Shown: piece after piece, positions 1 through 63,696 of the stretch
How the letters are laid out: every line of letters begins with the position of its first letter
Position numbering within the stretch: the first letter of the stretch is position 1
Source: an uncultured archaeon
Lineage (GTDB): Archaea > Iainarchaeota > Iainarchaeia > Iainarchaeales > VGJJ01
Direction of reading: 5' to 3'
Assembly: GCA_964524375.1 (NCBI GenBank)
Contig: CAZGES010000001.1
Coordinates: forward strand, 1-63,696
DNA: 63,696 nt
Notes under the pieces: generated by a model
Database searches by the model: none
What the model was told of the DNA's origin: nothing
The model's input: the letters and a program-made list of their open reading frames with translations, nothing else
Made by a program: the position numbers and the translations under genes

Positions 1-1
1 A

Positions 2-1555
2 GCGGCGAATGAACCCATGGAGAAAAGTGTTGAGAGTCTAATGGAAAATGAAATCCCCCCCACGTGGCTTTTTATCGATGAAGCGCACACCCTCATACCT
101 GGGGGAAATGTTTCCACTCCTGCAACAACTGCGATTGTGGAATACGTGAAACAAGGACGCCGGCCCGGTTGTTCACTCGTTTTCGCGACGCAGCAGCCGT
201 CTGCGATTGACACCCGTGTTTTGAGTCAACTGGATATTATTCTCTCGCACAAACTCATTTTTGATGATGATATTAAGGCCGTCACGAAACGCACGCCCAC
301 GATTATTCCCATGAAATACAAGCACCCGCACTTTTTGAAAACACTTCCCGTGGGAACCGCCCTTGTAGGAGACCGTCGCGAGGAAACCAACCGCGCATTC
401 GTGCTCAAAATCCGCCCGCGAATGTCCCAGCATGAAGGACGCGATGCGGAAACGGGAGAGCGAAAAAAATCGTTGAGCGAAAAAGAAGCGCGCATGTTGT
501 GCGTGAGTTTGCTCATGTCTAAGCTAGACAAAGAAGGCATGTTGGATAAGGAAACGATTGAACAAGTGATTCACATGCTCAACCAAAAGTATGGTCAACA
601 TATGATGCTCTCGAGTGTGTTGGACGAAATGGAAGCACGCGGCGCGAAGATTGACCCTAAAACGGAAGCGGTGAAATCCCCTAACTTTGTGGAATTGATT
701 CCCAAGAAAAAAGAAAAAGAATCGGGATCTGCACTCGATGAAGATGCAGAGAAAGCCGCGGTGCAAAAAGTCGAAAACCTCGTGAAATTAGTAGAGATGC
801 CGAGCGAAAACGAAGACACGGATTTGTCCGCGTTCCCCGTTCCTTTTTCGCGCGAGGAAATTGTTCAAAAATTTTTGGGAGTGAGCAAGAAGAGTTTGAT
901 GGGAATGGGGAAGCCCATCGAACAATTGCGCGAGGTTACTCTTTCGTATATTCCCGTGTGGAAAGTCCAATATAGGCAATTCACGGGCAAGACTTCATAC
1001 GTGGTGCGCGAATGTTTTGTGGATGCGGAAAAAGGAGAGTTTTTGCACTTTTTGAAAAATCGTTTTGTCACGTCTTCAGGTTTGCAGGCGATGGCCGGCC
1101 TCTCAACGAATGATCAGCATGTGATTCGAATGATTCGCACGGGCGGACAAACCATTGCAAATCTGCAAAAGAAAACTGGTTTGGATGAGAAGTCGGTTAA
1201 GCGTTCGCTCGTCAAACTCCGCGATAGGGGAATGATTAACGTGCTGAATGAGAATACATTTCCCACATTTACGCTGGCAAAAGATATTGACATACCTTTT
1301 TCGGGGAGTGAGAAAGAATTGTCTTCACTGCAAGCACTCAAACTTGTTCACGTGTCGAATATTGCCAAATCCATTCCAAAGTATTCGGAGGACCAGCTGC
1401 ACACCCTCCTCACGAGCTTGTGGCCTAACATCCTTGTTAATAGTGTGAAAGAAATTTACCGCCCCGTGTTTGAGGGACTGCTTGTGAATACGAAAACGGG
1501 AGAGCATCGCGCGCTGCGCTTGGACGGGTATACGGGAATGATTTTTACTGAATAA
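2..1555 (+). CDS. HerA/DUF87-family P-loop ATPase, C-terminal part (ORF open to window edge), with C-terminal winged-helix-like region
   Basis: Walker-B-like WLFIDEAHTLIP, QGRRPGCSLVFATQQPS and IRPRMSQHEG resemble HerA/DUF87 ATPases. HVIRMIRTGGQTIANLQKKTGLDEKSVKRSLVKLRDRGMI looks like a MarR-type wHTH. No stop between nt 2 and the ATG at 17. Confidence 0.6.
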   Translation, partial: AANEPMEKSVESLMENEIPPTWLFIDEAHTLIPGGNVSTPATTAIVEYVKQGRRPGCSLVFATQQPSAIDTRVLSQLDIILSHKLIFDDDIKAVTKRTPTIIPMKYKHPHFLKTLPVGTALVGDRREETNRAFVLKIRPRMSQHEGRDAETGERKKSLSEKEARMLCVSLLMSKLDKEGMLDKETIEQVIHMLNQKYGQHMMLSSVLDEMEARGAKIDPKTEAVKSPNFVELIPKKKEKESGSALDEDAEKAAVQKVENLVKLVEMPSENEDTDLSAFPVPFSREEIVQKFLGVSKKSLMGMGKPIEQLREVTLSYIPVWKVQYRQFTGKTSYVVRECFVDAEKGEFLHFLKNRFVTSSGLQAMAGLSTNDQHVIRMIRTGGQTIANLQKKTGLDEKSVKRSLVKLRDRGMINVLNENTFPTFTLAKDIDIPFSGSEKELSSLQALKLVHVSNIAKSIPKYSEDQLHTLLTSLWPNILVNSVKEIYRPVFEGLLVNTKTGEHRALRLDGYTGMIFTE

Positions 1556-1594
1556 TTTTACGTTATTTTTGAATGATTACTGAAATTTTTTTTT

Positions 1595-1897
1595 ATGATG
1601 CGCAAAAAATATTATCAAGGGAGGCTGTGCGAGTCCAACGTCTCGTATGAGTTTTTTTGCCACCCCGCTTTGAAACTGAATCTTTCTGCGCTGGGAAACC
1701 AGCTCGCGGACGAGGGAATATTGTTTGACATCAAGACCGCGTTTGTTTTAGTCTTTCATTTGGAGGGCGTGCGCGTGAGCCTCTATCCTTCCGGAAGACT
1801 TTTGTTCAAAAACTTGAATGTGGAAAAGGACGCTAAACGATTGTTCCAAAAACTTTTAACGATTCTCGAGCGCTGCCCCGCGTTTGAGGATGAGTAG
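1595..1897 (+). CDS. hypothetical protein (100 aa)
   Basis: Intact ORF in the same orientation, 40 nt after the ATPase gene. No motif recognised. Confidence 0.4.
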   Translation: MMRKKYYQGRLCESNVSYEFFCHPALKLNLSALGNQLADEGILFDIKTAFVLVFHLEGVRVSLYPSGRLLFKNLNVEKDAKRLFQKLLTILERCPAFEDE

Positions 1898-1943
1898 ATT
1901 TATTAACGATGAAAAATCGTTTGGTTAGTTGAGAGTGAATACC

Positions 1944-2270
1944 ATGGCCACGAAGACGATTGAAATAAACCACGTTGACCCGCTCATGCTGGGAAAAGTG
2001 AATGCTATTTTCGGCTTCATCATGGGGCTGGTGATGGGCATGCTCTCCCTTGTTTCTTCGGGAATCATTTCAGACTATTTACAAACCCTCTCCGGGACGC
2101 CGGTGGATTTGATTGAGAAGACGCAGCAGCTAGGCTTCGTCGGGCTTCTATTCTTTTTGTTTTTAGGGATTGTTACGGGATTCATTTCCGGTGCCCTGGC
2201 GGCAGTGGTGTACAACGCCGTGTCTAAAATGGTGGGCGGGCTGAAGGTTGAAATTGAAGAAGAGAAGTAA
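1944..2270 (+). CDS. small membrane protein (3 predicted TM helices)
   Basis: ATG at 1944 (the track uses TTG at 1929). Hydrophobic segments IFGFIMGLVMGMLSLV and FVGLLFFLFLGIVTGFISGALAAVV. Confidence 0.5.
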   Translation: MATKTIEINHVDPLMLGKVNAIFGFIMGLVMGMLSLVSSGIISDYLQTLSGTPVDLIEKTQQLGFVGLLFFLFLGIVTGFISGALAAVVYNAVSKMVGGLKVEIEEEK

Positions 2271-2341
2271 TGGGTTGTACGAAAAAAAATCCCTGAAAAA
2301 AGTAATGCATTAAATATTTCTTCTTTGTTTATCATGCGGAG

Positions 2342-2656
2342 TTGATTTTTTTGGCAAAACAACGAATTGGAAGTGTGAGTGAAGTTCCAGAGGGAGCGAG
2401 CAAAATGTACAACGTGAACGGAACGCCCATTGGAGTGTTTCACGTGAATGGGAAATGGTTTGCCATTAGTGATAAATGCACGCACCGCGGAACACTTTTA
2501 CATGAGGGACCGTTTGACGAATACACGGTCACTTGTCCATTGCACGGCGCGCAATTCGATTTGAAAACGGGGCAGAACCTCTCTCCTCCCGCCACGATGC
2601 CGGTGCGAGCGTACAAAATTCACGCAGAAGGAAACGATTTGTTTTTGGAAATCTAA
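2342..2656 (+). CDS. Rieske [2Fe-2S] ferredoxin-like protein
   Basis: Rieske ligand pattern CTHRG ... CPLHGAQFDLKTG (C-x-H / C-x-x-H) in a ~100-aa protein. Confidence 0.75.
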   Translation: MIFLAKQRIGSVSEVPEGASKMYNVNGTPIGVFHVNGKWFAISDKCTHRGTLLHEGPFDEYTVTCPLHGAQFDLKTGQNLSPPATMPVRAYKIHAEGNDLFLEI

Positions 2657-2690
2657 ATCGTTAGTTAAAAAGTTATAATGCGCGTCAAAC

Positions 2691-2760
2691 GACGGGTCAC
2701 TTGTTGACCCGTCTACACCGAACGTCCCTATGGATAATTGGGGCATGGATAATTTGGGCA
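2691..2760 (-). repeat. conserved tRNA 3' flank module (tandem 15-mers plus hairpin)
   Basis: In tRNA orientation: TGCCCAAATTATCCA (2760-2746), TGCCCCAATTATCCA (2745-2731), TAGGGACGTTCGGTGTA, then the 9-bp hairpin GACGGGTCA/TGACCCGTC (2691-2713). Related flanks follow the other four tRNAs. Confidence 0.6.
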
Positions 2761-2843
2761 CGGAGAGAGTGGGAGTCGAACCCACGCATCCTTGCGGATC
2801 CGGTTTTCGAGACCGGTGCATTTGACCACTCTGCCATCTCTCC
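2761..2843 (-). tRNA. tRNA-Ser (anticodon CGA)
   Basis: Cloverleaf folded by hand: acceptor GGAGAGA/TCTCTCC, anticodon arm CCGGT-CTCGAAA-ACCGG, long variable arm, T arm GTGGG-TTCGACT-CCCAC, discriminator G. No encoded CCA. Confidence 0.93.
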
Positions 2844-2845
2844 AA

Positions 2846-2906
2846 CGCCCGCAGCCCGATTTCATACGGGCGCTCGATTTTGATGAACCTTTTTTGAAAA
2901 GGTTCC
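2846..2906 (-). promoter_or_regulatory. tRNA promoter/leader module, copy A (palindrome + ATCAAAAT TATA-like box + GC hairpin leader)
   Basis: In gene orientation: GGAACCTTTTCAAAAAAGGTTC-ATCAAAAT-CGAGCGCCCGTATGAAATCGGGCTGCGGGCG. About 85% identical, apart from an 11-nt indel, to 38844-38918 upstream of the giant pilin gene. Confidence 0.55.
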
Positions 2907-2929
2907 GGGCGGCACTAATGGACTACGTA

Positions 2930-2949
2930 GCAGGATTTTACAATCCTGC
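2930..2949. repeat. GGAT..ATCC hairpin family member (GCAGGATT-TTAC-AATCCTGC followed by AGTAGGCC)
   Basis: Perfect 8-bp stem. Same core and trailing GGCY as the hairpins at 24309, 28861, 39335, 40953, 41169 and 57267. Confidence 0.45.
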
Positions 2950-2985
2950 AGTAGGCCTGAATACTAATTCCTCGTGGAAGAATGC

Positions 2986-2993
2986 ATTTAAAC
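2986..2993 (+). promoter_or_regulatory. TATA box (ATTTAAAC) for the CDS starting at 3014
   Basis: A/T box centred ~25 nt upstream of the ATG at 3014. Same geometry as at least eight other genes in the window. Confidence 0.5.
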
Positions 2994-3013
2994 ACGGGGG
3001 GCGTTCGTGCTGC

Positions 3014-4246
3014 ATGGCAAAACCCCCTGGCAATGGTAAACCGAGGCGCCCGCCCCCGTTGAAAGGGCCCACGTTCCGCGACCCGGCGTCGGAAGTTCCC
3101 TATCGGAGGGGAGAGATTATTCAGCGATTGCCTGCGCGGCCATCTTCTCTTCCCGCGATTGGCGTGCGTGTTTCCCCAACTGGAATGGTGGAGCGGCCGT
3201 GGTATAAGCCTGTGAACAAAGAGTTGGGCAGCATCACGCTCGCGGGGTATGCGCACATTCCTGGTTTTTCGCGCGCGGAGCGGAGAGAACGGCACCGTTT
3301 GGCGGGCGTGGTGGAAGAGTACACGCGTCTCAAGAATGCTTGTTTGGCGTTTGAAACATTGCAGCAATTGACAGTGCAACACGGACTCCCAACCGGGGAA
3401 AAAAAACGCGAATTGATCATTACGCTCATCAAACTCAAAAACACGATTGCACTTTACCCGCGGTTGAAAACAAAAAAAGATTCGATTAAAAAAGTAAAAC
3501 GGGCGATTGAATTATTGGAAAATAATAATGTGATTGCATTTACTCAACAACTTGAAGGAATTGTGGGAGATTTATACGCGCGGAGGAGCACGCTCAATAA
3601 ACAAAACCCGCGGCTTGAACGAGACATTGAATTGTTTATTCGTGAAAGCGATAACTATAAGCAAAAGGGCCTCGGCCGCATGGCGGAAACAGACCAACTT
3701 TTTGAACGGACTAAAAATGGAAAACTTTCTCCGCGAGAACAGCGTGAACTATCCGCTATTTTCCATCGGCGCGCAGTAGGATATGGAAAACAGAATGTTG
3801 AAGCAACCACCGAAGAGGGGCAGGCGCTGGAGAGTGCGTACATGAAGTTGAGCGACTTGCTGAAAGAAGGAATAAACGATTCAAACCGAAGAGAATTTTT
3901 GAACGTATTAACACGCACGCGGAATTGGTTGAGTGTACGTTACGCGCGGAATTTTATCATGACATCGGACATGCTTCGCAGCGTTGCAAAATGGAAACCG
4001 GGAATGCGAATGAAAGTAATTACGATGCAACTTAAACTCGCGGAAGAGAATATGGAATATTGGCTAGCGTATGGAAATGTAAAATGGCTATTTCCGTGGC
4101 TCCTGACCCTATCAAACACCATGGCTGCGGATGCGGGTCATCAAACGATGCAAAGGCTCATTTCGCAGGCAGCATTTGTGGCTAAGAAAGAAAATTATGC
4201 GGGAGCACAGCAAAAACTACTCGAGGCGTTGCATGCGACGTCGTGA
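3014..4246 (+). CDS. hypothetical all-helical protein with basic, Pro-rich N-terminus (410 aa)
   Basis: The track ORF 2792-4246 starts antisense inside tRNA-Ser. The ATG at 3014 (MAKPPGNGKPRR) sits ~25 nt after a TATA box. No family recognised. Confidence 0.55.
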   Translation: MAKPPGNGKPRRPPPLKGPTFRDPASEVPYRRGEIIQRLPARPSSLPAIGVRVSPTGMVERPWYKPVNKELGSITLAGYAHIPGFSRAERRERHRLAGVVEEYTRLKNACLAFETLQQLTVQHGLPTGEKKRELIITLIKLKNTIALYPRLKTKKDSIKKVKRAIELLENNNVIAFTQQLEGIVGDLYARRSTLNKQNPRLERDIELFIRESDNYKQKGLGRMAETDQLFERTKNGKLSPREQRELSAIFHRRAVGYGKQNVEATTEEGQALESAYMKLSDLLKEGINDSNRREFLNVLTRTRNWLSVRYARNFIMTSDMLRSVAKWKPGMRMKVITMQLKLAEENMEYWLAYGNVKWLFPWLLTLSNTMAADAGHQTMQRLISQAAFVAKKENYAGAQQKLLEALHATS

Positions 4247-4257
4247 AGGTGAAAAAA

Positions 4258-4866
4258 ATGGACAAAAAACTTTTTGGAATTGGATTGCTTTGCACGATTT
4301 TGCTTTTTTTCAGCATGCATGTTTTCGCCCAAGCGCCGGTGGGGGAAGTGTACGTGCTCAACACCCTGGACGTGAATCCCGTCTACAAGGGACACGTTAT
4401 TTTTGCAGATGTGGAAGTGGAATATCTGCAGCGCGGAAACCCCGCGTATCCGGCGGTGGGGTTTGGAATTGTTACCCTGTCCGTGATGGAAGAGGACGGA
4501 AACCCAGTGCCGGGAATTAATTTTTCTCCCACAAATGCGGATTTTTCCTCCGCGGATGTGGTTTTGCTCCAGTTTGCCCTTGAGGGGCCGGGCGTGGGAG
4601 ACTATTTCAAAGTGGGAAAAACGTATGTGGTGGTGGCGGAGATTGAACCTTACACGACGGGAGGAAATTCTCTTTCGAATGAAATTGTGACGGGAAATAA
4701 TCGCGCGCGAAAAACATTTACGGTGATAAATCCTCCCGTGACATTTTCGATTCCCGACATGCCCTTTGCATTTTCCGCACTGGTATTTTCGGCGGTGTTG
4801 GGATGGTTGTTCACGATGCGTGCGCGAACGAAAATACATTCGAAAAAAACTCTTTCGAAGAAATAG
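4258..4866 (+). CDS. secreted CARDB-like surface protein with C-terminal membrane anchor
   Basis: Signal peptide KKLFGIGLLCTILLFFSMHVFAQA, CARDB-like GGNSLSNEIVTGNN segment, C-terminal PDMPFAFSALVFSAVLGWLFTMRARTK (helix plus basic tail). Confidence 0.6.
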   Translation: MDKKLFGIGLLCTILLFFSMHVFAQAPVGEVYVLNTLDVNPVYKGHVIFADVEVEYLQRGNPAYPAVGFGIVTLSVMEEDGNPVPGINFSPTNADFSSADVVLLQFALEGPGVGDYFKVGKTYVVVAEIEPYTTGGNSLSNEIVTGNNRARKTFTVINPPVTFSIPDMPFAFSALVFSAVLGWLFTMRARTKIHSKKTLSKK

Positions 4867-4868
4867 TA

Positions 4869-5924
4869 TTAATCCCGGTCGCCGTTTTCCAGTTCTAATT
4901 CTTCATCTAAATCATTTTCGTCCGCATTTGAATTTTTTTCATTTGTAGAAAGGGGGAGTTCGGGCAAAGGAAATGCGGGGAGCATGCTGGAATAATTTTC
5001 AGTTTTATTTTCTGATGCAGAGGCGTTGGTTTTGAGCGCGGAATGAGGTGTGTTTGAAATCGTGTGCGTGAGCGTGTGGCCGTCCGTTGCGCGTGCATCG
5101 CTGGCGAGGTTCATTTTGTCTAATAATTGCGAGGGGCCGCGGATCGTAATGTTATCGCGTGCAAAATCAAGGGTGAAAAAACCCATGTACGCGCGCAAGT
5201 GTTCTAATTCGCTCTGCGATGCGAAACGGGTGACGATGTCTCCTAAGTGTTTGGTGTGCATCGCGGCGCGCACGCCTTTGTTCACGGCCGACATGCCTTG
5301 TATCAGGGAATGATTGGGCTGCTGCGAGAAATCAATAGCAGGGTGTTCGATTTGAATTTCATCCGCGGAAGAAGCGTCAATGAGTTTGGGGATGTGTTCA
5401 TGAAACGTGTGCAGGTTTTTTACTCGGGCGCTGGGAAAATTAAGGTCGCGCAGGGATTGCAACTGGGTGGAGAGTGATTTTTCCAAATATTCCATATGCT
5501 TGATGTTCTGCTTCACTCCCTCATGCACGCGCAACACGTCGTCCACGGAAAAATTGACGGAGGCGCGGGCGTTGTCAAACAAGCGCGGGTCGCTTTTTCC
5601 GCGTTCAAGGAGGATGGATAAGTTTTGTACGAGTGGATCGGGATTGCTCGCCACGGAACGGACGTTCATCAATTGATTCAATTTCAACACGAGCTTGTCG
5701 TGCATCTTTACTTTCAACGAAGCACTGCCTTTGTCTGTCAAAAAGAGTTGGTGTCCTTGTTTGGTGACCATGCCGAATGACACGGCGTCTTTTAACACGC
5801 GTGAGAGTGCGGCGCGGGCCGAATTCAAGTTGGCATAATTGGGCGCAATCTTGGACAGCAACGCTTGATAGTCAATCCCTTGATTTTGGGAGACGATTAA
5901 CAGAATGCTCGTTTTGGAAGTCAT
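4869..5924 (-). CDS. hypothetical protein with N-terminal winged-helix-like domain and acidic C-terminus
   Basis: N-terminus IDYQALLSKIAPNYANLNSARAALSRVLKDAVSFGMVTKQG is wHTH-like. C-terminal DENDLDEELELENGDRD. TATA box ~25 nt upstream of the ATG. Confidence 0.55.
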   Translation of the reverse strand: MTSKTSILLIVSQNQGIDYQALLSKIAPNYANLNSARAALSRVLKDAVSFGMVTKQGHQLFLTDKGSASLKVKMHDKLVLKLNQLMNVRSVASNPDPLVQNLSILLERGKSDPRLFDNARASVNFSVDDVLRVHEGVKQNIKHMEYLEKSLSTQLQSLRDLNFPSARVKNLHTFHEHIPKLIDASSADEIQIEHPAIDFSQQPNHSLIQGMSAVNKGVRAAMHTKHLGDIVTRFASQSELEHLRAYMGFFTLDFARDNITIRGPSQLLDKMNLASDARATDGHTLTHTISNTPHSALKTNASASENKTENYSSMLPAFPLPELPLSTNEKNSNADENDLDEELELENGDRD

Positions 5925-5944
5925 TTGTTAATTGCGGTTTCTAA

Positions 5945-5978
5945 GAATAAAAAGGGGTTAGTGCGTGCGTTAATATAC
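5945..5978. promoter_or_regulatory. divergent promoter pair (TATA boxes at 5945-5953 and 5970-5978)
   Basis: CTTTTATTC (minus strand) lies 25 nt from the ATG at 5924. TTAATATAC (plus strand) lies 25 nt from the GTG at 5999. Confidence 0.5.
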
Positions 5979-5998
5979 TTACAATTTCTGTCCTGGTC

Positions 5999-6685
5999 GT
6001 GCCACGAAACCAGATCCTTCCAAAAGCTTACCATTCCTGGGTGAAAAAACGATCCCGCGAAGAGCGTGTGCGATTCGCACGACGACTACGATCTCATCGA
6101 AGCCCGGTGTATGACAAAAGGGACAATCGTGGTCTTCCCCTGTATGCTCACTACTTGGGTGTTTCGTATCCTAAACTAATTTCAATCATTAGAGAAGGGG
6201 CACGACCTTTCCACAAAACTCGAGTGTTAGATGTGGGCTGTGGTCGGGGGGTTGCTATTTCGGATATGGTGCGCGCCTTCACGCATCAACTGGGGTGTGA
6301 TGTTGAGGCAGAAGGACTTACAGCGGTACAAAACAATTTTGGGATTCGTAATCCTGCAATACGAACAGGAATTATTGAAAAGTTTGTACGAGAAAAACGA
6401 TACGATTTGATTCTCTCCGTGCAGACAATAGGGTATTCCTCCAATAAGCCACTGGCATTCCAAAATATTTGTAACTCCTTGCGAGTGGGTGGAAAAGCGA
6501 TTATCGAATTGCCGGACTACGACTACCCGGCAGATAAGCGAATACAACTGGTAACCGAGTTACGTCAAAAAGGGTTTGTGGTTGGAAAAACGGAGAACCC
6601 CTCCGTGCTCGTCATCGTGCGTAAGAATCCGAAAAAATTGAACCTTTCAAGACTATTTCCGAAAGAAATGGAAGACCGATTCTGA
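5999..6685 (+). CDS. class I SAM-dependent methyltransferase
   Basis: Motif I VLDVGCGRGVAISDM, post-I/II spacing and RVGGKAIIE are typical of the Rossmann methyltransferase fold. Confidence 0.7.
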   Translation: MPRNQILPKAYHSWVKKRSREERVRFARRLRSHRSPVYDKRDNRGLPLYAHYLGVSYPKLISIIREGARPFHKTRVLDVGCGRGVAISDMVRAFTHQLGCDVEAEGLTAVQNNFGIRNPAIRTGIIEKFVREKRYDLILSVQTIGYSSNKPLAFQNICNSLRVGGKAIIELPDYDYPADKRIQLVTELRQKGFVVGKTENPSVLVIVRKNPKKLNLSRLFPKEMEDRF

Positions 6686-6730
6686 AACGTTTCGAAAAAT
6701 TTAGCTAGCGGATTACTCGAAATAGGCTAA

Positions 6731-7012
6731 CTATGCGCCCATGTCGACTTTCTTCATTCGTTTTGGAATGACGTAATAGCGTTTCGTTTTGCACGTGGGG
6801 CATTCCGCGAGGAAAGCAGGTTTTTTGGTCTGCTTCTTGACTTTAATCACGAACTTGGCTTTTCCACCAAAACCCTTCTTGTGCTTGCGAACGTTTCGGC
6901 GTGTACCAATAGCCATCGCGCGGGCTTGGCCGGATTTGAACAATTTGAGCTTTTGCTCGGTGTGAGAATTACACTTTTTACAATAGAGTTTTTTAGTTTT
7001 AGGAACTTTCAT
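6731..7012 (-). CDS. rpl44e: 50S ribosomal protein L44e (eL42)
   Basis: MKVPKTKKLYCKKCNSHTEQK ... KKGFGGKAK ... ECPTCKTK: zinc-ribbon CxxC..CxxC and basic core of eL42. ATG at 7012 preferred over the GTG at 7021. Confidence 0.85.
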   Translation of the reverse strand: MKVPKTKKLYCKKCNSHTEQKLKLFKSGQARAMAIGTRRNVRKHKKGFGGKAKFVIKVKKQTKKPAFLAECPTCKTKRYYVIPKRMKKVDMGA

Positions 7013-7228
7013 ACAAAACACTTAACTCAGAAACTCGGCTGGAAAACACTTAAAAAGCAACCTATTTCACTGCCTTTTGAAATGGAATAAAACCCCCTCA
7101 AATGGCTGGCAGGGGCTTTTCGATGAGAGGGGTGGGGGCAGGATATCTCCCGTTGCCCACCGGTTTCCCTTAAAAACGACAAAAACGTCAAACGGAAGGG
7201 TGGGTGCCCTTCAAAAGTGGGTTTGGAC

Positions 7229-7987
7229 ATGTTAGAATCTATTATTCGTGCCCCTGCAGTAATGCTGAAGCACGCCTCGGCGTATGGTCTCCTCCTCATT
7301 TTGACGGGAGTGCACGGCGTCCTCTACTTATTCAATGAGGACGTGCTGGCCATTTTTACGGATGGGAGTGTGGGGGGGTTGTTGTCCACGAATGATGTCG
7401 CGCTGCAAGCCCGCGCATTAGGATTATTACTAGTGAGCATGGTCGTCATGATTTATTCACTCGCAACAGTTTCACGCGCCATGACTAAAACGCGCGCGGG
7501 AAACAACTCCCTATTTTTTTCAGCGCTGGCATTCTCCATTGTATTACTCTCCGCGGGAGCGGGATGGTACATGGTTGCAAGTGCGGTTAATGCATTTGCA
7601 TCCTGGGGTGGGGTGGCGGGACTGCTCTCGCTCATCTTCATGGCGGTCATCGGACTCATCACCGCGTTGTGCGTAGTGAAGTTTGCATTCACCCCAACGT
7701 ATGTGGGGAGAGGGCTCCTGCCCAAAGATGCGTTAGTGCAATCGTGGAACGCGACGCGCGGAAAATTATTCTCCACTATTATTCTGCTTCTCGCCGTGAT
7801 GGTGGTCGCAGGAATTGTACAAGGGGCCGTCGAAATTATTTTTAGTTTTGTGACGGATGAAACCATTCTTACCGTAATTTATTTTATGGGCGCCGCGCTC
7901 GGATTATTTTATTCCGGAACCGTGTTCGCACTCGCCGCGCCTGAAGCAAACACAATTTCACCGCGGCGCGTGCATGGGAAAAAATGA
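7229..7987 (+). CDS. polytopic membrane protein, unknown function
   Basis: About 6 hydrophobic helices. ATG at 7229 (the track uses GTG at 7217). Confidence 0.55.
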   Translation: MLESIIRAPAVMLKHASAYGLLLILTGVHGVLYLFNEDVLAIFTDGSVGGLLSTNDVALQARALGLLLVSMVVMIYSLATVSRAMTKTRAGNNSLFFSALAFSIVLLSAGAGWYMVASAVNAFASWGGVAGLLSLIFMAVIGLITALCVVKFAFTPTYVGRGLLPKDALVQSWNATRGKLFSTIILLLAVMVVAGIVQGAVEIIFSFVTDETILTVIYFMGAALGLFYSGTVFALAAPEANTISPRRVHGKK

Positions 7988-8004
7988 AAAATGAGGAATG
8001 AAAC

Positions 8005-11001
8005 ATGACCACCACGCCCACGCTCACCCTCACCAAACTTCGAATGAAAAATTTCAAATCATTCAAGAACGCGAGCATTCCATTCGGAAAAGGATTCACC
8101 GCCATTGCGGGAGCAAATGGAAGCGGAAAGAGCAACATCATGGACGCACTCTTGTTTGCGCTGGGAGAAACGAGTTTGAAATCCATCCGCGCCTCACGAT
8201 TAACAGACTTGGTATACTCCGGAGCGCCCGCGGGAGAAAATTACGCCGTGGTCAACTTGACATTACAGGGAGCGCAGCACGCGTATGATATTTCACGCAC
8301 GATTGACAAGCAAGGAAAGTCCGTGTATCGTCTGAATGAGAAGCGAGTAACATTGAGTGAAGTGCAGAACTTGCTGCATGAATTAGGATTGCGCGTGGAC
8401 GGACACAATTTGGTTTCGCAGGGAGATTTGATGAGAATTATTGACATGAACCCCGTGGAAAGAAGGGAAATGATTGACGAAATTGCCGGGTTGCAAGAGT
8501 TTGAAGAAAAGAAAGGGGAAGCGATGAAAGACTTGGACAAAGTGGACCGCAAAATAAAAGATGTGACGATTGTCTTGAACGAACGGATGGCGATTATTGA
8601 ACAATTAGGAAAAGAACGCGATATTGCCACACGATTCAAAAAATTGGAAAAAGAATTGAAGGAAACGAAAGCCACTATTTTGCACACGGAAGCGCGCGAG
8701 TTGAATGCGAAACTGGAAGCCCTTGTCACCAAGCAAGTGGATTTGATTGGGAAGAAAGACGAAGCGCTGACAAAGCAGAAAGACGCTCAACTCATGCTGC
8801 AGGAAATGGAAAAAGAGTTCACGGAATTGGACCAAAAATTATTAGGAGTCAAATCGCAAGCGTACGAAGGATTAGGAAAAAGTGTGGAAGAGCATAAGGG
8901 AGAAATCCGCGTCACGGAAGAACGTATCTCGCATGCGAGCAAACGCATGGAAGAATTACAACGAAACTTGGAAGAAATTTTCCGCGTCATCGCGCATGCA
9001 AACGAGGGAATTGCCAAAACGGAAGCGGACTCCAAAGCGTTGCAGGAAAAGTTTACGGAAATTGAAGGGAAAATTTCCCCCCTGCGAAGCAAGCAGGCGG
9101 AATCATTGAAAAAGAAAGTGGAATTGCTCAACGAATCGCAGAAGGTAGAACAGGATGTTCACGCCGCGCGCGATGCGGTCACTCATACACGAGAGAAAAT
9201 TGCGCACGTGAATGCGAAAATGGAAAGCATTAGGCGTTCACACGAAATGGCGCAGTTAATGCATACGCGTTGGGAGTCTCAACTTGCGCGCATTCGAGAG
9301 GAAATGAGCATGTTGAAGAAGGATGTGGATGAGCTCGCCAAAATAAAGAAAAAATATCCGGATGTGGAGAGTGCGCGCGCGAAAATAACGAAGGAGATGC
9401 ACGCGATTGACCAGCATGTCGCGGAACACCATGGAAAAATTTTTGCACACACGGAAAGTTTGACCCAATTGGGAAAGACGAAGAGCCATTGCCCCGTGTG
9501 CGAGCGCGAGCTGAAAGAAGACCAGAAGAAAACCCTCGCGAAGCAAAAAAATGAAGCCATTGCGGATGCGAAGAAGCATACTGAAAAGTGGGAAGCGGAA
9601 AAGAAGAAACTGCATGAAGAATGGGAGGAATTGCACCACGCGGAAACATTACTCATACGGCTGGCGCGCAGCCAAAGCAAGATGCAGGAAGCTGAACAGC
9701 AGGAAAAAACGATTGTGAGCGAACTCGCGAAGATGCAGAAAAGCGAAAAAGGGGAAAGCAGCGAAGGGTTGCTGAGCGAAAAGCAGCAATTGGAAAAATT
9801 ATTGGTGGAAGAAAAGAAAACACTTGAAACGCTTGAAATGAAGCTCAGCAAACTCCGCGATGCGCTCAACCAAACGACAATGGACCAGACGCTCAACTCG
9901 TTAAACGAGGAAAAATCGCGCACGGAGAGGGAGTTGTTCCACTTCCGCACGCAGAAGAGCGTGCACGAGAATGCGATTGCCAATGCGCACGCGCGCACGA
10001 AGCAAATTAACGAGGAAGAGAAGCACATGAAAGACGTGTTGAAAGTCGAACAGAAGCGCCGCGACGAGCTGGCAAAAGTGTTGAAGAGTGCGGAAGCCGA
10101 ATATGAGAAAGCGATGAGCGCCAATCAAGTATTATTGCAGAAACGCGACCGCGTGCAGCAGAAAATTGTGGTTGAGCGCGAACGCGAGCGCGCGTGGCAG
10201 GAGAAATCATTCCGAATCGAGGGACAAGTTTCAGAAATTAAGATTGAACAGTCGAAGTATGATACGCGCTTGTTGGACGTCAAAGAAGAATTGAAGAATT
10301 TTGAGGGAGTGAAAACGTTTGATTCGCACGACACGATGGAATTGAAGAAACGTGTTCCCGTGATTGAACACGAGATGAGGCAATTGGGAACCGTCAACAT
10401 GAAAGCGCTGGAAGACTTTGGGCAGTATGAGAAGGACGTGTTGGAAATCAAGCAGAAGGCTGATACGTTAGACGTGGAACGATTGGCGGTGCTGGATTTG
10501 ATTAATTCGATTGACTCGAAACGCAATAATGCGTTCATGGAGACGTTTAACACGATTAATGAGAATTTCAACAAGATTTACACGGGGTTCTTTGACGGAA
10601 CGGCGCGACTTGAACTGACGGACCGCGCCAAACCATTGGAATCGGGACTGTTGATTGAAGCCAAACATGGGTTGGAGAAGAGTTTGAAGAACATTGACTC
10701 CATGTCGGGAGGAGAAAAGTCGCTTACTTCATTAGCGTTTATTTTTGCGATACAACTTTTCGAACCGGCACCCTTCTATTTCTTTGATGAAGTGGACGCG
10801 GCGTTGGACATGCATAATTCGCGCAAAATCGGAGCGTTGATTAAGGAGATGAGTAAATCGTCGCAATTCATTTCTATTACGCACAATGATAGTATTGTCA
10901 AAGTCGCCGACCAAATTGTGGGTGTGGCGAAGAGCAGCAGCAACAATTCTTCCGTAATTGGCCTGCGCGCCGCGCCGGAAGTGCAAATTACAACGGACTA
11001 G
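8005..11001 (+). CDS. smc: SMC-family ATPase with central CxxC zinc hook (no recognisable hinge)
   Basis: N-head FKSF..AGANGSGKSNIMDALLFALGE, QGDLMRII..ERREMIDEIAGL. C-head SMSGGEKSLTSLAFIFAIQLFEPAPFYFFDEVDAALD..QFISITHN. Residues ~170-800 are K/E-rich coiled coil. CPVC at aa 496-499 of 998 (nt 9490-9501). Confidence 0.85.
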   Translation: MTTTPTLTLTKLRMKNFKSFKNASIPFGKGFTAIAGANGSGKSNIMDALLFALGETSLKSIRASRLTDLVYSGAPAGENYAVVNLTLQGAQHAYDISRTIDKQGKSVYRLNEKRVTLSEVQNLLHELGLRVDGHNLVSQGDLMRIIDMNPVERREMIDEIAGLQEFEEKKGEAMKDLDKVDRKIKDVTIVLNERMAIIEQLGKERDIATRFKKLEKELKETKATILHTEARELNAKLEALVTKQVDLIGKKDEALTKQKDAQLMLQEMEKEFTELDQKLLGVKSQAYEGLGKSVEEHKGEIRVTEERISHASKRMEELQRNLEEIFRVIAHANEGIAKTEADSKALQEKFTEIEGKISPLRSKQAESLKKKVELLNESQKVEQDVHAARDAVTHTREKIAHVNAKMESIRRSHEMAQLMHTRWESQLARIREEMSMLKKDVDELAKIKKKYPDVESARAKITKEMHAIDQHVAEHHGKIFAHTESLTQLGKTKSHCPVCERELKEDQKKTLAKQKNEAIADAKKHTEKWEAEKKKLHEEWEELHHAETLLIRLARSQSKMQEAEQQEKTIVSELAKMQKSEKGESSEGLLSEKQQLEKLLVEEKKTLETLEMKLSKLRDALNQTTMDQTLNSLNEEKSRTERELFHFRTQKSVHENAIANAHARTKQINEEEKHMKDVLKVEQKRRDELAKVLKSAEAEYEKAMSANQVLLQKRDRVQQKIVVERERERAWQEKSFRIEGQVSEIKIEQSKYDTRLLDVKEELKNFEGVKTFDSHDTMELKKRVPVIEHEMRQLGTVNMKALEDFGQYEKDVLEIKQKADTLDVERLAVLDLINSIDSKRNNAFMETFNTINENFNKIYTGFFDGTARLELTDRAKPLESGLLIEAKHGLEKSLKNIDSMSGGEKSLTSLAFIFAIQLFEPAPFYFFDEVDAALDMHNSRKIGALIKEMSKSSQFISITHNDSIVKVADQIVGVAKSSSNNSSVIGLRAAPEVQITTD

Positions 11002-11025
11002 TTTGAATCAATAAGTAAAATAATT

Positions 11026-11736
11026 TTACGCCTTGAGGCGGTTCAAATTATTCATATCGTCCTCTAAACCCGTGTCGCGTTTTCCGGATCTGTTTTTTCC
11101 AAGGAGGTGGCCTTCCATTTCTGCCTTGTGCGTGCGCCACTCTTTTTCTAAATCATCCTCGTCCAATTCATTTGCATGCGTATTCGTGTTTTTTTTCGTT
11201 GAGCGTGCGGGAGCCGTGTTCTTTTTTCCAACTGAGGTTTTTTCATCGCTCGATTTTTTCCACAACTCGCGAAAACGACCATTGTAAAACGTGTGGCGGT
11301 TGAAGAGCATCCATGCGACTAAAACAAGGAATTGGACGCTGTACGCGATTCCCTCATACGGTTGTTCGCCGGGAGCGAGGCAGCACGTGGAGAAAATAGC
11401 CTTAGCATCCCCAAAATGAAAACGCAATTGCACGGGGTGGTTGATGAGGAGGACGTGAACAAACTCGTGCGCCAACCCCGAAATGAGCAATCCTGCGAGC
11501 GAGACGTTGATGAAGGTGCGGTATGAAAACTTTGAATTTTCTCCGGAAAGAATTTTAGAAAGGAGAAAACCCATCGTGACTAAGAGGAAGAGGAAAATGA
11601 GGTAAATGAAGGGAGACTGGGACACTTCCCCCGAGGATGAAGGGGTGTCATTGACGGTCGCAACGTAAAGGCCTAACGTAATGGCAACCACCATAGCGGC
11701 AACTAGAATGGAAAAGGCTATGGAGCGGTGGTTCAT
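11026..11736 (-). CDS. membrane protein with HExxH zinc-metalloprotease motif
   Basis: Four or more TM helices, GLAHEFVHVLL motif in a helix, charged C-terminal tail. Confidence 0.55.
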   Translation of the reverse strand: MNHRSIAFSILVAAMVVAITLGLYVATVNDTPSSSGEVSQSPFIYLIFLFLLVTMGFLLSKILSGENSKFSYRTFINVSLAGLLISGLAHEFVHVLLINHPVQLRFHFGDAKAIFSTCCLAPGEQPYEGIAYSVQFLVLVAWMLFNRHTFYNGRFRELWKKSSDEKTSVGKKNTAPARSTKKNTNTHANELDEDDLEKEWRTHKAEMEGHLLGKNRSGKRDTGLEDDMNNLNRLKA

Positions 11737-11805
11737 GGGAGAAGGAATTTTTTGCCGAATATAAACACATTATTTGCTGCGGAAGTCTGGTTGGCACACC
11801 CTTAA

Positions 11806-13287
11806 ATGGCGGTTTTGCGTGGTAGGCGTATGGGCGGAAGTATGCAGGAAATGAACACCCTCGTCACGCAAGAGGAGCGAGGAGAGGCCGTGAAAGGGCT
11901 TTTTGATCGCATCAAAGGGTGCGCCGAGCGTTTGCGTGTGCTGGACAAAGCAGTCGTGGTCACCCACCATGACTGTGACGGACTGACGAGCGGAAGCATT
12001 GTGGTGCGTGCCCTCCAGCGGGAAGAAATTGACGTGAGCACGGTTACATTGAAACAATTGTATTCGGAAGACGTTCAACGGCTGAAAAACATGCACGCGT
12101 CCATCATTTTCACAGATTTTGGTTCGAGTTACATTCCTCTGTTGAAAACGGAGTTGGAGAAAGAATTTTTTGTGATTGACCACCATCAGCGCGGCGCAGG
12201 AGAACACGAAGGGCACATGAATCCCATGGAATTTGGATTAGATGGGGGAACGGAAATTTCGAGCGCGGGAATCGCCTATTATTTAGGAAAAGAAATTTCG
12301 TCGAAAAATCAAGACATGGCGGCGATTGGTGTTGTGGGTGCGGTAGGGGACATGCAGGACTCTCGCTCGAATGGGCTCATTGGACTCAACAAACAGATGG
12401 TTCAAGAGGGAGTGGATGCGGGCGTGTTAAATGTGAAAACGGATTTGCGATTGTATGGGCGAATTTCGCGGCCGCTGGTGCAATATCTTACATTCTCCAC
12501 TTCTCCTATATTGCCCGGGCTCACGGCAAACAAGGAGCAGTGCATCAAATTTTTGGAAAACTTGGACATCCCTTTGCAGGATGAAAGCGGAAAGTGGCGC
12601 GCGTACGAAGATTTGAATGCAAACGAGAAAAAAATTCTTTCCACGGCCATATTAATGCACTTGCACGAGCACAACACTCCCGAATGGAAATTAAATGAAT
12701 TGATTGGGGATGTGTACACGCTCACGAAAGAAAATCCCTATTCTCCGCTGCGCGATGCGAAGGAATTCTCCACCGTATTAAACGCGTGCGGCCGCAACGG
12801 ACAATCCACCATCGGTTTTCACGTGTGTTTGGGCGACCGAGAAGACCAATATGCGCGCGCGATGGGTTTGCTGCAAGAACACCGCCGAAATTTGGCGGAA
12901 GGAATTCAACTGATGCAAAACGAAGGATTGAAAGAATACAAACACTTTTATTTTTTTGACGCGGAAAGCAAAATCAAGGATTCGATTGTTGGAATTGTTG
13001 CGGGAATGTTATACGGAAGCGGGGGCGTGAACACCGACAAACCCATTGTGGCGTTTTCGAGACATGAGGATGGGAGTATTAAAGTGAGTGCGCGCGCGAC
13101 GAGTGAACTCGTGAGAAACGGAGTGAATTTAGGGTTAGCGCTGCGTGAAACGTGCCAATCATTAGGAGGAACGGCCGAGGGAGGAGGGCATCGCATCGCG
13201 GCGGGATGCCGGTTGGAACTCGACCAAGCTAGTGCATTCCTTCCCTTATTTGACGAGAAAATAGGAATCCAGATGCACGCGCGCTAG
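11806..13287 (+). CDS. DHH/DHHA1 phosphoesterase, archaeal RecJ/GAN(Cdc45)-like nuclease
   Basis: DHH motifs VVVTHHDCDGLTSG, FTDFG, FFVIDHHQ and the DHHA1 motif GGGHRIAAG. Start uncertain (ATG at 11806 or 11830). Confidence 0.8.
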   Translation: MAVLRGRRMGGSMQEMNTLVTQEERGEAVKGLFDRIKGCAERLRVLDKAVVVTHHDCDGLTSGSIVVRALQREEIDVSTVTLKQLYSEDVQRLKNMHASIIFTDFGSSYIPLLKTELEKEFFVIDHHQRGAGEHEGHMNPMEFGLDGGTEISSAGIAYYLGKEISSKNQDMAAIGVVGAVGDMQDSRSNGLIGLNKQMVQEGVDAGVLNVKTDLRLYGRISRPLVQYLTFSTSPILPGLTANKEQCIKFLENLDIPLQDESGKWRAYEDLNANEKKILSTAILMHLHEHNTPEWKLNELIGDVYTLTKENPYSPLRDAKEFSTVLNACGRNGQSTIGFHVCLGDREDQYARAMGLLQEHRRNLAEGIQLMQNEGLKEYKHFYFFDAESKIKDSIVGIVAGMLYGSGGVNTDKPIVAFSRHEDGSIKVSARATSELVRNGVNLGLALRETCQSLGGTAEGGGHRIAAGCRLELDQASAFLPLFDEKIGIQMHAR

Positions 13288-13365
13288 GTGTTTTAGTGCT
13301 TGCCCACAGACAAGCGTTCCTGCGTAAATGAGAGAATTTATATTGGTGAAAAAGGATAGTGCGTC

Positions 13366-13887
13366 ATGAAGAAATTTTTCCTCGTCGCGTTTTTGGCACT
13401 ATTATTTTCCGCGGGGGCGCACGCTCAACCATTTGATGCGAGCACATTCTTGGACACTTCCTTCAATGAGGACGGCACCCTCAAGAGTGAGTTGCAGTCC
13501 CAACTCTCCTTCGCCTCTCAACAATTTCAAGAACTCCCCGGCCCCGTAAAAGCTATTTTTGGAAACCAGCGCGTGGCGGTGGACTTTACACGCGCGGATG
13601 GAACGGTGGAACATTTGGGAGTGGTGCTCACGAATAATATGGTTACTTCCTTCACACGTTTTCCTCCGGCTAATCCAACGATGACGGTGCAAACGGACGA
13701 AAGCACCGCACTCGACATTGCTTCGAGCGGAAATATTTCGGAAGGATTTATTCAAGCAGTGAATTCGGGGAATCTCTCCTACACCGCTGTAGAGGGCGGC
13801 GGGGGAGAATTTGCGGTTTTCGTGGCGAACATCATGGTGTGGGTTACTACTATCATCAATGCGTTTGCGCACGCGTTAGGGCTGTAA
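13366..13887 (+). CDS. secreted/anchored hypothetical protein
   Basis: Signal peptide MKKFFLVAFLALLFSAGAHAQ and a C-terminal hydrophobic helix FAVFVANIMVWVTTIINAFA. Confidence 0.5.
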   Translation: MKKFFLVAFLALLFSAGAHAQPFDASTFLDTSFNEDGTLKSELQSQLSFASQQFQELPGPVKAIFGNQRVAVDFTRADGTVEHLGVVLTNNMVTSFTRFPPANPTMTVQTDESTALDIASSGNISEGFIQAVNSGNLSYTAVEGGGGEFAVFVANIMVWVTTIINAFAHALGL

Positions 13888-13907
13888 AATTTTTTGATGG
13901 TCGCGCG

Positions 13908-14810
13908 TTAAACCGTGTGCGTGGCAAACGCCACCCAGCCGCGCGCGCGGAAAGGCTCGATGATCTGTGAACTTATTTTAGGCGAATCGCAAACGCAAAC
14001 GATAGTGGGTCCGGAGCCGGCGAGCATGACTTGTTTGACGTTTGGCATTTGTTTCAACCCTTCAACGAGTGCAAACGGAACGGAATACTCGGGCATGGTT
14101 AGCGTGTCAAAAACGTTTCCCATTTCTGAAACGACTTTGTCCACATTTTTTTCACGAATCGCGGCGCGCATTCGCATAATAGATGGGTGATTTTCCACGT
14201 TGTTCACGTCAAAGTTTGAATAAATCCATTTTGTTTTTTGTTCAGGAACTTTAACAGGTGGAACAATGAAAGCCAATTCTAAGCGCGGGCATTTTTCAAT
14301 GGGTTCGATTATTTCCCCTCGGCCGCGGGCAATAGCAGTCCCCCCGCGGATGAAAAACGCATCATCGGAACCAATTTTTCCGGCTAATTCCACAAGCGTG
14401 TCTGAAGAAAGATTGAGGTTCCACAATTTATTCAATCCTTTCAACGCGGAAGCGGCGTTGGAGCTTCCCCCGCCTAAACCACCCGCGGAGGGAATTTTTT
14501 TCTCGATGTGAATTTTCACTCCTTGAATGGGTTTGTTTTGTTTTTGCAATTCTTCCTGCATGAGCTTGGCGGCTTTGTGACAACTATTTTTTTCATTTAA
14601 GGGCACGTTCACGTCGGTGCACGACAAAATAATTTCGGTGCTCGTTGAAAGTGTTTCAAGCGTAAGAATATCATGGAGCTCAAGTTCCTGCATGACGATT
14701 TCAATCTCATGATATCCATCTTCGCGCTTGCGGAGGATATCTAAAACAAGGTTTACTTTCGCGGGAGAAGAAATGGTAATGGGCGTGGGCATGGGAATTC
14801 CCAACTGCAT
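13908..14810 (-). CDS. ispE: 4-diphosphocytidyl-2-C-methyl-D-erythritol kinase
   Basis: PAKVNLVLDILRKREDGYHEIEIVMQ and the GHMP motif IPSAGGLGGGSSNAAS. The ATG overlaps the ispH stop (TAATG). Confidence 0.85.
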   Translation of the reverse strand: MQLGIPMPTPITISSPAKVNLVLDILRKREDGYHEIEIVMQELELHDILTLETLSTSTEIILSCTDVNVPLNEKNSCHKAAKLMQEELQKQNKPIQGVKIHIEKKIPSAGGLGGGSSNAASALKGLNKLWNLNLSSDTLVELAGKIGSDDAFFIRGGTAIARGRGEIIEPIEKCPRLELAFIVPPVKVPEQKTKWIYSNFDVNNVENHPSIMRMRAAIREKNVDKVVSEMGNVFDTLTMPEYSVPFALVEGLKQMPNVKQVMLAGSGPTIVCVCDSPKISSQIIEPFRARGWVAFATHTV

Positions 14811-15823
14811 TAGTGAACCACGTACGCGGGGCGGATGATTTCACTTTCGGCTTTGTTATGGTCTTTGTCGTATTTTTGAATCCACGAAATCACGTCTTCA
14901 ATATCCTCATCGGGCGTGCTCGCGCCGGCGCCGATTCCCACGTGAGCGATGTTCGTAAACCATTCAGGTTTCAATTCCGCGGCGGATTCAATCCAGTGGG
15001 TCGTGGTTTGCTGTGCGCACAATTCAGCTTGGCGTTTGGTGTTTCCGCTGTTTCGTCCGCCGATGACAAGCATTAAAGGAACTTGCGTGGAGAGGGTGAC
15101 TGCGCCGGGCTGCATTTCGTGCATGGCGTTGCAAATGGTGTTATACACGCGCACTTCGCGGGCTTTACCCATGACGGCCATTGCCACCGCTTGAACATTG
15201 TCATTTGATTGCGTTGTCTGCGAAACGATTCCGATTTTGGTGAGTACGGGATAGTGCAATTTTTCCACAATTTCCGCATCGGATTTGGCTTTCATGAGTT
15301 CATCATTCGTATAATATTGCGTTTTGCGCGGAAAGAGTTTGCTCGCCTCTTCAGCGTTTTCTACTACAATGGCATTGGGAGCGTAACTCTTGATGCCATC
15401 CACTTCCGGGTGGCCGTGCTCTCCGACAATAATGACCTGGTATTTTTCATCGAATAATACTTTCGCGGTCTTGTGCACCATCGTGACAAAGGGACACGTG
15501 GTATCGACAATGTTCAAATTTTTTTCTTTGGCTTTGGCGATGGCTTGCACGGTTACCCCGTGTGCGCGCATGAGAACGGTTGAATTATCGGGGATTTCTT
15601 CCATCTTGTTCAAATGGGAAAAACGTGAAATCTTGGACGCGGCGTAGGGATTGTCTTCCACGAGCTTTCCGCCGTGTTCGATGATTTTTTGTACGACGCG
15701 TTGGTTGTGCACGGGCATCCCATACAAGTAGGCGTCTCCCTTGTCGAGGGTCTCGTGAGCAATTTTGACACTGCGTTTGACCCCAAAACAAAAACCAGCG
15801 GCGCGGGCGATTTCAATCTTCAT
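14810..15823 (-). CDS. ispH: 4-hydroxy-3-methylbut-2-enyl diphosphate reductase
   Basis: Three cluster cysteines in conserved contexts: AAGFCFGVKR, DTTCPFVTMVH, VYNTICNAMHE. Confidence 0.85.
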   Translation of the reverse strand: MKIEIARAAGFCFGVKRSVKIAHETLDKGDAYLYGMPVHNQRVVQKIIEHGGKLVEDNPYAASKISRFSHLNKMEEIPDNSTVLMRAHGVTVQAIAKAKEKNLNIVDTTCPFVTMVHKTAKVLFDEKYQVIIVGEHGHPEVDGIKSYAPNAIVVENAEEASKLFPRKTQYYTNDELMKAKSDAEIVEKLHYPVLTKIGIVSQTTQSNDNVQAVAMAVMGKAREVRVYNTICNAMHEMQPGAVTLSTQVPLMLVIGGRNSGNTKRQAELCAQQTTTHWIESAAELKPEWFTNIAHVGIGAGASTPDEDIEDVISWIQKYDKDHNKAESEIIRPAYVVH

Positions 15824-15884
15824 TACTTCAAAATGGCCGGTTTTGCATAAAAAGCCATCGTTAAATTCGTACGATTGTCAAACT

Positions 15885-15897
15885 ATTTTACGTCAAT
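15885..15897. promoter_or_regulatory. ATTTTACGTCAAT motif in the ispH/dxr divergent region
   Basis: Identical 13-mer in reverse complement at 21403-21415 upstream of ispG. The core TACGTCAA also occurs at 19449-19456 and 24894-24901. Confidence 0.45.
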
Positions 15898-15966
15898 TGG
15901 GGAAACCTTGGTGGTTGCGGTCGAAATGAGGCTTTAATGGGGTGTTTGATGGGTGCGGGGGCGCGG

Positions 15967-15974
15967 ATATATAA
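15967..15974 (+). promoter_or_regulatory. TATA box (ATATATAA) for dxr
   Basis: Centred ~27 nt upstream of the ATG at 15998. Confidence 0.55.
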
Positions 15975-15997
15975 CTCCTATTTGCGATGGTGTGCGT

Positions 15998-17182
15998 ATG
16001 GAGCACCAGCGAATTGGATTGTTAGGCAGCACGGGAAGCATTGGGACGCAAACCCTGAATGTGGTAGACCAGCACCCGGGAAAATTTTCCATTAAGGTTC
16101 TTACCGCGAATGGGAGCGTAGAGACCATTTCCGCGCAGATGGAAAAGTATCATCCGGAGGCCGTTTGTTTAGTGGACGAGTCTAAAGCGGACGAATTGAA
16201 GAAAAAAACCAAGGGAAACGTGCACGTTCTTTCAGGATATGCTGGTTTGAACGAGGCCGCGCGCTGGGAGAGTGTGGACACGGTCGTTCAAGCATTAGTG
16301 GGAAACGTGGGAATGAAACCCACGATTGAAGCCATTCACGCGGGGAAAAAAATTGCGCTGGCGAATAAAGAAACACTCGTGAGCGCGGGCGCAGTAGTCA
16401 TGCCGCTCGTGAAAAAACATCATATTGATTTGACGCCCATTGACTCGGAACACTCGGCTATTTTTCAATGCTTGAAAGGAGAAAACGTGAAAGAAGTCAC
16501 ACGGCTCATCATCACGTGTTCAGGCGGCCCCTTCCGTGGAAAAAAAATTAATCAATTGCAGGGAGTGACTAAAGAACAGGCCCTTAACCACCCCACCTGG
16601 AAAATGGGCGGGAAAATTACGATTGACTCTGCAACGTTAATGAACAAAGGGTTTGAAGTCAATGAGGCGATGTGGCTGTATGATATTCCTGCGGAAAAAA
16701 TTGACGTGGTGGTGCACCCTCAGAGTATTATTCACTCCATGGTCGAGTTTGTGGACCGGAGCATTATGGCGCAGGTCGGACATCATGACATGCGCATTCC
16801 CATTCTGTATGCGTTAACGCACCCTGAACGCTTGTCGCTCGATTTACCGGCGTTTGATTTTGTTAAACTCAACCAAATGACATTTGAACAGCCGGATGTG
16901 GAAACGTTTGCGTGCCTGCAAATGGGATTAGACGCGGCGCGGGAAAAAGGAACCGTGTGCTGCGTGTTGAACGCGGCGAATGACACGAGTGTTGAGTCCT
17001 TTTTGCGCGGCGAAATAGAATTTTTGGACATTCAACGTACGATTCATGAGGTGGTGTCGAAGCATCACAACATGAAGCACCCCACACTCGAAGACGTGCT
17101 TGCCGCGGATGCATGGGCGAGGAAAGAAACCGAAAAAGCGCTGCACGCGAAAAAAGAAAATGTTCGCGTGAAGGCCGTGTGA
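15998..17182 (+). CDS. dxr: 1-deoxy-D-xylulose 5-phosphate reductoisomerase
   Basis: IGLLGSTGSIGTQTLNVV NADPH motif, LANKETLV, DSEHSAIFQC, NHPTWKMG. ATG at 15998 preferred on TATA spacing. Confidence 0.9.
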   Translation: MEHQRIGLLGSTGSIGTQTLNVVDQHPGKFSIKVLTANGSVETISAQMEKYHPEAVCLVDESKADELKKKTKGNVHVLSGYAGLNEAARWESVDTVVQALVGNVGMKPTIEAIHAGKKIALANKETLVSAGAVVMPLVKKHHIDLTPIDSEHSAIFQCLKGENVKEVTRLIITCSGGPFRGKKINQLQGVTKEQALNHPTWKMGGKITIDSATLMNKGFEVNEAMWLYDIPAEKIDVVVHPQSIIHSMVEFVDRSIMAQVGHHDMRIPILYALTHPERLSLDLPAFDFVKLNQMTFEQPDVETFACLQMGLDAAREKGTVCCVLNAANDTSVESFLRGEIEFLDIQRTIHEVVSKHHNMKHPTLEDVLAADAWARKETEKALHAKKENVRVKAV

Positions 17183-17194
17183 GGGAATTGCACC

Positions 17195-17488
17195 ATGCCT
17201 CCCATCAAAAAAGGAACGTTCAAGAAATCGACTCACAAACCATTTATTTTAGTGAAACCCCGACGAAAAAAAATTCCATTACCGAATAGGCGCACATTGA
17301 CGCGGGATGAATACCACGCTAATGCGTGGGTGAATGAAAATTTTCGTGCCGTTAAACTTCCCAATGGGAGAAATCATTGGATGGCGGTTAAGGAATACAA
17401 AAAGTTTGCCGCCCGCGCACGCGCATTAGGCATTACAGTGGGAGAACTTCTTCTTCGACACCATCGCGAAGCGGGGTTTGAGAAATGA
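17195..17488 (+). CDS. basic 97-aa hypothetical protein embedded in the MEP operon
   Basis: Starts 12 nt after the dxr stop, and its stop overlaps the ispD start (ATGA). K/R-rich N-terminus and a helical C-terminus ARARALGITVGELLLRHH. Confidence 0.5.
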   Translation: MPPIKKGTFKKSTHKPFILVKPRRKKIPLPNRRTLTRDEYHANAWVNENFRAVKLPNGRNHWMAVKEYKKFAARARALGITVGELLLRHHREAGFEK

Positions 17489-18210
17489 GCGTGCACGTCA
17501 TTCTCACCGGAGGCGGTTCCGGTTCGCGGATGAAAAACCCCGTGAATAAATCATTCATTTTGTTGAGCGGGAAGCCCATTATCGCGTATTCGATGCAGTT
17601 GTTTCAGCACCACCCGGAGACTTCAACGATAACCATTACGATGCATCCTGACTGGGTGGAGGAAACGACGCAGTGGATGAATCAGTTGGGAATAACCAAA
17701 GTCAAACAGATTGTTGAAGGAGGGAAAGAGCGGCAGGATTCGGTGCGCAATGGTTTGCGTGCAATTGCCTCGCTGAATCCGAAAGCGGATGATATTATTT
17801 TGGTGCACAACGCGGCAAACCCGCTTTTAACAAATGAAACCGTGTCCGAATGCATCCGCGCGGCGAAACAAAATCACGCGAGTGTGGCAGGATACCGCAT
17901 CAAGGATACGATTAAGCGCGTGAGTGATGATGGGAAAATTATTGAAACACTCTCACGCAGCGAATTGTGGGGAATGCAAACCCCGCAGTGTATTCAGCAC
18001 GAACTTTTTATCCGCGCGCATGTGAAAGCGGAGAAAGAAAACTTTTTGGGCACAGATGATGTGCAGCTCGTTGAACGCATGGGTGTGCGTGCGGTGGTGG
18101 TGGATTGCGGGTATGAAAATTTCAAAATAACGACGCCGGAAGACATTAATATGGCCGAGCGGATATTGGAAAAGCGGCGTGAATATGAAAAAAGCGGCGT
18201 GAGAGCATGA
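17485..18210 (+). CDS. ispD: 2-C-methyl-D-erythritol 4-phosphate cytidylyltransferase
   Basis: N-terminal VILTGGGSGSRM, VHNAANP, and TIKRV..ETLSRSELWGMQTPQ are typical of IspD. Confidence 0.85.
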   Translation: MSVHVILTGGGSGSRMKNPVNKSFILLSGKPIIAYSMQLFQHHPETSTITITMHPDWVEETTQWMNQLGITKVKQIVEGGKERQDSVRNGLRAIASLNPKADDIILVHNAANPLLTNETVSECIRAAKQNHASVAGYRIKDTIKRVSDDGKIIETLSRSELWGMQTPQCIQHELFIRAHVKAEKENFLGTDDVQLVERMGVRAVVVDCGYENFKITTPEDINMAERILEKRREYEKSGVRA

Positions 18211-18869
18211 TGCGAAAAAAATCCCCGCACGAAATGCAAATAGTTCACGAAAAAAGCGAATATATTGATTGGGTGAATTTGAAAACGGGAAAAGTATTAG
18301 GAAGAGTGACAAAAAAGTTTGCGCACGACCATGGATTGCCCCACCGCGCCGCGCACTTGTTTGTTTTTGATGCTAAAAATAATTTGGTTTTGCAAAAAAG
18401 AGGAAAGTGGATGGTGCTGCAGCCGGGGCGCTGGGACACGTCCGCAGGCGGACATGTGAGCGCGGGCGAATCTGTTGAGCGTGCGGCCGTGCGCGAGGCG
18501 TGGGAGGAGATTCACGCGCGGGGAATGGTTCACCGCTTGGGAAGCGTAACTATTCATGACGTGCGGAAAACGTATGATAATACGGAAGGGGTTACTTTCT
18601 TCTGGATGAAATCAACCACTCCCCTGCGCGCGCAAAAAAGCGAAGTGGAGAAGCTCATGCACATTCCCCTCGAAAAAGTGGATACGTTTTTGGAAAAAAA
18701 TGCGTGCACGCCGTGGATGAAAGCCGCGTGGAAAAAATATTCGCCCAAAATTTTGCGCGCCGGTGAGTTGATGGTAAAAAAAAGTGCGCGCGCTAAATCT
18801 GCGCGAGCGAAGCTCGTTCGTGCGAAACCTGTGCGGGCGAAACCTGCGCGTGTTAAACGGAGGAAATGA
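18207..18869 (+). CDS. Nudix-fold protein aligned to type-1 IPP isomerase but lacking its catalytic Cys, with a basic repeat tail
   Basis: LPHRAAHLFVF..LQKRG...PGRWDTSAGGHVSAGESVERAAVREAWEE aligns with E. coli Idi LHLAFSSWLF..TRRA..PGVWTNSVCGHPQLGES (recalled from memory). Gly replaces the catalytic Cys at nt 18447-18449. Confidence 0.65.
   Translation: MMRKKSPHEMQIVHEKSEYIDWVNLKTGKVLGRVTKKFAHDHGLPHRAAHLFVFDAKNNLVLQKRGKWMVLQPGRWDTSAGGHVSAGESVERAAVREAWEEIHARGMVHRLGSVTIHDVRKTYDNTEGVTFFWMKSTTPLRAQKSEVEKLMHIPLEKVDTFLEKNACTPWMKAAWKKYSPKILRAGELMVKKSARAKSARAKLVRAKPVRAKPARVKRRK
18780..18854 (+). repeat. five tandem 15-nt coding repeats (KSARA KSARA KLVRA KPVRA KPARV)
   Basis: Direct reading of 18780-18854. 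In frame at the C-terminus of the Nudix protein. Confidence 0.8.
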
Positions 18870-19363
18870 TGTTTCGAATTGGATTAGGCACGGACTCGCA
18901 CGCGTTTGAAAAAGTGGCGGCTGGGCGAAAAGTGGTGTTGGGAGGGGTTGTCATCCCTCATCCCGTTGGATTAGTAGGCGACAGCGACGCGGACGTGGTA
19001 TTGCATTCGTTGTTCAATGCTATGACTTCAGCGGCGGGAGATAGGGGGATCGGTTTCTATTTCAAGAAAGCAGACATGGAAAAAGGGTATGCGGACTCGG
19101 CAAATATGATTCAAAAGGGGTTGGAAATTATTTCTGACGCGGGATTTGAACTCGTGAATGTGAGTGTAGCGCTTGAATTGAAAGGGCCTAAAATCGAGCC
19201 GAATGTTCCTGCGATGAAAAAGCGAATGGCTGACATTTTGAACGTGGAGGAAAGTGCGATTGGAATCTCCGCCACGTCGGGGGATGGGATGTCCCCCTAC
19301 GCCAAAGGAGAAGGGATTTACTGCCAGACCATCGTTTTGCTGCAAAAAAGTGAATCCCTCTGA
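18866..19363 (+). CDS. ispF: 2-C-methyl-D-erythritol 2,4-cyclodiphosphate synthase
   Basis: RIGLGTDSHAF and GDSDADVVLHSL metal-binding motifs. Start overlaps the upstream stop (ATGA). Confidence 0.85.
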   Translation: MMFRIGLGTDSHAFEKVAAGRKVVLGGVVIPHPVGLVGDSDADVVLHSLFNAMTSAAGDRGIGFYFKKADMEKGYADSANMIQKGLEIISDAGFELVNVSVALELKGPKIEPNVPAMKKRMADILNVEESAIGISATSGDGMSPYAKGEGIYCQTIVLLQKSESL

Positions 19364-19446
19364 AGGAATGGGGCGGTTTACTCAGGGGAATGGAAGCCAG
19401 ACATACTTTTATACAAGAAAGGCATAAACATAACAAAAACGGGTGA

Positions 19447-19488
19447 ATTACGTCAATCCCCCTATTTTAGATTGACAACCAACGTAAT
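19447..19488. promoter_or_regulatory. inverted ATTACGT half-sites / two-segment stem-loop just upstream of the dxs TATA-like box
   Basis: ATTACGT-CAATC ... GATTG-(7 nt)-ACGTAAT, immediately followed by CTTTTTAAC (19490-19498), ~48 nt before the dxs ATG. Confidence 0.4.
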
Positions 19489-19542
19489 CTTTTTAACGGG
19501 CTGTTGGCATGATGTAGTCTCCTAGACGGGGGAATCCTAGCT

Positions 19543-21393
19543 ATGTACTCTGAAACAACCTCGAACACAAAAACAAATGGAAATGGTAAAATGGGCAAGC
19601 TTTCCTTGAAAGATATTAACTCCCCCGCGGACCTGAAACAGGTTCCCTTGGAGGAATTGCCTGCGATTGCGCAAGAGATTAGAGAACTCCTTATTTCTAC
19701 GTGCTCCGCGAACGGCGGACACATTGGCGCTAATTTAGGGGTCGTGGAACTCACGATGGCGCTGCATTACGTGTTTAACACGCCCAAAGACAAGGTTATT
19801 TTTGACATTTCTCACCAGTCCTACGTTCACAAAATTCTCACCGGACGACGCGAACAATTCCCTACGTTATGCAAATATCCGGGCGGACTCTCACGATTCA
19901 TTGTTCGCGGCGAAAGCGAATATGATTTGTTTTCATCCGGACACGCCTCTACTGGATTAAGCTCAGCCATGGGTGTGGCGGAAGCGGCCAAACAAAAGAA
20001 AGCCGACTACCAAACCGTTTGCTTGGTGGGAGACGGTGCGCTCACGGGCGGAATGGCCTACGAAGCGTTGAACAACATGGGATACAACCAAACGGACATT
20101 ACGATTGTGTTGAACGACAACAAGATGAGTATTTCAAATAATGTGGGAGCGATGTATGAGTATCTTCGAAGACTCTCGGATGTTTCCTCGGATGACCGCG
20201 GACGACGCGGAATTGGAACCATTTTTGAAAAACTCGGATTCAAGTATTACGGTCCCATTGATGGACACAATTTTGAAGAATTGACGCACCATTTGCAGGA
20301 AATGAAACACATCAAGGGACCGAAGATTTTGCACGTGCTCACCACCAAAGGAAGCGGTGTGGAATACATGCAGGATGACAAAACTACGTGGCACGAGCAC
20401 GCGGCGTTTGACATTCCTTCAGGAATTGCCAAAGCTAAATTGGACAAAACCAAGCCCGTGAATGCGAGCATTGAAAGCGTAGCCGTGTCTGCACTGATGA
20501 AGCTTGCGGAGAAAGATAAGAAAATTATTGGATTAACCGCTGCGATGGCCACCGGAACTGGAATGGTCAAGTTTGGCGAAAAATTTCCCGACCGATTCTA
20601 TGATGTGGGTATCGCGGAAGAACACGCTATTACTTTCTCCGGCGGACTTGCGGCAGAGGGAATGAAACCCTTCGCGTGTATTTACTCGCCGTTTTTGCAG
20701 CGCGCGTTTGACCAGATTTTCCACGACGTGGCCAGCATGAAATTACCTGTGCGAATGCTCTTGCCCAAAGCCTCCATTACCGGAGACGGTTGGACGCAGG
20801 GCGGAATTCTCGACATGAGTTATTTGCGCGTCATTCCGAATGTGGTGGTTGCCGCGCCGATGAATGAAAACGAATTATTTCACATGGTCAAAATGGCTGC
20901 GGACTATGACAAAGGACCCATTGCCGTTCGATTCCCCAAAGGAACGGGTTCGGGCATGACCATTGATTCGGAATTCAAAGACATCCCCATTGGAAAAGCA
21001 GAAGTCTTGAAAGACGGAAAAGACATTGCCATTTTCGCCATTGGGTGGATGGTCTCCGACGCGTTAAAAGTGGCCGCGGAATTAGAAAAGCAAGGAATCT
21101 CCGCAGCAGTCATCAACGCGCGCTTCGTCAAACCATTGGATGAAGAGACGTTGTTGAAGTACGCTCAACGCACGAATAAAATTATCACGATGGAAGAAAA
21201 CACGCTGATTGGCGGGTTTGGTTCAGCGGTGTTGGAATCGCTGGAACGACACGGTCAACGCAACGTGAACGTGCACCGCGTGGGTGCCGCGGACGGATAC
21301 ATCCCCTTCGACAAGCCGGAGAACATCAAAAAGTCCTTCGGAATGGCGGTGGATGACATCGTGAACGCGGCCAAGAAAATGGTCGGAAAATAA
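19543..21393 (+). CDS. dxs: 1-deoxy-D-xylulose-5-phosphate synthase
   Basis: GGHIGANLGVVELTMALHYVF, the TPP motif GDGALTGGMAYEALNN, and the full-length three-domain size (616 aa). Confidence 0.9.
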   Translation: MYSETTSNTKTNGNGKMGKLSLKDINSPADLKQVPLEELPAIAQEIRELLISTCSANGGHIGANLGVVELTMALHYVFNTPKDKVIFDISHQSYVHKILTGRREQFPTLCKYPGGLSRFIVRGESEYDLFSSGHASTGLSSAMGVAEAAKQKKADYQTVCLVGDGALTGGMAYEALNNMGYNQTDITIVLNDNKMSISNNVGAMYEYLRRLSDVSSDDRGRRGIGTIFEKLGFKYYGPIDGHNFEELTHHLQEMKHIKGPKILHVLTTKGSGVEYMQDDKTTWHEHAAFDIPSGIAKAKLDKTKPVNASIESVAVSALMKLAEKDKKIIGLTAAMATGTGMVKFGEKFPDRFYDVGIAEEHAITFSGGLAAEGMKPFACIYSPFLQRAFDQIFHDVASMKLPVRMLLPKASITGDGWTQGGILDMSYLRVIPNVVVAAPMNENELFHMVKMAADYDKGPIAVRFPKGTGSGMTIDSEFKDIPIGKAEVLKDGKDIAIFAIGWMVSDALKVAAELEKQGISAAVINARFVKPLDEETLLKYAQRTNKIITMEENTLIGGFGSAVLESLERHGQRNVNVHRVGAADGYIPFDKPENIKKSFGMAVDDIVNAAKKMVGK

Positions 21394-21402
21394 GGTTAGA
21401 GT

Positions 21403-21415
21403 ATTGACGTAAAAT
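21403..21415. promoter_or_regulatory. ATTGACGTAAAAT motif upstream of ispG
   Basis: Exact reverse complement of 15885-15897. Confidence 0.45.
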
Positions 21416-21420
21416 ACGCG

Positions 21421-21442
21421 AGGGAAAATGAAAATTTTCCCT
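21421..21442 (+). terminator. hairpin AGGGAAAAT-GAAA-ATTTTCCCT between dxs and ispG
   Basis: Perfect 9-bp stem 28 nt after the dxs stop. A role as terminator or attenuator is inferred only. Confidence 0.35.
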
Positions 21443-21492
21443 ATCCTTAAATTTCAGTCGGATGTAGAATGATTGTTGGAGAATGATAGTGC

Positions 21493-22761
21493 ATGCAAAA
21501 ACTTGAAACCCTCAATGGATTTGTGAAACGAAAAAGCGTTGAAGTTCGCGTGGGAAAAGTTGGCGTGGGGGGACACAACCCGGTGCGTGTTCAAAGCATG
21601 ACGAACACCGACACGGCGGACGTGAAGGGAACGGTTAAGCAAATCAAAGAACTCGCGGATGCGGGAAGTGAACTCGTACGATTCACGGTGGAGAAAGACG
21701 CCATGGCCGATGCGGTGCCGGCGATTCGAAAACAATTGCATGATGAGGGGTATGAAGACACGGCGTTGATTGGAGACTTTCACTATAACGGGCATTTGCT
21801 TTTGACGAAGTATCCTAAACTTGCGGAATCATTGGACAAATATCGCATCAACCCCGGAAATGTGGGCTTTGGAGAAAAACACGATGCTAATTTTGATTTG
21901 TTTGTAAAAACGGCTGTGGATTATGGCAAGCCCGTGCGTATTGGTGTGAACGGGGGAAGTCTCGACCAGCAGTTGCTCAAAAAACTCATTGATGATGATA
22001 ACAAGCTCCCCGCGAATGAACAGCTTGGCGCGAATCAAATCTTTTTAGAAGCGATGATTCAATCCGCTGTTTTGTCCACGCAGCGCGCGCTGGATTTAGG
22101 CATGCGAAAAGACCAAATTATTGTTTCCACTAAAATGAGCGGCGTGCAGGAAATGGTGTACTGTTATTCGAAGCTCGCGAAATTAATGGATCAACCCCTG
22201 CATTTGGGGTTAACTGAAGCGGGAATGGGGGATAAAGGAATTGTCGCCTCCACCGCCGCATTATCATTGCTTTTGAATCAAGGAATTGGCGACACGATTC
22301 GCGTGAGTTTGACACCGGAGCCCGGTTCATCGCGTACGCGTGAAGTGTATTTGTGCCAGCAGATTTTACAAAGCTTGGGACACCGATTCTTCTTGCCGCA
22401 AGTTACCGCGTGCCCGGGCTGCGGACGCACGACGAGTGACACATTCCAGCATTTGGCGAAGGAAGTGACGGAATATCTTGCTAAACAAATGCCCGTGTGG
22501 AAAAGTGAAGGGTATGCGGGTGTGGAGAACATGCACGTTGCGGTCATGGGATGCATTGTCAACGGTCCCGGCGAAGCGAAGGGTGCGAACATTGGCATCT
22601 CCCTTCCGGGAAGCGGAGAGAATCCCGCGGCGCCCGTGTTTGAGGATGGAAAGCTCGTGAAAACACTGCAAGGGCCCACGATGCGGGATGATTTTAAGAA
22701 AATGGTCCAAGCGTACGTGGAAAAGAAATACGGTAAAAAAGCCGTGCACGCTGTAGCGTAG
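21493..22761 (+). CDS. ispG: 4-hydroxy-3-methylbut-2-en-1-yl diphosphate synthase
   Basis: [28 protein letters not shown] and GCIVNGPGE cluster motifs. Confidence 0.9.
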
Positions 22762-22762
22762 T

Positions 22763-23146
22763 ATGCCCCCCTCCCGTGAATGGACGATTACTCCCGCGCT
22801 CGTACGGAATATCTGCGCCGCAGCACGCTCCACGTATCCGGATGAGTTTATTTCCATGCTCGGCGTCGCGGAAAAGGGTTCGCGCACCCTCTCCGAACTC
22901 GTCGTTGTGCCCTCAGAGTTTGGACGCACCCATTCTTCTGTGAGAGTGGACTTGATCCCATTCGACCCGCTGATTGTGGGGAGCATTCACTCCCACCCCG
23001 ACGAGGGGGCGATTCCTTCCTCTGCGGACCGGAATTTCTTCTCGCGCATGGGTAGCATTCACATTATCGCGGGGTACCCGTATTCGTTTAACACGATGCG
23101 CGCGTATTCCTCGAGTGGAAAACGAGTTCCTCTAAATCTGGCGTGA
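22763..23146 (+). CDS. stand-alone JAMM/MPN+ metalloprotease-domain protein
   Basis: Canonical JAMM motif HSHPDEGAIPSSAD (H-x-H-x7-S-x2-D). The ATG is 1 nt after the ispG stop. Confidence 0.75.
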   Translation: MPPSREWTITPALVRNICAAARSTYPDEFISMLGVAEKGSRTLSELVVVPSEFGRTHSSVRVDLIPFDPLIVGSIHSHPDEGAIPSSADRNFFSRMGSIHIIAGYPYSFNTMRAYSSSGKRVPLNLA

Positions 23147-23184
23147 TTGTGCAGTATTAATAACCCGCGCCGCGTGATGCGTGC

Positions 23185-23631
23185 ATGGCGACAACTTCCC
23201 CCGTCAAACGCACGCGCCGATTTTCAGGCACACGTATGCTTCGCCCTCATGTGGAGGAGCTTAATCATCTTTCCCGCGCGCACGCGGCGGTGTCGCTTTC
23301 TCTCATCGCGCGAAAACTAGATGCGTATGATCGGGCGCGGGAAATCGTAAAAGAATATTCGGCCAAACGAACACCCTCGTTGACGAAAAAACAACTTAAT
23401 CATGAGATTGTAAAGACGATGGACAACCTATTGAGCGTGGAAACGCGTCCCCTCATGGTGCGGGATGCTCAATTGTTGGAGCAGAAAACCGACGCCGCCG
23501 CGAGGCTGAAAAAGGCCCAGAAATTCAAAAATTCGGTGAGAGGAAAAGTATTGCGATTGTCCGATAAAGAAGTGTTGAAACGCGTGGCCGCGCTGAAAAT
23601 GAGGCGGCTTAAAAAGCGATTTTCAAAATAG
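23185..23631 (+). CDS. basic coiled-coil hypothetical protein (148 aa)
   Basis: Intact ORF with K/R-rich N- and C-termini. No family recognised. Confidence 0.45.
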   Translation: MATTSPVKRTRRFSGTRMLRPHVEELNHLSRAHAAVSLSLIARKLDAYDRAREIVKEYSAKRTPSLTKKQLNHEIVKTMDNLLSVETRPLMVRDAQLLEQKTDAAARLKKAQKFKNSVRGKVLRLSDKEVLKRVAALKMRRLKKRFSK

Positions 23632-23696
23632 TTTTTTTCACGGCGCTCCACTCTCTCCCTGCGTATTCTTTTGAGCGTGTAAAAGGATAATGGTGC

Positions 23697-24104
23697 ATGG
23701 TTCTCCGACTCTCAACGCGCACGCCGGTAGAGTATGAATCGCACCTCACGCGGTTCATTCAAAATACTCTGGCGTGCGGGGGTGAGCAAGAGCCTATTTT
23801 GTTTATTGATTGCCAATCCACCCAAACAAAATATCTTTTTTCGCGGCCCGAATTGAAACCGGTATTAACTGCCATGAGCGCGCGGCGCGTTGAAAGCATG
23901 GAGGAGTTTTTATCCTTGCTTCGTTCGGTGGATTTTCGCACGAACGTTCAACGCGCGCGATTTGTGGTCGTGTCTCCATTCTACCATTTGCTCGGTGAAA
24001 CATCCGCGTGGAAGCAGAAAAAATTCTTGTTGAAAGCCGAGGATGCGTTTGAAAAACTGGAAGAAAAATTTCCCGTTCACGTGATTGTGGCGGAGGAGGG
24101 GTGA
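23697..24104 (+). CDS. hypothetical protein (135 aa)
   Basis: Intact ORF. Alternating beta/alpha pattern (ILFIDC.., RFVVVSPFYHLL) vaguely RecA/KaiC-like but without a Walker A motif. Confidence 0.4.
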   Translation: MVLRLSTRTPVEYESHLTRFIQNTLACGGEQEPILFIDCQSTQTKYLFSRPELKPVLTAMSARRVESMEEFLSLLRSVDFRTNVQRARFVVVSPFYHLLGETSAWKQKKFLLKAEDAFEKLEEKFPVHVIVAEEG

Positions 24105-24308
24105 AAATGCAATCAAAAAAAGGATTGGGTTTTCAAAGTATAATAGGGGGGAAACCAGGGACCTGCAACGAGTTGCAGTATGGCTCCCTCCCTAACTCCC
24201 AATACGTACTACGTGAAACGGGTTCCACCTATAAAAACATTCGGTTGGATGACCGATAGATACTGCGTGTAGGGGATAAAAAAAAATAAAAAAAAGAAAG
24301 AAGGCCTC

Positions 24309-24331
24309 TTGAGGGATTGCAAATCCCTCAA
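24309..24331 (-). terminator. pilin terminator hairpin TTGAGGGATT-TGC-AATCCCTCAA followed by GAGGCC and a T-rich run
   Basis: 10-bp stem 34 nt after the pilin stop. Minus strand continues CTTTCTTTTTTTTATTTTTTTTT. Confidence 0.55.
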
Positions 24332-24364
24332 AGTCCTTCCGCACCACCGGAGGTTACCGGTGAG

Positions 24365-24826
24365 CTACTGGCACTGTCCAACGACCGGCTGGATTCCATT
24401 GAATTTGAGTCCAGTCAAGTTGGCTGTGTTGTACGTGTATCCTAATGCTTTGCTGAATGTTTGTCCTGTGGCAACACCGCACACAATGGATGAATTTATC
24501 ACATTTGCAGTGGATCCTGCGCCGACGTTGACATCGGTGATGTCAATCGCAGAGCCGCCCCAATTAATGTCGGTTACTCGAATCGTTCCCGCGGTCAAGT
24601 TTTTGACAACGAGCGTTCCGGTAGAGGGTGTGACTTGCCATTCAATGACTGCAACAGGATTTGTTCCCGTCCAGTATGTTCGACTCGTGCTTTCGGAAAC
24701 TCCCGCACCTAATGAGGGGATTCCGCCCAACACGCCGACGACGACCAGCGCGATGACAATCACGATGGCTAAAATAATCAAATATTCCGTGGTCCCTTGA
24801 CCGCGATTTTTCTTCGTATGCATCAT
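24365..24826 (-). CDS. type IV pilin, Flp-like class III signal peptide (candidate major pilin)
   Basis: MMHTKKNRG|QGTTEYLIILAIVIVIALVVVGVL fits G/XXXXEY. Small (153 aa), Thr/Gly/Asn-rich, two Cys near the C-terminus. Own promoter, SD-like GGAGTGAGGAG and terminator. Confidence 0.8.
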   Translation of the reverse strand: MMHTKKNRGQGTTEYLIILAIVIVIALVVVGVLGGIPSLGAGVSESTSRTYWTGTNPVAVIEWQVTPSTGTLVVKNLTAGTIRVTDINWGGSAIDITDVNVGAGSTANVINSSIVCGVATGQTFSKALGYTYNTANLTGLKFNGIQPVVGQCQ

Positions 24827-24882
24827 ATTTTTCTCCTCACTCCCACGAAGGGGTTGTTAGATAGCAGAGCAAATGCTACGAT

Positions 24883-24901
24883 GAATATAAATCTACGTCA
24901 A
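24883..24901 (-). promoter_or_regulatory. pilin promoter: TTGACGTA motif abutting TATA box ATTTATATTC
   Basis: Minus strand reads TTGACGTAG-ATTTATATTC about 60 nt upstream of the pilin ATG. The motif overlaps the stop of the upstream platform gene. Confidence 0.5.
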
Positions 24902-25932
24902 CCCGTTGCGAGGAGACTGCCCAAAACTTGCCGGGCGAGACCAAATGCAATCATGGAAACTATAAACATAATCGGGGTGTAGCGCAATCCCAGAAACGGT
25001 TTCCCTTCCCCAATAACCCCCATGAAAATTCCCGCGAGGATAGCATTTCCTAAAAGCAAAATGTACGCGACGCTTTCCAAGAAAACAGGAGTAATGGAAA
25101 GTTTTCCCCCGAGGAAACCCACCGTGCTGGACGAAGAGCCGGCGGTGAGGAAAGAACTCTGACCCTGTATGCGTGTGATGAGGGTGACAAATTCCACCGA
25201 CACGGCCATGAGTAAGGGGGTGGCCACGACCATGACGAATGCGACAAAAATCACGTAGGTTTTCACACTGCTTTCTAATTCTTTTTTCAAATCTTGCGTG
25301 CGGCGCAAATCCGCGGAGGAGCTTTCCAAAATCTGCGCAATTCTTCCTCCGCTGCGAACCGCTTGCAAAAAGAAACGCACGGTTTCGCTTAAACTTTTTG
25401 ATTTAATTCGATTGGAAATGCCGCTCAGCACGTTTCCAAAGGATTCGGTTCCTAATGCACGCGTGGTTACGGCGCGAATTTCGTCTGAAAGCGCGCCAAA
25501 TTCCGGGCGCGTGGAACTTTTGAATGCGGAAAAACTAGTCATTCCCGCGCGGATGTTTCCCGCGACGAGAAGCAAAAAGTCCGGCAAAACTTCTTCCACT
25601 TTCTTGCGGCGGTTCTCGATGCGGTAATACAGGATGAGGACTTGGAGAATGAGGCCGGTGATGAACCCCACGCTTGTACCTAAAATTCCGGCTGTTTCGC
25701 GCGTGAAAGAAATTCCCGTGCCGAGGGGAGTTACCCACGCGTTGAGCGATTCGGACGTGAAATAAAAAAACACTGCCCCCGCAATTGCGGCGAGAATGGA
25801 AAGGATGAGTGTTTTGGAGAGCCATGTCGCTCCATCGTCTAATGAGCCGGATTCGCGCAAGTATGCGTTGGCATTCTCCCTCATCCGTACGGGGAGAGCG
25901 CGTGAGAGGCGATAGAAAAGGGGATTAGGCAT
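24898..25932 (-). CDS. type IV filament platform protein, TadC-like (single T2SSF-type domain)
   Basis: The track ORF 24898-26247 overlaps the upstream gene. The ATG at 25932 (MPNPLFYRL) is 2 nt after the upstream stop. Polytopic with a helical cytoplasmic domain (FGALSDEIRAVTTRALGTESFGNVLSGISNRIKS). Confidence 0.75.
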   Translation of the reverse strand: MPNPLFYRLSRALPVRMRENANAYLRESGSLDDGATWLSKTLILSILAAIAGAVFFYFTSESLNAWVTPLGTGISFTRETAGILGTSVGFITGLILQVLILYYRIENRRKKVEEVLPDFLLLVAGNIRAGMTSFSAFKSSTRPEFGALSDEIRAVTTRALGTESFGNVLSGISNRIKSKSLSETVRFFLQAVRSGGRIAQILESSSADLRRTQDLKKELESSVKTYVIFVAFVMVVATPLLMAVSVEFVTLITRIQGQSSFLTAGSSSSTVGFLGGKLSITPVFLESVAYILLLGNAILAGIFMGVIGEGKPFLGLRYTPIMFIVSMIAFGLARQVLGSLLATG

Positions 25933-25934
25933 AC

Positions 25935-26816
25935 TTAGTACCCCTTCGGCGTGCGCGAGCCGATGAAACCAATGAGGACAATTTGAACCGCAAACGCCGC
26001 TCCAATGGTGAGGAGAATCGTATCCTGCGAAATGGACGTGCCCCCGATGGAGGAGAGAATGATCATGAACGTAATTCCAATGGTTGGGAGGGCAGCGGCC
26101 ATGAGCAAATACATGAGAATCCACATGTTTAATTCTGCCGCGTAATTCTTGATGGCGCGCGACTGAAACTCGGTGAGGGTTTCCATAATCGCAGTAAGTG
26201 CCACGCTGATGGGTGCGCCCGTGCGAATCGTAGTTACAAGCTGCCAAATGGTTTTGCGCAAAAACTCGGATTGCGTGCGCAACGCCAACCGTTCAAGTGC
26301 CGCTCCTTCGTTTACTCCCGCGTTAATTTCCTGAATTACTTTTTCAAATTCTTCACTAATGACACCGTAATTGCTTTGCGCGATATTGGACATGGCATCA
26401 AACAAACTCACGCCGGAATTGACTTGGACTTGCATGCTTCGCAGCGCGAACATTAAACCTTGGTCGATTCCCGTGGCATTTTGTTGCGCGAGGATGCGCG
26501 GGTAGTAAATGTGAAGGAGAAACGCACTCAACCCTAGTCCTAACCCGGTAACAAAACCAAAACGCAGGCCTTGAATGATGTCACCGCTCGTGACAAAGGA
26601 GAGTGCGCCGATGAGGAGGAAGGAGAGGATGGAATACAGAAACGCCGAGAGAAGGGCCCCCGCCACATAGGATGGAGCGTCGGTGGAAATGTGGGCGAGT
26701 TTGAGAGTGTTATTCAACGTGGGGAAAAAGCGCGAAACATGGGTGGCAGCCCCCGTGAAACGTGAGGGGAGGTTGTTGATTTGGTCCAGGGTCAGGAGCA
26801 TGAATCGCACGCGCAT
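25935..26816 (-). CDS. type IV filament platform protein, TadB-like (single T2SSF-type domain)
   Basis: Polytopic. Cytoplasmic helical domain QVQVNSGVSLFDAMSNIAQSNYGVISEEFEKVIQEINAGVNEGAALERLA resembles T2SSF/TadB. Confidence 0.75.
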   Translation of the reverse strand: MRVRFMLLTLDQINNLPSRFTGAATHVSRFFPTLNNTLKLAHISTDAPSYVAGALLSAFLYSILSFLLIGALSFVTSGDIIQGLRFGFVTGLGLGLSAFLLHIYYPRILAQQNATGIDQGLMFALRSMQVQVNSGVSLFDAMSNIAQSNYGVISEEFEKVIQEINAGVNEGAALERLALRTQSEFLRKTIWQLVTTIRTGAPISVALTAIMETLTEFQSRAIKNYAAELNMWILMYLLMAAALPTIGITFMIILSSIGGTSISQDTILLTIGAAFAVQIVLIGFIGSRTPKGY

Positions 26817-26827
26817 GAAGAATCATC

Positions 26828-28648
26828 TCACAATGAGAAAGGGTCCTTGTCCTTGAATGCCGCGTCGTAAATCGTGGCGGGATTCGCATAAAATGCGTGC
26901 ATGATTTTTCCGACTTGCTCCATGGAGGAGCAATCGTGTTTGAGCATCCAGTCCAAAATAGTTATTCGGTTCAACACTTCTTCTTTGATTTCGCGCTCGG
27001 TCATTCCGGTGTGCATGTTTAATTTTTGAATGAGGCGAATGGGTTCGTTCATTTTTTCGAACGTGTCCCCGCGCGCGGACCAGCGGAAAATGTTTGAAAC
27101 ATTCGTCTGTTCATTGGTGGTGCCGGATTCAACTTCGGCAATTTCATACGTTCGACGCGCGTTTCCTCTTCTATCGCGATACTGAACAAGAATCAAATCA
27201 ATCGCCTCTACTTCCAACGCAGGAATGGAAATGGGCGGTTCAACTAAACGGCGCAATACTTGGTGTGCAGAGTCGGCGTGAATCGTCGCATACACGGAAT
27301 GTCCGGTGTGCATCGCTTCAAACAGCGCTTCCGCTTCTTGTCGCGTGCGCATTTCTCCAACGATCAAACGGTCGGGTCGCATTCGCAGGGAAGACAAGAG
27401 CAAATCTAACATTGTCACGCCCCCCGCGCCTTCAGGATTAGGATTTCTCGTTGTGAGCGGGACCCAGTTCCATTGCATGTAATCCGGTAAACTAATTTCA
27501 CGCACGTCTTCAATCGTAATGACACGCTGATGGGAGGGGATGAATGTGCATAACGCATTCAATGCACTCGTCTTTCCCGATGCAGTAGAACCGGCAACGA
27601 GCATGGATAATTCATACTGCATCGCCAACCACAACCACGCGCCCATTTCCGAATTCATCGTGTGCATCTTCCCAATGAAGTCCACCACCGACCAGGGTTT
27701 TCGTGCGAAGCGACGAATGGTTAACGTGTTTCCAAAAGATGAAATAGGAAACAATGTGGCGTTGACACGGTCTCCTGAAAGAAGGTGTGCGTCGAGAATA
27801 GGATGAAGGTTCGTAATTTCACGACCATTCTTTCGAGCAATCTGCGCGGACAAATTTTGAATGTGATCCTCGTTGGGCATAGCCAAATTGGTTTGCAGCC
27901 ATCCATAATTGCGATGGTAAATGGTGACCGCGGTTTTAGACGAATTAATGGCAATTTCTTCCAAATTATTATCGGCCATGAGCAATTCTAATTCACCCAA
28001 ACCATACAGGCGGTGGAGCATTTGTCCGGTTAGCGAGTCCATAATCTCAGGAGAGAGTCCGCGGAAGACTTGCACGAGTTGTTTCTTCGTCGCCTCTGCA
28101 AATTGGAGTTTCAAACCCTTGGCTTGCTCCACATCACTCAAGTCAATGGCTTCAATGGAAATGCTTGATGCAATTTTGTCGCGCATCTCATCCAATAGTA
28201 TTTCGGTGTAGGGTCCAAATGTTTGAACGTACAACGAGTAAAACGGATGACCATCATCGGCGAGCATAATTATTTTCACATCCGCCACCACATTGTCAGC
28301 GGAGAACGTGTACTGCTCCATGACTTCACCATTGGGCGGAGTGAGAAGTTTGTCGCTCAACTTTTGCAGCAATGCGACTTTGGGTCCTTGCAGCAAGGAC
28401 GCGGGATAGGAAAGTTTGACAATGCCTCTATTTTCCAAGAGCTTTAACACTTGCTCCATGTCCTGCGACTTCCACCCCGTGTATTTGGCGAGCTCATCCA
28501 GCCCCATTTCGGTTTTGGTTCCCAACACGCGCATGGCGTCATCAATCATCAACTGCACGCCCGTCGAGATGGAAAAGGGGCGGGAACGCGGGTCCACCAG
28601 CGGAGCGGGCTTGTCTCCGGAAAGGGAAACGGGAAGAATCTCGGGCAT
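26828..28648 (-). CDS. type IV filament assembly ATPase (TadA/FlaI/GspE superfamily)
   Basis: Walker A AGSTASGKTS, Asp box ITIEDVREI, Walker B RPDRLIVGEMR, His box HTGHSVYATIHA. ATG at 28648 with a TATA box 25 nt upstream. The track start at 28801 lies inside a tRNA. Confidence 0.85.
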   Translation of the reverse strand: MPEILPVSLSGDKPAPLVDPRSRPFSISTGVQLMIDDAMRVLGTKTEMGLDELAKYTGWKSQDMEQVLKLLENRGIVKLSYPASLLQGPKVALLQKLSDKLLTPPNGEVMEQYTFSADNVVADVKIIMLADDGHPFYSLYVQTFGPYTEILLDEMRDKIASSISIEAIDLSDVEQAKGLKLQFAEATKKQLVQVFRGLSPEIMDSLTGQMLHRLYGLGELELLMADNNLEEIAINSSKTAVTIYHRNYGWLQTNLAMPNEDHIQNLSAQIARKNGREITNLHPILDAHLLSGDRVNATLFPISSFGNTLTIRRFARKPWSVVDFIGKMHTMNSEMGAWLWLAMQYELSMLVAGSTASGKTSALNALCTFIPSHQRVITIEDVREISLPDYMQWNWVPLTTRNPNPEGAGGVTMLDLLLSSLRMRPDRLIVGEMRTRQEAEALFEAMHTGHSVYATIHADSAHQVLRRLVEPPISIPALEVEAIDLILVQYRDRRGNARRTYEIAEVESGTTNEQTNVSNIFRWSARGDTFEKMNEPIRLIQKLNMHTGMTEREIKEEVLNRITILDWMLKHDCSSMEQVGKIMHAFYANPATIYDAAFKDKDPFSL

Positions 28649-28669
28649 GCTCGAAACAGCGAAAGGGGC

Positions 28670-28677
28670 TTTATTAT
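28670..28677 (-). promoter_or_regulatory. TATA box (ATAATAAA) for the ATPase gene
   Basis: Centred ~25 nt upstream of the ATG at 28648. Confidence 0.5.
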
Positions 28678-28749
28678 CGTATTCCCTGCCAATTCTACCA
28701 GGGGCAATAACCGGGGTTAAAAACCAATTTGAAGAGGATTTTTGTATAC

Positions 28750-28832
28750 GCGGAGTTGGCAGAGCGGTCAAATGCGCTGGTCTTGAAAACCAGAGCCTCA
28801 CGGCTACGGGAGTTCAAATCTCTCACTCCGCG
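28750..28832 (+). tRNA. tRNA-Ser (anticodon UGA)
   Basis: Acceptor GCGGAGT/ACTCCGC, anticodon arm CTGGT-CTTGAAA-ACCAG, long variable arm, T loop TTCAAAT, discriminator G. TTAAAAA box 30 nt upstream. Confidence 0.93.
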
Positions 28833-28901
28833 CTCGCTTCCGATCGAGCAGTCCGGTATAGAGGGATGACAAAAGTCATCCCTCGGCTGGACGTTTTTTT
28901 T
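28833..28901 (+). terminator. tRNA 3' flank module with hairpin GAGGGATGAC-AAAA-GTCATCCCTC, GGCTG and T8 run
   Basis: GTCCGGTATAGAGGGATGA.. closely matches the tRNA-Leu flank GTTCGGTATGGAGGGATGA... The oligo-T at 28894-28901 fits an archaeal terminator. Confidence 0.6.
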
Positions 28902-28929
28902 GACTGAATGCTATTTTTCCATTCGACCA

Positions 28930-31488
28930 TTATTGCGGAGGCGTGGCAGTTGTTTCAGGGGTTGCTGTGCCCGTGCTTCCAATTCCACCACCGATGTCAA
29001 CGGGAATGGGTGCATCGTAGTAGATTCCGCCCAAACCCGTGTACGCGCGAATGGCGTTGAGGAAGGATTGAATCTCCGAGACTTCCATTCCGGCTTCTAA
29101 ACGAATGGTTTTCGTCGTTGTTCCATCCGTGATGGTGATGGTTTCAATGCTGCCATCCGCACAGCCCGGGCAGCCGAACGTCTCGTCCAATTTTTGGAAC
29201 GCGGGCCAATCTAAATTCTCCACGACATCATCATACTGCGAGTACGCGGGATTTTCATAGATGTTCGTGTATCCGGGGTCTCCTCCCGTGAAATTGGTTT
29301 GCTTAATTTTTGTTTTGGTCAATTCTACTTCTTGAAAACCGCACGCATCAGCGCAAAAGACGCCTTCCACGCGCGCAGTTATTTTGAGATTTTTGGGAAT
29401 GGTAACGAAATCAATGGTTTTGATTTCGTGCAAATCACTTAACGCATTGGCTTTGATTCGTTTATCGGAGATGGTGTATAACACATCTTCAATGAACAGG
29501 GAACGCTTGACTTGGTATTGCCAGTCGTAATAGTAGCCGGACTTCAAGTCAATTTCCTCATCTACATGTGTAATGCGTCCGCGCTCTTTGAAGCCGTTTT
29601 CTAGTGTAACATTATACACGAAAGCGCCTTGAAAAACGGGTTCACCGTACGCGGGCCAATCTCTCCAGTCGCCAATTCCATTTTGAATATTATTTTTTTG
29701 CTCGTCTGAAATCTCGTGCAAATAAATGGGGAGCACGAGGAGATTTTTCTCCGCATCAAACAAGAACGCGTGATGGTCTTGCAGCGCGAATGAATCTGTT
29801 CCTCTATCGCCGATGATGAGCGAGTGCATCTGCTGGGGGTTCTCCACATCTGTAACATCAAAGATGGCGAGCTTCATTCCCAAATAGTAGGCGAAGTCAC
29901 CCGACTTGGATGTTTCGGTGTCTTTTCCGATTCCCACGATGTGAGTGGCATCAATGGGGTGCAAATAATCCGAGTAGCCGGGGATTTTGAGTTTCCCTAA
30001 CACTTTAGGATTTGTCGCATCGCTCAAATCCAACACAAACAAGGGGTCGATTTGTCTAAATGTGACTAAATATGCGCGGTCGCCCATGAAGCGAGCGGAA
30101 TAAATTCTCTCGCCGGGAGCGAGGTCTTCCAACGACCCAACAAGTTCCATGTCCTCGTTAAACGTGTACACGTTGTTCATCGACTTCGTGTTTTCATTCG
30201 TGAGGGGGTTCCATTGCTCATCTATTGTTGTGGCGATTCGAAAAGTGTTTTTGTGTTCATCCATTGAAAATTGGTTGAGGACGCGGCCTAATGCCGTTCC
30301 CTTTCCTTCATACTCGACGCGGCCATTGTTCAACGAAAATTTGTGAATAATGGTTTTAGTTGTATTATCCTGCTCGTTCGGCATGGCAGTGTCGGTCGTG
30401 GCAGGAGGAGAAGCGTCATCGACTTCACGCACACCCGCTAAAGGCATGATGGGTCCGCCGTAATAATTCCATTGCGTGTGGGCGAGATACAAATTGTTTT
30501 CAGACGCATACGTGGTTTCAGCGCTTCCCACGATCGTTTCTTTGTTGAACGAAAGCGTGTCTACGTTTAACGAACCAATGGTCACAAAACTTTGCGCGTA
30601 AATGGGGCGCAAATATCCAATATCTTGCGGCGCGGCGAGGGGCTTCTCCACACCATCTTCAAAATACGGGGGAATGATGGACGCGTCATCGTCTTTGGTT
30701 TCGGCGTTCAACATGTAATATTCCGGATATGCTTGCATGACGAAGTATACTTGGTTGCCAATCATGCGCGAGGAAACGTAGTTTCCCGTGAAGGCGAGTT
30801 CTTTTTCGAGCGTGGGATTTTCCTTATTTGAAATATCATACACGTTCACGATTGATTTTGAATAATTCCAGTACGGAGGATAAATGTAACTTCCTCCCCA
30901 GCCGGGTGCGGCCATCTTCGTATCGTACGCGGGGTATTCGCGCTGCTCATACGAGTTTCCAAACAAAATGAGTTTGTTTCCGTTCACAAACATTTGAGAA
31001 GGAGTAATGTTATCCAAGTTGAGTGTCTTCACGACGCGCGCCTCATCGGCGGGATAGGCGAGAGTGATGACAAGTTTGTTTTTGTAAAACGCATAAATGT
31101 ATTTTCCATCCGTTTTCACGATGTCGGCTTCATCCACGCCTTCGACTTGAACATTCGTGTTCGAGTAGGCGGGGCCGGACGGGTTCACGCTAGCGCCTCC
31201 TGTTCCACTATCCGATTTGGATTCTCCATTCACAGCGGCAGTGGGGGCCATTACATTGTCGCGCACCGCATACTGATTGTTTCCGCTTTGCTGGGCTTGC
31301 GTGAATGCGGCGACAATTTCGGCTTCGCTTGAAAAGTGAGGAATGATTTTGGGTCCGAGCGTGTCATTGGGAGTGAAAATAGGATTGGTGTTTGCAGGCA
31401 AATTCGTTTGCGCGAGCGCAAAAATAAATGCTATTCCTAGAATAGCGAGGCCGATTCCGGCGATGGGTATGTTTCCTTTCGAACTCAT
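28930..31488 (-). CDS. secreted beta-propeller domain protein (COG4880/Beta_propel-like) with Cys-containing C-terminal domain
   Basis: N-terminal anchor IPIAGIGLAILGIAFIFALA. VQVEGVDEADIVKTDGKYIY and RFMGDRAYLVTFRQIDPLFVLDLSD..IPGYSDYLHP match that family as I recall it. Confidence 0.8.
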   Translation of the reverse strand: MSSKGNIPIAGIGLAILGIAFIFALAQTNLPANTNPIFTPNDTLGPKIIPHFSSEAEIVAAFTQAQQSGNNQYAVRDNVMAPTAAVNGESKSDSGTGGASVNPSGPAYSNTNVQVEGVDEADIVKTDGKYIYAFYKNKLVITLAYPADEARVVKTLNLDNITPSQMFVNGNKLILFGNSYEQREYPAYDTKMAAPGWGGSYIYPPYWNYSKSIVNVYDISNKENPTLEKELAFTGNYVSSRMIGNQVYFVMQAYPEYYMLNAETKDDDASIIPPYFEDGVEKPLAAPQDIGYLRPIYAQSFVTIGSLNVDTLSFNKETIVGSAETTYASENNLYLAHTQWNYYGGPIMPLAGVREVDDASPPATTDTAMPNEQDNTTKTIIHKFSLNNGRVEYEGKGTALGRVLNQFSMDEHKNTFRIATTIDEQWNPLTNENTKSMNNVYTFNEDMELVGSLEDLAPGERIYSARFMGDRAYLVTFRQIDPLFVLDLSDATNPKVLGKLKIPGYSDYLHPIDATHIVGIGKDTETSKSGDFAYYLGMKLAIFDVTDVENPQQMHSLIIGDRGTDSFALQDHHAFLFDAEKNLLVLPIYLHEISDEQKNNIQNGIGDWRDWPAYGEPVFQGAFVYNVTLENGFKERGRITHVDEEIDLKSGYYYDWQYQVKRSLFIEDVLYTISDKRIKANALSDLHEIKTIDFVTIPKNLKITARVEGVFCADACGFQEVELTKTKIKQTNFTGGDPGYTNIYENPAYSQYDDVVENLDWPAFQKLDETFGCPGCADGSIETITITDGTTTKTIRLEAGMEVSEIQSFLNAIRAYTGLGGIYYDAPIPVDIGGGIGSTGTATPETTATPPQ

Positions 31489-31627
31489 GTGTGATCAACT
31501 CCATGTCAATGACCATCCTTCGTCCCGGGAGTTTAAATACTACTTTCAATGCGAAGGGAAATGACTAATACCCGGGAAATGGCCAATGCTGGCATTGTAG
31601 TGAATGATGAGTGGGGAAGTTGAATAA

Positions 31628-31891
31628 TTATTCTTCGGCGGGCATCGAACGAATGAGGTGCTTTGAGCGGGAGTACGCCCAGAGAATTCCTACCAGGCAG
31701 GCGGTGGCAATTAAGTAATACACGAGCGAATCCACGAGATTGCGGTTTAGTTGCGAAACAATTCCCTCGATGAGTGTGAATGTGAATACTGCAAGTAGTA
31801 TGAGGGTGCTCGTGAGGAGGAGAATAATCTTCACAGAATCCATGAATTCGGACATAGCATGAAAGCCAGCGGAATGGAGTATAAAAAGCAT
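31628..31891 (-). CDS. small two-TM membrane protein
   Basis: Two hydrophobic helices. Lies at the distal end of the pilin-like gene string. Start uncertain. Confidence 0.4.
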   Translation of the reverse strand: MLFILHSAGFHAMSEFMDSVKIILLLTSTLILLAVFTFTLIEGIVSQLNRNLVDSLVYYLIATACLVGILWAYSRSKHLIRSMPAEE

Positions 31892-31919
31892 GCGCCGTGA
31901 ATGGACGCGTTTACCTATT

Positions 31920-32855
31920 CTACCGGCCGTACGTCCAAATCGTATTCGTGTCGGCGTTAAAGTCTATTCCGCGGAGGGTCGTGTTGAAATCGTACCCCGC
32001 GAACGTGCCATTGATGTCATTGGGGAGCGTGTACGCGATGGAATAATTCCACGTCACGTTCGGCGCGCCAAAAATGATGGTGCCAAGAGGAGTGGTGGAT
32101 ACTGCGGGATTTTCGCTCACGGTTCCGAGACCGATGACTTTGCTGTAGGTGATTCCATCAACAGAATAGGTTGCATTGAATGAAAAAGAGGAATGAGTGA
32201 TGAGCGTGCCGCTGTAGGAATGATTGTGGTCGTTGTTCGTGTCGGTGTAATTGAAGGAATAATCAGTGAAGGTGATGTCGCCAAAGCAGCATGCGCCCGT
32301 TGTGATGTTGACAGACTCATAGGGCACCTCGGAAAAAATATTCACGTCAATGCGCCGCGGGTAATAATTTGTATCAGTGGGGAAAACTCTAAATCGATTC
32401 ACATCAAAACCCTCGCGCCAGCGAAGAAGGTGGTTGGTTCGCCCCCAAAAATTTCCGTCTGAAATGGATTGGTTCAAATCCAAAAAAATACTCGCGTTTG
32501 AATCGCGGGCGAGTGTGGAGAGATTAGTTTGATACCGCAGCAAGTTTGTTTGCGTGGAAAGGGCGTTGGGCATTTTTCCTTTGATGTGAAAAGTAGCCGT
32601 GTCGCGGTTTTGGTCAATGGAAATGGTTTGACCGGTGAGCGCGTTGAAATCAAGTGCAATGTCGCGCAGTAATCGTGCGGGCGCAGCCGTCTGATGCGTT
32701 TGCATGGAATCGAGTTGCATCGTTTGCAAATGTGAATGCTGTAGCTGTGCGGTGATAATGAGCATGAGGGCTAATACGAATGTGGAAAAACTTAGCACGA
32801 AACCGCGTGGTGCGCTCGTTTTCGTTGCGCGTTGAGCTCTCGTTACACGGACCAT
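31920..32855 (-). CDS. pilin-like protein (class III signal peptide, 311 aa)
   Basis: N-terminus KTSAPRG|FVLSFSTFVLALMLIITA. Asn/Thr-rich mature part. Overlaps the upstream gene by 13 nt. Confidence 0.6.
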   Translation of the reverse strand: MVRVTRAQRATKTSAPRGFVLSFSTFVLALMLIITAQLQHSHLQTMQLDSMQTHQTAAPARLLRDIALDFNALTGQTISIDQNRDTATFHIKGKMPNALSTQTNLLRYQTNLSTLARDSNASIFLDLNQSISDGNFWGRTNHLLRWREGFDVNRFRVFPTDTNYYPRRIDVNIFSEVPYESVNITTGACCFGDITFTDYSFNYTDTNNDHNHSYSGTLITHSSFSFNATYSVDGITYSKVIGLGTVSENPAVSTTPLGTIIFGAPNVTWNYSIAYTLPNDINGTFAGYDFNTTLRGIDFNADTNTIWTYGR

Positions 32856-33283
32856 GTGGCCACCTCCACGACATACATGTTGGCATCGGGGGGTGACACG
32901 ACTATGAAACTGTGGCGTACGCGTTCAACTTGGGGAGCGAAGGTGGTGCAACCGCTTTTCGTCACAATAAAAGCAGGGAGATTTTGGTCAGGAGATGGAA
33001 AAACGGCGACACTCCCGCAGATGGAAGTGGGCCACCCATTGATGTACGAGCGAACTTCTGTGGTGTTATTCAAAATGACCGCGCGCGAGAGAGCGGGGCT
33101 TTGTTCAAATGTGAGTGCAGCATTCTCTGCGAAGAGGCGCAGGATTAACTCTTGGCGGACATCGCTCCCTTTGCTCGTTGACGCGTCGAAAGCGAGGGAG
33201 ATGATGACGAATAGCACCGTGAGTGCGAGCAATGCGTCGATGGCGATGACAAATCCTCGGTTTGTTTTTTTGTTGAGCGTCAT
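32843..33283 (-). CDS. minor pilin-like protein (146 aa)
   Basis: ATG at 33283, 1 nt after the upstream stop. MTLNKKTNRG|FVIAIDALLALTVLFVIISLAF. Confidence 0.65.
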   Translation of the reverse strand: MTLNKKTNRGFVIAIDALLALTVLFVIISLAFDASTSKGSDVRQELILRLFAENAALTFEQSPALSRAVILNNTTEVRSYINGWPTSICGSVAVFPSPDQNLPAFIVTKSGCTTFAPQVERVRHSFIVVSPPDANMYVVEVATWSV

Positions 33284-33284
33284 G

Positions 33285-33812
33285 TTAGACACCGTAGACC
33301 TGCACCGTGGCAATGGCGGGGCGTGATTGATAGACAACGGGAAGCGTGACCACACTCACCGTGTTTTTGTTGATGGGCGCCGTGCCGGCGCGCGTGAGAA
33401 TCGTCTTGTTTTCGTCTGAAATGGTCACGTAAAAATTCAAGTCTTCCAAACCCATGCGCGAAACCAGTTGGGTGTAATTGGTCGCGTTCCAATCTAGAAA
33501 CGCTGCCCATTTAGCCGGGGAAATGGCTGTGCCATTGGGAGAAACACCCACGCTCAACACGTCGCTGCGGTTAGAATTCGTGTCCCAATACGTGGGGTTG
33601 CCGGGGCTTGTGAAAAGAATAGCGGCCGTGCGCGCGGTAGTAAGGCTCAGGGTATAGGCATTGTGCTCTTCCGCGGCTTGATTTTGCAATTGTTGGTTCA
33701 CTGCTGAAATGAGGGTGGCGGCGAAAAGGAAAATGACAATGGAGAGCAGCGCATCCGAGGAGTATAGTTGTCCTCTGCTTCGCGTGTGCGTTTGAGAATG
33801 TCTCTGTTTCAT
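33285..33812 (-). CDS. minor pilin-like protein (175 aa)
   Basis: THTRSRG|QLYSSDALLSIVIFLFAATLISAV. Start overlaps the upstream stop (ATGA). Confidence 0.65.
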   Translation of the reverse strand: MKQRHSQTHTRSRGQLYSSDALLSIVIFLFAATLISAVNQQLQNQAAEEHNAYTLSLTTARTAAILFTSPGNPTYWDTNSNRSDVLSVGVSPNGTAISPAKWAAFLDWNATNYTQLVSRMGLEDLNFYVTISDENKTILTRAGTAPINKNTVSVVTLPVVYQSRPAIATVQVYGV

Positions 33813-34231
33813 GGTGATACTTCCCGAATGTCGAGGCGGCCATTCACGTCGCGCTGAATGGTGAAAAAATTTCCATCGTGTAAATTTGAAAATGAAAACT
33901 CTGTAAAAGGAATTTTGACGGAAGAATAACTGCGCGCGCTGCGCGCTTCAATGAGGCCCGAGCCAAGAATAATGGTCTGTGTTTCTATTGCAGCGGGAAT
34001 GAAAAATTTTATTTTGCTTCCAATGGGAGCGCGGCTCATTTCCATGATGCTGCTGGCGACGATTTGGGCGGAGCGCTCGGTAGATTGCTGCGCTCGAATG
34101 GAATCCACCACAATTAATTGCTGCGCAAAAATGGAAAAAGAAACAGATAATAAAATTAGCAGCAAGGGTAAAATGACCATAATTTCTACGGTGGCTTGTC
34201 CGCGCGCGTGAGTGTGTGTCATGAGCCTCAT
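33809..34231 (-). CDS. TadE-like minor pilin (140 aa)
   Basis: HARG|QATVEIMVILPLLLILLSV resembles the TadE/TadF N-terminal motif (G-x-x-x-VE-h-h-h-h-h-P). Confidence 0.65.
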   Translation of the reverse strand: MRLMTHTHARGQATVEIMVILPLLLILLSVSFSIFAQQLIVVDSIRAQQSTERSAQIVASSIMEMSRAPIGSKIKFFIPAAIETQTIILGSGLIEARSARSYSSVKIPFTEFSFSNLHDGNFFTIQRDVNGRLDIREVSP

Positions 34232-34235
34232 TCCC

Positions 34236-36494
34236 CTACGTCTCGACTTGGTCGAATGTGATATTCATGTCGGTAAACCCCTGAATCATTTCCACGTACA
34301 AGCGCGAAGGGTTGGGGATGTTGACGAGCGCACCGTCAAAACGATAGCCGGTGGGAAAAACGACAGTGGAAAGGAGGTCGAGGCTCGTCAAGTATGCTGC
34401 GGCAGGATTGGCGGTGTAATTGGGTGCGCCGGCAGGCAGTCCAACCGTGTTTGAAGTGGGGTACCAGATGCGCACGTTGTTCAAGCGAATGGCACTAAAA
34501 CCTAGGGCAGCATACCACGAATTGTCGGCATTCGCGTCATCGATGACGTGCAAGTACACGTTTCGGTCTCCTGAACCTAATGTAAAATTATGCAGCGAGA
34601 ATTTGTTGATGTCTAATTCTCCATCGTTAGGAGACACGCGCGAGAAGGCAAACGGAATAATGTTCAAGTCATTCACTCCGTATCTGAATGAGTTGTTCGG
34701 CCGCGCGGATGGACTATTGGAGAGTCCACTGTTGTTATCCGCTTCATCAAAAAACATGATGGAAAAATAGTAAGTTTGTCCCACGTTCAAATCGGTAACA
34801 AGTTGATTTCCATCCGACCCCGCGGCGGGGAAAATAATTTGATTGAGGTCTAATCCAGTGGGGTCGCTGTATGCGTAAGGTATCGCGTTGGAGAATTGGG
34901 CGAGTGTGGTAATGGGGGTGGTGGCGTAGCGGATGTCCACCGCTGAAACGGTGCCGGATTGATTATCATCTCCGGGAAAGACCCACTCGAGGAAAGTGGA
35001 TTCGGGATATGGTCCTGATTCGGCGGTAAAACTAGTGGGTGACCCAGGGGGAGTCGTGTCGGTGGCGCAGCCCGCTCCAATTGAATCGCCCGTGTATGAT
35101 GAGCCGTCGGAAAATGTCACAACTGGTTGATAAATGGCATTATTTCCCGAAATGGGATTGGAGAAGGAGATGCTATTATTGTGAAGAATAGACTGCGCAG
35201 GAATGTTGGTGTCCGTGATATCCATCACGTTTCCATCGGCCGCATTTCCGGAGAAAACCTGTCCATTATTGAGTACGACGCTCGTAATAGTGGAATGGTT
35301 CACGTCGCAGTCCCACCAGTGGCGGATGGCAATCGTGGAAAGGGTAACGGGTTTGGAACTCGAGTTGTGCAAAAGTATTCCCGAGATGGATGCTTCCGTT
35401 CCAACGCCCACTTCTCCATCCCATTCCCATCTGAAATAGTTTGTCATCGTATCCACGTTGGCCGTGAGGGGAATGACTTGGCTGTTGGCACCGGTGAAGT
35501 CAGTTATGGAGAGTGACCCTGCATACGCTCCTGCCGTGGTGTTGGCGGGCACGGTGCTATTCACATCCACATACTGGCACGAGGACGCATCAAGTTGAGC
35601 GATGGTAGTCATGGGAGCAACCCACGACCCGGGGGGTTGTGCAGAGGGAGTAAATGAAATGGACTTGATGGGAGTCGAACCCGCGTTGCAGAGCTGCAGC
35701 GTCTGCGAATTAAAGTCCGCGCCGAGCGTGTGATAGGTGACAGAAGAAGGAATGACTGTTAGAAGTGTTTGAGACGGAGAAAAAACTTCCACGTTGATAG
35801 GAATGGAAAATGACTCCACATTCGAACCTATTGTGCTTTGCGCGTGGAGAAAACCCACGTAGTTTCCGAGCGAAGAAGATGTCGCGTTGAAATCCAACGT
35901 GAGTGTGTCGCGTTGAAATTTTGGAATAGATGAGGTGGATTTAGAAACGCTTGCATCAACGAGCGTGTGCGACCAGGAAAGATTGTAAACCATGTTGGCC
36001 GCTCTCGCACTCAAATTAGTAAAGGTAAGAGTGGTTGACTCGTTGGAGTCGCGCGACATGGGAATGTAAATGCTGCCGGTGTCGCTTACTACGGTAACCA
36101 AGCTCACGTTCACCCGGTCCGCGTATGAAACGAGACGGAGGCGCAGCAATCCTACTTCGGTGGGCACGGTTCCCTGCAAGCGGGTTAAACTATCGCGCGC
36201 AATATCCGTGTCGTAGACGCGGAGGATGATGCTGTTGTTCTCATACCGCGAATTGATGGCGTCAATTCCTTTGGGAAATGGCAAAATAATATCACGCGTC
36301 TTCCCGGGACCGGAAAGATAGACTTGGTTGATTTCCCGTACTAATTGTTCAAGCGAAGCGGACGCAATTTCAATGGATTGCTGTCTCTCCACTTCCGCGA
36401 CGTGGGTGGTGGTGAAACTCACGAGCGCGGCTAAAATGGTGAGTGAAATGACCAATACCATGAGCAGTTCAACGCTGGATTGCCCTCGACGCAT
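34236..36494 (-). CDS. giant pilin-like surface protein, paralog 2 (752 aa)
   Basis: MRRG|QSSVELLMVLVISLTILAALVSF. Collinear with paralog 1 (LQLCNAGSTPIKSISFTPS, RHWWDCD, PGDDNQSGT, RIWYPT). The ATG at 36494 lies 25 nt after its own TATA box. Confidence 0.7.
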   Translation of the reverse strand: MRRGQSSVELLMVLVISLTILAALVSFTTTHVAEVERQQSIEIASASLEQLVREINQVYLSGPGKTRDIILPFPKGIDAINSRYENNSIILRVYDTDIARDSLTRLQGTVPTEVGLLRLRLVSYADRVNVSLVTVVSDTGSIYIPMSRDSNESTTLTFTNLSARAANMVYNLSWSHTLVDASVSKSTSSIPKFQRDTLTLDFNATSSSLGNYVGFLHAQSTIGSNVESFSIPINVEVFSPSQTLLTVIPSSVTYHTLGADFNSQTLQLCNAGSTPIKSISFTPSAQPPGSWVAPMTTIAQLDASSCQYVDVNSTVPANTTAGAYAGSLSITDFTGANSQVIPLTANVDTMTNYFRWEWDGEVGVGTEASISGILLHNSSSKPVTLSTIAIRHWWDCDVNHSTITSVVLNNGQVFSGNAADGNVMDITDTNIPAQSILHNNSISFSNPISGNNAIYQPVVTFSDGSSYTGDSIGAGCATDTTPPGSPTSFTAESGPYPESTFLEWVFPGDDNQSGTVSAVDIRYATTPITTLAQFSNAIPYAYSDPTGLDLNQIIFPAAGSDGNQLVTDLNVGQTYYFSIMFFDEADNNSGLSNSPSARPNNSFRYGVNDLNIIPFAFSRVSPNDGELDINKFSLHNFTLGSGDRNVYLHVIDDANADNSWYAALGFSAIRLNNVRIWYPTSNTVGLPAGAPNYTANPAAAYLTSLDLLSTVVFPTGYRFDGALVNIPNPSRLYVEMIQGFTDMNITFDQVET

Positions 36495-36514
36495 GCACGG
36501 AAAAGGGGCCATTT

Positions 36515-36522
36515 CTTTATAT
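36515..36522 (-). promoter_or_regulatory. TATA box (ATATAAAG) for giant pilin paralog 2
   Basis: Centred ~25 nt upstream of the ATG at 36494. Confidence 0.5.
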
Positions 36523-36578
36523 GCGCGCGCGCTCCTTCGGTGGAAAAAAGCAATAACTGTGCGGCGAAAAAATGGCTG

Positions 36579-38864
36579 CTAGAGGGGAGTAAAGCCGGGT
36601 TCCGTTCCTTCGGTGTTATCAATCACCAGATTGAAATCGGAAATTCCCGCGAGCACGTCAATGTAAACGTGGTTGGGGCGCAATACTGAAAGCAGCGACC
36701 CCCCATAAGGGTACGTGGATCCAAATAGATTGGTGTCGCGCAGGTTTAGGCCATTGGTAAAAGGGTAATTATAATTTTGGTCAAACTGCGCACTATTTGG
36801 TTGCCATGAAAGTCCCCCCGTCGGATACCAGATGCGCGCGCGCTTGAGAATGAAATTGTTGAGGTCCAAGAGTATCATCCATCCATTATCGGTGTTGGTA
36901 TCATTCACGATGCGGATGGCAATTTCGTCGTACGCGTTTCCAGGAGAAAATGAGAGTGCGTTCAAATCAAATTGGCTTAATGCCGCTTGTCCTTGAGTAA
37001 CAGCCCCTGAACCCGGAGAAAAATTGACCGCGTTAAAATCGCCCCGCGAATAGGAGAAGCGGTTCCACGCCCGATTCATGTCGGAGTTGGAAAGACTGGC
37101 ATAATTTCCATTTTCATCATACGCTTTCGCGGCGAAATAAAAATCCTTTCCGATGTTGATGTCAGTGAAGACTGCGGAGAACGCTCCCATATAATCCGGG
37201 GGGATTCCTGCTCCTCCGACTGGAATAATGGTTCGCGCGGCGTTGAATTCAGCATTTGTGGTGATGTCGGTGGGGCTGTATTTGTATAATATTCCTAACG
37301 GCGTTCCCGTGTAATTATCATCCCCCGGGAGAGTGAAGCGCAGTTCAATGGATTGCGCGTCCGGACCTTGGAGGGCGACTAAATCCGTGATAGGGGCTGG
37401 AGGAATAATGTCGTCCGGACACGTGTAACTGCCGAACGTGGAACTAGTGTATTGTGTACCATCGGAAAAATCAACGACCGCGTAAAAGGGCTCATTTTCA
37501 TCATTGATTGTGTTGCTGAACTCGAGCAGGTTGTCCGAGTAGCTTGTGAGGACGGGAATGTTGAAGTCTGACACGTCCACCGTATTTCCATCGGCTGCAT
37601 ATCCGGAGAAGCGAGAGTTATTGTCCACGCGGAATTGGGTCCAATAGGAATGAGCGGAGTCGCAGTTCCACCAATCGTGGAGCGTGACATGGGTGATGCG
37701 CACGGGTTTTCGTCCCGTGTTCGTGAGTGCAAAATCAAGAATAGTATTCACACTGCGCACCGCCGGGGACCAGTCCCACGTGAATGCGCTGCTCATTCCG
37801 AGAACAGAAATCGTGGTGGGGATGGAAATAGAATTCGCTCCCGTGTAATCGGAAACGGCGAGTGAACCATAATGCGTTCCCAGCGTGTCGGTGGGCACAC
37901 TCACATTCACATCAACGGCTTGGCATGATTGCGCGGCCAGCGAATCAATAGTTGCAAACGGACTAATCCACGTGCCCGGCGTGCCCGAGGAAGGAGTAAT
38001 TGAAATCGTTTTAATTTCAGTCGCGCCCACGTTGCACAATTGAATCGTTGTTGAATTAGTGTCTATTCCAAAGGTGCTTAACGAAATGCTTGTTGGAAAA
38101 GCAACGAGCTGCGCAGTGCCTCCGACGTGAACATTGGCTTGAAGGGGCAGGACGAGTGTCTGCACCGAACTGGGATAGGTGGCAATGATGGTAGCATCAC
38201 CCGTGTACGTGCCCACTGCACTGCTATTGGAATTAAAATTCACATCAAACGTGAACGTGCCACCCCCATACAAGTCGCCCGAACTCGGACTCACAGCTAT
38301 GTTCACGTCGGAGTGCGACCAGGAAGTGGAAATGGAAATAGCCGCCTGCGCCGAGGCAGCATCATCCAAGAGGAGATTGGTGAGTGTGATGCGCGTGCTG
38401 GACGTGGAACTGCGCGAGAGTGTTGATAGAACGGTGGAAGGACTCATGGTGAAAGAAACTTCTCCAATGAGAACAAAACCGTCAAAGGAGCGGATGCGAA
38501 TGTTCTGCAAACCCGAAGTGGTGGGAAGAGACCCTGTCAAAATGGGAATGGTCTCCCCAAAAACCTGCGTGTCAAAAACATTTAATGCCATTCCATGATT
38601 GGAGACAAGCGTGCCTGTGGATGAAACACCCTCCGGCCACGCGAGTTGAATATAGCGCGACGCGCCCGGGCCTTGAGCATACACTTCATTGGACGCATTG
38701 ACAATCGTCTGAATGGCCAATTCAGCCGTCTTAATGGCGCGCTGTTTCTGAACATTATTCACTTGCTCCGCGGTAAAACTAATGAGCACGGTCAAGATGA
38801 CTAACGCCACGGCGAGAATGGTCATCAATTCAATCGTCGTCTGCGCCCGCAGGGTTCTGCCCAC
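36579..38864 (-). CDS. giant pilin-like surface protein, paralog 1 (about 761 aa)
   Basis: (M)GRTLRA|QTTIELMTILAVALVILTVLISF. I prefer the GTG at 38864, 22 nt after ATCAAAATT. The track ATG at 38987 adds 41 codons across sequence that is a non-coding tRNA promoter in the other copy. Confidence 0.65.
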   Translation of the reverse strand: MGRTLRAQTTIELMTILAVALVILTVLISFTAEQVNNVQKQRAIKTAELAIQTIVNASNEVYAQGPGASRYIQLAWPEGVSSTGTLVSNHGMALNVFDTQVFGETIPILTGSLPTTSGLQNIRIRSFDGFVLIGEVSFTMSPSTVLSTLSRSSTSSTRITLTNLLLDDAASAQAAISISTSWSHSDVNIAVSPSSGDLYGGGTFTFDVNFNSNSSAVGTYTGDATIIATYPSSVQTLVLPLQANVHVGGTAQLVAFPTSISLSTFGIDTNSTTIQLCNVGATEIKTISITPSSGTPGTWISPFATIDSLAAQSCQAVDVNVSVPTDTLGTHYGSLAVSDYTGANSISIPTTISVLGMSSAFTWDWSPAVRSVNTILDFALTNTGRKPVRITHVTLHDWWNCDSAHSYWTQFRVDNNSRFSGYAADGNTVDVSDFNIPVLTSYSDNLLEFSNTINDENEPFYAVVDFSDGTQYTSSTFGSYTCPDDIIPPAPITDLVALQGPDAQSIELRFTLPGDDNYTGTPLGILYKYSPTDITTNAEFNAARTIIPVGGAGIPPDYMGAFSAVFTDINIGKDFYFAAKAYDENGNYASLSNSDMNRAWNRFSYSRGDFNAVNFSPGSGAVTQGQAALSQFDLNALSFSPGNAYDEIAIRIVNDTNTDNGWMILLDLNNFILKRARIWYPTGGLSWQPNSAQFDQNYNYPFTNGLNLRDTNLFGSTYPYGGSLLSVLRPNHVYIDVLAGISDFNLVIDNTEGTEPGFTPL

Positions 38865-38918
38865 CCGATTCCGTACGGGCGCTCCGGAATTTTGATGAAC
38901 CTTTTGGAAAAAAGTTCC
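38844..38918 (-). promoter_or_regulatory. tRNA-type promoter/leader module, copy B, heading the giant pilin gene
   Basis: GGAACTTTTTTCCAAAAGGTTC-ATCAAAAT-TCCGGAGCGCCCGTACGGAATCGGGTGGGCAGAACCCTGCGGGCG aligns with 2846-2906. Confidence 0.55.
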
Positions 38919-39158
38919 GCGCGTCGGCGTTAGGGTCGCCTGCTGCGGCAGAAACTCAGACGAAAACGGTACACTCTTACTTGACATGGCAAAGGCACCA
39001 ATTCTGGGCTTTTAACGGTTGCCCCGCAGCCTTTTTACCCGCAAAAACCCTGGGGAAAAACCCTTTGGGTGACTGCTAGTGCAGTGTTTTATAAAACGCT
39101 TGAAGCAAAAATGGTCTAGAAGACTAGTTTAACTGTTGGGAAAGGGTTCCAGACCTTC

Positions 39159-39190
39159 AAACTTTTTAGGAAAAAGTTTGATCAAAAACC
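39159..39190 (+). promoter_or_regulatory. promoter module of tRNA-Ser(GGA): palindrome AAACTTTTT-AGG-AAAAAGTTT + GATCAAAAA
   Basis: Perfect 9-bp palindrome followed by a TATA-like box ~35 nt upstream of the tRNA 5' end. Same architecture as 2877-2905, 38890-38917 and 57406-57435. Confidence 0.5.
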
Positions 39191-39219
39191 GGTTTTGCTG
39201 AGCCTTTTCTCAAAAGTTT

Positions 39220-39303
39220 GCAGCGATGGCGGAGTGGTCTAACGCGCCGGTCTGGAAAGCCGGTCTCCTCACGGAGGCACGAGTTCAAATCTCGTTCGCT
39301 GCG
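39220..39303 (+). tRNA. tRNA-Ser (anticodon GGA)
   Basis: Acceptor GCAGCGA/TCGCTGC, anticodon arm CCGGT-CTGGAAA-GCCGG, long variable arm, T arm ACGAG-TTCAAAT-CTCGT, discriminator G. Confidence 0.93.
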
Positions 39304-39363
39304 TGCCCGCATTATCGGGCAGCGCTAAAGGACGTTGAGGATTCTGCGAATCCTCAAGCGGCC
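39304..39363 (+). repeat. tRNA 3' flank module (TGCCCGCATTATC.. + hairpin TTGAGGATT-CTGCG-AATCCTCAA + GCGGCC)
   Basis: Starts TGCCC-N2-ATTATC like the Ser-CGA and Leu flanks. 9-bp hairpin at 39335-39357. Confidence 0.5.
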
Positions 39364-39395
39364 GAAATTAAATATACTGACTCTTTCTCTATTGC

Positions 39396-39827
39396 ATGAT
39401 AAAAAATTCTGAATGCATTTTCTGTAAAATTATTGCGGGAGAAATTCCTTCGTATAACGTGTACGAAGACAAAAAATATCTCGCATTCTTGGACATCCAA
39501 CCCACTTCCCCCGGACACGTTTTAGTGGTGCCCAAAAACCATTCGGAGGATTTGCTGCATGCAAGTGCGGACGACCGAAAAGGGTTGTTGGAAATTGTCG
39601 CCAAAATTACTCCATCTATTTTGCGTTCAATGGGAGCAACTGCATTTAACGTGGGCGTGAACACGGGAAAAGATGCGGGACAATTGATCATGCACACGCA
39701 CGTGCACATCATTCCGCGCGCAAAAGGAGATGGGTTGCGCAGCTGGGGGATGAATGCGAAGGAACGCGATCCCAAAAATGAGGGGAATTTTGCCATTATA
39801 GCGGAAAAGATACGCAAGTCAATCTAA
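39396..39827 (+). CDS. HIT-family nucleotide hydrolase/transferase
   Basis: CIFCKII..GE, PGHVLVVPK and the histidine triad HTHVHIIPR. Confidence 0.85.
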   Translation: MIKNSECIFCKIIAGEIPSYNVYEDKKYLAFLDIQPTSPGHVLVVPKNHSEDLLHASADDRKGLLEIVAKITPSILRSMGATAFNVGVNTGKDAGQLIMHTHVHIIPRAKGDGLRSWGMNAKERDPKNEGNFAIIAEKIRKSI

Positions 39828-39862
39828 ATTCTTTTTAAGGTTGAGAATCTTCCCTGCGATAC

Positions 39863-40411
39863 ATGGCCGAAAAACCGTTCAATTGCCAAATGGACATTAC
39901 GTTCGCTCATACGCGGGATGGGCGTCCCGAACTCTATGATTTTTTGTGGGAACACTTGCCGCGTCTTCTGCAAAACTTGAATGAGAAAAAAATACGCATT
40001 TTACTGCAGCCCCCTGGACGAATGGAAACATGGTCGAAGCACACCGGAATGACGCGCAGCGAAATTGAGCATGCGATTCAAAAAGTGGTGAATGACAAAC
40101 GCTTTACCTCAGAGGCCAAATTTGTTGAAGGTTCGGCGCCCGCGCTTGAAATGAATGTGCAAGCAGGAAAAGTGGATGATGTGCTGAACGCATACAATAT
40201 TCTCTTTGAGCGTTTCCTGCCTCACTTAATTTTTGAAGGAAAAACGATTCGAGTGGATTTTTCTCCCGCAGAAAAAAATGCGGTAAAGTTCTTTTCCACG
40301 TCGGAGCAAAAACCGATTATCAACACGTTTCTCGTGCGTAACCTCAAACAAGCGCCGCGCGTACGGAGTATTATTTTTGCTTCCGCTGCCGAACGCGCTC
40401 GGAGGCGTTGA
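39863..40411 (+). CDS. hypothetical protein (182 aa)
   Basis: Intact ORF with an Arg-rich C-terminal tail (ERARRR). No family recognised. Confidence 0.45.
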   Translation: MAEKPFNCQMDITFAHTRDGRPELYDFLWEHLPRLLQNLNEKKIRILLQPPGRMETWSKHTGMTRSEIEHAIQKVVNDKRFTSEAKFVEGSAPALEMNVQAGKVDDVLNAYNILFERFLPHLIFEGKTIRVDFSPAEKNAVKFFSTSEQKPIINTFLVRNLKQAPRVRSIIFASAAERARRR

Positions 40412-40920
40412 ACGTGTACGTGAACGGAAACAAAACAACCGCGTTAATGCATCTGCTCACGCTCAACGAACTTCAACGAATGCGTGTGAATGGAGTGTGG
40501 CCCATTACTCGATTGACGAGCGAACAAACGGTGCTGTTGCACGGAAAAAACAAACCAAAAGAAGGAAAATTTGATTTTCTCGTGGAAACGCCGCGCAAAA
40601 CAATTGGATTTGAAGTACTCACACGGCCAAGCAAAGGAAAAATGCTCAAAAAATTCGCGTATCGAGAGGAAGTGGACCAATTCGTTTTCGTCATTCCGCA
40701 CGATGCACTTCTTCCGTATCATCGTACCGAGAAAAATCACGGTTGGAAAGTCCGTCCGCGATACTTGCCCGCATCATTTGGAGAAAGGGGATTGTACACG
40801 TGGCTCGTGGACGTGGACAAGCAGGCGATTGTGGCGAAAGTACCGTTTTCAAAATTGTTTTTCGTGGAAGACCCTGCAAAAGGGGTTGGTAATCACCGCC
40901 CACCTCAGCGAAGACGTTAA
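40408..40920 (+). CDS. hypothetical protein (170 aa), weak PD-(D/E)xK-like pattern
   Basis: The TTG start overlaps the upstream stop. GKFDFLVET..IGFEVLTRPSKGK is only loosely nuclease-like. Arg-rich tail PPQRRR. Confidence 0.4.
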   Translation: MNVYVNGNKTTALMHLLTLNELQRMRVNGVWPITRLTSEQTVLLHGKNKPKEGKFDFLVETPRKTIGFEVLTRPSKGKMLKKFAYREEVDQFVFVIPHDALLPYHRTEKNHGWKVRPRYLPASFGERGLYTWLVDVDKQAIVAKVPFSKLFFVEDPAKGVGNHRPPQRRR

Positions 40921-40952
40921 AGGCCGCTCACCTGCGGCCGCGCGGAAAGACT

Positions 40953-40973
40953 TGGAGGATTTTCAATCCTCCA
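40953..40973 (+). terminator. hairpin TGGAGGATT-TTC-AATCCTCCA + GAGGCT (GGAT..ATCC family)
   Basis: 9-bp stem 33 nt after the stop at 40920, preceded by a second hairpin GGCCGC..GCGGCC (40922-40939). Confidence 0.45.
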
Positions 40974-41043
40974 GAGGCTTGATATTTCGCTAAACTCCTT
41001 TGCCAGCCGATTCTTAAACGTCTAGTTTCAATGGTTAATACAT

Positions 41044-41121
<78 letters not shown>

Positions 41122-41190
41122 TTATCCAATGACCAAATTTCATATGGTCGTTCGGTAGATTACTATCGGGGATTCTTTGAATCCCATGTA
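41122..41190 (+). repeat. tRNA 3' flank module (TTATCCA.. CATATGGTCGTTCGGTA .. hairpin GGGATTC-TTT-GAATCCC)
   Basis: The 17-mer 41141-41157 is identical to the tRNA-Leu flank (57292-57308, reverse complement). Hairpin at 41169-41185, followed by ATGTAGGCT. Confidence 0.6.
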
Positions 41191-41192
41191 GG

Positions 41193-41220
41193 CTTTTGAT
41201 TCAACTTTTCGCAAAAGTTC
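41193..41220. repeat. orphan copy of the TTTTGAT + AT-palindrome promoter module
   Basis: CTTTTGATTC-AACTTTTCGCAAAAGTT-C aligns with ATTTTGATG-AACCTTTTTTGAAAAGGTT-C (2877-2905). No gene starts within 25-30 nt on either side. Confidence 0.4.
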
Positions 41221-41238
41221 ATTTTCCTGGACGTCTAC

Positions 41239-41261
41239 TTTTCTTTTTACTAAAAAGAAAA
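41239..41261. terminator. perfect 11-bp AT palindrome TTTTCTTTTTA-C-TAAAAAGAAAA
   Basis: Lies 9 nt downstream of the stop at 41270-41272 of the minus-strand gene and gives T5 runs on both strands. Confidence 0.5.
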
Positions 41262-41269
41262 ATAGTATT

Positions 41270-42769
41270 CTATCGCCACTTGATTTTTGCTTGTCTTTGT
41301 TTGCCTTTAATTCCTGTACGTTCAATGGTAGTGCGGATGTCAAACCGTGGTATCTGCGCGAGGGCACTTCTCGAAAACGCGACTTTTTCTCCTTTCTTTA
41401 CGAAGACCCCTTGGTGCACTAATTCTTGGATGGCAAGATCGGTCTGTTGAGCATTAGGATACGTGATCCACTTCGATAATGTTGGAATGTCAATCTCTCT
41501 GTCTTGCAAACGCGTCGCCATCTCAATTTGAACCCATAAGCGGAGTGCACGCGCCACCGCTCCGGGGCGAAATTGTTTGGCTTCTGAGGAGAGCAGTGTA
41601 GATTTGAGCAAATCCAAATGTCGCGTGTCTAATTTTCGAATAGTGTTTAGCTGCCCCAACATTCGATTGAGTTTGAGTTCAGTGGGTTGTCGCTGTGACT
41701 CCGCCAGTTTTCTCAACAATCTTTTCTTGATAGCGAGCGAACCGGTTTGCAATACAATCCGTTGGACTGTCTTCAGTTTGTCGATTCCGCGCGGCGTGGT
41801 GGTGTCAGCCCCTATTTCCCGCATGAGTTTGGAGGGGCTGCTGATTCCCATTTCTGTCAATTGGTGAACTGTTTCATCGAACGAAACAAACAGTGCGCGC
41901 CTACGCAGGAGGTGTTCGTCCGAGTAGCGCCGGCGCTGGATGAGGGTGCGTGCCTCTTCTTCCAGTTTGCGTCGCTCGGAGGGTGGAAGCATAACGTCGG
42001 AAAAACTGTCCATCGCGCGGCGGAGCGCGTCCTCGCGCGCCAGGTTCTCAGGGTCGTTGCGCACTGCGCGGCGTTTTTCCATGAGCTTGGCTTGGTATTC
42101 GATCCACGATTGTCCCGTCTTTTGGGCGAATTCCGCGTTGAAGAATGATTCAGCTTCTTCTCGAGAAGAAATAGTGGGATTCTTTTCTCCCAACCAGGAT
42201 GCAATATGCTCCGGATTGGATGGGAGTTGGGCGTCTTTGAACTGGCGAGAGTAAACCATTGCCACGCCCGCCAATACGGCTGCTTTTCGCCAGTGGGTGC
42301 CGATGAAAATCAGGTGGTTGAAAAGTGCGTGCTTTTGCGTATTGTAACTACGATTCAATGATGCCATTTCATTTTTCAGCCGTTCGGGTTCCTGAAACAA
42401 ATCATCAATCGTTTGCGTGCGCTGTGCTAAGTTTTGAATCAGATCTTCGATTATTTTTTTGTCCTTAGGGAATAAACGAGTGGCTTCAACCATCATGCGG
42501 GAGAGGACATGCTTCACGGTTTCGCGTTCATGTACTCCAAGGGGGCTCGAAATTTCCACGTCACGTTTCAATTGGGGTCGAGAATTTTTCCATTTTTGAA
42601 GCGCGTTGTGCTTCCACACTTCAGGATTCTCATGAGGAACGGGGGCCGTTTTTTCGATCTTTTCAGCGGGGCGAACGGGAAGCACCTTTTCTTCGACGCG
42701 TTGTGCAGCAGGGCGCGGAGCGCGGCTTAATTGTCCGGGCTTGTAACGCGAGACGGGTTTCTTGGCCAT
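41270..42769 (-). CDS. large helical orphan protein with basic Pro-rich N-terminus (499 aa)
   Basis: MAKKPVSRYKPGQLSRAPRPAAQ.., then long predicted helices. No family recognised. Confidence 0.55.
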   Translation of the reverse strand: MAKKPVSRYKPGQLSRAPRPAAQRVEEKVLPVRPAEKIEKTAPVPHENPEVWKHNALQKWKNSRPQLKRDVEISSPLGVHERETVKHVLSRMMVEATRLFPKDKKIIEDLIQNLAQRTQTIDDLFQEPERLKNEMASLNRSYNTQKHALFNHLIFIGTHWRKAAVLAGVAMVYSRQFKDAQLPSNPEHIASWLGEKNPTISSREEAESFFNAEFAQKTGQSWIEYQAKLMEKRRAVRNDPENLAREDALRRAMDSFSDVMLPPSERRKLEEEARTLIQRRRYSDEHLLRRRALFVSFDETVHQLTEMGISSPSKLMREIGADTTTPRGIDKLKTVQRIVLQTGSLAIKKRLLRKLAESQRQPTELKLNRMLGQLNTIRKLDTRHLDLLKSTLLSSEAKQFRPGAVARALRLWVQIEMATRLQDREIDIPTLSKWITYPNAQQTDLAIQELVHQGVFVKKGEKVAFSRSALAQIPRFDIRTTIERTGIKGKQRQAKIKWR

Positions 42770-42851
42770 GTCATGGTAATCGTTTCAACCAATAAAAAGG
42801 GGTCGTTTATCCGCGTGCGGAAATCTCCCTTAAATAGATAGAGACGATTCG

Positions 42852-43787
42852 TTGCCCATGAAGCATTACTTTCTCGCGGCCGTTCTTTCCGTACTCGCGT
42901 TCGTGACGATTGGACCATTCGTGAAAATACTTTCTCCAGACATGCCGCTGCCGCTCATCACGTTCGGGAGAGCATTCTTTGGATTTATTTTCGTTTTATT
43001 ATTAGTGAAGAAAGCTCATTTTAGAGTGGAGAAGTTTCACTGGGACGATTTACAGGATTATGCGTTCGTGGGATTTTTGCTCGCGATGACGATGAGCTTG
43101 TACAATTTCGCGTTCACACTCTCTCCATTAGCGGATGTGATTTTGTTGAATTACGCGCACGTGTTCATTTCCCCCGTGCTCGCGTGGTTTTTGTTAAAAG
43201 AAAAAATGGAAAAGAGTGCATGGTTGTTTATCCTCGCGGGATTTGTGGGTGTGGCGATTATCAATCCATTTTCGGGAACGAGTTTGGAAGGAAACCTTTC
43301 TGCATTAGGAGCAGGAATCACGTACGCGATGATGGCCGTGTACATGCGCAAAGTCGACAAGCACCATGGATTAGGAGATGTGGCATGGTTCCTCGGCTTC
43401 GCCACGCTTTTCTTGCTACCCTTCACGGTGTTTAGTTTCACTCCCCATTTCACGTGGGGAGACTTGTTCCTCCTCGCGTTCGCGGGAGTGGTGTCCACGG
43501 GACTCGGATACTTCTTCTTCAACTACGCATTGGAGGGGATGCGCGTGCACGTTGTTTCAACACTCGATTTAGCATTGGGAACGTTTTTGGGACTCGTGTT
43601 GAGCGTGTATGCGTACCATGAACCCCTGACGCAAAACATCCTGCTCGGCGGTCTAATTATCGTGGGTTCGGGGCTTCTTTTTATGCGGTCCCAACACCTC
43701 TTGAACGTGCGTTTAAAACTTCCGGGGAGTAAAACTGGTATCTATGCTACTGCATTTCTATCAAAAAAAGCTCGCGGAAAACGTTAA
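42852..43787 (+). CDS. EamA/DMT-superfamily transporter
   Basis: Ten hydrophobic helices in a 5+5 arrangement, size and composition typical of EamA. Confidence 0.7.
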   Translation: MPMKHYFLAAVLSVLAFVTIGPFVKILSPDMPLPLITFGRAFFGFIFVLLLVKKAHFRVEKFHWDDLQDYAFVGFLLAMTMSLYNFAFTLSPLADVILLNYAHVFISPVLAWFLLKEKMEKSAWLFILAGFVGVAIINPFSGTSLEGNLSALGAGITYAMMAVYMRKVDKHHGLGDVAWFLGFATLFLLPFTVFSFTPHFTWGDLFLLAFAGVVSTGLGYFFFNYALEGMRVHVVSTLDLALGTFLGLVLSVYAYHEPLTQNILLGGLIIVGSGLLFMRSQHLLNVRLKLPGSKTGIYATAFLSKKARGKR

Positions 43788-45468
43788 TGCAGCACTCCAC
43801 ACCCTGCACGTGTCCCCACTCGACGAAGATACGCTTATTGCACTCATGACACGCCCTCCATCTGCGGAGAAGGGGGACCTTTCATTTCCGGTCTTTCGAT
43901 TCATGCCCAAAGGAACAAACCCTGCGGCGTTTGCCCAACAAATTGTACATCATTTGAAAACGGATGGAGATTTTTCCAAATTCGAGGCGGCCGGACCATA
44001 TGTGAACGTTTTTTTTAATTCGGAAACATACACGAAAAAAATTATTGAAAATGCCAACCACGCGCCGCCCGTTCCAGGAAAAGAGTCGCGGATGGTGATG
44101 ATTGAGTATGCGTCTCCTAATACGAATAAGCCCTTGCACGTGGGTCACATTCGAAATATTTCCCTCGCGCAGAGCATGATACGATTGTTTGAACATTCGG
44201 GAAAGCGCGTGATGAAAGTGCAAGTGATTAACGACAGGGGAGTGCATATTTGCAAGAGCATGCTCGCGTATCAAAAATGGGGACGCTCAACCACTCCCGA
44301 AAGTGAGAAGATGAAGTCCGACCATTTGGTGGGGAAGTATTACGTCCTTTTTACAAGTGAAGCGGAAAAAAATCCTGGATTAGAGGAAGAAGCCCAAGCC
44401 ATGCTGCAAAAATGGGAGAGCGGAGATGTGGAAACACGCAAGCTTTGGAGAAAAATGAACGATTGGGCGGAGAAAGGATTGTTTGAAACGTACGCCGCGC
44501 TCGGCGCGACATTCGACAAAAACTATTACGAGAGCGAATTCTATTCCAAAGGAAAGGAAGTGGTGATGAAGGCGTTTGCGGAAGGAAAATTGGAAAAAGC
44601 CGACAATGGGGCCATTATGGTCCCGCTGAAAAAATATCATTTGCCTGACAAACCTGTTATTCGAGGGGATGGCACGACGCTTTATTTCACGCAAGATGTT
44701 TATTTGGCCATTCAGCGTTTGCAGGAGTATCCGGACTTGGAAAAAATAATCCATATTGTGGGGAATGAGCAAGAGATGCATTTCAAACAATTGTTTGCCG
44801 CGCTTGACTTAATGGGAGTGGCGGACGCGTCAAAGTTTTATCATTTGGGGTATGGGCTCTTAATGCTGCCCACCGGAAAAATGTCTTCGCGTCAAGGAAC
44901 GGTCGTGAATGCGGATGATTTACTGGAAGAATTGGTGCAGATGGCGCGAGATGAATACGATAAACGCAACCCCGAGTTAGGAAGCGAAGAAATTGAGCGC
45001 AGGTCGAAAGTAATCGCACTCTCCGCACTCAAATTTTTTATGGTGAAGCAGGACGCGAAAAAGGAATTGATTTTCGACCCGAGAGAAAGTCTATCCTTTG
45101 ACGGGCAGACGGGGCCGTATCTCTTGTATACGACGGCGCGCATCCTTTCTATTCTGCGAAAGAGCGTGCACTCTGCAGACGTGAAAAAAGCGGGATTGTT
45201 AACCACGCCGCTGGAAAAAGAATTGCTCACGCTGCTCTCGCAGAAAGATGAAGTGATTGCGAGTGCACTCGCCCATTATTCTCCGCACATTTTAGGACAT
45301 TATCTTCTGGGAGTGGCCAACACGTTTAATACGTATTATCACGAGACCAAAATCATTCAAGAGAATGAAGACTTGGAAAAAACCCGCCTCGCGCTCGTGA
45401 ACGCAGTGAGGCAAACGCTCGAGGAAGGGTTGTATTTGTTAGGCGTCGAAACCCTGCGTGAGATGTGA
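43744..45468 (+). CDS. argS: arginyl-tRNA synthetase
   Basis: SPNTNKPLHVGHIRN (HIGH region), class I core and C-terminal anticodon-binding domain. Overlaps the transporter gene by 44 nt. Confidence 0.9.
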   Translation: MLLHFYQKKLAENVNAALHTLHVSPLDEDTLIALMTRPPSAEKGDLSFPVFRFMPKGTNPAAFAQQIVHHLKTDGDFSKFEAAGPYVNVFFNSETYTKKIIENANHAPPVPGKESRMVMIEYASPNTNKPLHVGHIRNISLAQSMIRLFEHSGKRVMKVQVINDRGVHICKSMLAYQKWGRSTTPESEKMKSDHLVGKYYVLFTSEAEKNPGLEEEAQAMLQKWESGDVETRKLWRKMNDWAEKGLFETYAALGATFDKNYYESEFYSKGKEVVMKAFAEGKLEKADNGAIMVPLKKYHLPDKPVIRGDGTTLYFTQDVYLAIQRLQEYPDLEKIIHIVGNEQEMHFKQLFAALDLMGVADASKFYHLGYGLLMLPTGKMSSRQGTVVNADDLLEELVQMARDEYDKRNPELGSEEIERRSKVIALSALKFFMVKQDAKKELIFDPRESLSFDGQTGPYLLYTTARILSILRKSVHSADVKKAGLLTTPLEKELLTLLSQKDEVIASALAHYSPHILGHYLLGVANTFNTYYHETKIIQENEDLEKTRLALVNAVRQTLEEGLYLLGVETLREM

Positions 45469-45507
45469 AACCATCCGAAGATGTAAAGTCATCGCGGGCA
45501 GTGAAAC

Positions 45508-45515
45508 TATAAATA
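45508..45515 (+). promoter_or_regulatory. TATA box (TATAAATA) for the CDS starting at 45537
   Basis: Centred ~26 nt upstream of the ATG at 45537. Confidence 0.55.
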
Positions 45516-45536
45516 GGGTTGCGGCGTTTTGAGTGC

Positions 45537-46292
45537 ATGCCAGCCAAACGAATGAAACCCCTTCCCCGAAAAGATGCGCACCGCCGCGCAGTAAATTTGG
45601 GTGCCTCGCTCGTGAGGCGAGGTGTTTCTTCTAAAGATGCCGCCCAAATATTGTTTGAGCGCTATGGTCCACATCTCGGTGCGCGTGTTCCATTTGATGT
45701 GGAGCGAAATTTTTTTTGGCGCGGACCGCAGTTGAAAAAGTTTAAGGGATTGACGCACGAAGAGGCGCGTAAATTGAGGCGAATGATTCATTCTCGTTTT
45801 GGACGATTTTCTGAAAATTTTTCCAATGAAATAGTGGGTGCAGAGCCTGAAAAAAAAGTGGTTCAAAAAAAATCTTTAATTGAACGCACCAAAAAACGCC
45901 CTCTCTCTCCAGGGCAGAAGGAAAAGTTGCGCGCCCAAAAAATGTTGGCGCTCGCGACTGCCAAAATGGATAAGGAGCCTCATTCATTATTTACGTACGC
46001 GATAAATACCATGTCTTCAATTTGGAGAGATTCTCAAATAAAACAATTTTTGGCGATCCATTCTATTAGTGAAATTAATCGAATGATGCGCGTGGAAGTT
46101 AATCGCCTGCCCGAAAAAGAACGCAAAGTTATTCGGGGTGAATTTTTTTTCAAGATGAACGATCGAGAAATAGCAGCGAATTATCATCTCAAAATGGGAG
46201 ATGTTCCTACCCTGCGAAAAAATGGATTAGCGAATATTGCCTTGCGCATCATGCGACAGTCGCCCGCATATGCTCCTCCTAAAAAGAAATAA
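45537..46292 (+). CDS. hypothetical protein with C-terminal sigma-70 region-4/LuxR-like HTH
   Basis: RLPEKERKVIRGEFFFKMNDREIAANYHLKMGDVPTLRKNGLANIALRIM follows the region-4 pattern L-x2-ER-x-V-(7)-s-x2-EIA-(8)-V-(6)-L-x2-L. Confidence 0.55.
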   Translation: MPAKRMKPLPRKDAHRRAVNLGASLVRRGVSSKDAAQILFERYGPHLGARVPFDVERNFFWRGPQLKKFKGLTHEEARKLRRMIHSRFGRFSENFSNEIVGAEPEKKVVQKKSLIERTKKRPLSPGQKEKLRAQKMLALATAKMDKEPHSLFTYAINTMSSIWRDSQIKQFLAIHSISEINRMMRVEVNRLPEKERKVIRGEFFFKMNDREIAANYHLKMGDVPTLRKNGLANIALRIMRQSPAYAPPKKK

Positions 46293-46293
46293 C

Positions 46294-48939
46294 TCATTCC
46301 AAGTAAATGGCCGGTCTTCCTTTCGCGGCCTTTTTCATCTTTTCTAAGGGGTCGTGTGCGTCGTTGATTTTGATCTGGAGTTGAGTATGCTTGCTCAATG
46401 CGGCCTGGGCCTGCGTCAGCCAATCGGTTTCGTGCCCTTCTATTGAATAAATAAAGGCTATTTTAGGCTGTTTTCCGCGAACGAGCTTTCGAACGTGCTC
46501 TAAATCCTGTAAAACGCTTTCAATGAAAATTACTTGCTTTTCAATGGCAGAATTAGGCTTTCCTTGGGGTTTGGCAATGCTCATGCTGCTCACAAGTTTT
46601 CCAAAACCGGCGCGTTCTCCCACTTCTTCAGCGAGGAAGGGGGTTATCGGGGATATGAGGAGCGTCCATTCTTTCAGCACTTTTTTCACGGCAGGACTTT
46701 CATCGGCACCAAAAACTTTCTTGAATCGCTTCACTTCGTTCAACGTCTCGAAAAATGCTTTCTGTGCCGCGTACATGTATTCATATTTTTCGTACGCATC
46801 ATACGCTTCGCTCAAGCGCATGCGCAAATTCTCCACCAACCACTCGTGTGCGGGCGTCAACGTGTTTTCGTTGGATTCAATGGCATGCACGAGCGTGCGT
46901 TCGAGTTCGTTTAATTTGCTCCGCACTTGCGGAACTTGACTGTCTTTCCAATCCGCGGTACGCTCGAAACTGGCGGAGGAAACAATGAATAGTCTTGTCA
47001 AATCGGCGGTGAATTCGTTCACAGCATTCTGCAGCGGAATAACATTTCCTTTGGACTTAGACATTTTTTGTCCATTGCGGTTGAGCATCTCGTTGAATGT
47101 TAGTCCGCGCGGCCAAAATTCTTGCGGAAACAAAAGCGTGTGCGTGAATAAGAAGAATGAAATGTGGTTTGAAATGTGCGCGGGAGCAGTGTGTCTCAAA
47201 TCGTTGGGGTACCAATACTTTACTTCGGAAAAAATTTTGTTGGCAATTTCAGCGCGCATATCGTTTGTTGGAAGTTTTTTTCCCAGTAGTGCGGCATCGT
47301 AGAATGCTTCATCTAATTGCTCCGCGCTCAACGAGGCGTTGCGAATGTGCGTTATGGCAATGTAAAAAACCATGTAAATAGTCGAATCGGAGAGGGGTTC
47401 AATCATCCACTCATCACTCTCAACCAATGGAAACTTCGTTCCTAATCCGCGCTTTCGGATGCAGGGGCGTTTTTCCAACCAATCAATGGCCTCATGAATG
47501 GATTTTTTGAAATATTCTGGATAAACGGGCATGTGCTCAACGAGTGAGTGCGTTTTTTCCTTCCATTCCTTGGAAGAATAGTCCAAGAACCACTGGTCTT
47601 CAAGCACGGCCACCGTGACGGGATTTCCCGCGCGCGTGAATGCTCGGCGAGAGGGCTCGTGCAGCGTGTCGCCGCGCCCTTTCGCGTTCAAGTTGTGCAA
47701 AATCTTTTCTTTGGCTACTTGAACGGACATTCCCGCGAGGAAGCCATTTTTCAAATTCATTTTTCCCTCGTAAAACTCTTTTTTGTAAATCTCTTCCGTT
47801 GCGGCCTGAATACCTTCGCGGTGTTTGAGACTAGTCGCTTTGTGCGCGGCGAGGAGATTTTCTATTCCCTCAAATCCGGGCGTGTCAATGATCGTAATGG
47901 GGACAATTTTCTCCGCACCGGGATATTTTTGCTGCTTTAACTCATACAGGGCAATGAAATCCCACGGCGCGTGAGCGGGAACGGAGTACACGACACCGGT
48001 TCCTTTCTCGGCAGAAACAAATGGTGCTGGCAAGATTGGAATTTTTATTTTTTCATTCAGCGGATTGCTGACACGTGCATTAATTAGTGTTTCTCCGCTT
48101 ATTTTTTCGATAATTTCAAACTTTTTTCCTTGTAAAGAAAGTTTTTCCAGTGCTTTTTCGGCGAGAATCCACTCTTCATTGTTCCAGCGTGCACGCACAT
48201 ACTCGACTTGCGGATTCACCCACACATTGGTGCAGCCGAACAATGTTTCCGGACGCAACGTAGAGGCCACGAGAAACGAATTGGGTTTGTCAAAAGGGAA
48301 TTTGACTAAGGTGAACTCTTGGATTTGCACCTTGTCGGTGTCACCATCCTTAATGTCATCTTCCCCCACCGCATTCTTATCCGCGGGAGAATAGAGAATG
48401 GGATATTTTCCTTTGACTAATGCTCCTTTTGCAAAGAGTTTGCGAAACTGCCAGTGAATAAATTTCTGGTATTCGACATCCATTGTTGTAAACGTGGGCC
48501 GCCAATCGATAGAGCACCCTAACTTTTCAAAATCATCCCGAATGTGCGCGGCAAAATAGTGGGCCACATTGGATGGGTCGGTGAACGTTTTCAAAATACC
48601 CGCAATTTTGGCAGGGTCCTTTTCGTAAATGCCTAAATAATCGGTGTACAACTTTTTCATTTCCTCATCGCCGCGTTTCAATGCATCACTGATTGCAAGT
48701 ACGGGGGTTCCCGTCACGTGAAAGCCCATGGGCCAAAAAACATTTTCTCCTTTCAAGCGGTGAAAACGTACCGTGACGTCGCCGTTTACATACGTGCGGC
48801 CGTGTCCCACATGCAATGGTCCTGTCGGGTATGCATAGGGCACGGTGAAGAAAAACTTCTTTTCTTTGGAAAGAGAGGAGGGTTCGAATACGCCCTGTGC
48901 GTGCCACTTTTGGGTCCATTTTTGTTCGCGTGAATGCAT
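46294..48939 (-). CDS. leuS: leucyl-tRNA synthetase (archaeal type)
   Basis: PYAYPTGPLHVGHGRTY (HIGH), QKMSKSKGN (KMSKS), CP1 editing insertion, 881 aa. Confidence 0.92.
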   Translation of the reverse strand: MHSREQKWTQKWHAQGVFEPSSLSKEKKFFFTVPYAYPTGPLHVGHGRTYVNGDVTVRFHRLKGENVFWPMGFHVTGTPVLAISDALKRGDEEMKKLYTDYLGIYEKDPAKIAGILKTFTDPSNVAHYFAAHIRDDFEKLGCSIDWRPTFTTMDVEYQKFIHWQFRKLFAKGALVKGKYPILYSPADKNAVGEDDIKDGDTDKVQIQEFTLVKFPFDKPNSFLVASTLRPETLFGCTNVWVNPQVEYVRARWNNEEWILAEKALEKLSLQGKKFEIIEKISGETLINARVSNPLNEKIKIPILPAPFVSAEKGTGVVYSVPAHAPWDFIALYELKQQKYPGAEKIVPITIIDTPGFEGIENLLAAHKATSLKHREGIQAATEEIYKKEFYEGKMNLKNGFLAGMSVQVAKEKILHNLNAKGRGDTLHEPSRRAFTRAGNPVTVAVLEDQWFLDYSSKEWKEKTHSLVEHMPVYPEYFKKSIHEAIDWLEKRPCIRKRGLGTKFPLVESDEWMIEPLSDSTIYMVFYIAITHIRNASLSAEQLDEAFYDAALLGKKLPTNDMRAEIANKIFSEVKYWYPNDLRHTAPAHISNHISFFLFTHTLLFPQEFWPRGLTFNEMLNRNGQKMSKSKGNVIPLQNAVNEFTADLTRLFIVSSASFERTADWKDSQVPQVRSKLNELERTLVHAIESNENTLTPAHEWLVENLRMRLSEAYDAYEKYEYMYAAQKAFFETLNEVKRFKKVFGADESPAVKKVLKEWTLLISPITPFLAEEVGERAGFGKLVSSMSIAKPQGKPNSAIEKQVIFIESVLQDLEHVRKLVRGKQPKIAFIYSIEGHETDWLTQAQAALSKHTQLQIKINDAHDPLEKMKKAAKGRPAIYLE

Positions 48940-49037
48940 GGAAATGACCTTTATTCACGATTACACGTCAAAAAGGATTTTTAATGAACCCGCGTCGAAT
49001 ACATCGAAACAGGCGTTTAGGCTGAATAGAGGGCTGC

Positions 49038-49445
49038 TTAAAACAATTTAATGGAGGGAAACGAAGGAATAATCCGCGTCTGCTCGTTCAGTTTCTTGAA
49101 GTGCGCATCCACGGTTTTATGGTTCACATACGGGTGGTGCTGGCGAAAACCCCCGTTGAAGGAATGGGGAATGTGGAGGAGTTCATGAATGATGGTTTTG
49201 ATTTGCTCTTCTTCGTTTTGCCGGTCAAATTTCTCTGAAATAAGTTCAATAGCGTAAAAGGGGGGCTGGTTCGTTCCGAGTTGAATGATTTTTGGCATCG
49301 TGTGAATGCGCGCAATGGTTCTTCGCGACTTGCTTCCCTGGGATTTGAAACAGACGACTCTATCTTCGGGAATGTGCTTGAATTCCAGCTTGCGGATGAC
49401 TTCCATTGTTTTCGTCGTCCATTCGGGAGAGGGAATGTATTTCAT
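49038..49445 (-). CDS. SprT/COG4900-like putative zinc metallopeptidase
   Basis: IIHELLHIPHSFNGGF (HExxH), size about 135 aa. Confidence 0.6.
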   Translation of the reverse strand: MKYIPSPEWTTKTMEVIRKLEFKHIPEDRVVCFKSQGSKSRRTIARIHTMPKIIQLGTNQPPFYAIELISEKFDRQNEEEQIKTIIHELLHIPHSFNGGFRQHHPYVNHKTVDAHFKKLNEQTRIIPSFPSIKLF

Positions 49446-49484
49446 GCGCTTTAGTTGAGTGAGGATGGAAATAAATAGGTGCGT

Positions 49485-50465
49485 TCAAATTTTGAAAAAA
49501 CCCTTTTCAGAGACGCGTAGCGTGTCTTGTTCAAGTGAACGCTTTTCGAAAAGCAATTCTAAGAGGGCCATGCGCACGTACAATCCATTGGCGGCCTGCC
49601 TAAAATAGGCAGCGCGCGGGTCCTGGTCGATTTCAGCGGGAATTTCATTTACTCGCGGGAGGGGGTGCATGACAATAGCATCGAGAGGGAGTAATTCCAT
49701 CGTGTGCGTGTTAATTGTACAACTGTCCTTGACGCGCGCGTATTCTTCCACGCTGGCAAAACGCTCTTTTTGGACGCGCGTCATGTACAGCACATCCACT
49801 TCGTTTAACGATTGAGGAAGGGTTTCGCGTTCTTCAAACGAGACATTTTTTTGAGTGAGCTCATCGCGGTACGTTTGAGGAATTTGCAGGGAGGGAGGGG
49901 AAACTAAAATGAGTTTAATGTTTTTTTGAGGAATGAGCAAACGTACAAGGGAGTGCACTGTTCGACCATACAACAAGTCGCCCATGATGAGAATAGTTAA
50001 GTCGTGCAGGCGACCTTTTTCTCGCCAGACGGTGTACGCATCTAACAGCGCTTGCGTGGGATGTTCCCCCGCACCATCGCCCGCGTTAATGATGGGAACA
50101 GTGGACACGCTCGCGGCGCGTGCTGCCGCCCCTTCTTCAGAGTGGCGCATGACAATCACATCGGAATACCCTCCAATGACCCGCACCGTGTCTTCGAGGG
50201 TTTCTCCTTTTGTGGCAGAGGAAAAGTGTCCCGCCGATTCGGTGGAAATGACGCGACCTCCCAACCTATTCATCGCCGATTCAAAGGAGAAGCGTGTGCG
50301 CGTGGAGGGTTCGTAAAACACGGCGGCCATGACTTTTCCATTCAACACGGGAAAAAGCTTCTCATTTTGAATGTTTTTTTCCATTTCTAGAGAGAGCTCG
50401 AATAAACGCTGGAGAATAAGAGGGTCGGAAAATTGCCTCGTGGAAAGAACATGATTTAATTTCAT
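49485..50465 (-). CDS. pyrB: aspartate carbamoyltransferase catalytic subunit
   Basis: FYEPSTRTRFSFE, GEHPTQALLD, MHPLPRVNEI. No pyrI next to it. Confidence 0.9.
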   Translation of the reverse strand: MKLNHVLSTRQFSDPLILQRLFELSLEMEKNIQNEKLFPVLNGKVMAAVFYEPSTRTRFSFESAMNRLGGRVISTESAGHFSSATKGETLEDTVRVIGGYSDVIVMRHSEEGAAARAASVSTVPIINAGDGAGEHPTQALLDAYTVWREKGRLHDLTILIMGDLLYGRTVHSLVRLLIPQKNIKLILVSPPSLQIPQTYRDELTQKNVSFEERETLPQSLNEVDVLYMTRVQKERFASVEEYARVKDSCTINTHTMELLPLDAIVMHPLPRVNEIPAEIDQDPRAAYFRQAANGLYVRMALLELLFEKRSLEQDTLRVSEKGFFKI

Positions 50466-50615
50466 TCAAAAAAACATGAGCGTTGTTGGACTATATTAAA
50501 GCGATGGAATCGTGCGCGAGTGGGGGCGTAAAGCGAATTGTGCGGCGCGGAGTTGCAGGCTTCGCGTTATAAATGATTTTGTTTTCATTTTTATTCTGCA
50601 AAAGGAGTGGTTGAA

Positions 50616-51137
50616 ATGCACCTAGCTAAAATTGGCCCTGGAAAAGAAGCGCCGGACATGGTTAATGTCATTATTGAAAACCCGGAAGGGGAAAACAACA
50701 AGTATGAATTTGACAAGGAATTGAACGTCATGCGCTTAGACCGCGTCATGTATTCGGCGGTGTTTTATCCCACCGACTATGGTTTTGTGCCGCAAACATT
50801 ATGCGAGGACGGCGACCCCTTGGATGCATTTGTGTTAAGCACAAACCCCATTCACCCCGGCGTTTTAGTCGAAGCGCGCCCGATTGGATACATCAAAATG
50901 GTCGACGGAGGAAAACGGGACGATAAACTATTGTGCGTCCCCACCCACGATGCACGATTTGCGCACGTGAAAGATTTGAAGCACGTTTCTCCTCACGTAC
51001 TGGAGGAAATTGCTCACTTTCTTTCCACGTATAAAATGCTTCAAAAGAAAAAAGTTGAAGTGGACGGTTGGCAAAATGCAGCCGCGGCCAAAAAACTCAT
51101 TCGTGAATCAATAAAACTTTTCAATTCCAAAAAATAA
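50616..51137 (+). CDS. ppa: inorganic pyrophosphatase (family I)
   Basis: VIIENPEG..NKYEFDKE, YPTDYGFVPQTLCEDGDPLDAFVL. ATG at 50616 (the track uses GTG at 50607). Confidence 0.88.
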   Translation: MHLAKIGPGKEAPDMVNVIIENPEGENNKYEFDKELNVMRLDRVMYSAVFYPTDYGFVPQTLCEDGDPLDAFVLSTNPIHPGVLVEARPIGYIKMVDGGKRDDKLLCVPTHDARFAHVKDLKHVSPHVLEEIAHFLSTYKMLQKKKVEVDGWQNAAAAKKLIRESIKLFNSKK

Positions 51138-51145
51138 TAAAAAAA

Positions 51146-52168
51146 TTAAGGGTGCGGAATTAATTCCGCGGGATTGAGTGCAGCGTTGAGCGTGAGCTGT
51201 ACAACTACGAAGACGATGAACAAGCCAATTAGTGCAATCCCATCGCGGCGCACGAGTTTGTGTTCATCATCCAAGAATGTGGTTAGCATGAGCGCGGCGA
51301 AAACCATGAACACGGCCGCGATGCCAATGATTCCAACGTCAATACTAAATGGGAAAATAATAGCCATCACCCCAATGGAAAACGTCGCGTCCAACACGAC
51401 ATTTCCTAAGATATCTCCCAGCGCCACACTTTTATGACGCGCCATAATTGCTTGAACGGAAAATGTTAACTCGGGCAGGGCGGCACCTACTGAAATGAGA
51501 ATGAGTCCCGCGAGTATTTCAGGGAAGTCCATGATGTGAGCAATTTCAACCGCGGATGTGACGACGAAGTGCGAACTAATGAAGATGAGAAATACCATTG
51601 CGACAAACGCAATAATGTCAGGAATTGCTTTTTGCATGGAAACAGTTTTTTTAGCGTCGTGAAGGGGTTCGTTTCGGAGCATGAGACCGAAGTAAATCAC
51701 GCTCGTTAACACGAGCAGCAATCCATCGAATTGCGACAAGTAACCATCTAACATGAGTCCGAGGGGCAAACCCACGGCGAATAAGAAACCATACGAGGAA
51801 ATGCGGTCGGTTTTTTGCGTGGGAATGGTTTTTCCGAGGATGGCGACAATCCCAATGACTAATGTCAAGTCCACAATGTTGTTTCCGATGAGCGTTCCAA
51901 TTCCCACGTCAGGAACACCCTCTAAGGCGGAATTGACACCGATGAAAAACTCGGGAAGGATGGACACAAACCCCGCGATGAGGAAGGAGGTTACAAATTC
52001 GGAAATATTGAAGTGATCGGCAAGATTGACGATGTATTTGACCGCGAGCGAAGCGCACTTGATGAGGAGGATGGAGAATATGAGGAATACCACTCCTTGA
52101 ACAAAGAGTGTGGATTCGATGCCCGCTAATTCATGGGCGGCTGGAATACTCAGGGACATGCGTTTCAA
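51146..52168 (-). CDS. Ca2+/Na+ antiporter (CaCA family)
   Basis: Two alpha-repeat motifs GTLIGNNIVDLTL and ALGDILGNVVLDATF in a 10-TM protein. Confidence 0.75.
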   Translation of the reverse strand: MKRMSLSIPAAHELAGIESTLFVQGVVFLIFSILLIKCASLAVKYIVNLADHFNISEFVTSFLIAGFVSILPEFFIGVNSALEGVPDVGIGTLIGNNIVDLTLVIGIVAILGKTIPTQKTDRISSYGFLFAVGLPLGLMLDGYLSQFDGLLLVLTSVIYFGLMLRNEPLHDAKKTVSMQKAIPDIIAFVAMVFLIFISSHFVVTSAVEIAHIMDFPEILAGLILISVGAALPELTFSVQAIMARHKSVALGDILGNVVLDATFSIGVMAIIFPFSIDVGIIGIAAVFMVFAALMLTTFLDDEHKLVRRDGIALIGLFIVFVVVQLTLNAALNPAELIPHP

Positions 52169-52211
52169 CCACCCAAAACCGGCTTAAAAGGCTACCGAGG
52201 GGGTTTCACGT

Positions 52212-53393
52212 ATGGACGCCTCCACTCATTCCATTTGCCCTCACATCGATGTGTGTGCCGGCTGCCCGATTATGCAAATACCGTATGCGCAGCAATTGGA
52301 ATCAAAGAAAACGATTCTGAAAAACCTGCTCATGTATTTTGTCACGGATTTTGATATCATTCCATCCCCCCAATTGGAATTCCACCGGAACCGTGCGGAT
52401 TTCTGGTACGCTCCCTCACGACAATTGGGTTTTCGAAATAAGAACAACCGCTTCGAAGGGATTTCCGTTCCGTCGTGCCAACTCGTCTCGCCGCGCGCGC
52501 AAAACGCATACGTGTTTCTCGAAAAATATGTGAAAGAAAAAAACATTCCCACGTATTCGGTGCTAGAACATACGGGCTTCCTACGTTACATATCGTTTCG
52601 CGAGTCTAAGACGAATGGGCAACTCATTATTCTGCTCAACACGTACACGAATACGAGCGAAGACGAGAAAATAATTGAAACTCTTGCGCACGAAATCATG
52701 TCCAAAAAATTGGCGGATGGTGTGGCGTGGGTGCACAATCCCACGCTCAATGATACCGTGCAAGGGGGAATTTTCAAGCAGTGGGGGAGCTGCATTCTCA
52801 CCGAAAAGATGTCTGATATTTCGCTGCAATACGATGCGAACTGTTTTTTTCAAACCAACCCGCGCTCGGCGGAAAACGCTCAACGATACGTGGTGGATTT
52901 GATTCACGAGGCCAATGAAAAAGCTACGGTTATTGACTTGTATTGCGGCGTGGGATTGTTTTCTCTGCCCCTTGCGTTGCGCGGGCATTTGGTGAAAGGA
53001 ATCGAATTATCCAAGGATGCGATTATTTGGGCACGAAAGAATGCGCACAATTTAGGACTGGAGGAGGTGGTCTTCGAAATAGGAGATGTGCCCGTAAAGT
53101 TGAAGGAAATGGAGAAAACTCACGAGAAATGGGAGACCATCCTCTTGGACCCCCCTCGTTCCGGACTTTCCAAAAAGATTTGGCGACGCATTTTGCGCCA
53201 AGCGCCTCAACAAATCGTTTACGTTTCGTGCAACCCCGTCGCGTTGAAACGCGACTTGGAATGGCTTTCGGAGTATGCAGAATTCCGCATTGAAAACGCG
53301 CGCGCCTTCGATTTCTTCCCGCATTCGGAACACGTGGAGATGGTCGTGGACATCCGTGTGGAAAAGATAAAAGAATTCAAGATGGGCGGGTAA
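52212..53393 (+). CDS. RNA (uracil-5-)-methyltransferase, RumA/TrmA family
   Basis: N-terminal Cys cluster CPHIDVCAGCP, SAM motif DLYCGVGLFSL, DPPRSG, catalytic YVSCNP. Confidence 0.8.
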   Translation: MDASTHSICPHIDVCAGCPIMQIPYAQQLESKKTILKNLLMYFVTDFDIIPSPQLEFHRNRADFWYAPSRQLGFRNKNNRFEGISVPSCQLVSPRAQNAYVFLEKYVKEKNIPTYSVLEHTGFLRYISFRESKTNGQLIILLNTYTNTSEDEKIIETLAHEIMSKKLADGVAWVHNPTLNDTVQGGIFKQWGSCILTEKMSDISLQYDANCFFQTNPRSAENAQRYVVDLIHEANEKATVIDLYCGVGLFSLPLALRGHLVKGIELSKDAIIWARKNAHNLGLEEVVFEIGDVPVKLKEMEKTHEKWETILLDPPRSGLSKKIWRRILRQAPQQIVYVSCNPVALKRDLEWLSEYAEFRIENARAFDFFPHSEHVEMVVDIRVEKIKEFKMGG

Positions 53394-53421
53394 TTACTCA
53401 AATATTTTATGCGCTGGTTGA

Positions 53422-56115
53422 TTATATTTTCATCAGCGCGGCGTCAATTCCATCGGTGCTCACCAACTTGGCCTGCGCGACTTTTTCCGAACCGCCGCCG
53501 CTTCCTTTGGCGTAAGCGAGGATTTGCTGAATCGCATTCTTTGCGTTAAACATGGATGCGGAGCCGCTCATAACAACAACAAACTTCGCGGGAATAGAAA
53601 CCAACACCACGGCAAGAGTGGGGTTTTGATTTACAAGAAGTTGGGCGAGTTTCATTGTGTTCTCTTGCGAATGTTGAACGTGCGCAACGAGCTTGCTTCC
53701 CTTTGCCTGGGTTTTCAATTCCACGGCTTGGCGGGAAAGTTGTTCTTCCATCAATGCTTCGGCCTGCTTGCGCCACATTTTGGCTTCGTCGATGGCATTC
53801 TGCGCGGCCTTCTCCAAGTCTTGTTCGGTGGTGTTGAGTATCTTTGTTACACGGGCAAGCTTCTCTTCGCGCTCCTGCACCCACTTCAGCGCGGGTTGTC
53901 CCGTCGCATATGTGATGCGCTCAATTCCATCCTGAATGCTTTCCACTTTCATCACCTTGAAGAAACCAATCTCTTCGGTATTATTAATGTGGGTGCCGCC
54001 GCAGGCCTGAATGTCGACATTTTCAATTTGGACGAGGCGCAATTTCTTTCCAGGAACGAAGCCCCCTTGATAAATTCGGAAACCGTATTTCTGCTCCGCT
54101 TCCGTTCGGGAAACCGTAAACTTGTGCACGGGAATCTTTTTGCGAACGTGCTCCTCTACAAGCTCTTCAATTTTTTTGATTTCCTCATCCGTAATTTTCT
54201 TGTAGTGCGTCACATCCAAGTGGGCTTTCTCCGGACTCTTCTGTGCACCGGCCTGCCAAATGTGATTGCCTAATACGCGGCGACACATGGCGTTGAGTAA
54301 GTGTGTAGCGGTGTGGTTGTGCATTAAGTTTGCTCTCCGTTCACGTGAAATATATCCTTTCACGGTTTGCCCTTCGCTGAATTGAGACGGGTCCTCGACT
54401 TCGTGCAAAATTCGGTTTTGAATCTTCTGAACATTTTTTACTCCCACATCGTTGAGCGTTCCCGTGTCGAAACTTTGTCCCCCACCTTCGGGATAAAAAA
54501 GGGTTTGGTCGAGAATGACATTGTTCTCCACCACTCCCAACACTTGGGCTTGGAATTCATCCTCGTACAATTTTTCATAGTAAAGCGTTTTCGTTTCGGG
54601 AAATGCTTCCGCTCCCATGGCAAGTTTGGTTTTCTTTTCTTTCTTCTTCTCGTTTTTCACGCTCACTTGCTCGTAAAAGTCAAAGACTTCTTCCACTTGA
54701 ACGCCGTTTTTCTTACCCAAATCCACGGCCATCTCATACGGAATGCCGTGCGATTCGTAGAGTGTAACGAGTTCTTTCTTTTCGAGGGGTTTGTTTTCCT
54801 TCTTCAACTTGTCAATAATCACGCGCATCTTTTTTTGCCCGGTTTCCTGCAACGCGTTAAACTTTTTCTGCTCCTCACGCACGACATCAATGGCGGTTGG
54901 CAAACCCTCCGCGAGGGAATTGTCAAACCCGTGCAACTCTTTCACGTGGTCTTGGAGAATTTTATCGTAATTCAAATTGAATGCAAACTCGGAATTGAAA
55001 CCGAAAACGCGTCGCAGGAGCAAACGCAAATTGTATCCTCCCCCTCCATTCGAGGGGAGCTGGCCGTCCGTGCACGTGTATAAGATGGTTTTCAAATGGT
55101 CTGCCATGGCATAAAGGGCTTGCAGTGAGGCGATGCGCGAGAATAATTCCTTTTCATCCATTTCCAATTGCTTCGCAATCTGCAAGCGTTTCTCTTTCAC
55201 ATTGCCTTCTTCCATATTCAAGAGGCCGGAAAGTTTGGCGTAGCGCGCGAACAAGTCTTCGTCCAAGTGAACACCAGTGTTGCGCTTCATGTTGCGGATG
55301 ACGTTTCCAAATGTGGTTTCGTAACTCGTGGGCGCCCCCGTGGTATACCACGCAAGTCGTTCCAATCCAGCGCCCATATCAATCACTTTCGTCGAGAGTT
55401 CACGTGAACTGCCGTCGTCCATCTCTTGGAATTGCATGAAGACACAGTTTCCTAATTCGATTCCATTAGCATAGTACTCAATGGAAGGGCCGTACGTTCC
55501 GCCGCCCGCCCACACGTCCTCCATGAAAATCAAATCCTCTTTTTTGACGCCGATAATTTGCGTTAAATAATTGTAATCATGTTCCAGTGCTTCATTTTTC
55601 CAATAAAACGTTCCTTTCTCGGGCGTGTTGAACGCGTGCTGTCCAAACATGACAAAACCCGTGTAATGTCTTCCAGTTACTCCAACATTCCCCACATCAT
55701 TGAAGCGCAAACAATGCTGCGGCACGACTAATGGATTGGCTGGCGGTTCCACTTCTCCGGTTACCACGTACGGTTGAAAATCAATGATGGATGCATTCGT
55801 AAAATACAAATCATCACGCCAACGTGACACTACGGGAAATCGTTTGATTTCGGTGTGACCGTGTTTAGTGAAATATTCTGAAATCTTTTTCCACGTTTCA
55901 ATGTAACCATAATTGTGTCCGCGCTGGCCGATGAACGCATACCCGGCACATTCCGAGTCGCCGCAAATATTTCGGTTGGAATCCAAACTCCAAAACCATT
56001 TGTGGCATTTGGAACACTGATGCCGGGTGAACCCTTTGGTGGTGAGGGTGTCGATTTGGTAGTGTTCCTTCCATTCGGCGGTAAAGCGCTTTTTGAGCTC
56101 GACTTTGTCGACCAT
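53422..56115 (-). CDS. alaS: alanyl-tRNA synthetase (archaeal type)
   Basis: Archaeal N-terminus with CSKCHKWFWS..CGDSEC, HNHTATHLL editing motif, C-terminal DHHA1-like domain. ATG at 56115 preferred over the one at 56187. Confidence 0.92.
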   Translation of the reverse strand: MVDKVELKKRFTAEWKEHYQIDTLTTKGFTRHQCSKCHKWFWSLDSNRNICGDSECAGYAFIGQRGHNYGYIETWKKISEYFTKHGHTEIKRFPVVSRWRDDLYFTNASIIDFQPYVVTGEVEPPANPLVVPQHCLRFNDVGNVGVTGRHYTGFVMFGQHAFNTPEKGTFYWKNEALEHDYNYLTQIIGVKKEDLIFMEDVWAGGGTYGPSIEYYANGIELGNCVFMQFQEMDDGSSRELSTKVIDMGAGLERLAWYTTGAPTSYETTFGNVIRNMKRNTGVHLDEDLFARYAKLSGLLNMEEGNVKEKRLQIAKQLEMDEKELFSRIASLQALYAMADHLKTILYTCTDGQLPSNGGGGYNLRLLLRRVFGFNSEFAFNLNYDKILQDHVKELHGFDNSLAEGLPTAIDVVREEQKKFNALQETGQKKMRVIIDKLKKENKPLEKKELVTLYESHGIPYEMAVDLGKKNGVQVEEVFDFYEQVSVKNEKKKEKKTKLAMGAEAFPETKTLYYEKLYEDEFQAQVLGVVENNVILDQTLFYPEGGGQSFDTGTLNDVGVKNVQKIQNRILHEVEDPSQFSEGQTVKGYISRERRANLMHNHTATHLLNAMCRRVLGNHIWQAGAQKSPEKAHLDVTHYKKITDEEIKKIEELVEEHVRKKIPVHKFTVSRTEAEQKYGFRIYQGGFVPGKKLRLVQIENVDIQACGGTHINNTEEIGFFKVMKVESIQDGIERITYATGQPALKWVQEREEKLARVTKILNTTEQDLEKAAQNAIDEAKMWRKQAEALMEEQLSRQAVELKTQAKGSKLVAHVQHSQENTMKLAQLLVNQNPTLAVVLVSIPAKFVVVMSGSASMFNAKNAIQQILAYAKGSGGGSEKVAQAKLVSTDGIDAALMKI

Positions 56116-56185
56116 ACGCGAAAAAGGGAGGGAAAGTGCTATAAAAGGCGGACGTTTGGCATGTGGAGAGGAGGCGATTATTCGC

Positions 56186-56602
56186 ATGATGTTAATGGTC
56201 GATGTAAATTATATTGCCATAGTCGTGGCAGCCATTGCCGCTTTTGCCGCGGGAATGGTGTGGTATTCTCCCATGATAATGGGAAAAAAATACATGAAAG
56301 TCATGGGCAAATCTGAGAAAGACATGAAGAAAGAAATGAAAGGCATGAATGGGGCGATGGTGAAGGGATTCATCATGAATCTGTTAATGGCTTACATTCT
56401 CGCCACCTTGTTTGGCATCACGGGCGTGTACACGCTCATGGATGGGTTGCAGGGCGCGTTCTGGATTTGGCTCGGATTTGTGGCGACCACTTTATACGGT
56501 GCCGTCATCTGGGAAAAGAAATCCATGGATTGGTTCATCATCTCGGCCGGACACTATTTGGTTGCGATGCTCGTGATGGGAATCGTCTTAGTATTAATGT
56601 AA
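56186..56602 (+). CDS. DUF1761-like membrane protein
   Basis: MMLMVDVNYIAIVVAAIAAFAAGMVWYSPMIMGKKYMKVMG and four TM helices. ATG at 56186 preceded by GGAGAGGAGG. Confidence 0.6.
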   Translation: MMLMVDVNYIAIVVAAIAAFAAGMVWYSPMIMGKKYMKVMGKSEKDMKKEMKGMNGAMVKGFIMNLLMAYILATLFGITGVYTLMDGLQGAFWIWLGFVATTLYGAVIWEKKSMDWFIISAGHYLVAMLVMGIVLVLM

Positions 56603-56655
56603 GGAAAATACGTCGTGCCCCTGCGGCACGACTATTTTATTTTTTTTGAAAACAT

Positions 56656-57258
56656 ATGGCTGCTAAAAAAAAGCGTGAAGATGCGCAGTGGAGAACATCC
56701 GGCCTCGCCGGAAACATGGAATCGTTTGAAGAAGCTCCCGCGCACGCGAATGAAATAGAACCTATACGTGGAAACAAGAGAAAACACTCTTTGAGGTTGG
56801 TGCCATTTCAATATTCTCCCGCGTCCGAGAGACGTGAACGCGTGGTTTCAAATGAACCCATTGACATTTCACCCTCGCGCGTGCGTGCGCGCAAAAATGA
56901 TGCGCTAACGCTTTACTCTCCTCGAAACATAGCCGTGGTGCCCCACCATGGATTTGCCAAGCCTCGCGCGGCCCTGCCATCGTCTACTGCGCGCATCGAA
57001 AGCATGGTGCGCAGCGGCCGAGGGCAAGGAAAACCGGCGTGGATGCTCATGCACGAAGCCAAGAATGGGGCTGAACGTGATGCGATTCAAAAATTATTGG
57101 CAAACCCGCCCCGAAAACGCACTGGTTTCCGCGCGCCGGGAAGCGATGTGAACTTGAATGTCCTGCGAAAACGAGCAGATGAAATAATTGAATCACGCAC
57201 CTTTTCGGGGCGTGTTAAAAATTGGCGCCAAAAAGTTCGAAAATTATTGAGGCGATGA
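56656..57258 (+). CDS. basic hypothetical protein (200 aa)
   Basis: Intact ORF, R/K-rich and probably disordered. No family recognised. Confidence 0.45.
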   Translation: MAAKKKREDAQWRTSGLAGNMESFEEAPAHANEIEPIRGNKRKHSLRLVPFQYSPASERRERVVSNEPIDISPSRVRARKNDALTLYSPRNIAVVPHHGFAKPRAALPSSTARIESMVRSGRGQGKPAWMLMHEAKNGAERDAIQKLLANPPRKRTGFRAPGSDVNLNVLRKRADEIIESRTFSGRVKNWRQKVRKLLRR

Positions 57259-57261
57259 AAA

Positions 57262-57321
57262 CAGCCGAGGGATGATTTCATCATCCCTCCATACCGAACG
57301 ACCATATGGATAATTTGGGCA
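57262..57321 (-). repeat. tRNA 3' flank module (TGCCCAAATTATCCA, CATATGGTCGTTCGGTA, hairpin GAGGGATGAT-GAA-ATCATCCCTC, GGCTGTTTT)
   Basis: The 15-mer 57307-57321 is identical to 2746-2760. The 17-mer 57292-57308 is identical to 41141-41157. Hairpin at 57267-57289, also 9 nt after the convergent plus-strand stop. Confidence 0.6.
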
Positions 57322-57405
57322 TGCAGGAGGGCGGGATCGAACCGCCGAAGGCACTAAGCCACTGGAACCTCAATCCAGCCCGGTAGACCGCTGCGGCACT
57401 CCTGC
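57322..57405 (-). tRNA. tRNA-Leu (anticodon GAG)
   Basis: Acceptor GCAGGAG/CTCCTGC, anticodon arm CTGGA-TTGAGGT-TCCAG, long variable arm, T arm GGCGG-TTCGATC-CCGCC, discriminator A. Confidence 0.93.
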
Positions 57406-57435
57406 AAATTTTTGCGAAAAATTTGATTAAAAGCG
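57406..57435 (-). promoter_or_regulatory. promoter module of tRNA-Leu (TTTTAATC box + palindrome AAATTTTT-CGC-AAAAATTT)
   Basis: In tRNA orientation: CGCTTTTAATC-AAATTTTTCGCAAAAATTT-GCAGGAG. The TATA-like box is centred ~24 nt from the tRNA 5' end. Confidence 0.5.
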
Positions 57436-57533
57436 TTAGAGGACCATGAATGGTCCTCAGACTGCCTTCGTTTCGCAACACTATTTTCGGCTGGAAATGG
57501 CATATAAAGAAATCGCCTGCGCGGTGTGTTGGC

Positions 57534-58397
57534 TTATCGTACGCGGGGTTTGGGTTGAAAGTAGCCGTCTTTGAAAATATACCCTTTTCGGGGAGTGGCA
57601 CGGAATTGCATACCTGCTTGTTGGAGTTCTGCAATGAGTGAAAAATACTCGGCAAAAAATGGCTCCACATCACCCACTCCCTCGTTATATTTACTCACCA
57701 TGTCGTCAACTTTATTGAGGAGTTTAATCATTCCCCCCACGCGTGATGTTTCCTTGACAATCGTTGAAATGTCTCCTTCCCGTATGATTCGACCCATGTC
57801 GGTCTGCATGGTTTCTAATAATTTTTTTCCAATGCGCAGGGTGATAAAACCTGTTACCTTTCCTTCAGCTGAAATGGGGATGACGTGAGAGACACGCACG
57901 AACCATTCTGGTCTGTTAGCGTATTTGAGTGCATAATGTAAAAAACTACTAATATCCCAGGGAGAGGGAACGGTTGCTAATCTTCTATCCTCGATGGTGT
58001 TGTTTTCCGTTGTGTGCGTGTGGAGGCGTGAACGCGTTCTTGGCACTAAAAATCCGGGCGTGGCTGAAGCATTATTGCGCCTCATGGCATTTGCAATAAT
58101 TTTTCCGCCTTCTTTCGCTTTTATCCATGTCATTTCATGCGTGCGAATATCGGGCCAGTTTTCAATAACATCATATAATTTTCCACGACTGGTGTCGTGT
58201 GCCGTCATGAAATCGTACCTTTTTGGGTTAACTGGAATGGGTGCGGGTTGTTTGGCAGCGGTTCGACACGCGGCTAAAAATGTGGCAACTAGACCCATTT
58301 TGAGTGCGGTGCGACGAGAAAATGCCGGCGGTTTAATTTGTGGTTTAGCACGCCGTAGAGTGGGTCTGCGTGCACGCCTAAAAATGTTTAATGGCAT
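57534..58397 (-). CDS. exported hypothetical protein with twin-arginine-like signal and lipobox-like Cys
   Basis: PAFSRRTALKMGLVATFLAAC. The mature part contains HTH..(16)..SPWD, loosely JAB-like. Confidence 0.5.
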   Translation of the reverse strand: MPLNIFRRARRPTLRRAKPQIKPPAFSRRTALKMGLVATFLAACRTAAKQPAPIPVNPKRYDFMTAHDTSRGKLYDVIENWPDIRTHEMTWIKAKEGGKIIANAMRRNNASATPGFLVPRTRSRLHTHTTENNTIEDRRLATVPSPWDISSFLHYALKYANRPEWFVRVSHVIPISAEGKVTGFITLRIGKKLLETMQTDMGRIIREGDISTIVKETSRVGGMIKLLNKVDDMVSKYNEGVGDVEPFFAEYFSLIAELQQAGMQFRATPRKGYIFKDGYFQPKPRVR

Positions 58398-58426
58398 CCC
58401 TTATGCACGAATGGAAAGAATATAAT

Positions 58427-58687
58427 GTACGTCGCCGGCCGTAAGCGGCCTTCTGTTTTATCCACATTCGCCTGAGCGTCTACTGAGAGACTTGCACGCT
58501 CCCGGCGGAGACCCGTTTCAATGCCCTGCACGCAACGTCATCTTTTCGAATCATCCTGCGCGTGCACGCAGACCGTGTCTGTGCCTCCGCAGCCGCTTCC
58601 GCAGTTCCGGGAATTTGACGCGTGGGCCGACTTTCCTCAGCGGGGGGAATTGCACCCCCTACCGTCAGTGGACCACCGGCGACGTAC
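58427..58687 (-). ncRNA. rnpB: RNase P RNA (about 261 nt)
   Basis: Minus strand: 12-bp terminal helix GTACGTCGCCGG/CCGGCGACGTAC, CR-I GAGGAAAGTCGGCC (complement of 58629-58638) and CR-V ACAGAAGGCCGCTTAC (complement of 58441-58456), which can form P4. TATA box ~27 nt upstream. Confidence 0.8.
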
Positions 58688-58709
58688 AACGAATAGGGTA
58701 CGAATGTCC

Positions 58710-58718
58710 TTTATTAAG
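58710..58718. promoter_or_regulatory. single quasi-symmetric TATA element (TTTATTAAG) placed for both RNase P RNA and the divergent small ORF
   Basis: Centre at 58714 is 27 nt from the RNase P RNA 5' helix (58687) and 26 nt from the ATG at 58740. Confidence 0.5.
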
Positions 58719-58739
58719 TTCCTTCACATAACGTGGATT

Positions 58740-59006
58740 ATGGGCGTATTTGATTGGTTGAAGAAGAAAAAACCTGAAGAAAAAGCACCGGCTCCTCCTG
58801 CAACGGCGGAAGAAAACCCAACCGTTAGCGTTCCATCGAATACCTCTCCGGAGACCGCGGAAGAAATAGCCGAAAAAGTAATGATTTTGATTCCGTACAT
58901 TAAGCAGTATCGCTCGCAAGGAATGTTGGATGAGGAAATTGTGGCGTTTCTCACGCAGCACGACTGGCCGGAAAGCATTGTGAAACGTGCTGTGAAGAAT
59001 GCGTGA
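58740..59006 (+). CDS. small hypothetical protein (88 aa)
   Basis: MGVFDWLKKKKPEEK.. The track ORF start at 58521 reads through the RNase P RNA gene. The ATG at 58740 fits TATA spacing, and the ATG at 58704 is an alternative. Confidence 0.45.
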   Translation: MGVFDWLKKKKPEEKAPAPPATAEENPTVSVPSNTSPETAEEIAEKVMILIPYIKQYRSQGMLDEEIVAFLTQHDWPESIVKRAVKNA

Positions 59007-59024
59007 TAATTAGGGCGGTATTTA

Positions 59025-59723
59025 TTACTTGCCGAATCTACGTTCGCGCGCATCAAATTCTTTGACTGCAATACTCAAATCTTCGCGCGAGAATTCCGGC
59101 CAAAACTTTTTCATGAAATACAATTCAGAATAAACGCTTTGATACGTGAGAAAGCCTGACAACCGCTGCGTGTAGCCGGTGCGCACAATCATGTCCGGAT
59201 CGGAAAAATTGGAATACAAATAATCCTTGAACGAATTTTCATTAATGGAATTCACATCCACTTTTTTCTCCGCCACATCTTGCGCGATTTTTTTTGCCGC
59301 ATCCACAATTTCCGTGCGGCCGTTGTAACCAATCGCAACATTAATCACGCGCTTCGCATAATCCTGACTTCTTTCCTGAATCAAATCCATTTTTTCTCTC
59401 AAATGCGTGGGAAATTTTTCCAGTCGACCCAAAAATTTAATGGCGAATTCGGAGGATTTGTACACTTCATCTTTCAAAATTTTATCGGCTTCTTTTTCAA
59501 AAATAGAAAATAACACGCTCATTTCCGCACTTGAACGAGTGATGTTTTCCAGGGAAAGGGTGTAGAATGAAGCAACTTTAATCGAAGGATAATCATTCAA
59601 CCATTGCATCACATCCCATGAGCGCTGGGTGCCGAGCTTGTAGGCCTCTGCAATGTTCATATTGGCTTGCGTGGCAAAGCGTCTGTTTCCGTCGGGAATG
59701 AATGCGATGGAGGATAGAGTCAT
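59025..59723 (-). CDS. uppS: cis-prenyltransferase (undecaprenyl/di-trans,poly-cis-polyprenyl diphosphate synthase)
   Basis: IAFIPDGNRRFA, IGYNGRTEIV, DPDMIVRTG..RLSGFL, ERRFG. Confidence 0.88.
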   Translation of the reverse strand: MTLSSIAFIPDGNRRFATQANMNIAEAYKLGTQRSWDVMQWLNDYPSIKVASFYTLSLENITRSSAEMSVLFSIFEKEADKILKDEVYKSSEFAIKFLGRLEKFPTHLREKMDLIQERSQDYAKRVINVAIGYNGRTEIVDAAKKIAQDVAEKKVDVNSINENSFKDYLYSNFSDPDMIVRTGYTQRLSGFLTYQSVYSELYFMKKFWPEFSREDLSIAVKEFDARERRFGK

Positions 59724-59824
59724 AGTCTTTTCACATCAAGGGGGTGTAGGTTAGGTAAGATACCTCCGTTAATATTTAAAGGCCCATCTCGTGAACACGT
59801 ACAACCCTCGCAGGGTGATTAATC

Positions 59825-60166
59825 ATGCCTCGAACGAACGACTCGCAACCGCCTCCCGAGCGGGAATTAACCCCCGCCGAAAAGGAGAAACTTATCCGAG
59901 AACTGAAGGAACGGTTAAAAGAGATTGAAAAGCTGAAACGCGAACTGGGAATGGCTGTGTCTTCCGAGAATGAAAAACCCTCTCCCGAAAAAAAATCATC
60001 TCCTGCGAATGAAACCAACGAGCCCTCTCCCGCGGAGGATGATTCCGCACACCCTGTTTCCGCCGGAAGAGTGGCGGAGGAAGTGGAAGAGCTGCGCGTT
60101 CCCTCCCTTGAGATGCTGGATGATAAACCCTTGAAGAAAAAGAAAATAGGAAATGTTTCACCATGA
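59825..60166 (+). CDS. acidic, low-complexity hypothetical protein (113 aa)
   Basis: Intact ORF whose stop overlaps the next start (ATGA). E/K/P/S-rich. Confidence 0.4.
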   Translation: MPRTNDSQPPPERELTPAEKEKLIRELKERLKEIEKLKRELGMAVSSENEKPSPEKKSSPANETNEPSPAEDDSAHPVSAGRVAEEVEELRVPSLEMLDDKPLKKKKIGNVSP

Positions 60167-60576
60167 CGAGAAAAAAAACAAAAATTCTAAAATCCAAAAA
60201 AATTCTCCAATCCCAAAAAATAATTTCTATTTTGGGGAAAAAAAAGGAGATTCAATTGCTACGCGTCAAACACGCGCGCACATTCTCGGAACGATTCATG
60301 GGCCTCATGGGCGTTTCTCCGCGCGAACACGATTATGCATTACTATTTCACATGCGCGAAGAATCCGCACTCGGGGCGAGCATCCACATGCTATTCATGC
60401 GCATGCCCATTGATGTGATTTGGTTAAACGCCAAAAAAGAAGTGGTTGATTTTCAAACACTGCAACCGTGGATGTGGAATTACACTCCGCGCGCGAAAGC
60501 AAAATACGTCATTGAGTTGCCCGCCCGCACGCTGAATGAAAAAACTCCCTTTGGAATGAGAGTAGACTGGAAATAA
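60163..60576 (+). CDS. DUF192-family protein
   Basis: ARTFSERFMGLMG..., ALLFHM..., MRMPIDVIWLN.., AKYVIELPA match the DUF192 pattern. Confidence 0.65.
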   Translation: MTRKKTKILKSKKILQSQKIISILGKKKEIQLLRVKHARTFSERFMGLMGVSPREHDYALLFHMREESALGASIHMLFMRMPIDVIWLNAKKEVVDFQTLQPWMWNYTPRAKAKYVIELPARTLNEKTPFGMRVDWK

Positions 60577-60608
60577 TGACCTTTTTTTCACCAAAATTTT
60601 CCCTAGGC

Positions 60609-60614
60609 TTTAAA
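60609..60614 (+). promoter_or_regulatory. TATA box (TTTAAA) for the second secretion ATPase
   Basis: Centred ~26 nt upstream of the ATG at 60637. Confidence 0.5.
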
Positions 60615-60636
60615 CCCTTGCGGAAGCGTTCCGCGT

Positions 60637-61980
60637 ATGGCTTCCGTGCTGGGGTGGGGAATCGTTCCCGGAAATTTTTTGTTTCAGGGAGCGTGGAAAC
60701 TGCTTTCAACCGAAGAAAATGAACTCGTGTGCGGGGTGTTAGAACTATTTTACACGCTCCCGCACGAAAAGCAAACCCAAAAAGATTTGGATTTCGCCCT
60801 TGAACAGTATTGCACTTCCCGAAATGTCGCGTTGGAACACGATCAGCGGGAGGATGTGCTTTCTGTTCTGCGTGCGCACGCATTGCACGCGGGACCGCTC
60901 ACCCCGCTCTTGAATTGCCTAGATTTGGAAGAAATAGCCATCACGGGAATTGGACGTGAACAGAGAGTGCGCGTCTACCACGTAAACCAGGGATGGGTGG
61001 AAACACCGCTTTATTTTTCAGACGAAAACGTGCTCATCACGCTGCTCAACCGACTTATTCTCGCGAGCGGAAAACGATTGAGTGCGCACACGCCCATTGT
61101 GAATGCACAACTTTCAAATGGAAGCCGTTTGCACGCGTCCATTTTTCCCGTTTGTCCATCACGCGTTGAGGCGAGCATTCGAAAGTATGTCGTTCGCGCC
61201 GTGCGTCCAAACGATTTGCTCGCGACCAAAATAATTTCTCCGGAAGCACTGGCATATGTGGTGCTCGCCCTCCAATCGGATTGCAATTTGTTAATCGTGG
61301 GAAACACGGGGAGCGGAAAAACTACCACGCTGAATGCATTGCTCGGCAGCCTCCCCACAAACGAGCGAATGATTCTCGTGGAAGAAACGCCCGAGTTGCA
61401 CGTGTCGCACGAGCACGTGGTGCGTCTCACTCCCTCGACGCAGGAAAACACTTCCATGTCGGTGTTGATTCGCGAAACCCTGCGCATGCGTCCGGATAGA
61501 GTGGTGGTGGGTGAGATTCGCTTTCCGGAAGAAGCTCGCGCGTTCATGGAATCCGTTTTAGCGGGGCAGGGAAAAGGAACGTATGGCACGTTCCACGGCC
61601 ACTCCTCTCATGAGGCTCTTTCCCGAATGCGGCAATTTGGCCTCATTGAAAGTGATTTGGGGTGGGTGAATGTTATTCTCGTTCAGCGGCGGTGGAGCGA
61701 ACGTTCAACAAATGGAAAAATGATAGATAGGCGCGCGGTCTGTGAAATCGCGGAATTAGTGCACGAAAAAAATAATGATTCGTGGTCGCTTCGCCCCATT
61801 TTCGAGTGGGATGCGAATGCACACAAACTTGTTTTCAAAAACGAAAGCATGATTGCGCGGGAAAAATTTGAGTGGTGCTTTCCGCGAGAAACGTGGACGA
61901 ATGCCCAGCACGAACTGTTAGAGGGTTGGAAAAATACTCCCCCCAAAATTTCTTCCAGCCGAAAGAAGGGTTTCCCATGA
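60637..61980 (+). CDS. second type IV filament/secretion ATPase (FlaI/TadA/VirB11 superfamily)
   Basis: Walker A GNTGSGKTT, ILVEETPEL, Walker B RPDRVVVGEIR, GKGTYGTFHG. Confidence 0.85.
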   Translation: MASVLGWGIVPGNFLFQGAWKLLSTEENELVCGVLELFYTLPHEKQTQKDLDFALEQYCTSRNVALEHDQREDVLSVLRAHALHAGPLTPLLNCLDLEEIAITGIGREQRVRVYHVNQGWVETPLYFSDENVLITLLNRLILASGKRLSAHTPIVNAQLSNGSRLHASIFPVCPSRVEASIRKYVVRAVRPNDLLATKIISPEALAYVVLALQSDCNLLIVGNTGSGKTTTLNALLGSLPTNERMILVEETPELHVSHEHVVRLTPSTQENTSMSVLIRETLRMRPDRVVVGEIRFPEEARAFMESVLAGQGKGTYGTFHGHSSHEALSRMRQFGLIESDLGWVNVILVQRRWSERSTNGKMIDRRAVCEIAELVHEKNNDSWSLRPIFEWDANAHKLVFKNESMIAREKFEWCFPRETWTNAQHELLEGWKNTPPKISSSRKKGFP

Positions 61981-63527
61981 ACTTTTTGACGTTGAATATA
62001 CCCGCGCGCGCTGCCAAAAGCATTCCTTTTCTCGCGTCGCGGGAAAAAGCACGCTATGAGGCGGGGCTGGATTCGTTTCTATCATTTTTAATCCTGGAAT
62101 TGGAAACCCGCGCGCCATTTGAAACCGCATTCTCGCGCGCGGCGGAGAAAACACCATTCCCCTTGCGCGGCGCCCTCGAACCCGCGCTCGCTCGTTTTCG
62201 TGAAAAAGGAATGAGCATGGATGAAAGTCTTGAACTTCTCACGCGTGAAGTGGACACGCCACTCTTTACGCGCGTCGCGGGGCTATTGAGACATGTGTAT
62301 GCGCATGGTTCCACACGCTCAACAATTGAAGCGCTTCGAAACATGCTGGAAGATGTGCGCGGCGCGCAGCGAACAATGTGGAAGGCGTACGCCCAAAAAC
62401 TAGTATTGTTTTCGCTCGTTTTCATTGGCGTTTCCGCTCTCGTTCCCGCGCTATTTTTGGCGTTTGTCACGATTGGAAGCCGGTTTTTGGAATTGTCTCT
62501 CACGACTTGGGACATTTTGTTCACATCCTTGATTATTTTCCCCCTCGTGGATGCGGGCGTGTTGGGAATGGTTTGGCTGCAGATGCCCCCGCACGTGACA
62601 CGGTTACAAGGGGAAACAAAAAAATCATTTTCCATTCGTGAATTTTATTTGCAGTTGTGCCAACGTGTAGAGGAGGTGTGCGCGGCAAATAATTGTGAAG
62701 GGGGGTTGCCCCGCCTTGTTTTTTCTTCCGCGGTGGAGGGGGCGGGGTTGTTTATCGTGGCGTGGAGTTTCTTCCTGCCCGCTCAACACGTGGATGCGTT
62801 TTGGGTGAGTATTTTTTTGTGTGCGTGCGCGGGACCGCTGATGTTCAATCTCGTGTGGCAGCTTGTTAAATTTGAAAAAAATACACATACTATCGAACAG
62901 CAGTCCGCGGACTCATTACTCGTGCTTTCATCCATTCCTTCTTCCGTGTCTTTTTTGGACCACTTGCGTTGGTTGGCGCGCGTGTCTCCGGAACCCATTC
63001 AAAATGAATGGAAAAAAATGGTTTCACGCATCGAAGCGGGAAAAAATCCCGCGCTTGCGTTAAGTGAATTGGGCGCGGGGAGAAATTCGAGCATTTTAGA
63101 ATCGGTGCGCGCGCTCTTGATTAAAACGTATGAGTCGGGCACCGCATTTGGGGAGCCCTCGCGCACGCTCGCGCAGGAAATTAGCACGCATCACGCTTCC
63201 CTCCATGAACGAAGGGCGGTGTTGCTCGTGGAGAAATATACAATACTCTTGGCGGGCGGAATATTGGTGCCCTTTTTGCTGGGGATTCTTACGGGCGTTG
63301 TTTCAAGTCTTCCCTTGAGCGGCGAGTTCACGTCCCCGGACGCCCCTGCGTTGTTTGAAACCGCCTTGCTGGGAATGCGCGGGTATTTGTTCATGTATTC
63401 TATTCTTGCAGGGGTATTTGTGGGTTTTCAAGATGGGAAGCCCGCGCAATCCATTTTCTACGTACTCTTACTCATTCCGTGTTCGCAATTGGTGTATACA
63501 TTAGGGGCGTGGTGGTTGAGCGGATAA
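61977..63527 (+). CDS. two-domain platform membrane protein (FlaJ/PilC-like, 516 aa)
   Basis: ATG at 61977 overlaps the ATPase stop (ATGA). Two T2SSF-like helical domains (PFETAFSRAAEKTPFPLRGALEP.. and PIQNEWKKMVSRIEAGKNPALALSEL..), each followed by TM helices. Confidence 0.7.
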   Translation: MNFLTLNIPARAAKSIPFLASREKARYEAGLDSFLSFLILELETRAPFETAFSRAAEKTPFPLRGALEPALARFREKGMSMDESLELLTREVDTPLFTRVAGLLRHVYAHGSTRSTIEALRNMLEDVRGAQRTMWKAYAQKLVLFSLVFIGVSALVPALFLAFVTIGSRFLELSLTTWDILFTSLIIFPLVDAGVLGMVWLQMPPHVTRLQGETKKSFSIREFYLQLCQRVEEVCAANNCEGGLPRLVFSSAVEGAGLFIVAWSFFLPAQHVDAFWVSIFLCACAGPLMFNLVWQLVKFEKNTHTIEQQSADSLLVLSSIPSSVSFLDHLRWLARVSPEPIQNEWKKMVSRIEAGKNPALALSELGAGRNSSILESVRALLIKTYESGTAFGEPSRTLAQEISTHHASLHERRAVLLVEKYTILLAGGILVPFLLGILTGVVSSLPLSGEFTSPDAPALFETALLGMRGYLFMYSILAGVFVGFQDGKPAQSIFYVLLLIPCSQLVYTLGAWWLSG

Positions 63528-63573
63528 CCTTGTGCGTGCGCGAACGAATGTGCATCCTACGCCGGCCGGTTGA

Positions 63574-63581
63574 AATATAAA
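63574..63581 (+). promoter_or_regulatory. TATA box (AATATAAA)
   Basis: Centred ~26 nt upstream of the ATG at 63604. Confidence 0.45.
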
Positions 63582-63603
63582 CCCCAAAAGACTTTTTGCC
63601 TGT

Positions 63604-63696
63604 ATGCCTCCGGCTTCTAAATCCAAATCCACGCCTACTAACATGCCTTCAGGAATGAAGCTCGCGCGCGACCACGCGATTCGATTCGTGGAAACG
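63604..63696 (+). CDS. 5' end of an unidentified CDS running off the window (31 codons)
   Basis: ATG at canonical TATA spacing. MPPASKSKSTPTNMPSGMKLARDHAIRFVET with no stop before the edge. Confidence 0.4.
   Translation, partial: MPPASKSKSTPTNMPSGMKLARDHAIRFVET

Follow-up and report, generated by a model that had tools for sequence, protein, structure and literature searches.

MEP isoprenoid pathways have already been published for DPANN archaea (PMC6107057; PMC8204110; PMC8421398; PMC12892359; PMC5383146), for Woesearchaeales in 2018 and 2021 and for Micrarchaeota in 2025, which bears out the caveat in the initial annotation of the present locus that its pathway might not be new. The Woesearchaeal clusters, credited to Castelle & Banfield (2018) in PMC8204110 and PMC8421398, are known from a 52-genome clade (PMC8204110) and from subgroups F and J (PMC8421398), and those of Micrarchaeota from the orders Norongarragalinales, Zaosheniarchaeales and Micrarchaeales (PMC12892359). 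In the literature we found no explicit report of an MEP pathway in Iainarchaeota.

The locus considered here lies in a 63.7-kb stretch of DNA (the window). Like the Woesearchaeal systems, it is a complete, bacterial-type pathway of co-located genes in a small-genome DPANN archaeon, with archaeal informational genes on its flanks, and is read as a horizontal acquisition. It belongs to another phylum, however, and its enzymes are only 33-49% identical to theirs. The Woesearchaeal locus L017 runs on one strand as dxr-ispDF(fusion)-x-x-ispE-ispH-polyprenyl synthase, without dxs or ispG nearby, whereas the window has a divergent ispE-ispH<>dxr layout with dxs and ispG inside the cluster. We rejected assignment to the Woesearchaeal type, with its ispD-ispF fusion and adjacent prenyltransferase (PMC8421398, PMC8204110): the window's ispD is monofunctional and separated from ispF by a Nudix gene, and no trans-prenyltransferase or UbiA gene was found within its MEP cluster.

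Micrarchaeota, the sister of Iainarchaeota within DPANN Cluster 1, also have seven clustered genes preceded by a Nudix gene (L015), and their Dxr (57% identity) and IspG (62%) are among the closest outgroups. Their cluster is, in contrast, unidirectional (nudix-dxs-ispE-dxr-ispG-ispD-ispF-ispH), and identity to the window's enzymes is 29-42% for the other five. Canonical bacteria (E. coli, Thermus, Aquifex) share the same seven families, catalytic residues and Fe-S ligands, but their genes are usually dispersed, as in the dxr-rseP pair of Bacteroidota (L022), whereas those of the window are clustered, preceded by archaeal TATA promoters and mostly leaderless at their starts. The window's IspH also differs from the bacterial enzyme in its lineage-specific inserts (337 aa vs about 280).

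We propose that the window encodes a native, functional seven-enzyme MEP pathway of a small, uncultured member of the Iainarchaeota (Diapherotrites, DPANN), and that its cluster is old, ameliorated and mosaic. We put the probability of this joint reading, in which enzymatic activity and the order of evolutionary events are predicted from sequence, at roughly 0.8.

Seven MEP enzymes on an archaeal contig

The host of the MEP cluster is an archaeon. Profile matches identify eL42/L44e and the archaeal forms of LeuRS (767 bits) and AlaRS (909 bits) on the contig, which also carries a class III signal peptide, a type IV pilus locus and an archaeal RecJ located 620 bp from ispE; archaea-specific informational markers flank the cluster on both sides. 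The archaeal-only markers that had been listed from the sequence are thus confirmed, and the list is extended by an archaeal RNase P RNA (109.3 bits against a gathering score of 84, E=1.2e-29). The RecJ-ispE junction serves as a control against chimerism. A probable placement in the Iainarchaeota follows from collinear loci at 70-95% protein identity in records titled Candidatus Iainarchaeum or Diapherotrites; one related locus (L014) carries the label Thaumarchaeota. The position given earlier for uppS also holds (Table 1), and this gene is the sole downstream IPP consumer encoded in the window.

Table 1. Positions of the MEP genes, neighbouring features and domain markers in the window, with profile scores and cut-offs.
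Feature	Coordinates	Strand	Evidence
Archaeal RecJ/GAN-family nuclease, left-hand anchor of cluster	11806..13287	+	NF053576, 515.5 bits vs 360
ispE, CDP-ME kinase, step 4	13908..14810	-	TIGR00154, 239.5 bits vs 138.7
ispH, HMBPP reductase, step 7, [4Fe-4S]	14810..15823	-	TIGR00216, 233.9 bits vs 187.85
Divergent promoter spacer ispH<>dxr	15824..15997	.	sequence read
dxr, DXP reductoisomerase, step 2, committed step	15998..17182	+	NF009114, 509.8 bits vs 461
orf97, small basic 97-aa ORF between dxr and ispD	17195..17488	+	ORF call only
ispD, MEP cytidylyltransferase, step 3	17485..18210	+	TIGR00453, 218.3 bits vs 181.3
YfcD-like Nudix hydrolase	18207..18869	+	Pfam NUDIX, 54.7 bits
ispF, MEcPP synthase, step 5	18866..19363	+	TIGR00151, 150 bits vs 116.45
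dxs, DXP synthase, step 1, ThDP-dependent	19543..21393	+	TIGR00204, 688 bits vs 465.95
ispG, HMBPP synthase, step 6, [4Fe-4S]	21493..22761	+	NF001540, 435 bits vs 345
Archaeal-type RNase P RNA, domain marker	58430..58684	-	RF00373
uppS, cis-prenyltransferase	59025..59723	-	TIGR00055, 178.5 bits vs 109.55

An enzyme was identified when its score exceeded the curated TIGRFAM/NCBIfam equivalog cut-off. All seven (ispE, ispH, dxr, ispD, ispF, dxs and ispG), within 13908-22761, do so, and each open reading frame lies where the initial annotation had placed it, so its description of a complete set in 8.9 kb with intact motifs stands. In this pathway Dxs converts pyruvate and glyceraldehyde-3-phosphate to DXP, Dxr, IspD, IspE and IspF carry DXP to MEcPP, and the Fe-S enzymes IspG and IspH reduce MEcPP to IPP and DMAPP. 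In the archaeon these products would supply prenyltransferases such as the UppS encoded on the same contig. A motif scan, with IspH and IspG aligned to solved structures, finds the catalytic, cofactor and Fe-S ligand residues intact in all seven enzymes: the GHMP motifs KVNL and GGLGGGSSNA in IspE; GSTGSIG, DSEH, HPTWKMG and NKGFE in Dxr; GSGSRM and KITTPED in IspD; GGHIG and GDG...NDN in Dxs; and CPGCGR and GCIVNGPGE in IspG. The last is of the two-domain bacterial type (about 410-420 aa) and shares ~60% identity with Thermus GcpE (4S38), CPGC...C...GPGE being conserved. IspH retains Cys12, Cys110, Cys231, HPE, SQTT, NSGN and ASTP in a lineage-specific form with two inserts, both placed peripherally in an AlphaFold model (pLDDT 87.9), and a C-terminal RPAYVVH tail. 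No ferredoxin or flavodoxin, the reductant for IspG and IspH, was found within the 63.7-kb window.

For six of the seven enzymes dN/dS is 0.05-0.15 (IspE 0.11, IspH 0.05, Dxr 0.08, IspD 0.06, IspG 0.05), against 0.08-0.09 for RecJ and SMC, all approximate values since dS is saturated (>1) in these comparisons. Judged by these ratios, the MEP genes are kept by strong purifying selection and are not decaying.

IspF has its Zn ligands D10, H12 and H47 (DSH and the second Zn-ligand His) in a divergent allele, here called class B, that is only 39-51% identical to all relatives and, in a neighbour-joining tree without support values, forms its own clade together with the L007 and L009 sequences. Its best match among 1.8 billion representatives is 52% identical, and nucleotide homology has breakpoints around the gene at 18158-19433. 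These observations suggest that some members of the lineage had their ispF replaced in situ. By eye against E. coli IspF, the substitutions include His34 to Asp and Glu135 to Asp. Because several usually conserved positions are substituted, full activity of class B IspF is less certain: it has non-canonical residues outside the Zn ligands, yet passes the equivalog cut-off.

Predicted transcription units and genomic context

The spacer between ispH and dxr has a TATA-like box for each gene: TTTTTATGC for ispH on the minus strand (plus-strand positions about 15845-15856) and GATATATAAC for dxr at about 15967-15976. Each box lies about 22-31 nt (~27 nt) upstream of its start codon, so the two mRNAs would be leaderless or near-leaderless, and relatives show conservation of both boxes. 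The preferred dxr start is the ATG at 15998, which agrees with the family profile and the TATA box better than does a GTG further upstream, at 15953. Over 35 genes of the window, A+T content is highest at -28 to -22 relative to the ATG, a TATA signal at about -26; together with the two boxes, this upholds the earlier claim of TATA/leaderless promoters, one of them before dxr. No sigma-70-like site was found in the ispH<>dxr spacer, and all such matches are intragenic and hardly more numerous than in shuffled sequence (19 vs 11.7 +/- 3.3). We rejected retention of bacterial expression signals, as sigma-70 sites are absent from the spacers, which hold TATA boxes instead.

To the left, ispE is the second gene of the ispH-ispE unit, its start overlapping the ispH stop by 1 nt. 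To the right, dxs has its own 179-nt upstream spacer with TATA-like CTTTTTAAC about 50 nt upstream, and ispG a 99-nt spacer with CCTTAAATTT and a GGAG. The cluster would thus comprise ~4 archaeal TATA-driven units, ispH-ispE leftward and dxr-orf97-ispD-nudix-ispF, dxs and ispG(-JAB) rightward.

The layout SMC-RecJ-ispE-ispH<>dxr-ispD-nudix-ispF-dxs-ispG is shared by 14 or more species-level assemblies of Iainarchaeota, among them the closed 1.05 Mb genome CP064981.1. Dxr is 73-84% identical across 14 GTDB species loci, which bear the titles Candidatus Iainarchaeum, Diapherotrites or archaeon, IspE 52-78% among Iainarchaeota relatives, and Dxs 82% to L011/L013 and 74% to L001. We considered whether a bacterial MEP fragment might have been joined to an archaeal contig in assembly or binning, given that MEP genes are canonically bacterial and that the window stems from a metagenome assembly. 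Such a chimera, which would have undone the initial annotation, is refuted by the recurring junctions and the matching composition, and we regard it as vanishingly improbable. The RecJ-x-ispE junction is found in ten other loci (L001, L003, L006, L007, L010, L011, L012, L013, L016, L021), and both the left junction RecJ-sp173-ispE and the right junction ispG-JAB-orf135-pilin reappear in assemblies made independently by several projects and, with their archaeal genes, in the closed genome. The tetranucleotide correlation of the cluster is 0.964 vs 0.951 +/- 0.025 for controls, its codon-usage correlation 0.94, and its GC3 0.558 vs 0.552 in the rest of the contig, with GC flat. Archaeal TATA boxes precede ispH and dxr, and no bacterial homologue exceeded 64% identity in searches with Dxr, IspG and IspH.

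Proposed origin and remodelling of the cluster

The genes appear to be ultimately bacterial, as the initial annotation suggested, and its picture of a complete, clustered pathway under archaeal-type promoters is also supported. Its proposal of wholesale transfer from bacteria is not supported: the cluster is fully ameliorated and shared with the deep Iainarchaeota branch L016, and its nearest outgroups differ from gene to gene. Dxr is closest to Micrarchaeota, Patescibacteria and Bacteroidota (53-57%), IspG to Proteobacteria, Armatimonadota and Thermus (60-64%), and IspH to other uncultured archaea (only 43-47%), with at most about 42% identity to any named bacterium; these assignments were made from best-hit identities and from source-given names, available for only about a quarter of the hits, and the trees, built by neighbour joining, carry no support values. 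From the differing outgroups of Dxr, IspG and IspH we infer a mosaic origin, although unequal rates, as opposed to separate acquisitions, might account for part of the differences. Identities are likewise discordant from gene to gene for L015, L018 and L019.

A recent import of all seven genes as a finished operon from a single bacterium would account for the contiguity of the genes, for the five of them clustered on the Patescibacteria-labelled contig L020, and for the nearest non-archaeal matches of Dxr in Patescibacteria and Bacteroidota, in agreement with the FCB/CPR affinity in PMC6107057. We consider it very unlikely. Amelioration is complete and the promoters are native, the nearest bacterial IspG sequences are not from FCB/CPR, no named bacterium has a close IspH, and the dxr of Bacteroidota sits in its ordinary dxr-rseP context without a cluster (L022). 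The same backbone occurs in L016 (Dxr 57%) and L021, at only 43-71% identity among deep Iainarchaeota, which places the acquisition before that radiation. All Iainarchaeal IspH proteins are 337 aa long with shared derived inserts, a form that argues for long residence in archaea.

Somewhat unlikely, in our judgement, is a single ancient acquisition in the ancestor of DPANN Cluster 1, or the spread of a pre-assembled MEP supercluster among DPANN lineages, with later rearrangement. The Micrarchaeal Dxr and IspG (L015) are among the closest non-Iainarchaeal homologues, the low-GC contigs L018 and L019 share the exact compact order ispE-ispH<>dxr-ispD-ispF-dxs-ispG, and the clusters of L015, L019 and L021 also come with a Nudix gene. 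In Micrarchaeota, however, the gene order is different and unidirectional, IspE, IspH, IspD and Dxs share only 29-41% identity with those of the window, and MEP gain by the orders is placed after their diversification (PMC12892359); L018 and L019 are themselves discordant by gene (IspH 28% vs 45%, IspG 64% vs 37%).

Under the old, mosaic history that we prefer, the genes would have been imported neither recently nor as one block, and a recJ-anchored ispE-ispH<>dxr-ispD-(x)-ispF-dxs(-ispG) array would already have been present in a deep Iainarchaeota ancestor. Mainly vertical inheritance under strong purifying selection would have followed, with full adaptation to host composition and promoters. 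Later remodelling would have replaced single genes in situ, as with ispF in the window, and inserted others: orf97 and the Nudix gene here, and type 2 IDI, geranylgeranyl reductase, TIM, G6PD and RuBisCO-like genes in relatives. Clusters of relatives do hold IDI-2 (390 and 352 bits vs 281.3), GGR-family (188 and 191 vs 158.8) and bacterial-type TIM genes.

Accessory genes and the role of the pathway

The small orf97 overlaps ispD by 4 nt and gave no Pfam, NCBIfam or PHROG match; it is absent from all related loci, no relative was found in a metagenome scan, and homology with L001 at the nucleotide level is interrupted exactly at 17142-17490. The ORF, specific to this genome, was probably inserted recently and probably has no part in the pathway.

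The Nudix gene had been called Nudix/IDI-like. As a type 1 IDI it is rejected, scoring 51.4 bits against 127 for NF002995 and 42.1 against 105.8 for TIGR02150; Gly stands at the position of the catalytic Cys67 (E. coli numbering), and the TNSxCxHP motif was not found. The protein carries a canonical Nudix hydrolase box, GHVSAGESVERAAVREAWEE, and ends in a Lys/Arg-rich repeat tail. Its best PDB match is 2FKB (E. coli YfcD), and against the YfcD profile it scores 51.4 bits, below the cut-off of 152. The Nudix fold is thus shared with both families, YfcD being the closest and IDI-1 more weakly similar, but the window protein falls below the cut-offs of both, lacks the IDI Cys and has an added tail. 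L006 has this Nudix gene together with a true type 2 IDI. Eleven relatives have the Nudix gene in the corresponding place, with identities of only 30-65%, and by these comparisons it is a conserved, fast-evolving accessory gene of the cluster. We speculate that its product might hydrolyse prenyl or pathway diphosphates and so control their pools.

It is possible, though we lean against it, that the MEP genes form an auxiliary route beside a mevalonate (MVA) pathway, serving a specialised product (dolichol/UppS carriers, quinones) or supplying DXP for cofactors rather than acting as the sole IPP source. MVA genes have been reported in other Iainarchaeota MAGs (PMC10936187; PMC6107057), and the Micrarchaeota orders have both routes, MEP being reported alongside a complete MVA pathway (PMC12892359). 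In relatives, genes for a GGR-family reductase and a UbiE-like methyltransferase are associated with the cluster, and might indicate tailoring of quinones or lipids. On the other side, no MVA gene was found within the 63.7-kb window, the core MEP genes are constrained about as strongly as housekeeping genes, and ispD to ispH would be unneeded for DXP supply alone. On our preferred reading of a native, functional pathway, the Iainarchaeota cluster would extend the known DPANN pattern of MEP pathways.

The seven MEP enzymes in their archaeal setting

Nine tightly packed ORFs occupy positions 13908-22761 of the window, and seven of them score above the curated equivalog cut-offs for enzymes of the MEP pathway, with Pfam architectures that agree with each assignment. 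Signature motifs are intact throughout: Dxr has its NADPH and metal motifs, Dxs its ThDP motif, IspD its P-loop, IspE its GHMP motif II and IspF its Zn ligands, the cluster ligands of IspG (CPGC...C...GPGE) are present, and IspH has its three cluster cysteines together with HPE, SQTT, NSGN and ASTP. IspG shares ~60% identity with the Thermus enzyme of known crystal structure, and 29 solved DXR sequences match Dxr. The start of dxr is likely the ATG at 15998 and not the mechanically listed upstream GTG, because the family profile starts at this ATG, 22-31 nt downstream of a TATA box. In Nei-Gojobori comparisons with the closest relative (L001), where dS exceeds 1 and the ratios are thus approximate, dN/dS is 0.05 for IspH and IspG, 0.06 for IspD, 0.08 for Dxr, 0.11 for IspE and 0.15 for Dxs; the corresponding values for RecJ and SMC, the archaeal neighbours, are 0.09 and 0.08. 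Even with ratios this approximate, the coding sequences indicate unambiguous constraint on the MEP genes.

The host can be read from the rest of the contig, which carries an archaeal-type RNase P RNA, eL42 and archaeal-type LeuRS and AlaRS. The gene for an archaeal RecJ-family nuclease stops 620 bp short of ispE, and a locus with a class III signal-peptide pilin and type IV pilus ATPase and platform genes begins 1.6 kb to the right of ispG. G+C is flat across the window (0.46-0.52), the tetranucleotide profile of the cluster correlates with that of the remainder as well as controls do (r = 0.964 versus 0.951 +/- 0.025), and codon usage correlates at 0.94 with that of archaeal housekeeping genes (GC3 0.558 versus 0.552). 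A scan of one genome per GTDB species returned 14 loci with Dxr at 73-84% identity, labelled Candidatus Iainarchaeum, Diapherotrites or uncultured archaeon and including one closed genome (CP064981.1, 1,048,949 bp). Where contigs are long enough, they have in common the order SMC-TM protein-RecJ-secreted protein-ispE-ispH / dxr-ispD-nudix-ispF-dxs-ispG, and the right-hand JAB, orf135 and pilin genes are also common to the window and L001. Both cluster borders thus recur in assemblies made independently by several sequencing projects. A contig labelled Thaumarchaeota archaeon (L014, JAGVNS010000056.1) is probably a mislabelled Iainarchaeota bin, because its ispH and dxr are 86% and 73% identical to those of the window.

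In the 35 genes preceded by a spacer of 45 nt or longer, A+T rises to a sharp maximum between -28 and -22 relative to the start codon (0.89 at -28), and the same spacers have no general Shine-Dalgarno region. This is the profile expected of archaeal TATA promoters and mostly leaderless mRNAs. Between ispH and dxr, a 174-nt spacer contains two TATA boxes, TTTTTATGC toward ispH and GATATATAAC toward dxr, each ~22-31 nt from its own ATG and both discernible in relatives with an equally short spacer. Both dxs and ispG have spacers of their own (179 and 99 nt) with TATA-like elements farther upstream, and neighbouring genes from dxr through orf97, ispD and nudix to ispF abut or overlap, which suggests that the five form a single unit. 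Every sigma-70-like match in the window is intragenic. An assembly chimera is thus ruled out by synteny in independent assemblies, by composition and by promoters. The initial annotation had described a complete seven-enzyme pathway in an archaeal host, with uppS at 59025, which is borne out, and had asked for a tetranucleotide check for chimerism; its description of the cluster as natively promoted holds as a reading of the sequence.

A JAB/MPN-domain gene (Prok-JAB, 46 bits) begins 1 nt past the ispG stop; it is kept in L001 (82%), not in other relatives, and may be co-transcribed with ispG. The large pilus-like locus beyond it encodes a class III signal-peptide pilin, two T2SSF platform proteins, a T2SSE ATPase, an 852-aa beta-propeller protein and several 750-800-aa proteins with prepilin-like N-termini. 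Elsewhere, a 135-aa "putative phage metallopeptidase" (PF18894, 69.9 bits) with only faint PHROG matches lies between LeuRS and aspartate carbamoyltransferase, and two called ORFs that overlap structural RNAs are almost certainly spurious. GC skew is positive in nearly all 2-kb windows, with a sole negative stretch at ~53-56 kb, and its cumulative value rises monotonically from 0 to ~5, independent of gene orientation.

Coordinates of features in the window and in related loci, with equivalog scores and cut-offs for the MEP enzymes
Sequence	Feature	Coordinates	Strand	Remark
Window	ispE		-	239.5, cut-off 138.7
Window	ispH	14810-15823	-	233.9, cut-off 187.85
Window	dxr		+	509.8, cut-off 461
Window	orf97	17195-17488	+	97 aa, very basic; between dxr and ispD
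Window	ispD		+	218.3, cut-off 181.3
Window	Nudix ORF, C-terminal tail	18780-18866	+	
Window	ispF	18866-19363	+	150, cut-off 116.45
Window	dxs		+	688, cut-off 465.95
Window	ispG		+	435, cut-off 345
Window	JAB/MPN-domain gene	22763-23146	+	
Window	Type IV pilus-like locus	24365-38987	-	
Window	Called ORF	40928-41143		overlaps tRNA-Arg(TCT)
Window	tRNA-Arg(TCT)	41044-41121	+	
Window	PF18894 protein gene	49038-49445	-	
Window	RNase P RNA	58430-58684	-	archaeal type
Window	Called ORF	58521-59006		overlaps RNase P RNA
Window	uppS	59025-59723		confirmed
Window	Second T2SSE/T2SSF pair	60637-63527	+	right end of window
L006	YjbQ (UPF0047) and RuBisCO-large-like pair	12467-14194		inside MEP cluster, before ispF
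L006	Bacterial-type triosephosphate isomerase and type 2 IDI	18152-18943 and 19808-20860		beside cluster
L007	YjbQ (UPF0047) and RuBisCO-large-like pair	13032-14754		inside MEP cluster, before ispF
L009	Glucose-6-phosphate dehydrogenase	2083-3447		inserted between dxr and ispD
L011	GGR-family reductase	8569-9819		between ispH and dxr
L013	GGR-family reductase	7526-9925		between ispH and dxr
L013	Small ORF	11224-11484		slot corresponding to orf97
L016	RecJ homologue with intein	3772-6726		
L016	YjbQ (UPF0047) and RuBisCO-large-like pair	13599-15344		inside MEP cluster, before ispF
L016	Bacterial-type triosephosphate isomerase and type 2 IDI	17775-18464 and 19560-20621		beside cluster
L018	GGR-family reductase	12630-13847		just downstream of cluster

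Accessory genes of the cluster

The Nudix gene occupies the same position in 11 relatives and is fast-evolving (30-65% identity, apparent dN/dS 0.2-0.5). Its product, which had been called Nudix/IDI-like, scores below the cut-offs for both YfcD and IDI-1, aligns best with E. coli YfcD, has Gly where IDI has its catalytic Cys and has retained a canonical Nudix hydrolase box, which together rule out an IDI. IspH yields both IPP and DMAPP. Since both are already supplied in this way, and since Nudix-bearing relatives have a genuine type 2 IDI close to the cluster (352 bits in L006 and 390 in L016, cut-off 281.3), we read the protein as a predicted hydrolase, possibly trimming prenyl or pathway diphosphates. 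Outside the Nudix fold it has a Lys/Arg-rich, tandem-like C-terminal tail, KSARAKSARAKLVRAKPVRAKPARVKRRK, which could be a nucleic-acid or membrane-binding appendage.

The second ORF that is not a MEP enzyme, orf97, begins 12 nt past the dxr stop and overlaps ispD by 4 nt; it has no match in Pfam, NCBIfam or PHROGs and no homologue in the 21 related loci or in metagenome contigs. The dxr-ispD junction may be an insertion hotspot, because in L013, a closed relative, this slot is filled by a small ORF that is unrelated to orf97.

Other genes are associated with the cluster in relatives, none of them found in the window's own cluster: GGR, UbiE-like, TIM, G6PD and YjbQ/RuBisCO-like. The GGR-family reductases score 188 and 191 bits (L011 and L013) and 178 bits (L018, a low-GC contig) against the TIGR02032 cut-off of 158.8, and in L013 a UbiE-like methyltransferase follows; these neighbours are suggestive of a tie between the MEP cluster and saturated isoprenoid (lipid or quinone) synthesis. 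The triosephosphate isomerase adjoins dxs or ispG in L016 and L006, and it is plausible that this enzyme supplies the pathway with GAP and that glucose-6-phosphate dehydrogenase supplies NADPH. The RuBisCO-large-like protein falls below the form III cut-off, and its best match is an OiaX-like decarboxylase.

Age, origin and mosaicism of the cluster

The Iainarchaeal enzymes form tight clades (Dxr 70-84%, IspG 81-88%, IspH 71-93%) separated by a large gap from outgroups, the closest of which vary between enzymes. Dxr is closest, at 57%, to a Diapherotrites MAG on a deep branch and to Micrarchaeota (Norongarragalinales); Patescibacteria (54%), Bacteroidota (53-55%) and Woesearchaeota (49%) follow, in agreement with Hoshino & Gaucher (PMC6107057), who report a CPR/FCB affinity. 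Among named matches to IspG there are only bacteria at 60-64% (Burkholderiales, Allochromatium, Armatimonadota, Eremiobacterota and Thermus) plus Micrarchaeota at 62%. Outgroups of IspH reach at most 47%; the nearest are archaeal proteins of 303 aa, and Nanoarchaeota and various bacteria come next at ~40%. All Iainarchaeal IspH proteins are exactly 337 aa long and have a conserved C-terminal tail (...RPAYVVH), a 16-aa insert, DNPYAASKISRFSHLN (~residues 56-71), that occurs in all of them and nowhere else, and a ~30-aa insert (~165-194) found otherwise only in the 303-aa archaeal group. An AlphaFold model (pLDDT 87.9) places the inserts, at lower confidence, on the periphery of a canonical core. 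These derived characters in common indicate long residence in archaea.

Gene order extends the comparison. The deep-branching Iainarchaeota contig L016 (Dxr 57% and IspH 71% identical to the window) has the same backbone, interspersed with other genes: RecJ-x-ispE-x-ispH / dxr-x-ispD-x-x-ispF-dxs. Its RecJ homologue contains an intein with a LAGLIDADG endonuclease domain and is 984 aa long, versus 493 aa in the window. The order in L021 is RecJ...ispE / dxr-ispD-x-ispF-...-ispG, and a compact order, ispE-ispH<>dxr-ispD-ispF-dxs-ispG, occurs in L018 and L019, two low-GC contigs whose identities to the window are discordant by gene (IspH 28% and IspG 64% in L018; 45% and 37% in L019). An Rfam scan found no domain-diagnostic RNAs in L015, L016, L018 or L019, so that L018 and L019 are candidate archaea by their GGR and DTD2 neighbours only. 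Cluster gene order differs from the window's in Micrarchaeota (L015) and Woesearchaeota (L017), and a Bacteroidota relative has dxr in the ordinary dispersed dxr-rseP context. A contig labelled Patescibacteria group bacterium (L020, JAHJAL010000018.1) has five MEP genes in a cluster, ispH / ispF-ispE-dxr-ispD, and its true affiliation would bear on donor inference.

Taken together, the outgroups, inserts and synteny argue against a recent wholesale import. The initial annotation was right to see bacterial ancestry in the pathway; its wholesale transfer is at odds with outgroups that differ per enzyme, with a backbone already present in the deep branch, with the discordant low-GC contigs and with the dispersed Bacteroidota dxr. 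The sequence comparisons argue instead for ancient acquisition or acquisitions, for clustering as a characteristic of DPANN and perhaps also of CPR (L020), and for mostly vertical descent within Iainarchaeota with gene-by-gene replacement.

Replacement is most apparent in ispF. Pairwise matrices for RecJ, IspE, IspH, IspD and IspG put the window beside L001 and L012 (78-95%); its IspF is just 39-51% identical to that of every relative. Two IspF clades occupy the same position in otherwise collinear Iainarchaeota clusters: class A, in six species-level relatives (L001, L004, L006, L008, L011 and L013) and the deep L016, with 54-96% internal identity, and a minority class B, in the window, L007, L009 and one metagenomic representative. 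The classes are ~40% identical, as distant as Micrarchaeota or Woesearchaeota. The presence of class A in the deep branch makes class B look like the product of xenologous displacement in situ. In a search of 1.8 billion representatives the best match to the window's IspF reached 52% identity, cluster names were mostly missing and no donor emerged. Dxs is also discordant (82% to L011 and L013 versus 74% to L001), and nucleotide homology between the window and L001, otherwise continuous at 75-79%, is broken at 17142-17490 (orf97) and 18158-19433 (nudix and ispF).

Isoprenoid supply in Iainarchaeota

Pfam and NCBIfam scans of essentially all ORFs of the window, which is only ~6% of a roughly 1 Mb genome and bounds the negative accordingly, found no mevalonate (MVA) or ether-lipid genes except UppS. 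We tentatively propose, at a probability of about 0.3, that the recJ-anchored divergent seven-gene MEP supercluster is ancestral and lineage-defining in a large Iainarchaeota clade, where it would be the sole source of IPP, replacing MVA, and would act as a lasting framework for the in-place exchange of enzymes and the insertion of supporting genes. The swaps would be those of class A and class B ispF and of the IspH and IspG types in the like-ordered L018 and L019; the insertions would be type 2 IDI, geranylgeranyl reductase, TIM for GAP and G6PD for NADPH.

DPANN archaea were described in 2017 as having "either mevalonate or MEP/DOXP" (PMC5383146), and their MEP genes were analysed in 2018 by Hoshino & Gaucher (PMC6107057) and, as cited in PMC8204110 and PMC8421398, by Castelle & Banfield. 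In a 52-genome Woesearchaeota clade MEP genes are widespread and co-located (PMC8204110), and in Woesearchaeota they are limited to subgroups F and J, with an ispDF fusion (PMC8421398); in 2025 MEP was reported in three Micrarchaeota orders. The Iainarchaeota MAGs of one study are reported to have MVA genes (PMC10936187). We found no explicit report of MEP for Iainarchaeota in the literature, with a mention of MEP in Diapherotrites or Iainarchaeota possible in Youssef 2015 and Castelle & Banfield 2018, and NCBI and UniRef already annotate MEP enzymes of Candidatus Iainarchaeum or Diapherotrites. Given these annotations and the publications on Woesearchaeales and Micrarchaeota, the gain is incremental unless loss of MVA is shown in the clade.

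The compact, archaeal-promoter-driven cluster and its diverged enzymes (337-aa IspH, class B IspF) offer material for comparative enzymology. The split between MVA and MEP is a textbook biochemical difference between Archaea and Bacteria that bears on early membranes and the "lipid divide", and each further archaeal lineage that stably runs MEP weakens the view of the pathway as domain-diagnostic; here it has native promoters and strong constraint, with links to IDI-2 and geranylgeranyl reductase in relatives. If the proposed reading is true, Iainarchaeota would add a third case, independent in its organisation, to the archaeal lineages built around the "bacterial" isoprenoid route, and the cluster would be a clear natural example of in-situ gene displacement within a conserved operon architecture. 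The cluster supports the picture of DPANN Cluster 1 lineages rebuilding their anabolism from bacterial genes.

Follow-up and report, generated by a model that had tools for sequence, protein, structure and literature searches.

A type IV filament locus with split platform genes in a small-genome archaeon of the Iainarchaeota (DPANN)

Among archaeal type IV filaments, the Epd-like branch (Makarova clade 1, 'System 1') is the sister of bacterial Tad, and two platform genes with a single T2SSF domain each are its defining trait (Denise et al. 2019). Glutamine at +1 and glutamate at +5 of the cleavage site are the published signature of its EppA-dependent pilins (PMC4371748), and the clade-1 model combines these signals with two large class III proteins, about five minor pilins and the two platform genes (PMC4858521; PMC4371748). 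The major pilins of Epd and Tad systems are short (literature including Denise et al. 2019). Published split platforms also include those of archaeal clades 4A and 4B, among others (PMC4858521; bioRxiv 10.64898/2026.04.22.720090). Among DPANN archaea, Micrarchaeon Mia14 has two type IV pilus systems, one of them 'euryarchaeal-like', with a single FlaK-like peptidase, and a 'Methanococci-group' system has been reported in it (PMC5498576). According to a 2026 preprint, DPANN archaea are one of the groups that have 'System 1'. The locus described here lies in a stretch of 63,696 nucleotides (the window) from an uncultured archaeon and matches the clade-1 model in its signals, large proteins, minor pilins and platform genes. 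Its ATPase and its main pilin differ from the Epd/Tad pattern.

The locus and its surroundings

Twelve ORFs of the sizes first listed (G1 to G12) were present on the minus strand at positions 24365-38987. They make up a real locus for a type IV filament in an Iainarchaeota/DPANN archaeon with a small genome, as the initial annotation had proposed; the ORFs and the ATPase, platform and class III pilin families were all confirmed. TATA-like boxes and a hairpin with a T-run 3' of the last gene can be read in the sequence, in agreement with the proposal that the giant genes and the pilin gene have promoters of their own and that the pilin gene has a terminator. The order of all 12 genes was the same in three related Iainarchaeota contigs (L005, L006 and L007), and a fourth (L001) differed by one moved gene.

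The prepilin peptidase, which the annotation had reported as missing from the window, was indeed not found: no A24 match was obtained among the real ORFs that had been flagged as multi-spanning (at least three hydrophobic segments). Two features had been overlooked. One is a tRNA-Ser(UGA) gene (28750-28833, plus strand; ARAGORN and Rfam). It is antisense to the locus, sits immediately upstream of the ATPase gene and divides the locus into two blocks, and L001, L005, L006 and L007 have it at the same place and in the same direction. The other, at the end of the window (60637-63527), is a second secretion ATPase together with a platform whose two domains are fused.

The assembly ATPase and the split platform

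G9 (26828-28648, minus strand) encodes the secretion (assembly) ATPase (PF00437, 2.3e-33). The mechanical 657-aa ORF runs through the tRNA-Ser(UGA); translation truly begins with the ATG at 28648, and the protein has 606 aa, of which about 190 form an N-terminal extension. Over 5,800 homologues were found, the best of them named Diapherotrites/Iainarchaeum. Among NCBIfam models, G9 scored 268 bits with FlaI, 169 with the TadA type and 144 with BasE; against PDB sequences, the scores were 247 bits for afGspE, 181 for FlaI and 140 for CpaF.

The DPANN ATPases formed a clade with 100% bootstrap in trees that were neighbour-joining only, with 304-337 columns and PDB fragments transcribed from an alignment. 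This clade grouped with FlaI, afGspE and the haloarchaeal pilus ATPase at 83-91% bootstrap, with or without an outgroup, while CpaF/TadA and the Tad-like archaeal 'GHDGS' group were placed apart; since bona fide EpdL, AapE and UpsE sequences were not among the taxa, the topology may be affected by long branches or by clades that were not sampled. G9 also shares with FlaI, afGspE and the haloarchaeal ATPase a one-residue deletion at the GHS motif ('GHS-VY'), unlike the 'GHDGS' form of CpaF, VirB11, Marine Group II (MG-II) archaea and another DPANN system, L053. The ancestral LRMRPDR motif is kept in G9 and lost in the other three, indicating that G9 stands outside the FlaI/afGspE/haloarchaeal group and not inside it. 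The earlier assignment of the locus to the Tad/Epd branch was not supported by the ATPase phylogeny.

The platform is encoded by two separate genes, as annotated, G10 (25935-26816, minus strand; 293 aa) and G11 (24898-25932, minus strand; 344 aa), each with one T2SSF domain (PF00482; E-values of the two genes, 5e-15 and 1.2e-11). G10 is the counterpart of the N-terminal half in platforms of the fused PilC/FlaJ type and aligns to residues 59-230 of the 484 of UpsF; its family HMM scored 24.5 bits with the N half of a haloarchaeal fused platform versus 8.4 bits with the C half. G11 corresponds to the C-terminal half (UpsF 285-465), its family HMM giving 42.2 bits with the C half versus 26.6 with the N half and matching TadB better than TadC. 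A simple fission in place would produce the order seen here (ATPase, N-half, C-half), whereas in Tad the C-half-like gene comes first.

This order was found wherever enough sequence followed the ATPase gene in the 40 DPANN loci taken from a species-genome scan, 31 of which had both platform genes. Members of the Iain-, Micr-, Parv-, Woese- and Pacearchaeota share the core module of ATPase and two platform halves, which has a pilin of about 150 aa and an operon of minor pilins close by. In many of the 40 loci the pilin carries the motif [KR][GA]↓Q..xE[YF] (the arrow marks the cleavage site) and the minor-pilin operon includes one giant member. We interpret the split platform as a fission distinct from that of Tad/Epd, or at the least as no diagnostic feature of that branch; its use as a Tad/Epd marker rested on an incomplete premise, given the split platforms published outside Epd.

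Pilins, giant proteins and accessories

Class III N-termini were found in seven proteins of the locus (G1 to G6 and G12) and are kept in homologues from other contigs. A heuristic scan of N-termini selected these seven, its other matches being segments of membrane proteins or unconvincing on inspection. Their occurrence in seven proteins of one locus is far beyond chance. Four of them (G1, G2, G3 and G12) combine Q at +1 with E at +5, which marks EppA substrates in Methanococcus. The pattern of a glycine before the cleavage site and glutamate at +5, earlier attributed to four proteins, holds for the glutamate in all four, but G1 has alanine at -1.

G12 (24365-24826, minus strand; 153 aa; RG↓QGTTEY) is the predicted major pilin. 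It carries the class III signal domain PF04021 (Class_IIIsignal) at just over the gathering score, and the domain was present in 64 of the 64 family members scanned. The family comprises at least 152 proteins, those with a named source coming from Diapherotrites/Iainarchaeum, Micrarchaeota or an unclassified archaeon. The gene has a TATA-like box of its own and GGAGTGAGGAG, which resembles a Shine-Dalgarno sequence, and is followed by a terminator-like hairpin (CTTTGAGGGATT...AATCCCTCAAGAG) and a long T-run, read in the sequence at 24275-24335 (minus strand). The AF2 model (pLDDT 86.8) shows an N-terminal helix and a beta-sandwich head, and its best fold matches were the Aap pilin of Sulfolobus (8Q30) and the crenarchaeal pili 8FK7 and 6NAV (Pyrobaculum, S. 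islandicus). G12 had been called Flp-like, which the fold does not support; its full globular head contrasts with the short major pilins of Epd and Tad.

The two giant proteins, of 750-800 aa, were shown to be a pilin helix fused to a string of Ig-like domains. G2 (34236-36512, minus strand) has an ORF of 758 aa, but Met7 (36494) is the probable start, because its homologues, of which 11 were found, begin M(N/R)RGQ and a TATA box precedes this codon by about 26 nt. Its RG↓QSSVE signal leads into a 58-residue N-terminal helix followed by at least five Ig/FN3-like beta-sandwich domains. The AF2 model (pLDDT 74) has a helix at residues 3-60 with all-beta domains after it, and Foldseek matched multi-Ig/FN3 proteins. 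G1 (36579-38987, minus strand; 802 aa) is a full-length paralogue of G2 (34% identity). Its residues 47-53 read RA↓QTTIE and are followed by beta-sandwich domains in tandem, and it has a weak match to HYDIN/VesB Ig-like Pfam families. Its N-terminal motif is kept in L001 and L006, and a TATA-like box of its own lies upstream. G1 is a predicted tip adhesin. This agrees with the description of two giant pilin-like genes, each with a promoter.

Four minor pilins follow. G3 (33809-34231, minus strand; 140 aa; RG↓QATVE), labelled TadE-like before, scored 17.3 bits with Pfam TadE against a cut-off of 22.9, over its N-terminal 28 residues only, and TadE matched just 2 of the 16 DPANN members of its family, in which Q12 and E16 are the sole invariant columns; the label was not supported. 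G4 (33285-33812, minus strand; 175 aa; RG↓QLYSSD) has Q at +1 and Asp at +6, a motif type (Q..S.D) that also occurs in DPANN loci. G5 (32843-33283, minus strand; 146 aa from the ATG, with a GTG ORF reaching 33355; RG↓FVIAID) has a giant homologue of 830-930 aa in Woesearchaeota (the 'xFFSxDAL' member). The largest, G6 (31920-32855, minus strand; 311 aa; RG↓FVLSFS), has no acidic residue downstream of the cleavage site and is a candidate capping subunit; its counterparts in DPANN loci have about 270-320 aa and KG↓(I/M)F.. at this site.

G7 (31628-31891, minus strand; 87 aa as an ORF) is a small protein with two membrane-spanning segments that probably starts at Met13, giving 75 aa, judging from its homologues and the TATA spacing. 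Its position is kept in L005-L007 and its sequence in the closest relative only. G8 (28930-31488, minus strand; 852 aa) is a membrane-anchored protein whose annotation as a beta-propeller was confirmed by PF09826 (Beta_propel, 5.5e-168); no homologue of solved structure was found by sequence. It has a TATA-like box of its own. In L005-L007 its counterpart is likewise part of the locus, and in L001 it is found upstream. It was not found within 10 kb of the 40 other DPANN loci and is a putative lineage-specific accessory, possibly a surface or adhesion factor.

Affiliation and proposed role of the filament

The locus probably encodes an archaeal type IV pilus for adhesion, one of a family conserved across DPANN that belongs to the ordinary archaeal side and not to Tad/Epd. 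On the basis of the ATPase phylogeny and the Aap-like pilin fold, the system sits with the afGspE/halo-pilus/archaellum side.

Membership of the Epd-like branch, with the platform split by the same ancestral fission as in Tad, is unlikely. Such a placement would accommodate the two single-T2SSF genes, the signals of the same type as those of EpdA-E (RAQI, KGQV...; PMC4371748), the PF04021 domain of the pilin, and the two large class III proteins with several minor pilins (PMC4858521), as well as the listing of DPANN as carriers of 'System 1' and the 'Methanococci-group' system reported in Mia14. However, the ATPase groups with neither CpaF/TadA nor the archaeal 'GHDGS' group, the pilin has a full head, the platform genes are in the N-then-C order, TadE is sub-threshold in G3, and neither a TadZ/FleN-type ATPase nor EppA was found within the locus. 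L053 fits the Epd-like features better, with its Tad-like ATPase motif, split platform and five short Q/E/Y pilins, and its 8 genes match the 8-gene 'Methanococci-group' locus of Mia14 (PMC5498576). Of the initial reading as a Tad/Epd filament, the split platform, the Q/E signals and the distinction from an archaellum stand, while the ATPase, the pilin fold and TadE speak against it.

A short pseudopilus of the bindosome or competence type, used for DNA uptake, host exchange, or display or secretion of surface proteins, is an improbable alternative. Four minor pilins with one large member lacking the glutamate recall the priming complexes of T2SS and competence systems, DPANN rely on their hosts for macromolecules, the authors of the Mia14 study speculated on DNA exchange through type IV pili, and the 2026 preprint proposed functionalised filaments carrying binding proteins. 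Against this, the pilin, of an abundant 150-aa type with its own promoter and terminator, looks like a filament-forming major subunit with an Aap-like fold, the giant proteins resemble Ig-array adhesins and not substrate-binding proteins, and family searches found no DNA-processing genes within the locus.

A motility (archaellum) locus is effectively refuted: although FlaI was the best NCBIfam model for the ATPase and the ATPase clade is sister to the group containing FlaI, the 268 bits are much lower than the cut-off of 550, the ATPase does not have the LRQRPxY motif of FlaI, the platform is split, unlike FlaJ, and no archaellin, FlaF, FlaG, FlaH or FlaX matched in the locus or the scanned neighbours.

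For the adhesion pilus that we favour, a prepilin peptidase encoded elsewhere would cut after [GA] in a motif of K or R, [GA], and Q or F. The roles that we infer for G1 to G8 are as follows. G3 to G6 would form a priming or tip complex, of which G6, having no acidic residue, may be the cap, and which would carry G1 and/or G2 as tip adhesins. G12 would be polymerised beneath this complex by the ATPase and the two platform halves, and G7 and G8 may be lineage-specific accessories at the cell surface. Because the giant proteins combine a pilin helix with strings of Ig-like domains, an adhesive role is plausible, as is the attachment apparatus first suggested, and the filament may serve this archaeon for attachment to a host cell or surface.

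Gene content and conservation of the locus

The locus at 24365-38987 on the minus strand is a type IV pilus locus of 12 genes (G1 to G12), and all twelve open reading frames of the initial annotation were present at the sizes given. The assembly ATPase, G9, matched the secretion ATPase family PF00437 (2.3e-33), and the two adjacent genes directly downstream, the platform genes G10 and G11, each encoded a single T2SSF domain (PF00482; 5e-15 and 1.2e-11). The proposed assignment to type IV filaments is supported by this pairing of ATPase and T2SSF platform together with seven class III pilin-like proteins and archaeal type IV pilin folds. The 852-aa G8 matched the beta-propeller family PF09826 (5.5e-168), and the 153-aa predicted major pilin, G12, scored above the threshold of the Pfam Class_IIIsignal model (PF04021).

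The ATPase gene is present as annotated, but its 657-aa mechanical open reading frame crosses an oppositely oriented tRNA-Ser(UGA) gene at 28750-28833 on the plus strand, and the real product is a 606-aa protein that starts at ATG 28648, about 25 nt downstream of a TATA-like box. This tRNA gene lies antisense, with the beta-propeller gene on one side and the ATPase gene on the other. Four related Iainarchaeota contigs (L001, L005, L006, and L007) have it at the same position and in the same orientation, including the contig in which the propeller gene has moved, indicating that the locus is made of two blocks, one of G1 to G8 and the other of the ATPase, platform, and pilin genes. A second tRNA gene, tRNA-Ser(GGA), is located at 39219-39304, just upstream of G1. 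The starts of G2 and of G7, a small protein with two transmembrane segments, are most likely Met7 and Met13, respectively. The promoter-like boxes noted earlier, and the hairpin and T-run behind the last gene, were seen in the sequence. As read from the DNA, the spread of promoter-like elements would agree with G1, G2 to G7, G8, the ATPase-platform block, and G12 each being controlled independently, and the strong terminator-like element after G12 would fit a structural gene predicted to be highly expressed. The pilin gene was found in no RNA-seq run.

The arrangement of the locus is more than chance, because the complete gene order is found again in L005, L006, and L007, whose ATPases share 86, 70, and 68% identity with G9, and in L001, where the propeller gene alone is displaced. 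The shared order is two giant genes, genes for proteins of about 135, 170, 143, 293, and 70 aa, the propeller gene, the tRNA gene, the ATPase gene, two platform genes, and a pilin gene of about 150 aa. The pilus family is widespread in DPANN archaea and has already been noted, but not dissected, in the literature. Members of its ATPase clade were found in Iainarchaeota, Micrarchaeota, Parvarchaeota, Woesearchaeota, Pacearchaeota, and Nanobdellati in a scan of one genome per species with the motifs SLRMRPDR and I[ST]IEDVRE, a scan biased towards DPANN, Marine Group II (MG-II), and Tad-like sequences. An N-half-like and then a C-half-like platform gene followed the ATPase gene wherever the sequence sufficed, both being visible in 31 of the 40 DPANN loci. 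Many of these 40 loci encoded a pilin of about 150 aa starting with [KR][GA]/Q..xE[YF] (cleavage sites are marked by a slash), and many had an operon of small class III proteins, one member of which was often giant. Among the DPANN loci compared, the beta-propeller gene was confined to the closest relatives of the window.

The presence of an archaeal RNase P RNA (58430-58684, minus strand; Rfam, 109 bits) indicates that the window is archaeal. Mechanical open reading frames extend over this RNA on both strands (58480-58689, 58492-58731, and 58521-59006), and at least the parts under the RNA are probably noncoding. The best source-named ATPase homologues were from Candidatus Diapherotrites/Iainarchaeum, and near-identical DNA was found in wastewater, bioreactor, and activated-sludge metagenomes. 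Directly beside the pilus locus is a complete clustered MEP/DOXP isoprenoid pathway (13908-22761), which may merit its own look. It comprises an IspE-like GHMP kinase (13908-14810) and IspH/LytB (14810-15823) on the minus strand, as well as Dxr (15953-17182), IspD (17485-18210), a NUDIX protein (18207-18869), IspF (18866-19363), Dxs (19543-21393), and IspG/GcpE (21493-22761); GcpE and a Dxs fragment occupy the same position in L005. The MEP pathway has been called almost absent in archaea (PMC11052028). Among DPANN archaea of oxygen-deficient zones, it was reported in Woesearchaeota and Nanoarchaeota MAGs, and mevalonate-pathway genes were reported in Iainarchaeota (PMC10936187). A 135-aa open reading frame at 49038-49445 on the minus strand, flanked by a leucyl-tRNA-synthetase-like gene and an aspartate/ornithine carbamoyltransferase gene, matched Pfam PhageMetallopep (2.9e-19).

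Pilin-like proteins

Class III N-termini, conserved across homologues, were found in seven proteins: the giant pilin-like proteins G1 (RA/QTTIE) and G2 (RG/QSSVE), the minor pilins G3 (RG/QATVE), G4 (RG/QLYSSD), G5 (RG/FVIAID), and G6 (RG/FVLSFS), and G12 (RG/QGTTEY). A heuristic scan of the window picked the same seven, the remaining picks being membrane-protein segments or unconvincing by eye. The signal with Q at +1 and E at +5 is complete in G1, G2, G3, and G12 and partial in G4. Gln +1 with Glu +5 is the signature of EppA-processed Epd pilins (RAQI, KGQV, KGQL, and KGQI) and is missing from the Aap, Ups, and Haloferax pilins (PMC4371748). No EppA was found in the window. The earlier observation that the window encodes no prepilin peptidase was borne out, as no A24 peptidase occurred among its real multi-spanning open reading frames. 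The open reading frame at 7217-7987, with six transmembrane segments, was considered as a hidden prepilin peptidase and rejected; it matched nothing in Pfam and showed no obvious Asp motifs of a catalytic kind.

The pilin classes named in the initial annotation did not hold. G12 had been called Flp-like, but this 153-aa protein has a confidently modeled beta-sandwich head. Its AlphaFold model (pLDDT 86.8) consists of an N-terminal helix followed by a beta-sandwich, and the best PDB matches of the model were the Aap pilin of Sulfolobus acidocaldarius (8Q30, the best structural match) and the pili of P. calidifontis and S. islandicus; the crenarchaeal pilus structures 8FK7, 6NAV, and 6W8U were all matched. 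These matches indicate that G12 is a normal archaeal pilin with a head and not of the headless Flp type. PF04021 was detected in G12 and all 63 homologues scanned (64/64), and the window scan yielded no short class III open reading frame of the headless Flp/EpdE type. G3 had been called TadE-like. The Pfam TadE model (PF07811) gave 17.3 bits, below the cut-off of 22.9, covered the N-terminal helix only, and matched 2 of 16 family members.

G1 and G2 are paralogues over their full length, with 34% identity. The model of G2 (pLDDT 74, pTM 0.33) starts with an N-terminal helix of 58 residues, which is followed by a string of Ig/FN3-like beta-sandwiches; its confidence is only moderate, given the small number of homologues (at least 11) among the matches listed. 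Foldseek searches with this model returned only multi-Ig proteins, indicating tandem Ig/FN3-like domains and nothing finer. The slot taken by the giant protein in minor-pilin operons differs by lineage (L018, L025, L027 to L029, L032, L033, L037, and L041). In Iainarchaeota it comes first and is of the Q/E type, in Woesearchaeota it comes third, measures 830 to 930 aa, and is of the 'xFFSxDAL' type, and in the locus L003 the giant has a LamG domain and a length of at least 1631 aa. This variation in operon slot and type suggests that adhesin modules have been fused repeatedly to pilin N-termini.

Assembly ATPase and platform halves

Against solved structures, G9 scored 247 bits with afGspE, 181 with FlaI, 140 with CpaF, and 72 with VirB11. 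Trees of the conserved core were built from 20 sequences and then from 48, adding DPANN, MG-II, and diverse bacterial Tad ATPases. They were neighbor-joining trees only (Kimura or Scoredist distances; 300 to 500 bootstraps), with PDB sequences transcribed from a printed alignment, and they lacked EpdL, AapE, and UpsE and thus any clade-4 or authentic Epd ATPase. A DPANN clade including G9 had 100% bootstrap support. The split between this clade with FlaI, afGspE, and the haloarchaeal pilus ATPase and all other sequences had 83 to 91% support, with or without a VirB11/TrbB outgroup. The bacterial Tad ATPases formed a separate clade. In these trees without authentic EpdL, a split uniting Tad with the MG-II group reached 0 to 18% and one uniting the DPANN clade with the MG-II group 1 to 7%.

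Rare sequence changes gave the same picture. The DPANN clade, FlaI, afGspE, and the haloarchaeal ATPase have in common a one-residue-shorter 'GHS-VY' form, and the 'GHDGS' form occurs in CpaF/TadA, VirB11/TrbB, MG-II, the locus L054, and the second Micrarchaeota system, L053. An insert of about 10 residues after RLE is found in Tad and VirB11 and is missing from all archaeal sequences. The DPANN clade retains the ancestral LRMRPDR, which has changed to LRQRPxY in FlaI, afGspE, and the haloarchaeal ATPase. Together with the trees, these changes indicate that the DPANN ATPase branches as sister to the euryarchaeal-pilus/archaellum group and is not a Tad-like enzyme. A Tad placement is not supported by the ATPase phylogeny that the initial annotation had called for, run here by neighbor joining; G9 did not group with CpaF/TadA, and the indels agree. 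The N-terminal extension of the ATPase (residues about 95 to 150; gene 26828-28648, minus strand) reads like a winged-helix domain (…LDELAKYTGWKSQDMEQVLKLLENRGIVKL…). Homologues are about 570 to 1010 aa long, the variation arising in this region, and some have precomputed Pfam MarR/PF23989 matches in this extension.

The platform is encoded in two halves. Family HMMs, built from six homologues of each gene, were compared with the fused haloarchaeal platform: that of G10 scored 24.5 bits with the N half and 8.4 bits with the C half, and that of G11 scored 42.2 bits with the C half and 26.6 bits with the N half. The NCBIfam UpsF alignments agree, G10 covering positions 59 to 230 and G11 positions 285 to 465. 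The order of ATPase, N half, and C half is that expected from in-place fission of the usual archaeal pair of ATPase and fused platform. In bacterial Tad loci, TadB, the first gene after the ATPase gene, tends to the C-half model, and TadC, the second, was closer to the N-half model in several loci, with low scores in both cases; this assignment is in agreement with Denise et al. (PMC6668835). The split platform reported in the initial annotation, with one T2SSF domain per gene, is therefore real, but as a mark of the Tad/Epd branch it is not exclusive, being shared by clades 4A and 4B and others.

Two other archaeal systems look like better Epd-like candidates than the locus studied here. L053 (3492-8740 on a Micrarchaeota contig) has eight genes, for an ATPase with the Tad-like 'GHxGS' feature, a split platform, and five short pilins of 49 to 132 aa with KG/QG.FEY. 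In MG-II (Poseidoniales; L057 to L070, about 8500-11130), two small platform genes, of about 190 and 243 aa, precede a Tad-like 'GHxGS' ATPase gene. The window itself contains a second secretion-ATPase system on the plus strand, overlooked in the initial annotation, with a DUF192 protein (60163-60576), an ATPase of 447 aa (60637-61980), and, at 61872-63527 (start probably Met36), a fused platform that has two T2SSF stretches. This ATPase forms a separate deep branch, and its best NCBIfam model was the TadA-family conjugal-transfer ATPase (167 bits). In L006, genes for a TrbC/VirB2-like pilin and for TrbL-like and TraC-like proteins adjoin its homologue, and these neighbors suggest an apparatus resembling those of conjugation or DNA transfer.

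Relation to known pili and proposed function

The Epd pilus of Methanococcus maripaludis (Makarova clade 1, 'System 1') likewise has two separate platform genes, [KR][GA]/Q cleavage with Glu +5, and several minor pilins and large adhesin-like class III proteins in the locus, and it has a role in attachment. For clade 1, Makarova et al. (PMC4858521) describe two TadC genes, at least five minor pilins, and two large adhesin-like proteins, together with the ATPase, EppA, and a FleN/MinD ATPase, and Sivabalasarma and Albers (bioRxiv 2026) list DPANN archaea as carrying System 1. However, the ATPase studied here falls on the FlaI/afGspE/haloarchaeal side and not on the Tad-like side in neighbor-joining trees without authentic EpdL, and the Epd major pilin is headless whereas G12 has a globular beta-sandwich head. 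No EppA, FleN/MinD, or DUF2341 was detected with the locus, and neither a FleN/MinD/TadZ-like nor a FlaH-like secondary ATPase domain was found in the 12 genes or their neighbors. The platform genes follow the ATPase gene here, whereas co-regulation with EpdL has been described for EpdJ and EpdK. The branch of Epd-like and Tad systems has been defined by ATPase, platform, and pilin trees, the split platform, and short major pilins (Denise et al., PMC6668835). The reading as a type IV pilus with a split platform and Epd-style signals stands, but the ATPase trees and indels and the headed pilin place the locus probably outside the Tad/Epd lineage.

The Aap pilus of S. acidocaldarius and related crenarchaeal pili (clade 4A) are adhesion-type archaeal pili with a core of ATPase and platform. 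According to the literature, loci of clades 4A and 4B may likewise contain two platform genes, along with a PilY-like adhesin; Sivabalasarma and Albers (bioRxiv 2026) report the two platform genes for subsystem 4B and for subsystem 4A, the latter with some DPANN members. Aap pilins differ in being cut at RA/LS by PibD, without the Q +1/E +5 signature, and giant pilin-fused Ig-array proteins are missing from Aap. Among DPANN, 'Ca. Mancarchaeum acidiphilum' Mia14 has two type IV pilus systems, one of them 'euryarchaeal-like' (9 genes), and a single unlinked FlaK-like peptidase (Golyshina et al. 2017, PMC5498576). It resembles the present case in its prepilin peptidase encoded elsewhere and in LamG-type giant proteins linked to the loci, as in L003; the Mia14 loci were listed and not dissected. 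From gene counts and tree position, not direct comparison, we infer that L053 is the counterpart of the 8-gene Mia14 system and the locus studied here that of the 9-gene system.

The bacterial Tad/Flp pilus (CpaF/TadA, TadB, TadC, Flp, and TadE/F/G) shares the split platform, the G/xxxxE(Y) motif, pseudopilins, and a large TadG-like protein with a pilin-type N terminus. In contrast, G9 has neither the 'GHDGS' form of Tad/VirB11 nor the insert of about 10 residues, the C-half-like TadB comes first in Tad, and Flp is headless and about 50 to 60 aa long. No matches to TadF, TadZ, TadV, the secretin RcpA, CpaB, or Flp were found in the locus with Pfam/NCBIfam. The tip complexes of bacterial T4aP minor pilins with PilY1 and of T2SS GspH-I-J-K also consist of four small pilin-like proteins, one of them larger and lacking the acidic residue, and a large adhesin and a beta-propeller protein are likewise encoded alongside. 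Sequence homology to these systems was not detected, and the adhesins here carry the pilin helix themselves. The PF09826 propeller of G8 is distinct from the PilY1 family and found only in the closest relatives; a PilY1-like role would be an analogy. We found neither a literature link between PF09826 propellers and type IV pili nor a solved homologue of G8. An archaellum was rejected, as FlaI gave 268 bits against a cut-off of 550, the platform is split, and there were no archaellin or FlaF/G/H matches.

The assembly order, tip location, and adhesive function may be inferred from the components as follows. A prepilin peptidase encoded elsewhere would cleave off the short basic leader. G3 to G6 would then form a priming or tip complex, with G6, which is large and lacks the acidic residue, as the candidate cap. 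This complex may display G1 and/or G2, whose pilin helix would enter the filament while the Ig-like arrays point outward. The ATPase and both platform halves would polymerize G12, and G8, a membrane-anchored propeller, and G7 may be lineage-specific surface accessories. The pilus is probably adhesive.

Taken singly, the locus represents an expected machine in an expected organism. Most worth following are the giant pilin-fused adhesins and the mixture in which Epd-type signals and a split platform are combined with a euryarchaeal-type ATPase and an Aap-like pilin. Behind this mixture there may be a second fission of the platform or a reshuffling of modules. Split platforms have been published as a mark of the Epd/Tad lineage, and this idea is affected, as an ordinary archaeal ATPase and pilin accompany the split here; fission would have occurred more than once, or modules would have recombined. 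More tentatively, and with less than even confidence, these loci may represent one ancient DPANN pilus lineage, with an ATPase sister to the euryarchaeal pilus/archaellum ATPases, a platform fission of its own, EppA-style signals without EppA, and interchangeable giant Ig-array adhesins on a four-subunit tip.

Almost all cultivated DPANN archaea are attached to hosts by means that are poorly known, and in their bacterial counterparts, the Saccharibacteria, host binding is driven by type IV pili. The conserved DPANN parts list, with its major pilin, its minor set of four, its pair of giant pilin-fused adhesins, and its split platform, could steer cryo-ET, antibody work, and proteomics on enrichments. 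If there is a single DPANN pilus lineage, it would be the host-attachment organ of these episymbionts, and the adhesin genes would be determinants of host range.

Follow-up and report, generated by a model that had tools for sequence, protein, structure and literature searches.

A conserved pilus locus of Iainarchaeota encodes a pair of giant pilin-like proteins

Streptococcus sanguinis has two different modular pilins in one system, PilB with a vWA module and PilC with a ConA-like lectin module (PMC8179133, PMC9934059). In each of them, a small pilin module preceded by a class III signal carries grafted module(s), and both are minor subunits predicted to be positioned at the tip. CofB and TcpB of type IVb systems are large minor pilins formed of a pilin module, a beta-repeat, and a C-terminal beta-sandwich, and CofB's beta-repeat/beta-sandwich module is cited as protein-binding (PMC8179133). 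The survey of bacterial modular pilins does not include archaeal class III proteins (PMC8179133). In archaeal type IV pilus loci, large adhesin-like proteins with class III signals have been described in silico and predicted to be tip adhesins (PMC4858521; bioRxiv 10.64898/2026.04.22.720090). Archaeal TFF System 1 (Epd-like) and subsystem 4A, which also occur in DPANN, are defined by an ATPase, a platform protein encoded by two genes, multiple pilins, and accessory adhesin-like proteins (bioRxiv 10.64898/2026.04.22.720090). Pilus loci of DPANN archaea are mostly 'dark matter' (PMC6393860).

The window, which is the whole stretch of 63,696 nucleotides of DNA that was analyzed, contains a locus of 11 genes in the order giantB-giantA-m1-m2-m3-m4-propeller-ATPase-TadC1-TadC2-major pilin. 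The features of the locus are listed below, with a slash marking the predicted cleavage site.

36579..38987, minus strand: giantB, B-type giant pilin-like protein; longest open reading frame 802 amino acids, RTLRA/QTTIEL cleavage motif at residues 44-55
34236..36494, minus strand: giantA, A-type giant pilin-like protein; 752 amino acids from ATG 36494, MRRG/QSSVELL
33809..34231, minus strand: m1, small pilin-like protein; 140 amino acids, HARG/QATVEIM, Glu+5, homologous to the N-terminal module of the giants
33285..33812, minus strand: m2, pilin-like protein; 175 amino acids, RSRG/QLYSSDALL, Asp+6
32843..33283, minus strand: m3, pilin-like protein; about 146 amino acids from MTLNKKTNRG/FVIAIDALL, Asp+6
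31920..32855, minus strand: m4, pilin-like protein, larger than m1-m3; 311 amino acids, APRG/FVLSFSTF, no acidic residue near the N-terminus
28930..31488, minus strand: beta-propeller protein, secreted or anchored; 852 amino acids, PF09826 (E 5.5e-168), conserved beside the pilin cassette
26828..28801, minus strand: type IV pilus/secretion ATPase (T2SSE, PF00437)
24898..26816, minus strand: split platform protein, two T2SSF/TadC-like genes at 25935-26816 and about 24898-25950
24365..24826, minus strand: putative major pilin; 153 amino acids, KNRG/QGTTEYLIILAIVIVIALVVVGVLGG, PF04021 with 24.4 bits, above the cut-off of 23.7

The giants are linked to a filament ATPase and platform, because one T2SSE and two T2SSF genes are located 5-9 kb downstream on the same strand. 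The true start of the ATPase gene is probably downstream of an antisense tRNA-Ser at 28750-28833. The order of the whole locus, on one strand, is retained in loci L006 and L008, and seven other loci retain part of it; in L001, the genes are adjacent. This decisive context, with four more pilin-like genes, a beta-propeller, an ATPase, a split platform, and a major pilin in one conserved locus, was overlooked in the preliminary description of the DNA, which had considered the two giants. With one T2SSE, two T2SSF, and seven class III proteins, the gene content fits System 1 or subsystem 4A. All seven pilin-like proteins share the motif [RK][GA]/[QF] followed by a hydrophobic helix, and the chemistry of the N-terminus is graded over m1-m4, from Glu+5 through Asp+6 in both m2 and m3 to no acidic residue. 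Only m1 has a match, albeit weak, to the TadE motif (E 0.005). A literature search for MEP-pathway genes in Diapherotrites returned nothing relevant.

Like the archaeal pilus loci described previously, the locus combines large beta-rich adhesin-like proteins with several minor pilins and an ATPase; the splitting of the platform protein into two genes is shared with System 1 and subsystem 4A, and even the arrangement with two large proteins recurs among the described loci. The giants differ from the described large adhesin-like proteins in that they contain neither DUF2341 nor another shared Pfam domain, are restricted to Iainarchaeota/Diapherotrites in the data searched, and have a pilin module that is demonstrably part of the large protein. 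They are not recognized as DUF2341/PilY1-like tip adhesins (arCOG03508) by Pfam, at E-values up to 1, or by the PDB sequence search. The system of PilY1/PilC (type IVa) resembles the locus in that a large adhesin is encoded together with four minor pilins, and the position of the 852-residue beta-propeller gene directly after the four small pilins echoes the fimU-pilVWXY1 arrangement. However, PilY1, which lacks a class III signal, is not a pilin, and it is not matched in sequence by the giants or the propeller. A relationship of the beta-propeller protein to PilY1 was considered and found to have no sequence support. In the T2SS with GspK and in Tad pili with TadG, an enlarged pilin-like subunit and small minor pilins prime or cap the fibre, as may be the case here; there is no sequence similarity of GspK or TadG to the giants. 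In GspK, Glu+5 is missing and an alpha domain is inserted, whereas the subunit without an acidic residue in this locus is the 311-residue m4, not the giants.

The two open reading frames of the giants are on the minus strand exactly where the preliminary description placed them. The start of giantA at 36512, which corresponds to the longest open reading frame (34236..36512, minus strand, 758 amino acids), is corrected to ATG 36494 because of the conserved promoter spacing and the homologs. An alternative start of giantB at GTG 38864 gives a protein of 761 amino acids beginning with MGRTLRA/Q. The collinear paralogy of the giants that had been proposed is borne out by BLASTP, which connects them in one alignment of ~765 aligned positions with 34% identity and an E-value of 7e-139; judged from the sequences, the similarity is far beyond chance. 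The giants were compared by per-domain identity, with synonymous sites saturated at 34% amino-acid identity. The shared blocks noticed previously are present in both giants: VY..GPG, QLCN.G.T.IK.IS.TPS, WW[DN]CD, VV[TD]FSDG, and PGDDN..GT, followed by YF....[FY]DE..N...LSNS and RIWYPT. The conserved cysteine pairs are C269/C306 and C396/C476 (752-residue numbering), and all four cysteines of each giant are invariant in the family. The giants are rich in Ser, Thr, and Asn and poor in Lys, as are many archaeal envelope proteins. Enrichment in N-glycosylation sites was considered and rejected, because the 17 sequons of giantA and eight of giantB are not above the ~11-12 expected from composition.

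The domains of giantA are arranged from the N-terminus as follows.

36315..36494, minus strand: leader and cleavage motif, with the predicted alpha-1 helix of 54 residues (residues 1-60); Glu+5
36081..36314, minus strand: small beta 'head' (residues 61-138), which with the helix is homologous to m1
35445..36080, minus strand: two Ig-like sandwiches (residues 139-350) containing C269/C306; HYDIN/VesB-like and NEW3-like matches weak
35043..35444, minus strand: Trp-rich domain D3 (residues 351-484); invariant F.W.W, W..CD, F.D, and C
34704..35042, minus strand: FN3 domain (residues 485-597); PGDDN...YYF..DE.gN
34239..34703, minus strand: C-terminal beta-sandwich/jelly-roll-like domain (residues 598-752); least conserved domain

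The N-termini of the giants are of the class III (pilin) type, RG/QSSVELLMVLVISL and RA/QTTIELMTILAVAL, in agreement with the preliminary description. In both giantA (MRRG/QSSVELLMVLVISLTILAALVSF) and giantB (...RTLRA/QTTIELMTILAVALVILTVLISF), a basic leader ends in Gly or Ala and precedes at least about 20 hydrophobic residues. The motif M-x-R-[GA]/Q-[ST]-[ST]-[VI]-E-L, followed by ~25 hydrophobic residues, is kept across 35 homologs, including those that are only 32-57% identical to giantA. About half of the homologs with a complete N-terminus begin only 3-4 residues ahead of the cleavage site. The leader is short in giantA; that of giantB may be atypically long, with 47 amino acids, and one B sub-clade has a long leader of 35-51 amino acids containing TPTRG. 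Glu+5 is present in both giants and is invariant in the N-terminal alignment (A4), as are Q5, E9, and L10 in the numbering of that alignment, E9 being the Glu+5 position. The major pilin and m1 likewise carry Glu+5. In bacterial systems, Glu+5 is typical of subunits located below another subunit rather than at the very tip. The identity of alpha-1N is 76% within type A and 69% within type B.

The first 120 residues of the giants are homologous to the m1 small-pilin family (hhalign probability 97.3%, E 1.8e-11, 113 columns). The AlphaFold (AF2) model predicts a helix of residues 7-60 followed by eight short strands within residues 66-137, which corresponds to the alpha-1 helix and beta-strands of a pilin. 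The homology to m1, the discrete AF2 domains, and the swapped C-termini of relatives indicate that the pilin module is separable from the additional domains. No curated pilin or class III model from Pfam or NCBIfam matches either giant above threshold: for PF04021 (Class_IIIsignal, cut-off 23.7 bits) giantB scores 10.6 bits (E 0.57) and giantA has no match, while the relative P0176 reaches 21.5 bits. Divergent archaeal pilins are known to escape short class III signal models (PMC4858521). Profile and single-sequence searches of PDB sequences did not match the giants to solved pilins, and the same search with the N-terminal 140 residues or with the major pilin gave no match. No prepilin peptidase gene was detected by Pfam among the ~50 open reading frames of the window or in the flanks of L001-L003.

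The major pilin, with an RG/QGTTE motif of the same type as in the giants, is 144 residues long after cleavage at the predicted site, and its mature N-terminus is identical among related genomes. In comparison, the giants have ~750 residues, so the assertion that they are five times larger than a usual pilin is valid for the pilin of their own locus.

The AF2 model, with a pLDDT of 84.4, contains the 54-residue helix, the small beta head, and five beta domains, and is all-beta past the helix; the pTM of 0.46 makes the inter-domain geometry uncertain. The beta domains are two Ig-like, one Trp-rich, one FN3, and one C-terminal jelly-roll-like sandwich. Thus the stack of Ig-like and FN3 domains on a pilin helix that had been suggested is predicted by the model and domain matches. 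The suggestion of FN3/CARDB-like segments holds for FN3, as residues ~480-595 match FN3-rich proteins scored with PF00041, but the CARDB/NEW3-like Ig matches are sub-threshold only (PF10633, E 0.0026; PF22544, E 9e-5). No relative of the D3 domain was found, and the domain is kept in related proteins with a swapped C-terminus. An alignment-based database search with D3 gave zero matches, even to members of the family, probably owing to a word-index limit.

The C-terminal domain lacks a confident structural neighbour, be it a lectin or an adhesin. Foldseek searches against PDB and BFVD gave nothing under E 1e-3, with best values of 0.011 (PDB) and 0.0016 (BFVD) and TM-scores of at most 0.48; the weak neighbours are galectin/ConA-like with E 0.01 or worse. 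The Foldseek matches of the full model to HYDIN-like ciliary proteins, receptor phosphatases, and alpha-2-macroglobulins were rejected as homologs, as these are generic multi-Ig/FN3 chains with TM-scores below 0.25. At the level of the predicted model, the result describes a string of Ig-like domains and not homology. In the search of PDB sequences with a whole giant, the sole match was the FN3 domain of chitinase A1 (E 0.036). As had been stated, the giants belong to no named family, with no above-threshold Pfam or NCBIfam match and no PDB family match. A match to a well-characterized S-layer or adhesin family, which would have spoken against the earlier interpretation, was not found in Pfam or NCBIfam. 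The giants also lack other properties of S-layer proteins: the N-terminus is of class III type, there is no C-terminal anchor, and both proteins terminate in a soluble beta domain.

The organization of the giants is similar to that of PilB and PilC of S. sanguinis, and the ConA-like lectin module of PilC has a counterpart in relatives of the giants. In contrast to PilB and PilC, the giants are archaeal, have Gln+1 where the bacterial context is methylated Phe/Met, carry five appended domains rather than one, and have an unclassified effector domain; there is no sequence similarity. The layout of pilin module, beta domains, and C-terminal sandwich is also like that of CofB and TcpB. However, these belong to a different domain of life and have no detectable sequence or fold match to the giants, and here two paralogs occur together with four small pilins.

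The family of the giants is small and, within the data searched, confined to Iainarchaeota/Diapherotrites; only six loci match the 18-sequence family alignment. The giant pair is present in every locus examined. The giants are 34-52% identical to their orthologs, as compared to 72-85% for the ATPase, and by sequence identity they are among the fastest-evolving proteins of the locus. Distant relatives have residues 1 to ~470-520 in common with the giants and a swapped C-terminus, in which Laminin_G_3 (ConA-like lectin), H-lectin (weak match), or Big_7 modules are found.

The sequences, the predicted fold, the conserved linkage to pilus genes, and the analogy to bacterial systems make it fairly probable that the giants are modular minor pilins which hold adhesive modules at the pilus tip or close to it. 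A function as tip adhesins is the most plausible reading on grounds of analogy and context. The FN3 and Ig-like domains, the jelly-roll-like C-terminus, and the lectin modules of relatives may point indirectly towards ligand binding. A class III (prepilin) peptidase would cut the leader off at the membrane, and the pilus machinery of the locus, consisting of the ATPase and the split TadC-like platform, would pull the hydrophobic helix out of the membrane. The helix of the giants may pack together with the helices of m1-m4 and of the 144-residue major pilin. Because of their bulk, the giants are expected to be low-abundance subunits at or near the tip. The stalk of five beta domains would extend the fast-evolving C-terminal domain towards a ligand on a surface, a glycan, or a partner cell.

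Less likely, the giants may use the class III processing and pilus machinery and remain surface-anchored, on a short pseudopilus or in the membrane, as an envelope adhesin or binding layer. Archaea do employ class III signals on non-filament surface proteins, such as the Sulfolobus bindosome (PMC4858521; bioRxiv 10.64898/2026.04.22.720090), m1-m4 might assemble into a short stalk, and Glu+5 is kept in both giants. However, the same locus encodes the small, highly conserved major pilin, and therefore a real filament is implied; furthermore, the combination of a pilin module, a stalk, and a variable end matches modular pilins presented on filaments (PMC8179133). It is also conceivable, and rather doubtful, that the paralogs form an obligate A/B heteromer, giving rise to a domain-decorated fibre or a 'grappling' tip that recognizes and holds a partner cell. 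The C-terminal sandwich and the Trp-rich domain would then set partner specificity, and the TPTRG-containing leader of the B sub-clade would be a regulatory pro-segment of a kind not described for archaeal pilins.

It is very unlikely that the giants, rather than being pilins, are S-layer-like or generic envelope proteins that begin with an uncleaved signal anchor (or a Sec signal) and merely neighbour pilus genes. The absence of a pilin model above threshold and of a peptidase gene in the 64-kb window and the L001-L003 flanks would be in line with such a protein, as would the envelope-like composition. However, proteins with identities of only 32-57% to giantA keep R[GA]/Q..[VI]E exactly, at a constant, short spacing from the start, something that a plain anchor would not be expected to show. 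The homology of the N-terminal 120 residues to the adjacent m1, the strict synteny with the pilus machinery, and the lack of a C-terminal anchor or of a match to an S-layer or other envelope family in Pfam and NCBIfam also argue against it. The least probable alternative, raised in the preliminary description, is an unusually thick, domain-decorated filament in which the paralogs are the major or co-major subunits, as Glu+5, the highly conserved alpha-1N, the retention of the pair in every locus examined, and a seemingly separate promoter for each gene might suggest, but a small and highly conserved major pilin is encoded in the locus itself, with an invariant mature N-terminus and a gene adjoining those of the ATPase and platform, ~690 extra residues per subunit are hard to pack at the helical spacing of type IV pili, bulky modules clash in the filament body in the modelling of PilB (PMC8179133), and the giants evolve faster than most components of the locus, which would be unusual in a structural core subunit.

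As modular minor pilins, the giants most likely represent an unnamed family of an already recognized kind. Their novelty was previously overrated, as large archaeal class III adhesin-like proteins (PMC4858521; bioRxiv 10.64898/2026.04.22.720090) and bacterial modular pilins (PMC8179133) have been described, and the understanding of type IV filaments as such is unchanged. The family would carry the bacterial concept of modular pilins into archaea, at nearly the largest size recorded. The attachment of DPANN archaea to surfaces and partner cells is little understood, and the locus is a clean, conserved, and testable candidate, which offers a complete pilus machine, four graded small pilins, and a pair of giant modular pilins that evolve fast. 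Should the giants constitute the pilus's adhesive end, specificity would be set by their variable C-terminal domains.

Two A/T-rich boxes precede the giant genes.

36515..36522, minus strand: ATATAAAG box, 20 nt 5' of ATG 36494; same spacing in L002, L006, and L007
39009..39015, minus strand: TTAAAAG box in the conserved GTTAAAAGCCC, 21 nt 5' of ATG 38987; kept in L002, L006, and L007

The ATATAAAG box is a putative TATA box of giantA, whose mRNA would be leaderless, and the TTAAAAG box, which has a degenerate version TTTTAAGCCCC in L001, is a putative promoter of giantB. For the promoter of tRNA type that the preliminary description proposed, the sole sign detected is a palindromic motif inside the extension of the giantB gene, which recurs upstream of the divergent tRNA-Ser. 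A separate promoter for each giant gene is plausible, because the A/T box 20-21 nt before the ATG is conserved in four or five related loci.

Two adjacent minus-strand genes, here called giantA and giantB (together, the giants), encode pilin-like proteins of about 750 residues. The coordinates of their open reading frames in the preliminary description match exactly, and the products are collinear paralogs, as proposed there: a single BLASTP alignment of ~765 positions has 34% identity and 55% positives (E 7e-139). All sequence blocks quoted as shared were found in both giants. Each contains just four cysteines, invariant across the family, in the pairs C269/C306 and C396/C476 (752-residue numbering of giantA from ATG 36494), in agreement with the Cys pairs described earlier. 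The feature is real and its description correct. The following genes belong to the locus:

36579-38987, minus: giantB, longest open reading frame 802 aa
34236-36512, minus: giantA, longest open reading frame 758 aa
33809-34231, minus: m1, pilin-like, RG/QATVE, Glu+5
33285-33812, minus: m2, pilin-like, RG/QLYS[ST]D, Asp+6
32843-33283, minus: m3, pilin-like, [RK]G/FVIA[IV]D, Asp+6
31920-32855, minus: m4, pilin-like, 311 aa, [RK]G/FVLSF, no acidic residue
28930-31488, minus: propeller, 852 aa, PF09826 (E 5.5e-168), hydrophobic segment at the N-terminus
downstream of the giants, same strand: T2SSE ATPase
downstream of the giants, same strand: two T2SSF/TadC-like platform genes
24365-24826, minus: major pilin, 153 aa

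About 35 full-length homologs were recovered by database searches and aligned. The N-terminal motif M-x-R-[GA]/Q-[ST]-[ST]-[VI]-E-L-[LM], continued by ~20 further hydrophobic residues, is strictly conserved, and Gln+1 and Glu+5 are invariant. The N-terminal part of the giants is interpreted as a pilin module because three observations concur. The major pilin, which passes PF04021, has the same kind of N-terminus (RG/QGTTEY). The 140-residue m1 and the N-terminal ~120 residues of the giants are homologous (hhalign probability 97.3%, E 1.8e-11), and since 113 columns are aligned, the homology reaches well past the hydrophobic helix. The 54-residue helix and beta head predicted by AlphaFold2 fit the canonical pilin design of a long helix followed by a beta head. 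Curated models stay below threshold (PF04021 E 0.57 for giantB, none for giantA), and solved pilins have no sequence match to this part of the giants. The giants are very probably class III-type pilin-like proteins, and the earlier pilin-type reading is well supported.

Approximately half of the homologs with a complete N-terminus start just 3-4 residues ahead of the cleavage motif. In giantA, the second ATG (36494) is preceded at a distance of 20 nt by a ATATAAAG box. Because the box recurs with identical spacing in three other loci, translation is assigned to this ATG, and the sequence indicates that the true product is most likely MRRG/QSSVELL..., from a leaderless mRNA. The conserved GTTAAAAGCCC box 21 nt upstream of ATG 38987 of giantB is likewise present in four other loci, one of which (L001, the locus of Ca. 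Iainarchaeum CP064981) has it in degenerate form. The 5' extension of giantB (38865-38987) is of a type that places 35-51 extra in-frame codons between the conserved ATG near the promoter and the cleavage motif of class III type. It occurs in the window and one B sub-clade (locus L006 and proteins P0020, P0023, P0024, P0026, and P0027), where the codons have a common T-P-T-R-G motif; in loci outside it, M-D-K-G/Q starts at this ATG, without an extension. Two readings fit the extension: an exceptionally long (47-residue) leader for an archaeal pilin, or an insertion that is not translated, with initiation at the internal GTG 38864. The palindrome AACyTTTTnGGAAAAAGTT recurs along the stretch from giantB to the divergent tRNA-Ser(gga) (39219-39304, plus), at 38898-38916, inside the giantB extension, and 39160-39178, with weaker copies at 39046-39064, 39130-39148, and 39201-39219. 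It may be what the preliminary description termed a promoter of tRNA type.

The AlphaFold2 model of giantA, calculated from a 35-sequence alignment, has a mean pLDDT of 84.4 and a pTM of 0.46, so the domains are predicted confidently, but how they are placed relative to one another is not. The model comprises:

residues 7-60: N-terminal helix
residues 61-138: small beta head
residues 139-350: two Ig-like sandwiches
residues 351-484: Trp-rich beta domain D3, with the invariant F.W.W / W..CD / F.D / C
residues 485-597: FN3 domain
residues 598-752: C-terminal sandwich with long strands

When 1.84 billion representative proteins were searched with the profile, ~9,600 matched positions ~477-590 only, often in multiple copies, and those sampled were Pfam fn3. 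The FN3 assignment, anticipated as an FN3-like segment, is solid. The Ig-like domains have sub-threshold Pfam matches only, and Foldseek returns generic multi-Ig chains. The C-terminal domain modelled alone reaches a pLDDT of 89.5 and a pTM of 0.85; neither PDB nor BFVD yields a confident structural neighbour for it, and its weak best matches are galectin, ConA-like, GH16, and viral jelly-roll sandwiches (TM ≤0.48). An alignment-based database search with D3 gave zero matches and also missed the family's own members.

The tandem duplication is old, because the A and B clades separate in a neighbour-joining tree and both hold deep members; the pair is retained in every locus seen. Identity to orthologs, measured for the proteins of the window, is 72-85% for the ATPase, 56-78% for the platform genes, 50-74% for the beta-propeller, 27-71% for m1-m4, and 34-52% for the giants. 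Within the giants, alpha-1N is most conserved (0.76 and 0.69 within each type) and the C-terminal domain least (0.33 overall; 0.25 between giantA and giantB of the window). Distant relatives have only residues 1 to ~470-520 in common with the giants, and their ends differ. The homologous protein P0142 (1,532 aa) has two ConA-like lectin domains (Laminin_G_3) together with Big_7 and a weak match to H-lectin, and P0136 and P0176 carry Big_7/DUF7035 modules. Such a pattern, a conserved carrier whose end is exchanged and evolves fast, would be expected of an adhesin or recognition protein.

The proteins of the locus were searched by tblastn against nine related loci (L001-L009). Full gene order and strand are as in the window in L006 and L008. 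The cassette of giantB, giantA, m1-m4, and usually the propeller is the same in L002-L005, L007, and L009. In L001, which comes from a complete 1.05-Mb genome, the genes after the cassette are two copies of the major pilin gene, the platform genes, and the ATPase gene, which are on the opposite strand. Most loci have a HIT-family gene upstream. The mature major pilin opens with 26 residues (QGTTEYLIILAIVIVIALVVVGVLGG) that do not differ between the window, L006 (16512-16769), and both CP064981 copies (L001 18431-19392); beyond them identity is just 55-71%. Between the genes for the propeller and the ATPase is an antisense tRNA-Ser(tga) gene (28750-28833, plus), which overlaps the longest ATPase frame. 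The ATPase probably starts further downstream, and the 11-gene locus probably comprises at least two transcription units.

The N-terminal motifs of m1-m4 are conserved within each group and different between groups, and their graded chemistry points to a set order of assembly in which m4 would be a GspK-like cap. GspK, which is without Glu+5, caps the pseudopilus (PMC8179133); by analogy, the top-most position would best suit m4, not the giants. The propeller gene comes immediately after m1-m4, a position kept in most related loci. This placement recalls the fimU-pilVWX-pilY1 arrangement, but the propeller has no sequence match to PilY1.

The favoured model, held with reasonable confidence, is that the giants are modular minor pilins. 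They would be processed and assembled by the machinery of their own locus, alongside m1-m4 and the major pilin, at the pilus tip or close by, where the Ig/FN3 stalk would present the variable C-terminal domain. Sequence comparisons and the predicted fold support the pilin module, pilus linkage, and evolutionary pattern; cleavage, incorporation, position, and adhesion are inferred, and a candidate adhesin role is plausible by analogy. Glu+5, kept in both giants, counts against the tip position, as the lack of a recognisable binding domain in the giants counts against the model. Surface display of the bindosome kind, lacking a long filament, is unlikely, with a conserved major pilin in the same locus, and is the foremost alternative. 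The modular minor pilin model is also disfavoured by the possibly very long giantB leader, and by the failure to find a prepilin peptidase gene in the 64-kb window or the flanks of loci L001-L003; that the giants are unprocessed envelope proteins is nonetheless very improbable, with the cleavage motif strictly conserved. Similarly improbable is a role as structural subunits of a thick filament, raised earlier beside tip adhesins, in a locus with its own major pilin.

The closest concept to the giants is the bacterial modular pilin. In Streptococcus sanguinis, the added module is of vWA type in PilB and a ConA-like lectin in PilC; CofB combines beta-repeat with beta-sandwich domains, and a database survey of modular pilins listed >1,200 proteins of at most 860 residues (PMC8179133). 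Large adhesin-like proteins, some with class III signals, were already predicted in archaeal type IV pilus loci by comparative genomics (PMC4858521; bioRxiv 10.64898/2026.04.22.720090). Methanococcus-type loci encode two large DUF2341 proteins (PMC4858521). The 'System 1' and subsystem 4A loci of methanogens and DPANN archaea, described in a 2026 preprint, encode the platform protein as two genes, alongside numerous pilins and class III proteins that are adhesin-like or galactose-binding (bioRxiv 10.64898/2026.04.22.720090), and many unrecognised 'diverse pilins' were noted earlier in DPANN pilus loci (PMC6393860). The giants follow the same logic as these systems but have none of their domains; neither DUF2341 nor PilY1 matches them. 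They are unnamed newcomers to a recognised class of modular or large adhesin-like archaeal pilins, and their value is as a well-defined candidate attachment apparatus for a DPANN lineage, with no new principle. In the databases searched, the family was found only in Iainarchaeota/Diapherotrites MAGs, annotated as 'hypothetical protein', with ~25 clusters at 50% identity among the 1.84 billion representatives and six loci among GTDB species genomes.

The window also contains a second T2SSE ATPase (447 aa) and T2SSF platform protein (551 aa) pair at its end (60637-63527, plus), which gives the organism a minimum of two type IV filament machineries. A complete MEP pathway cluster is present:

13908-22761: IspE-like GHMP kinase, IspH/LytB, Dxr, IspD, NUDIX protein, IspF, Dxs, IspG

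Since archaeal isoprenoid precursors are normally made via mevalonate, the cluster looks like a bacterial-type acquisition.
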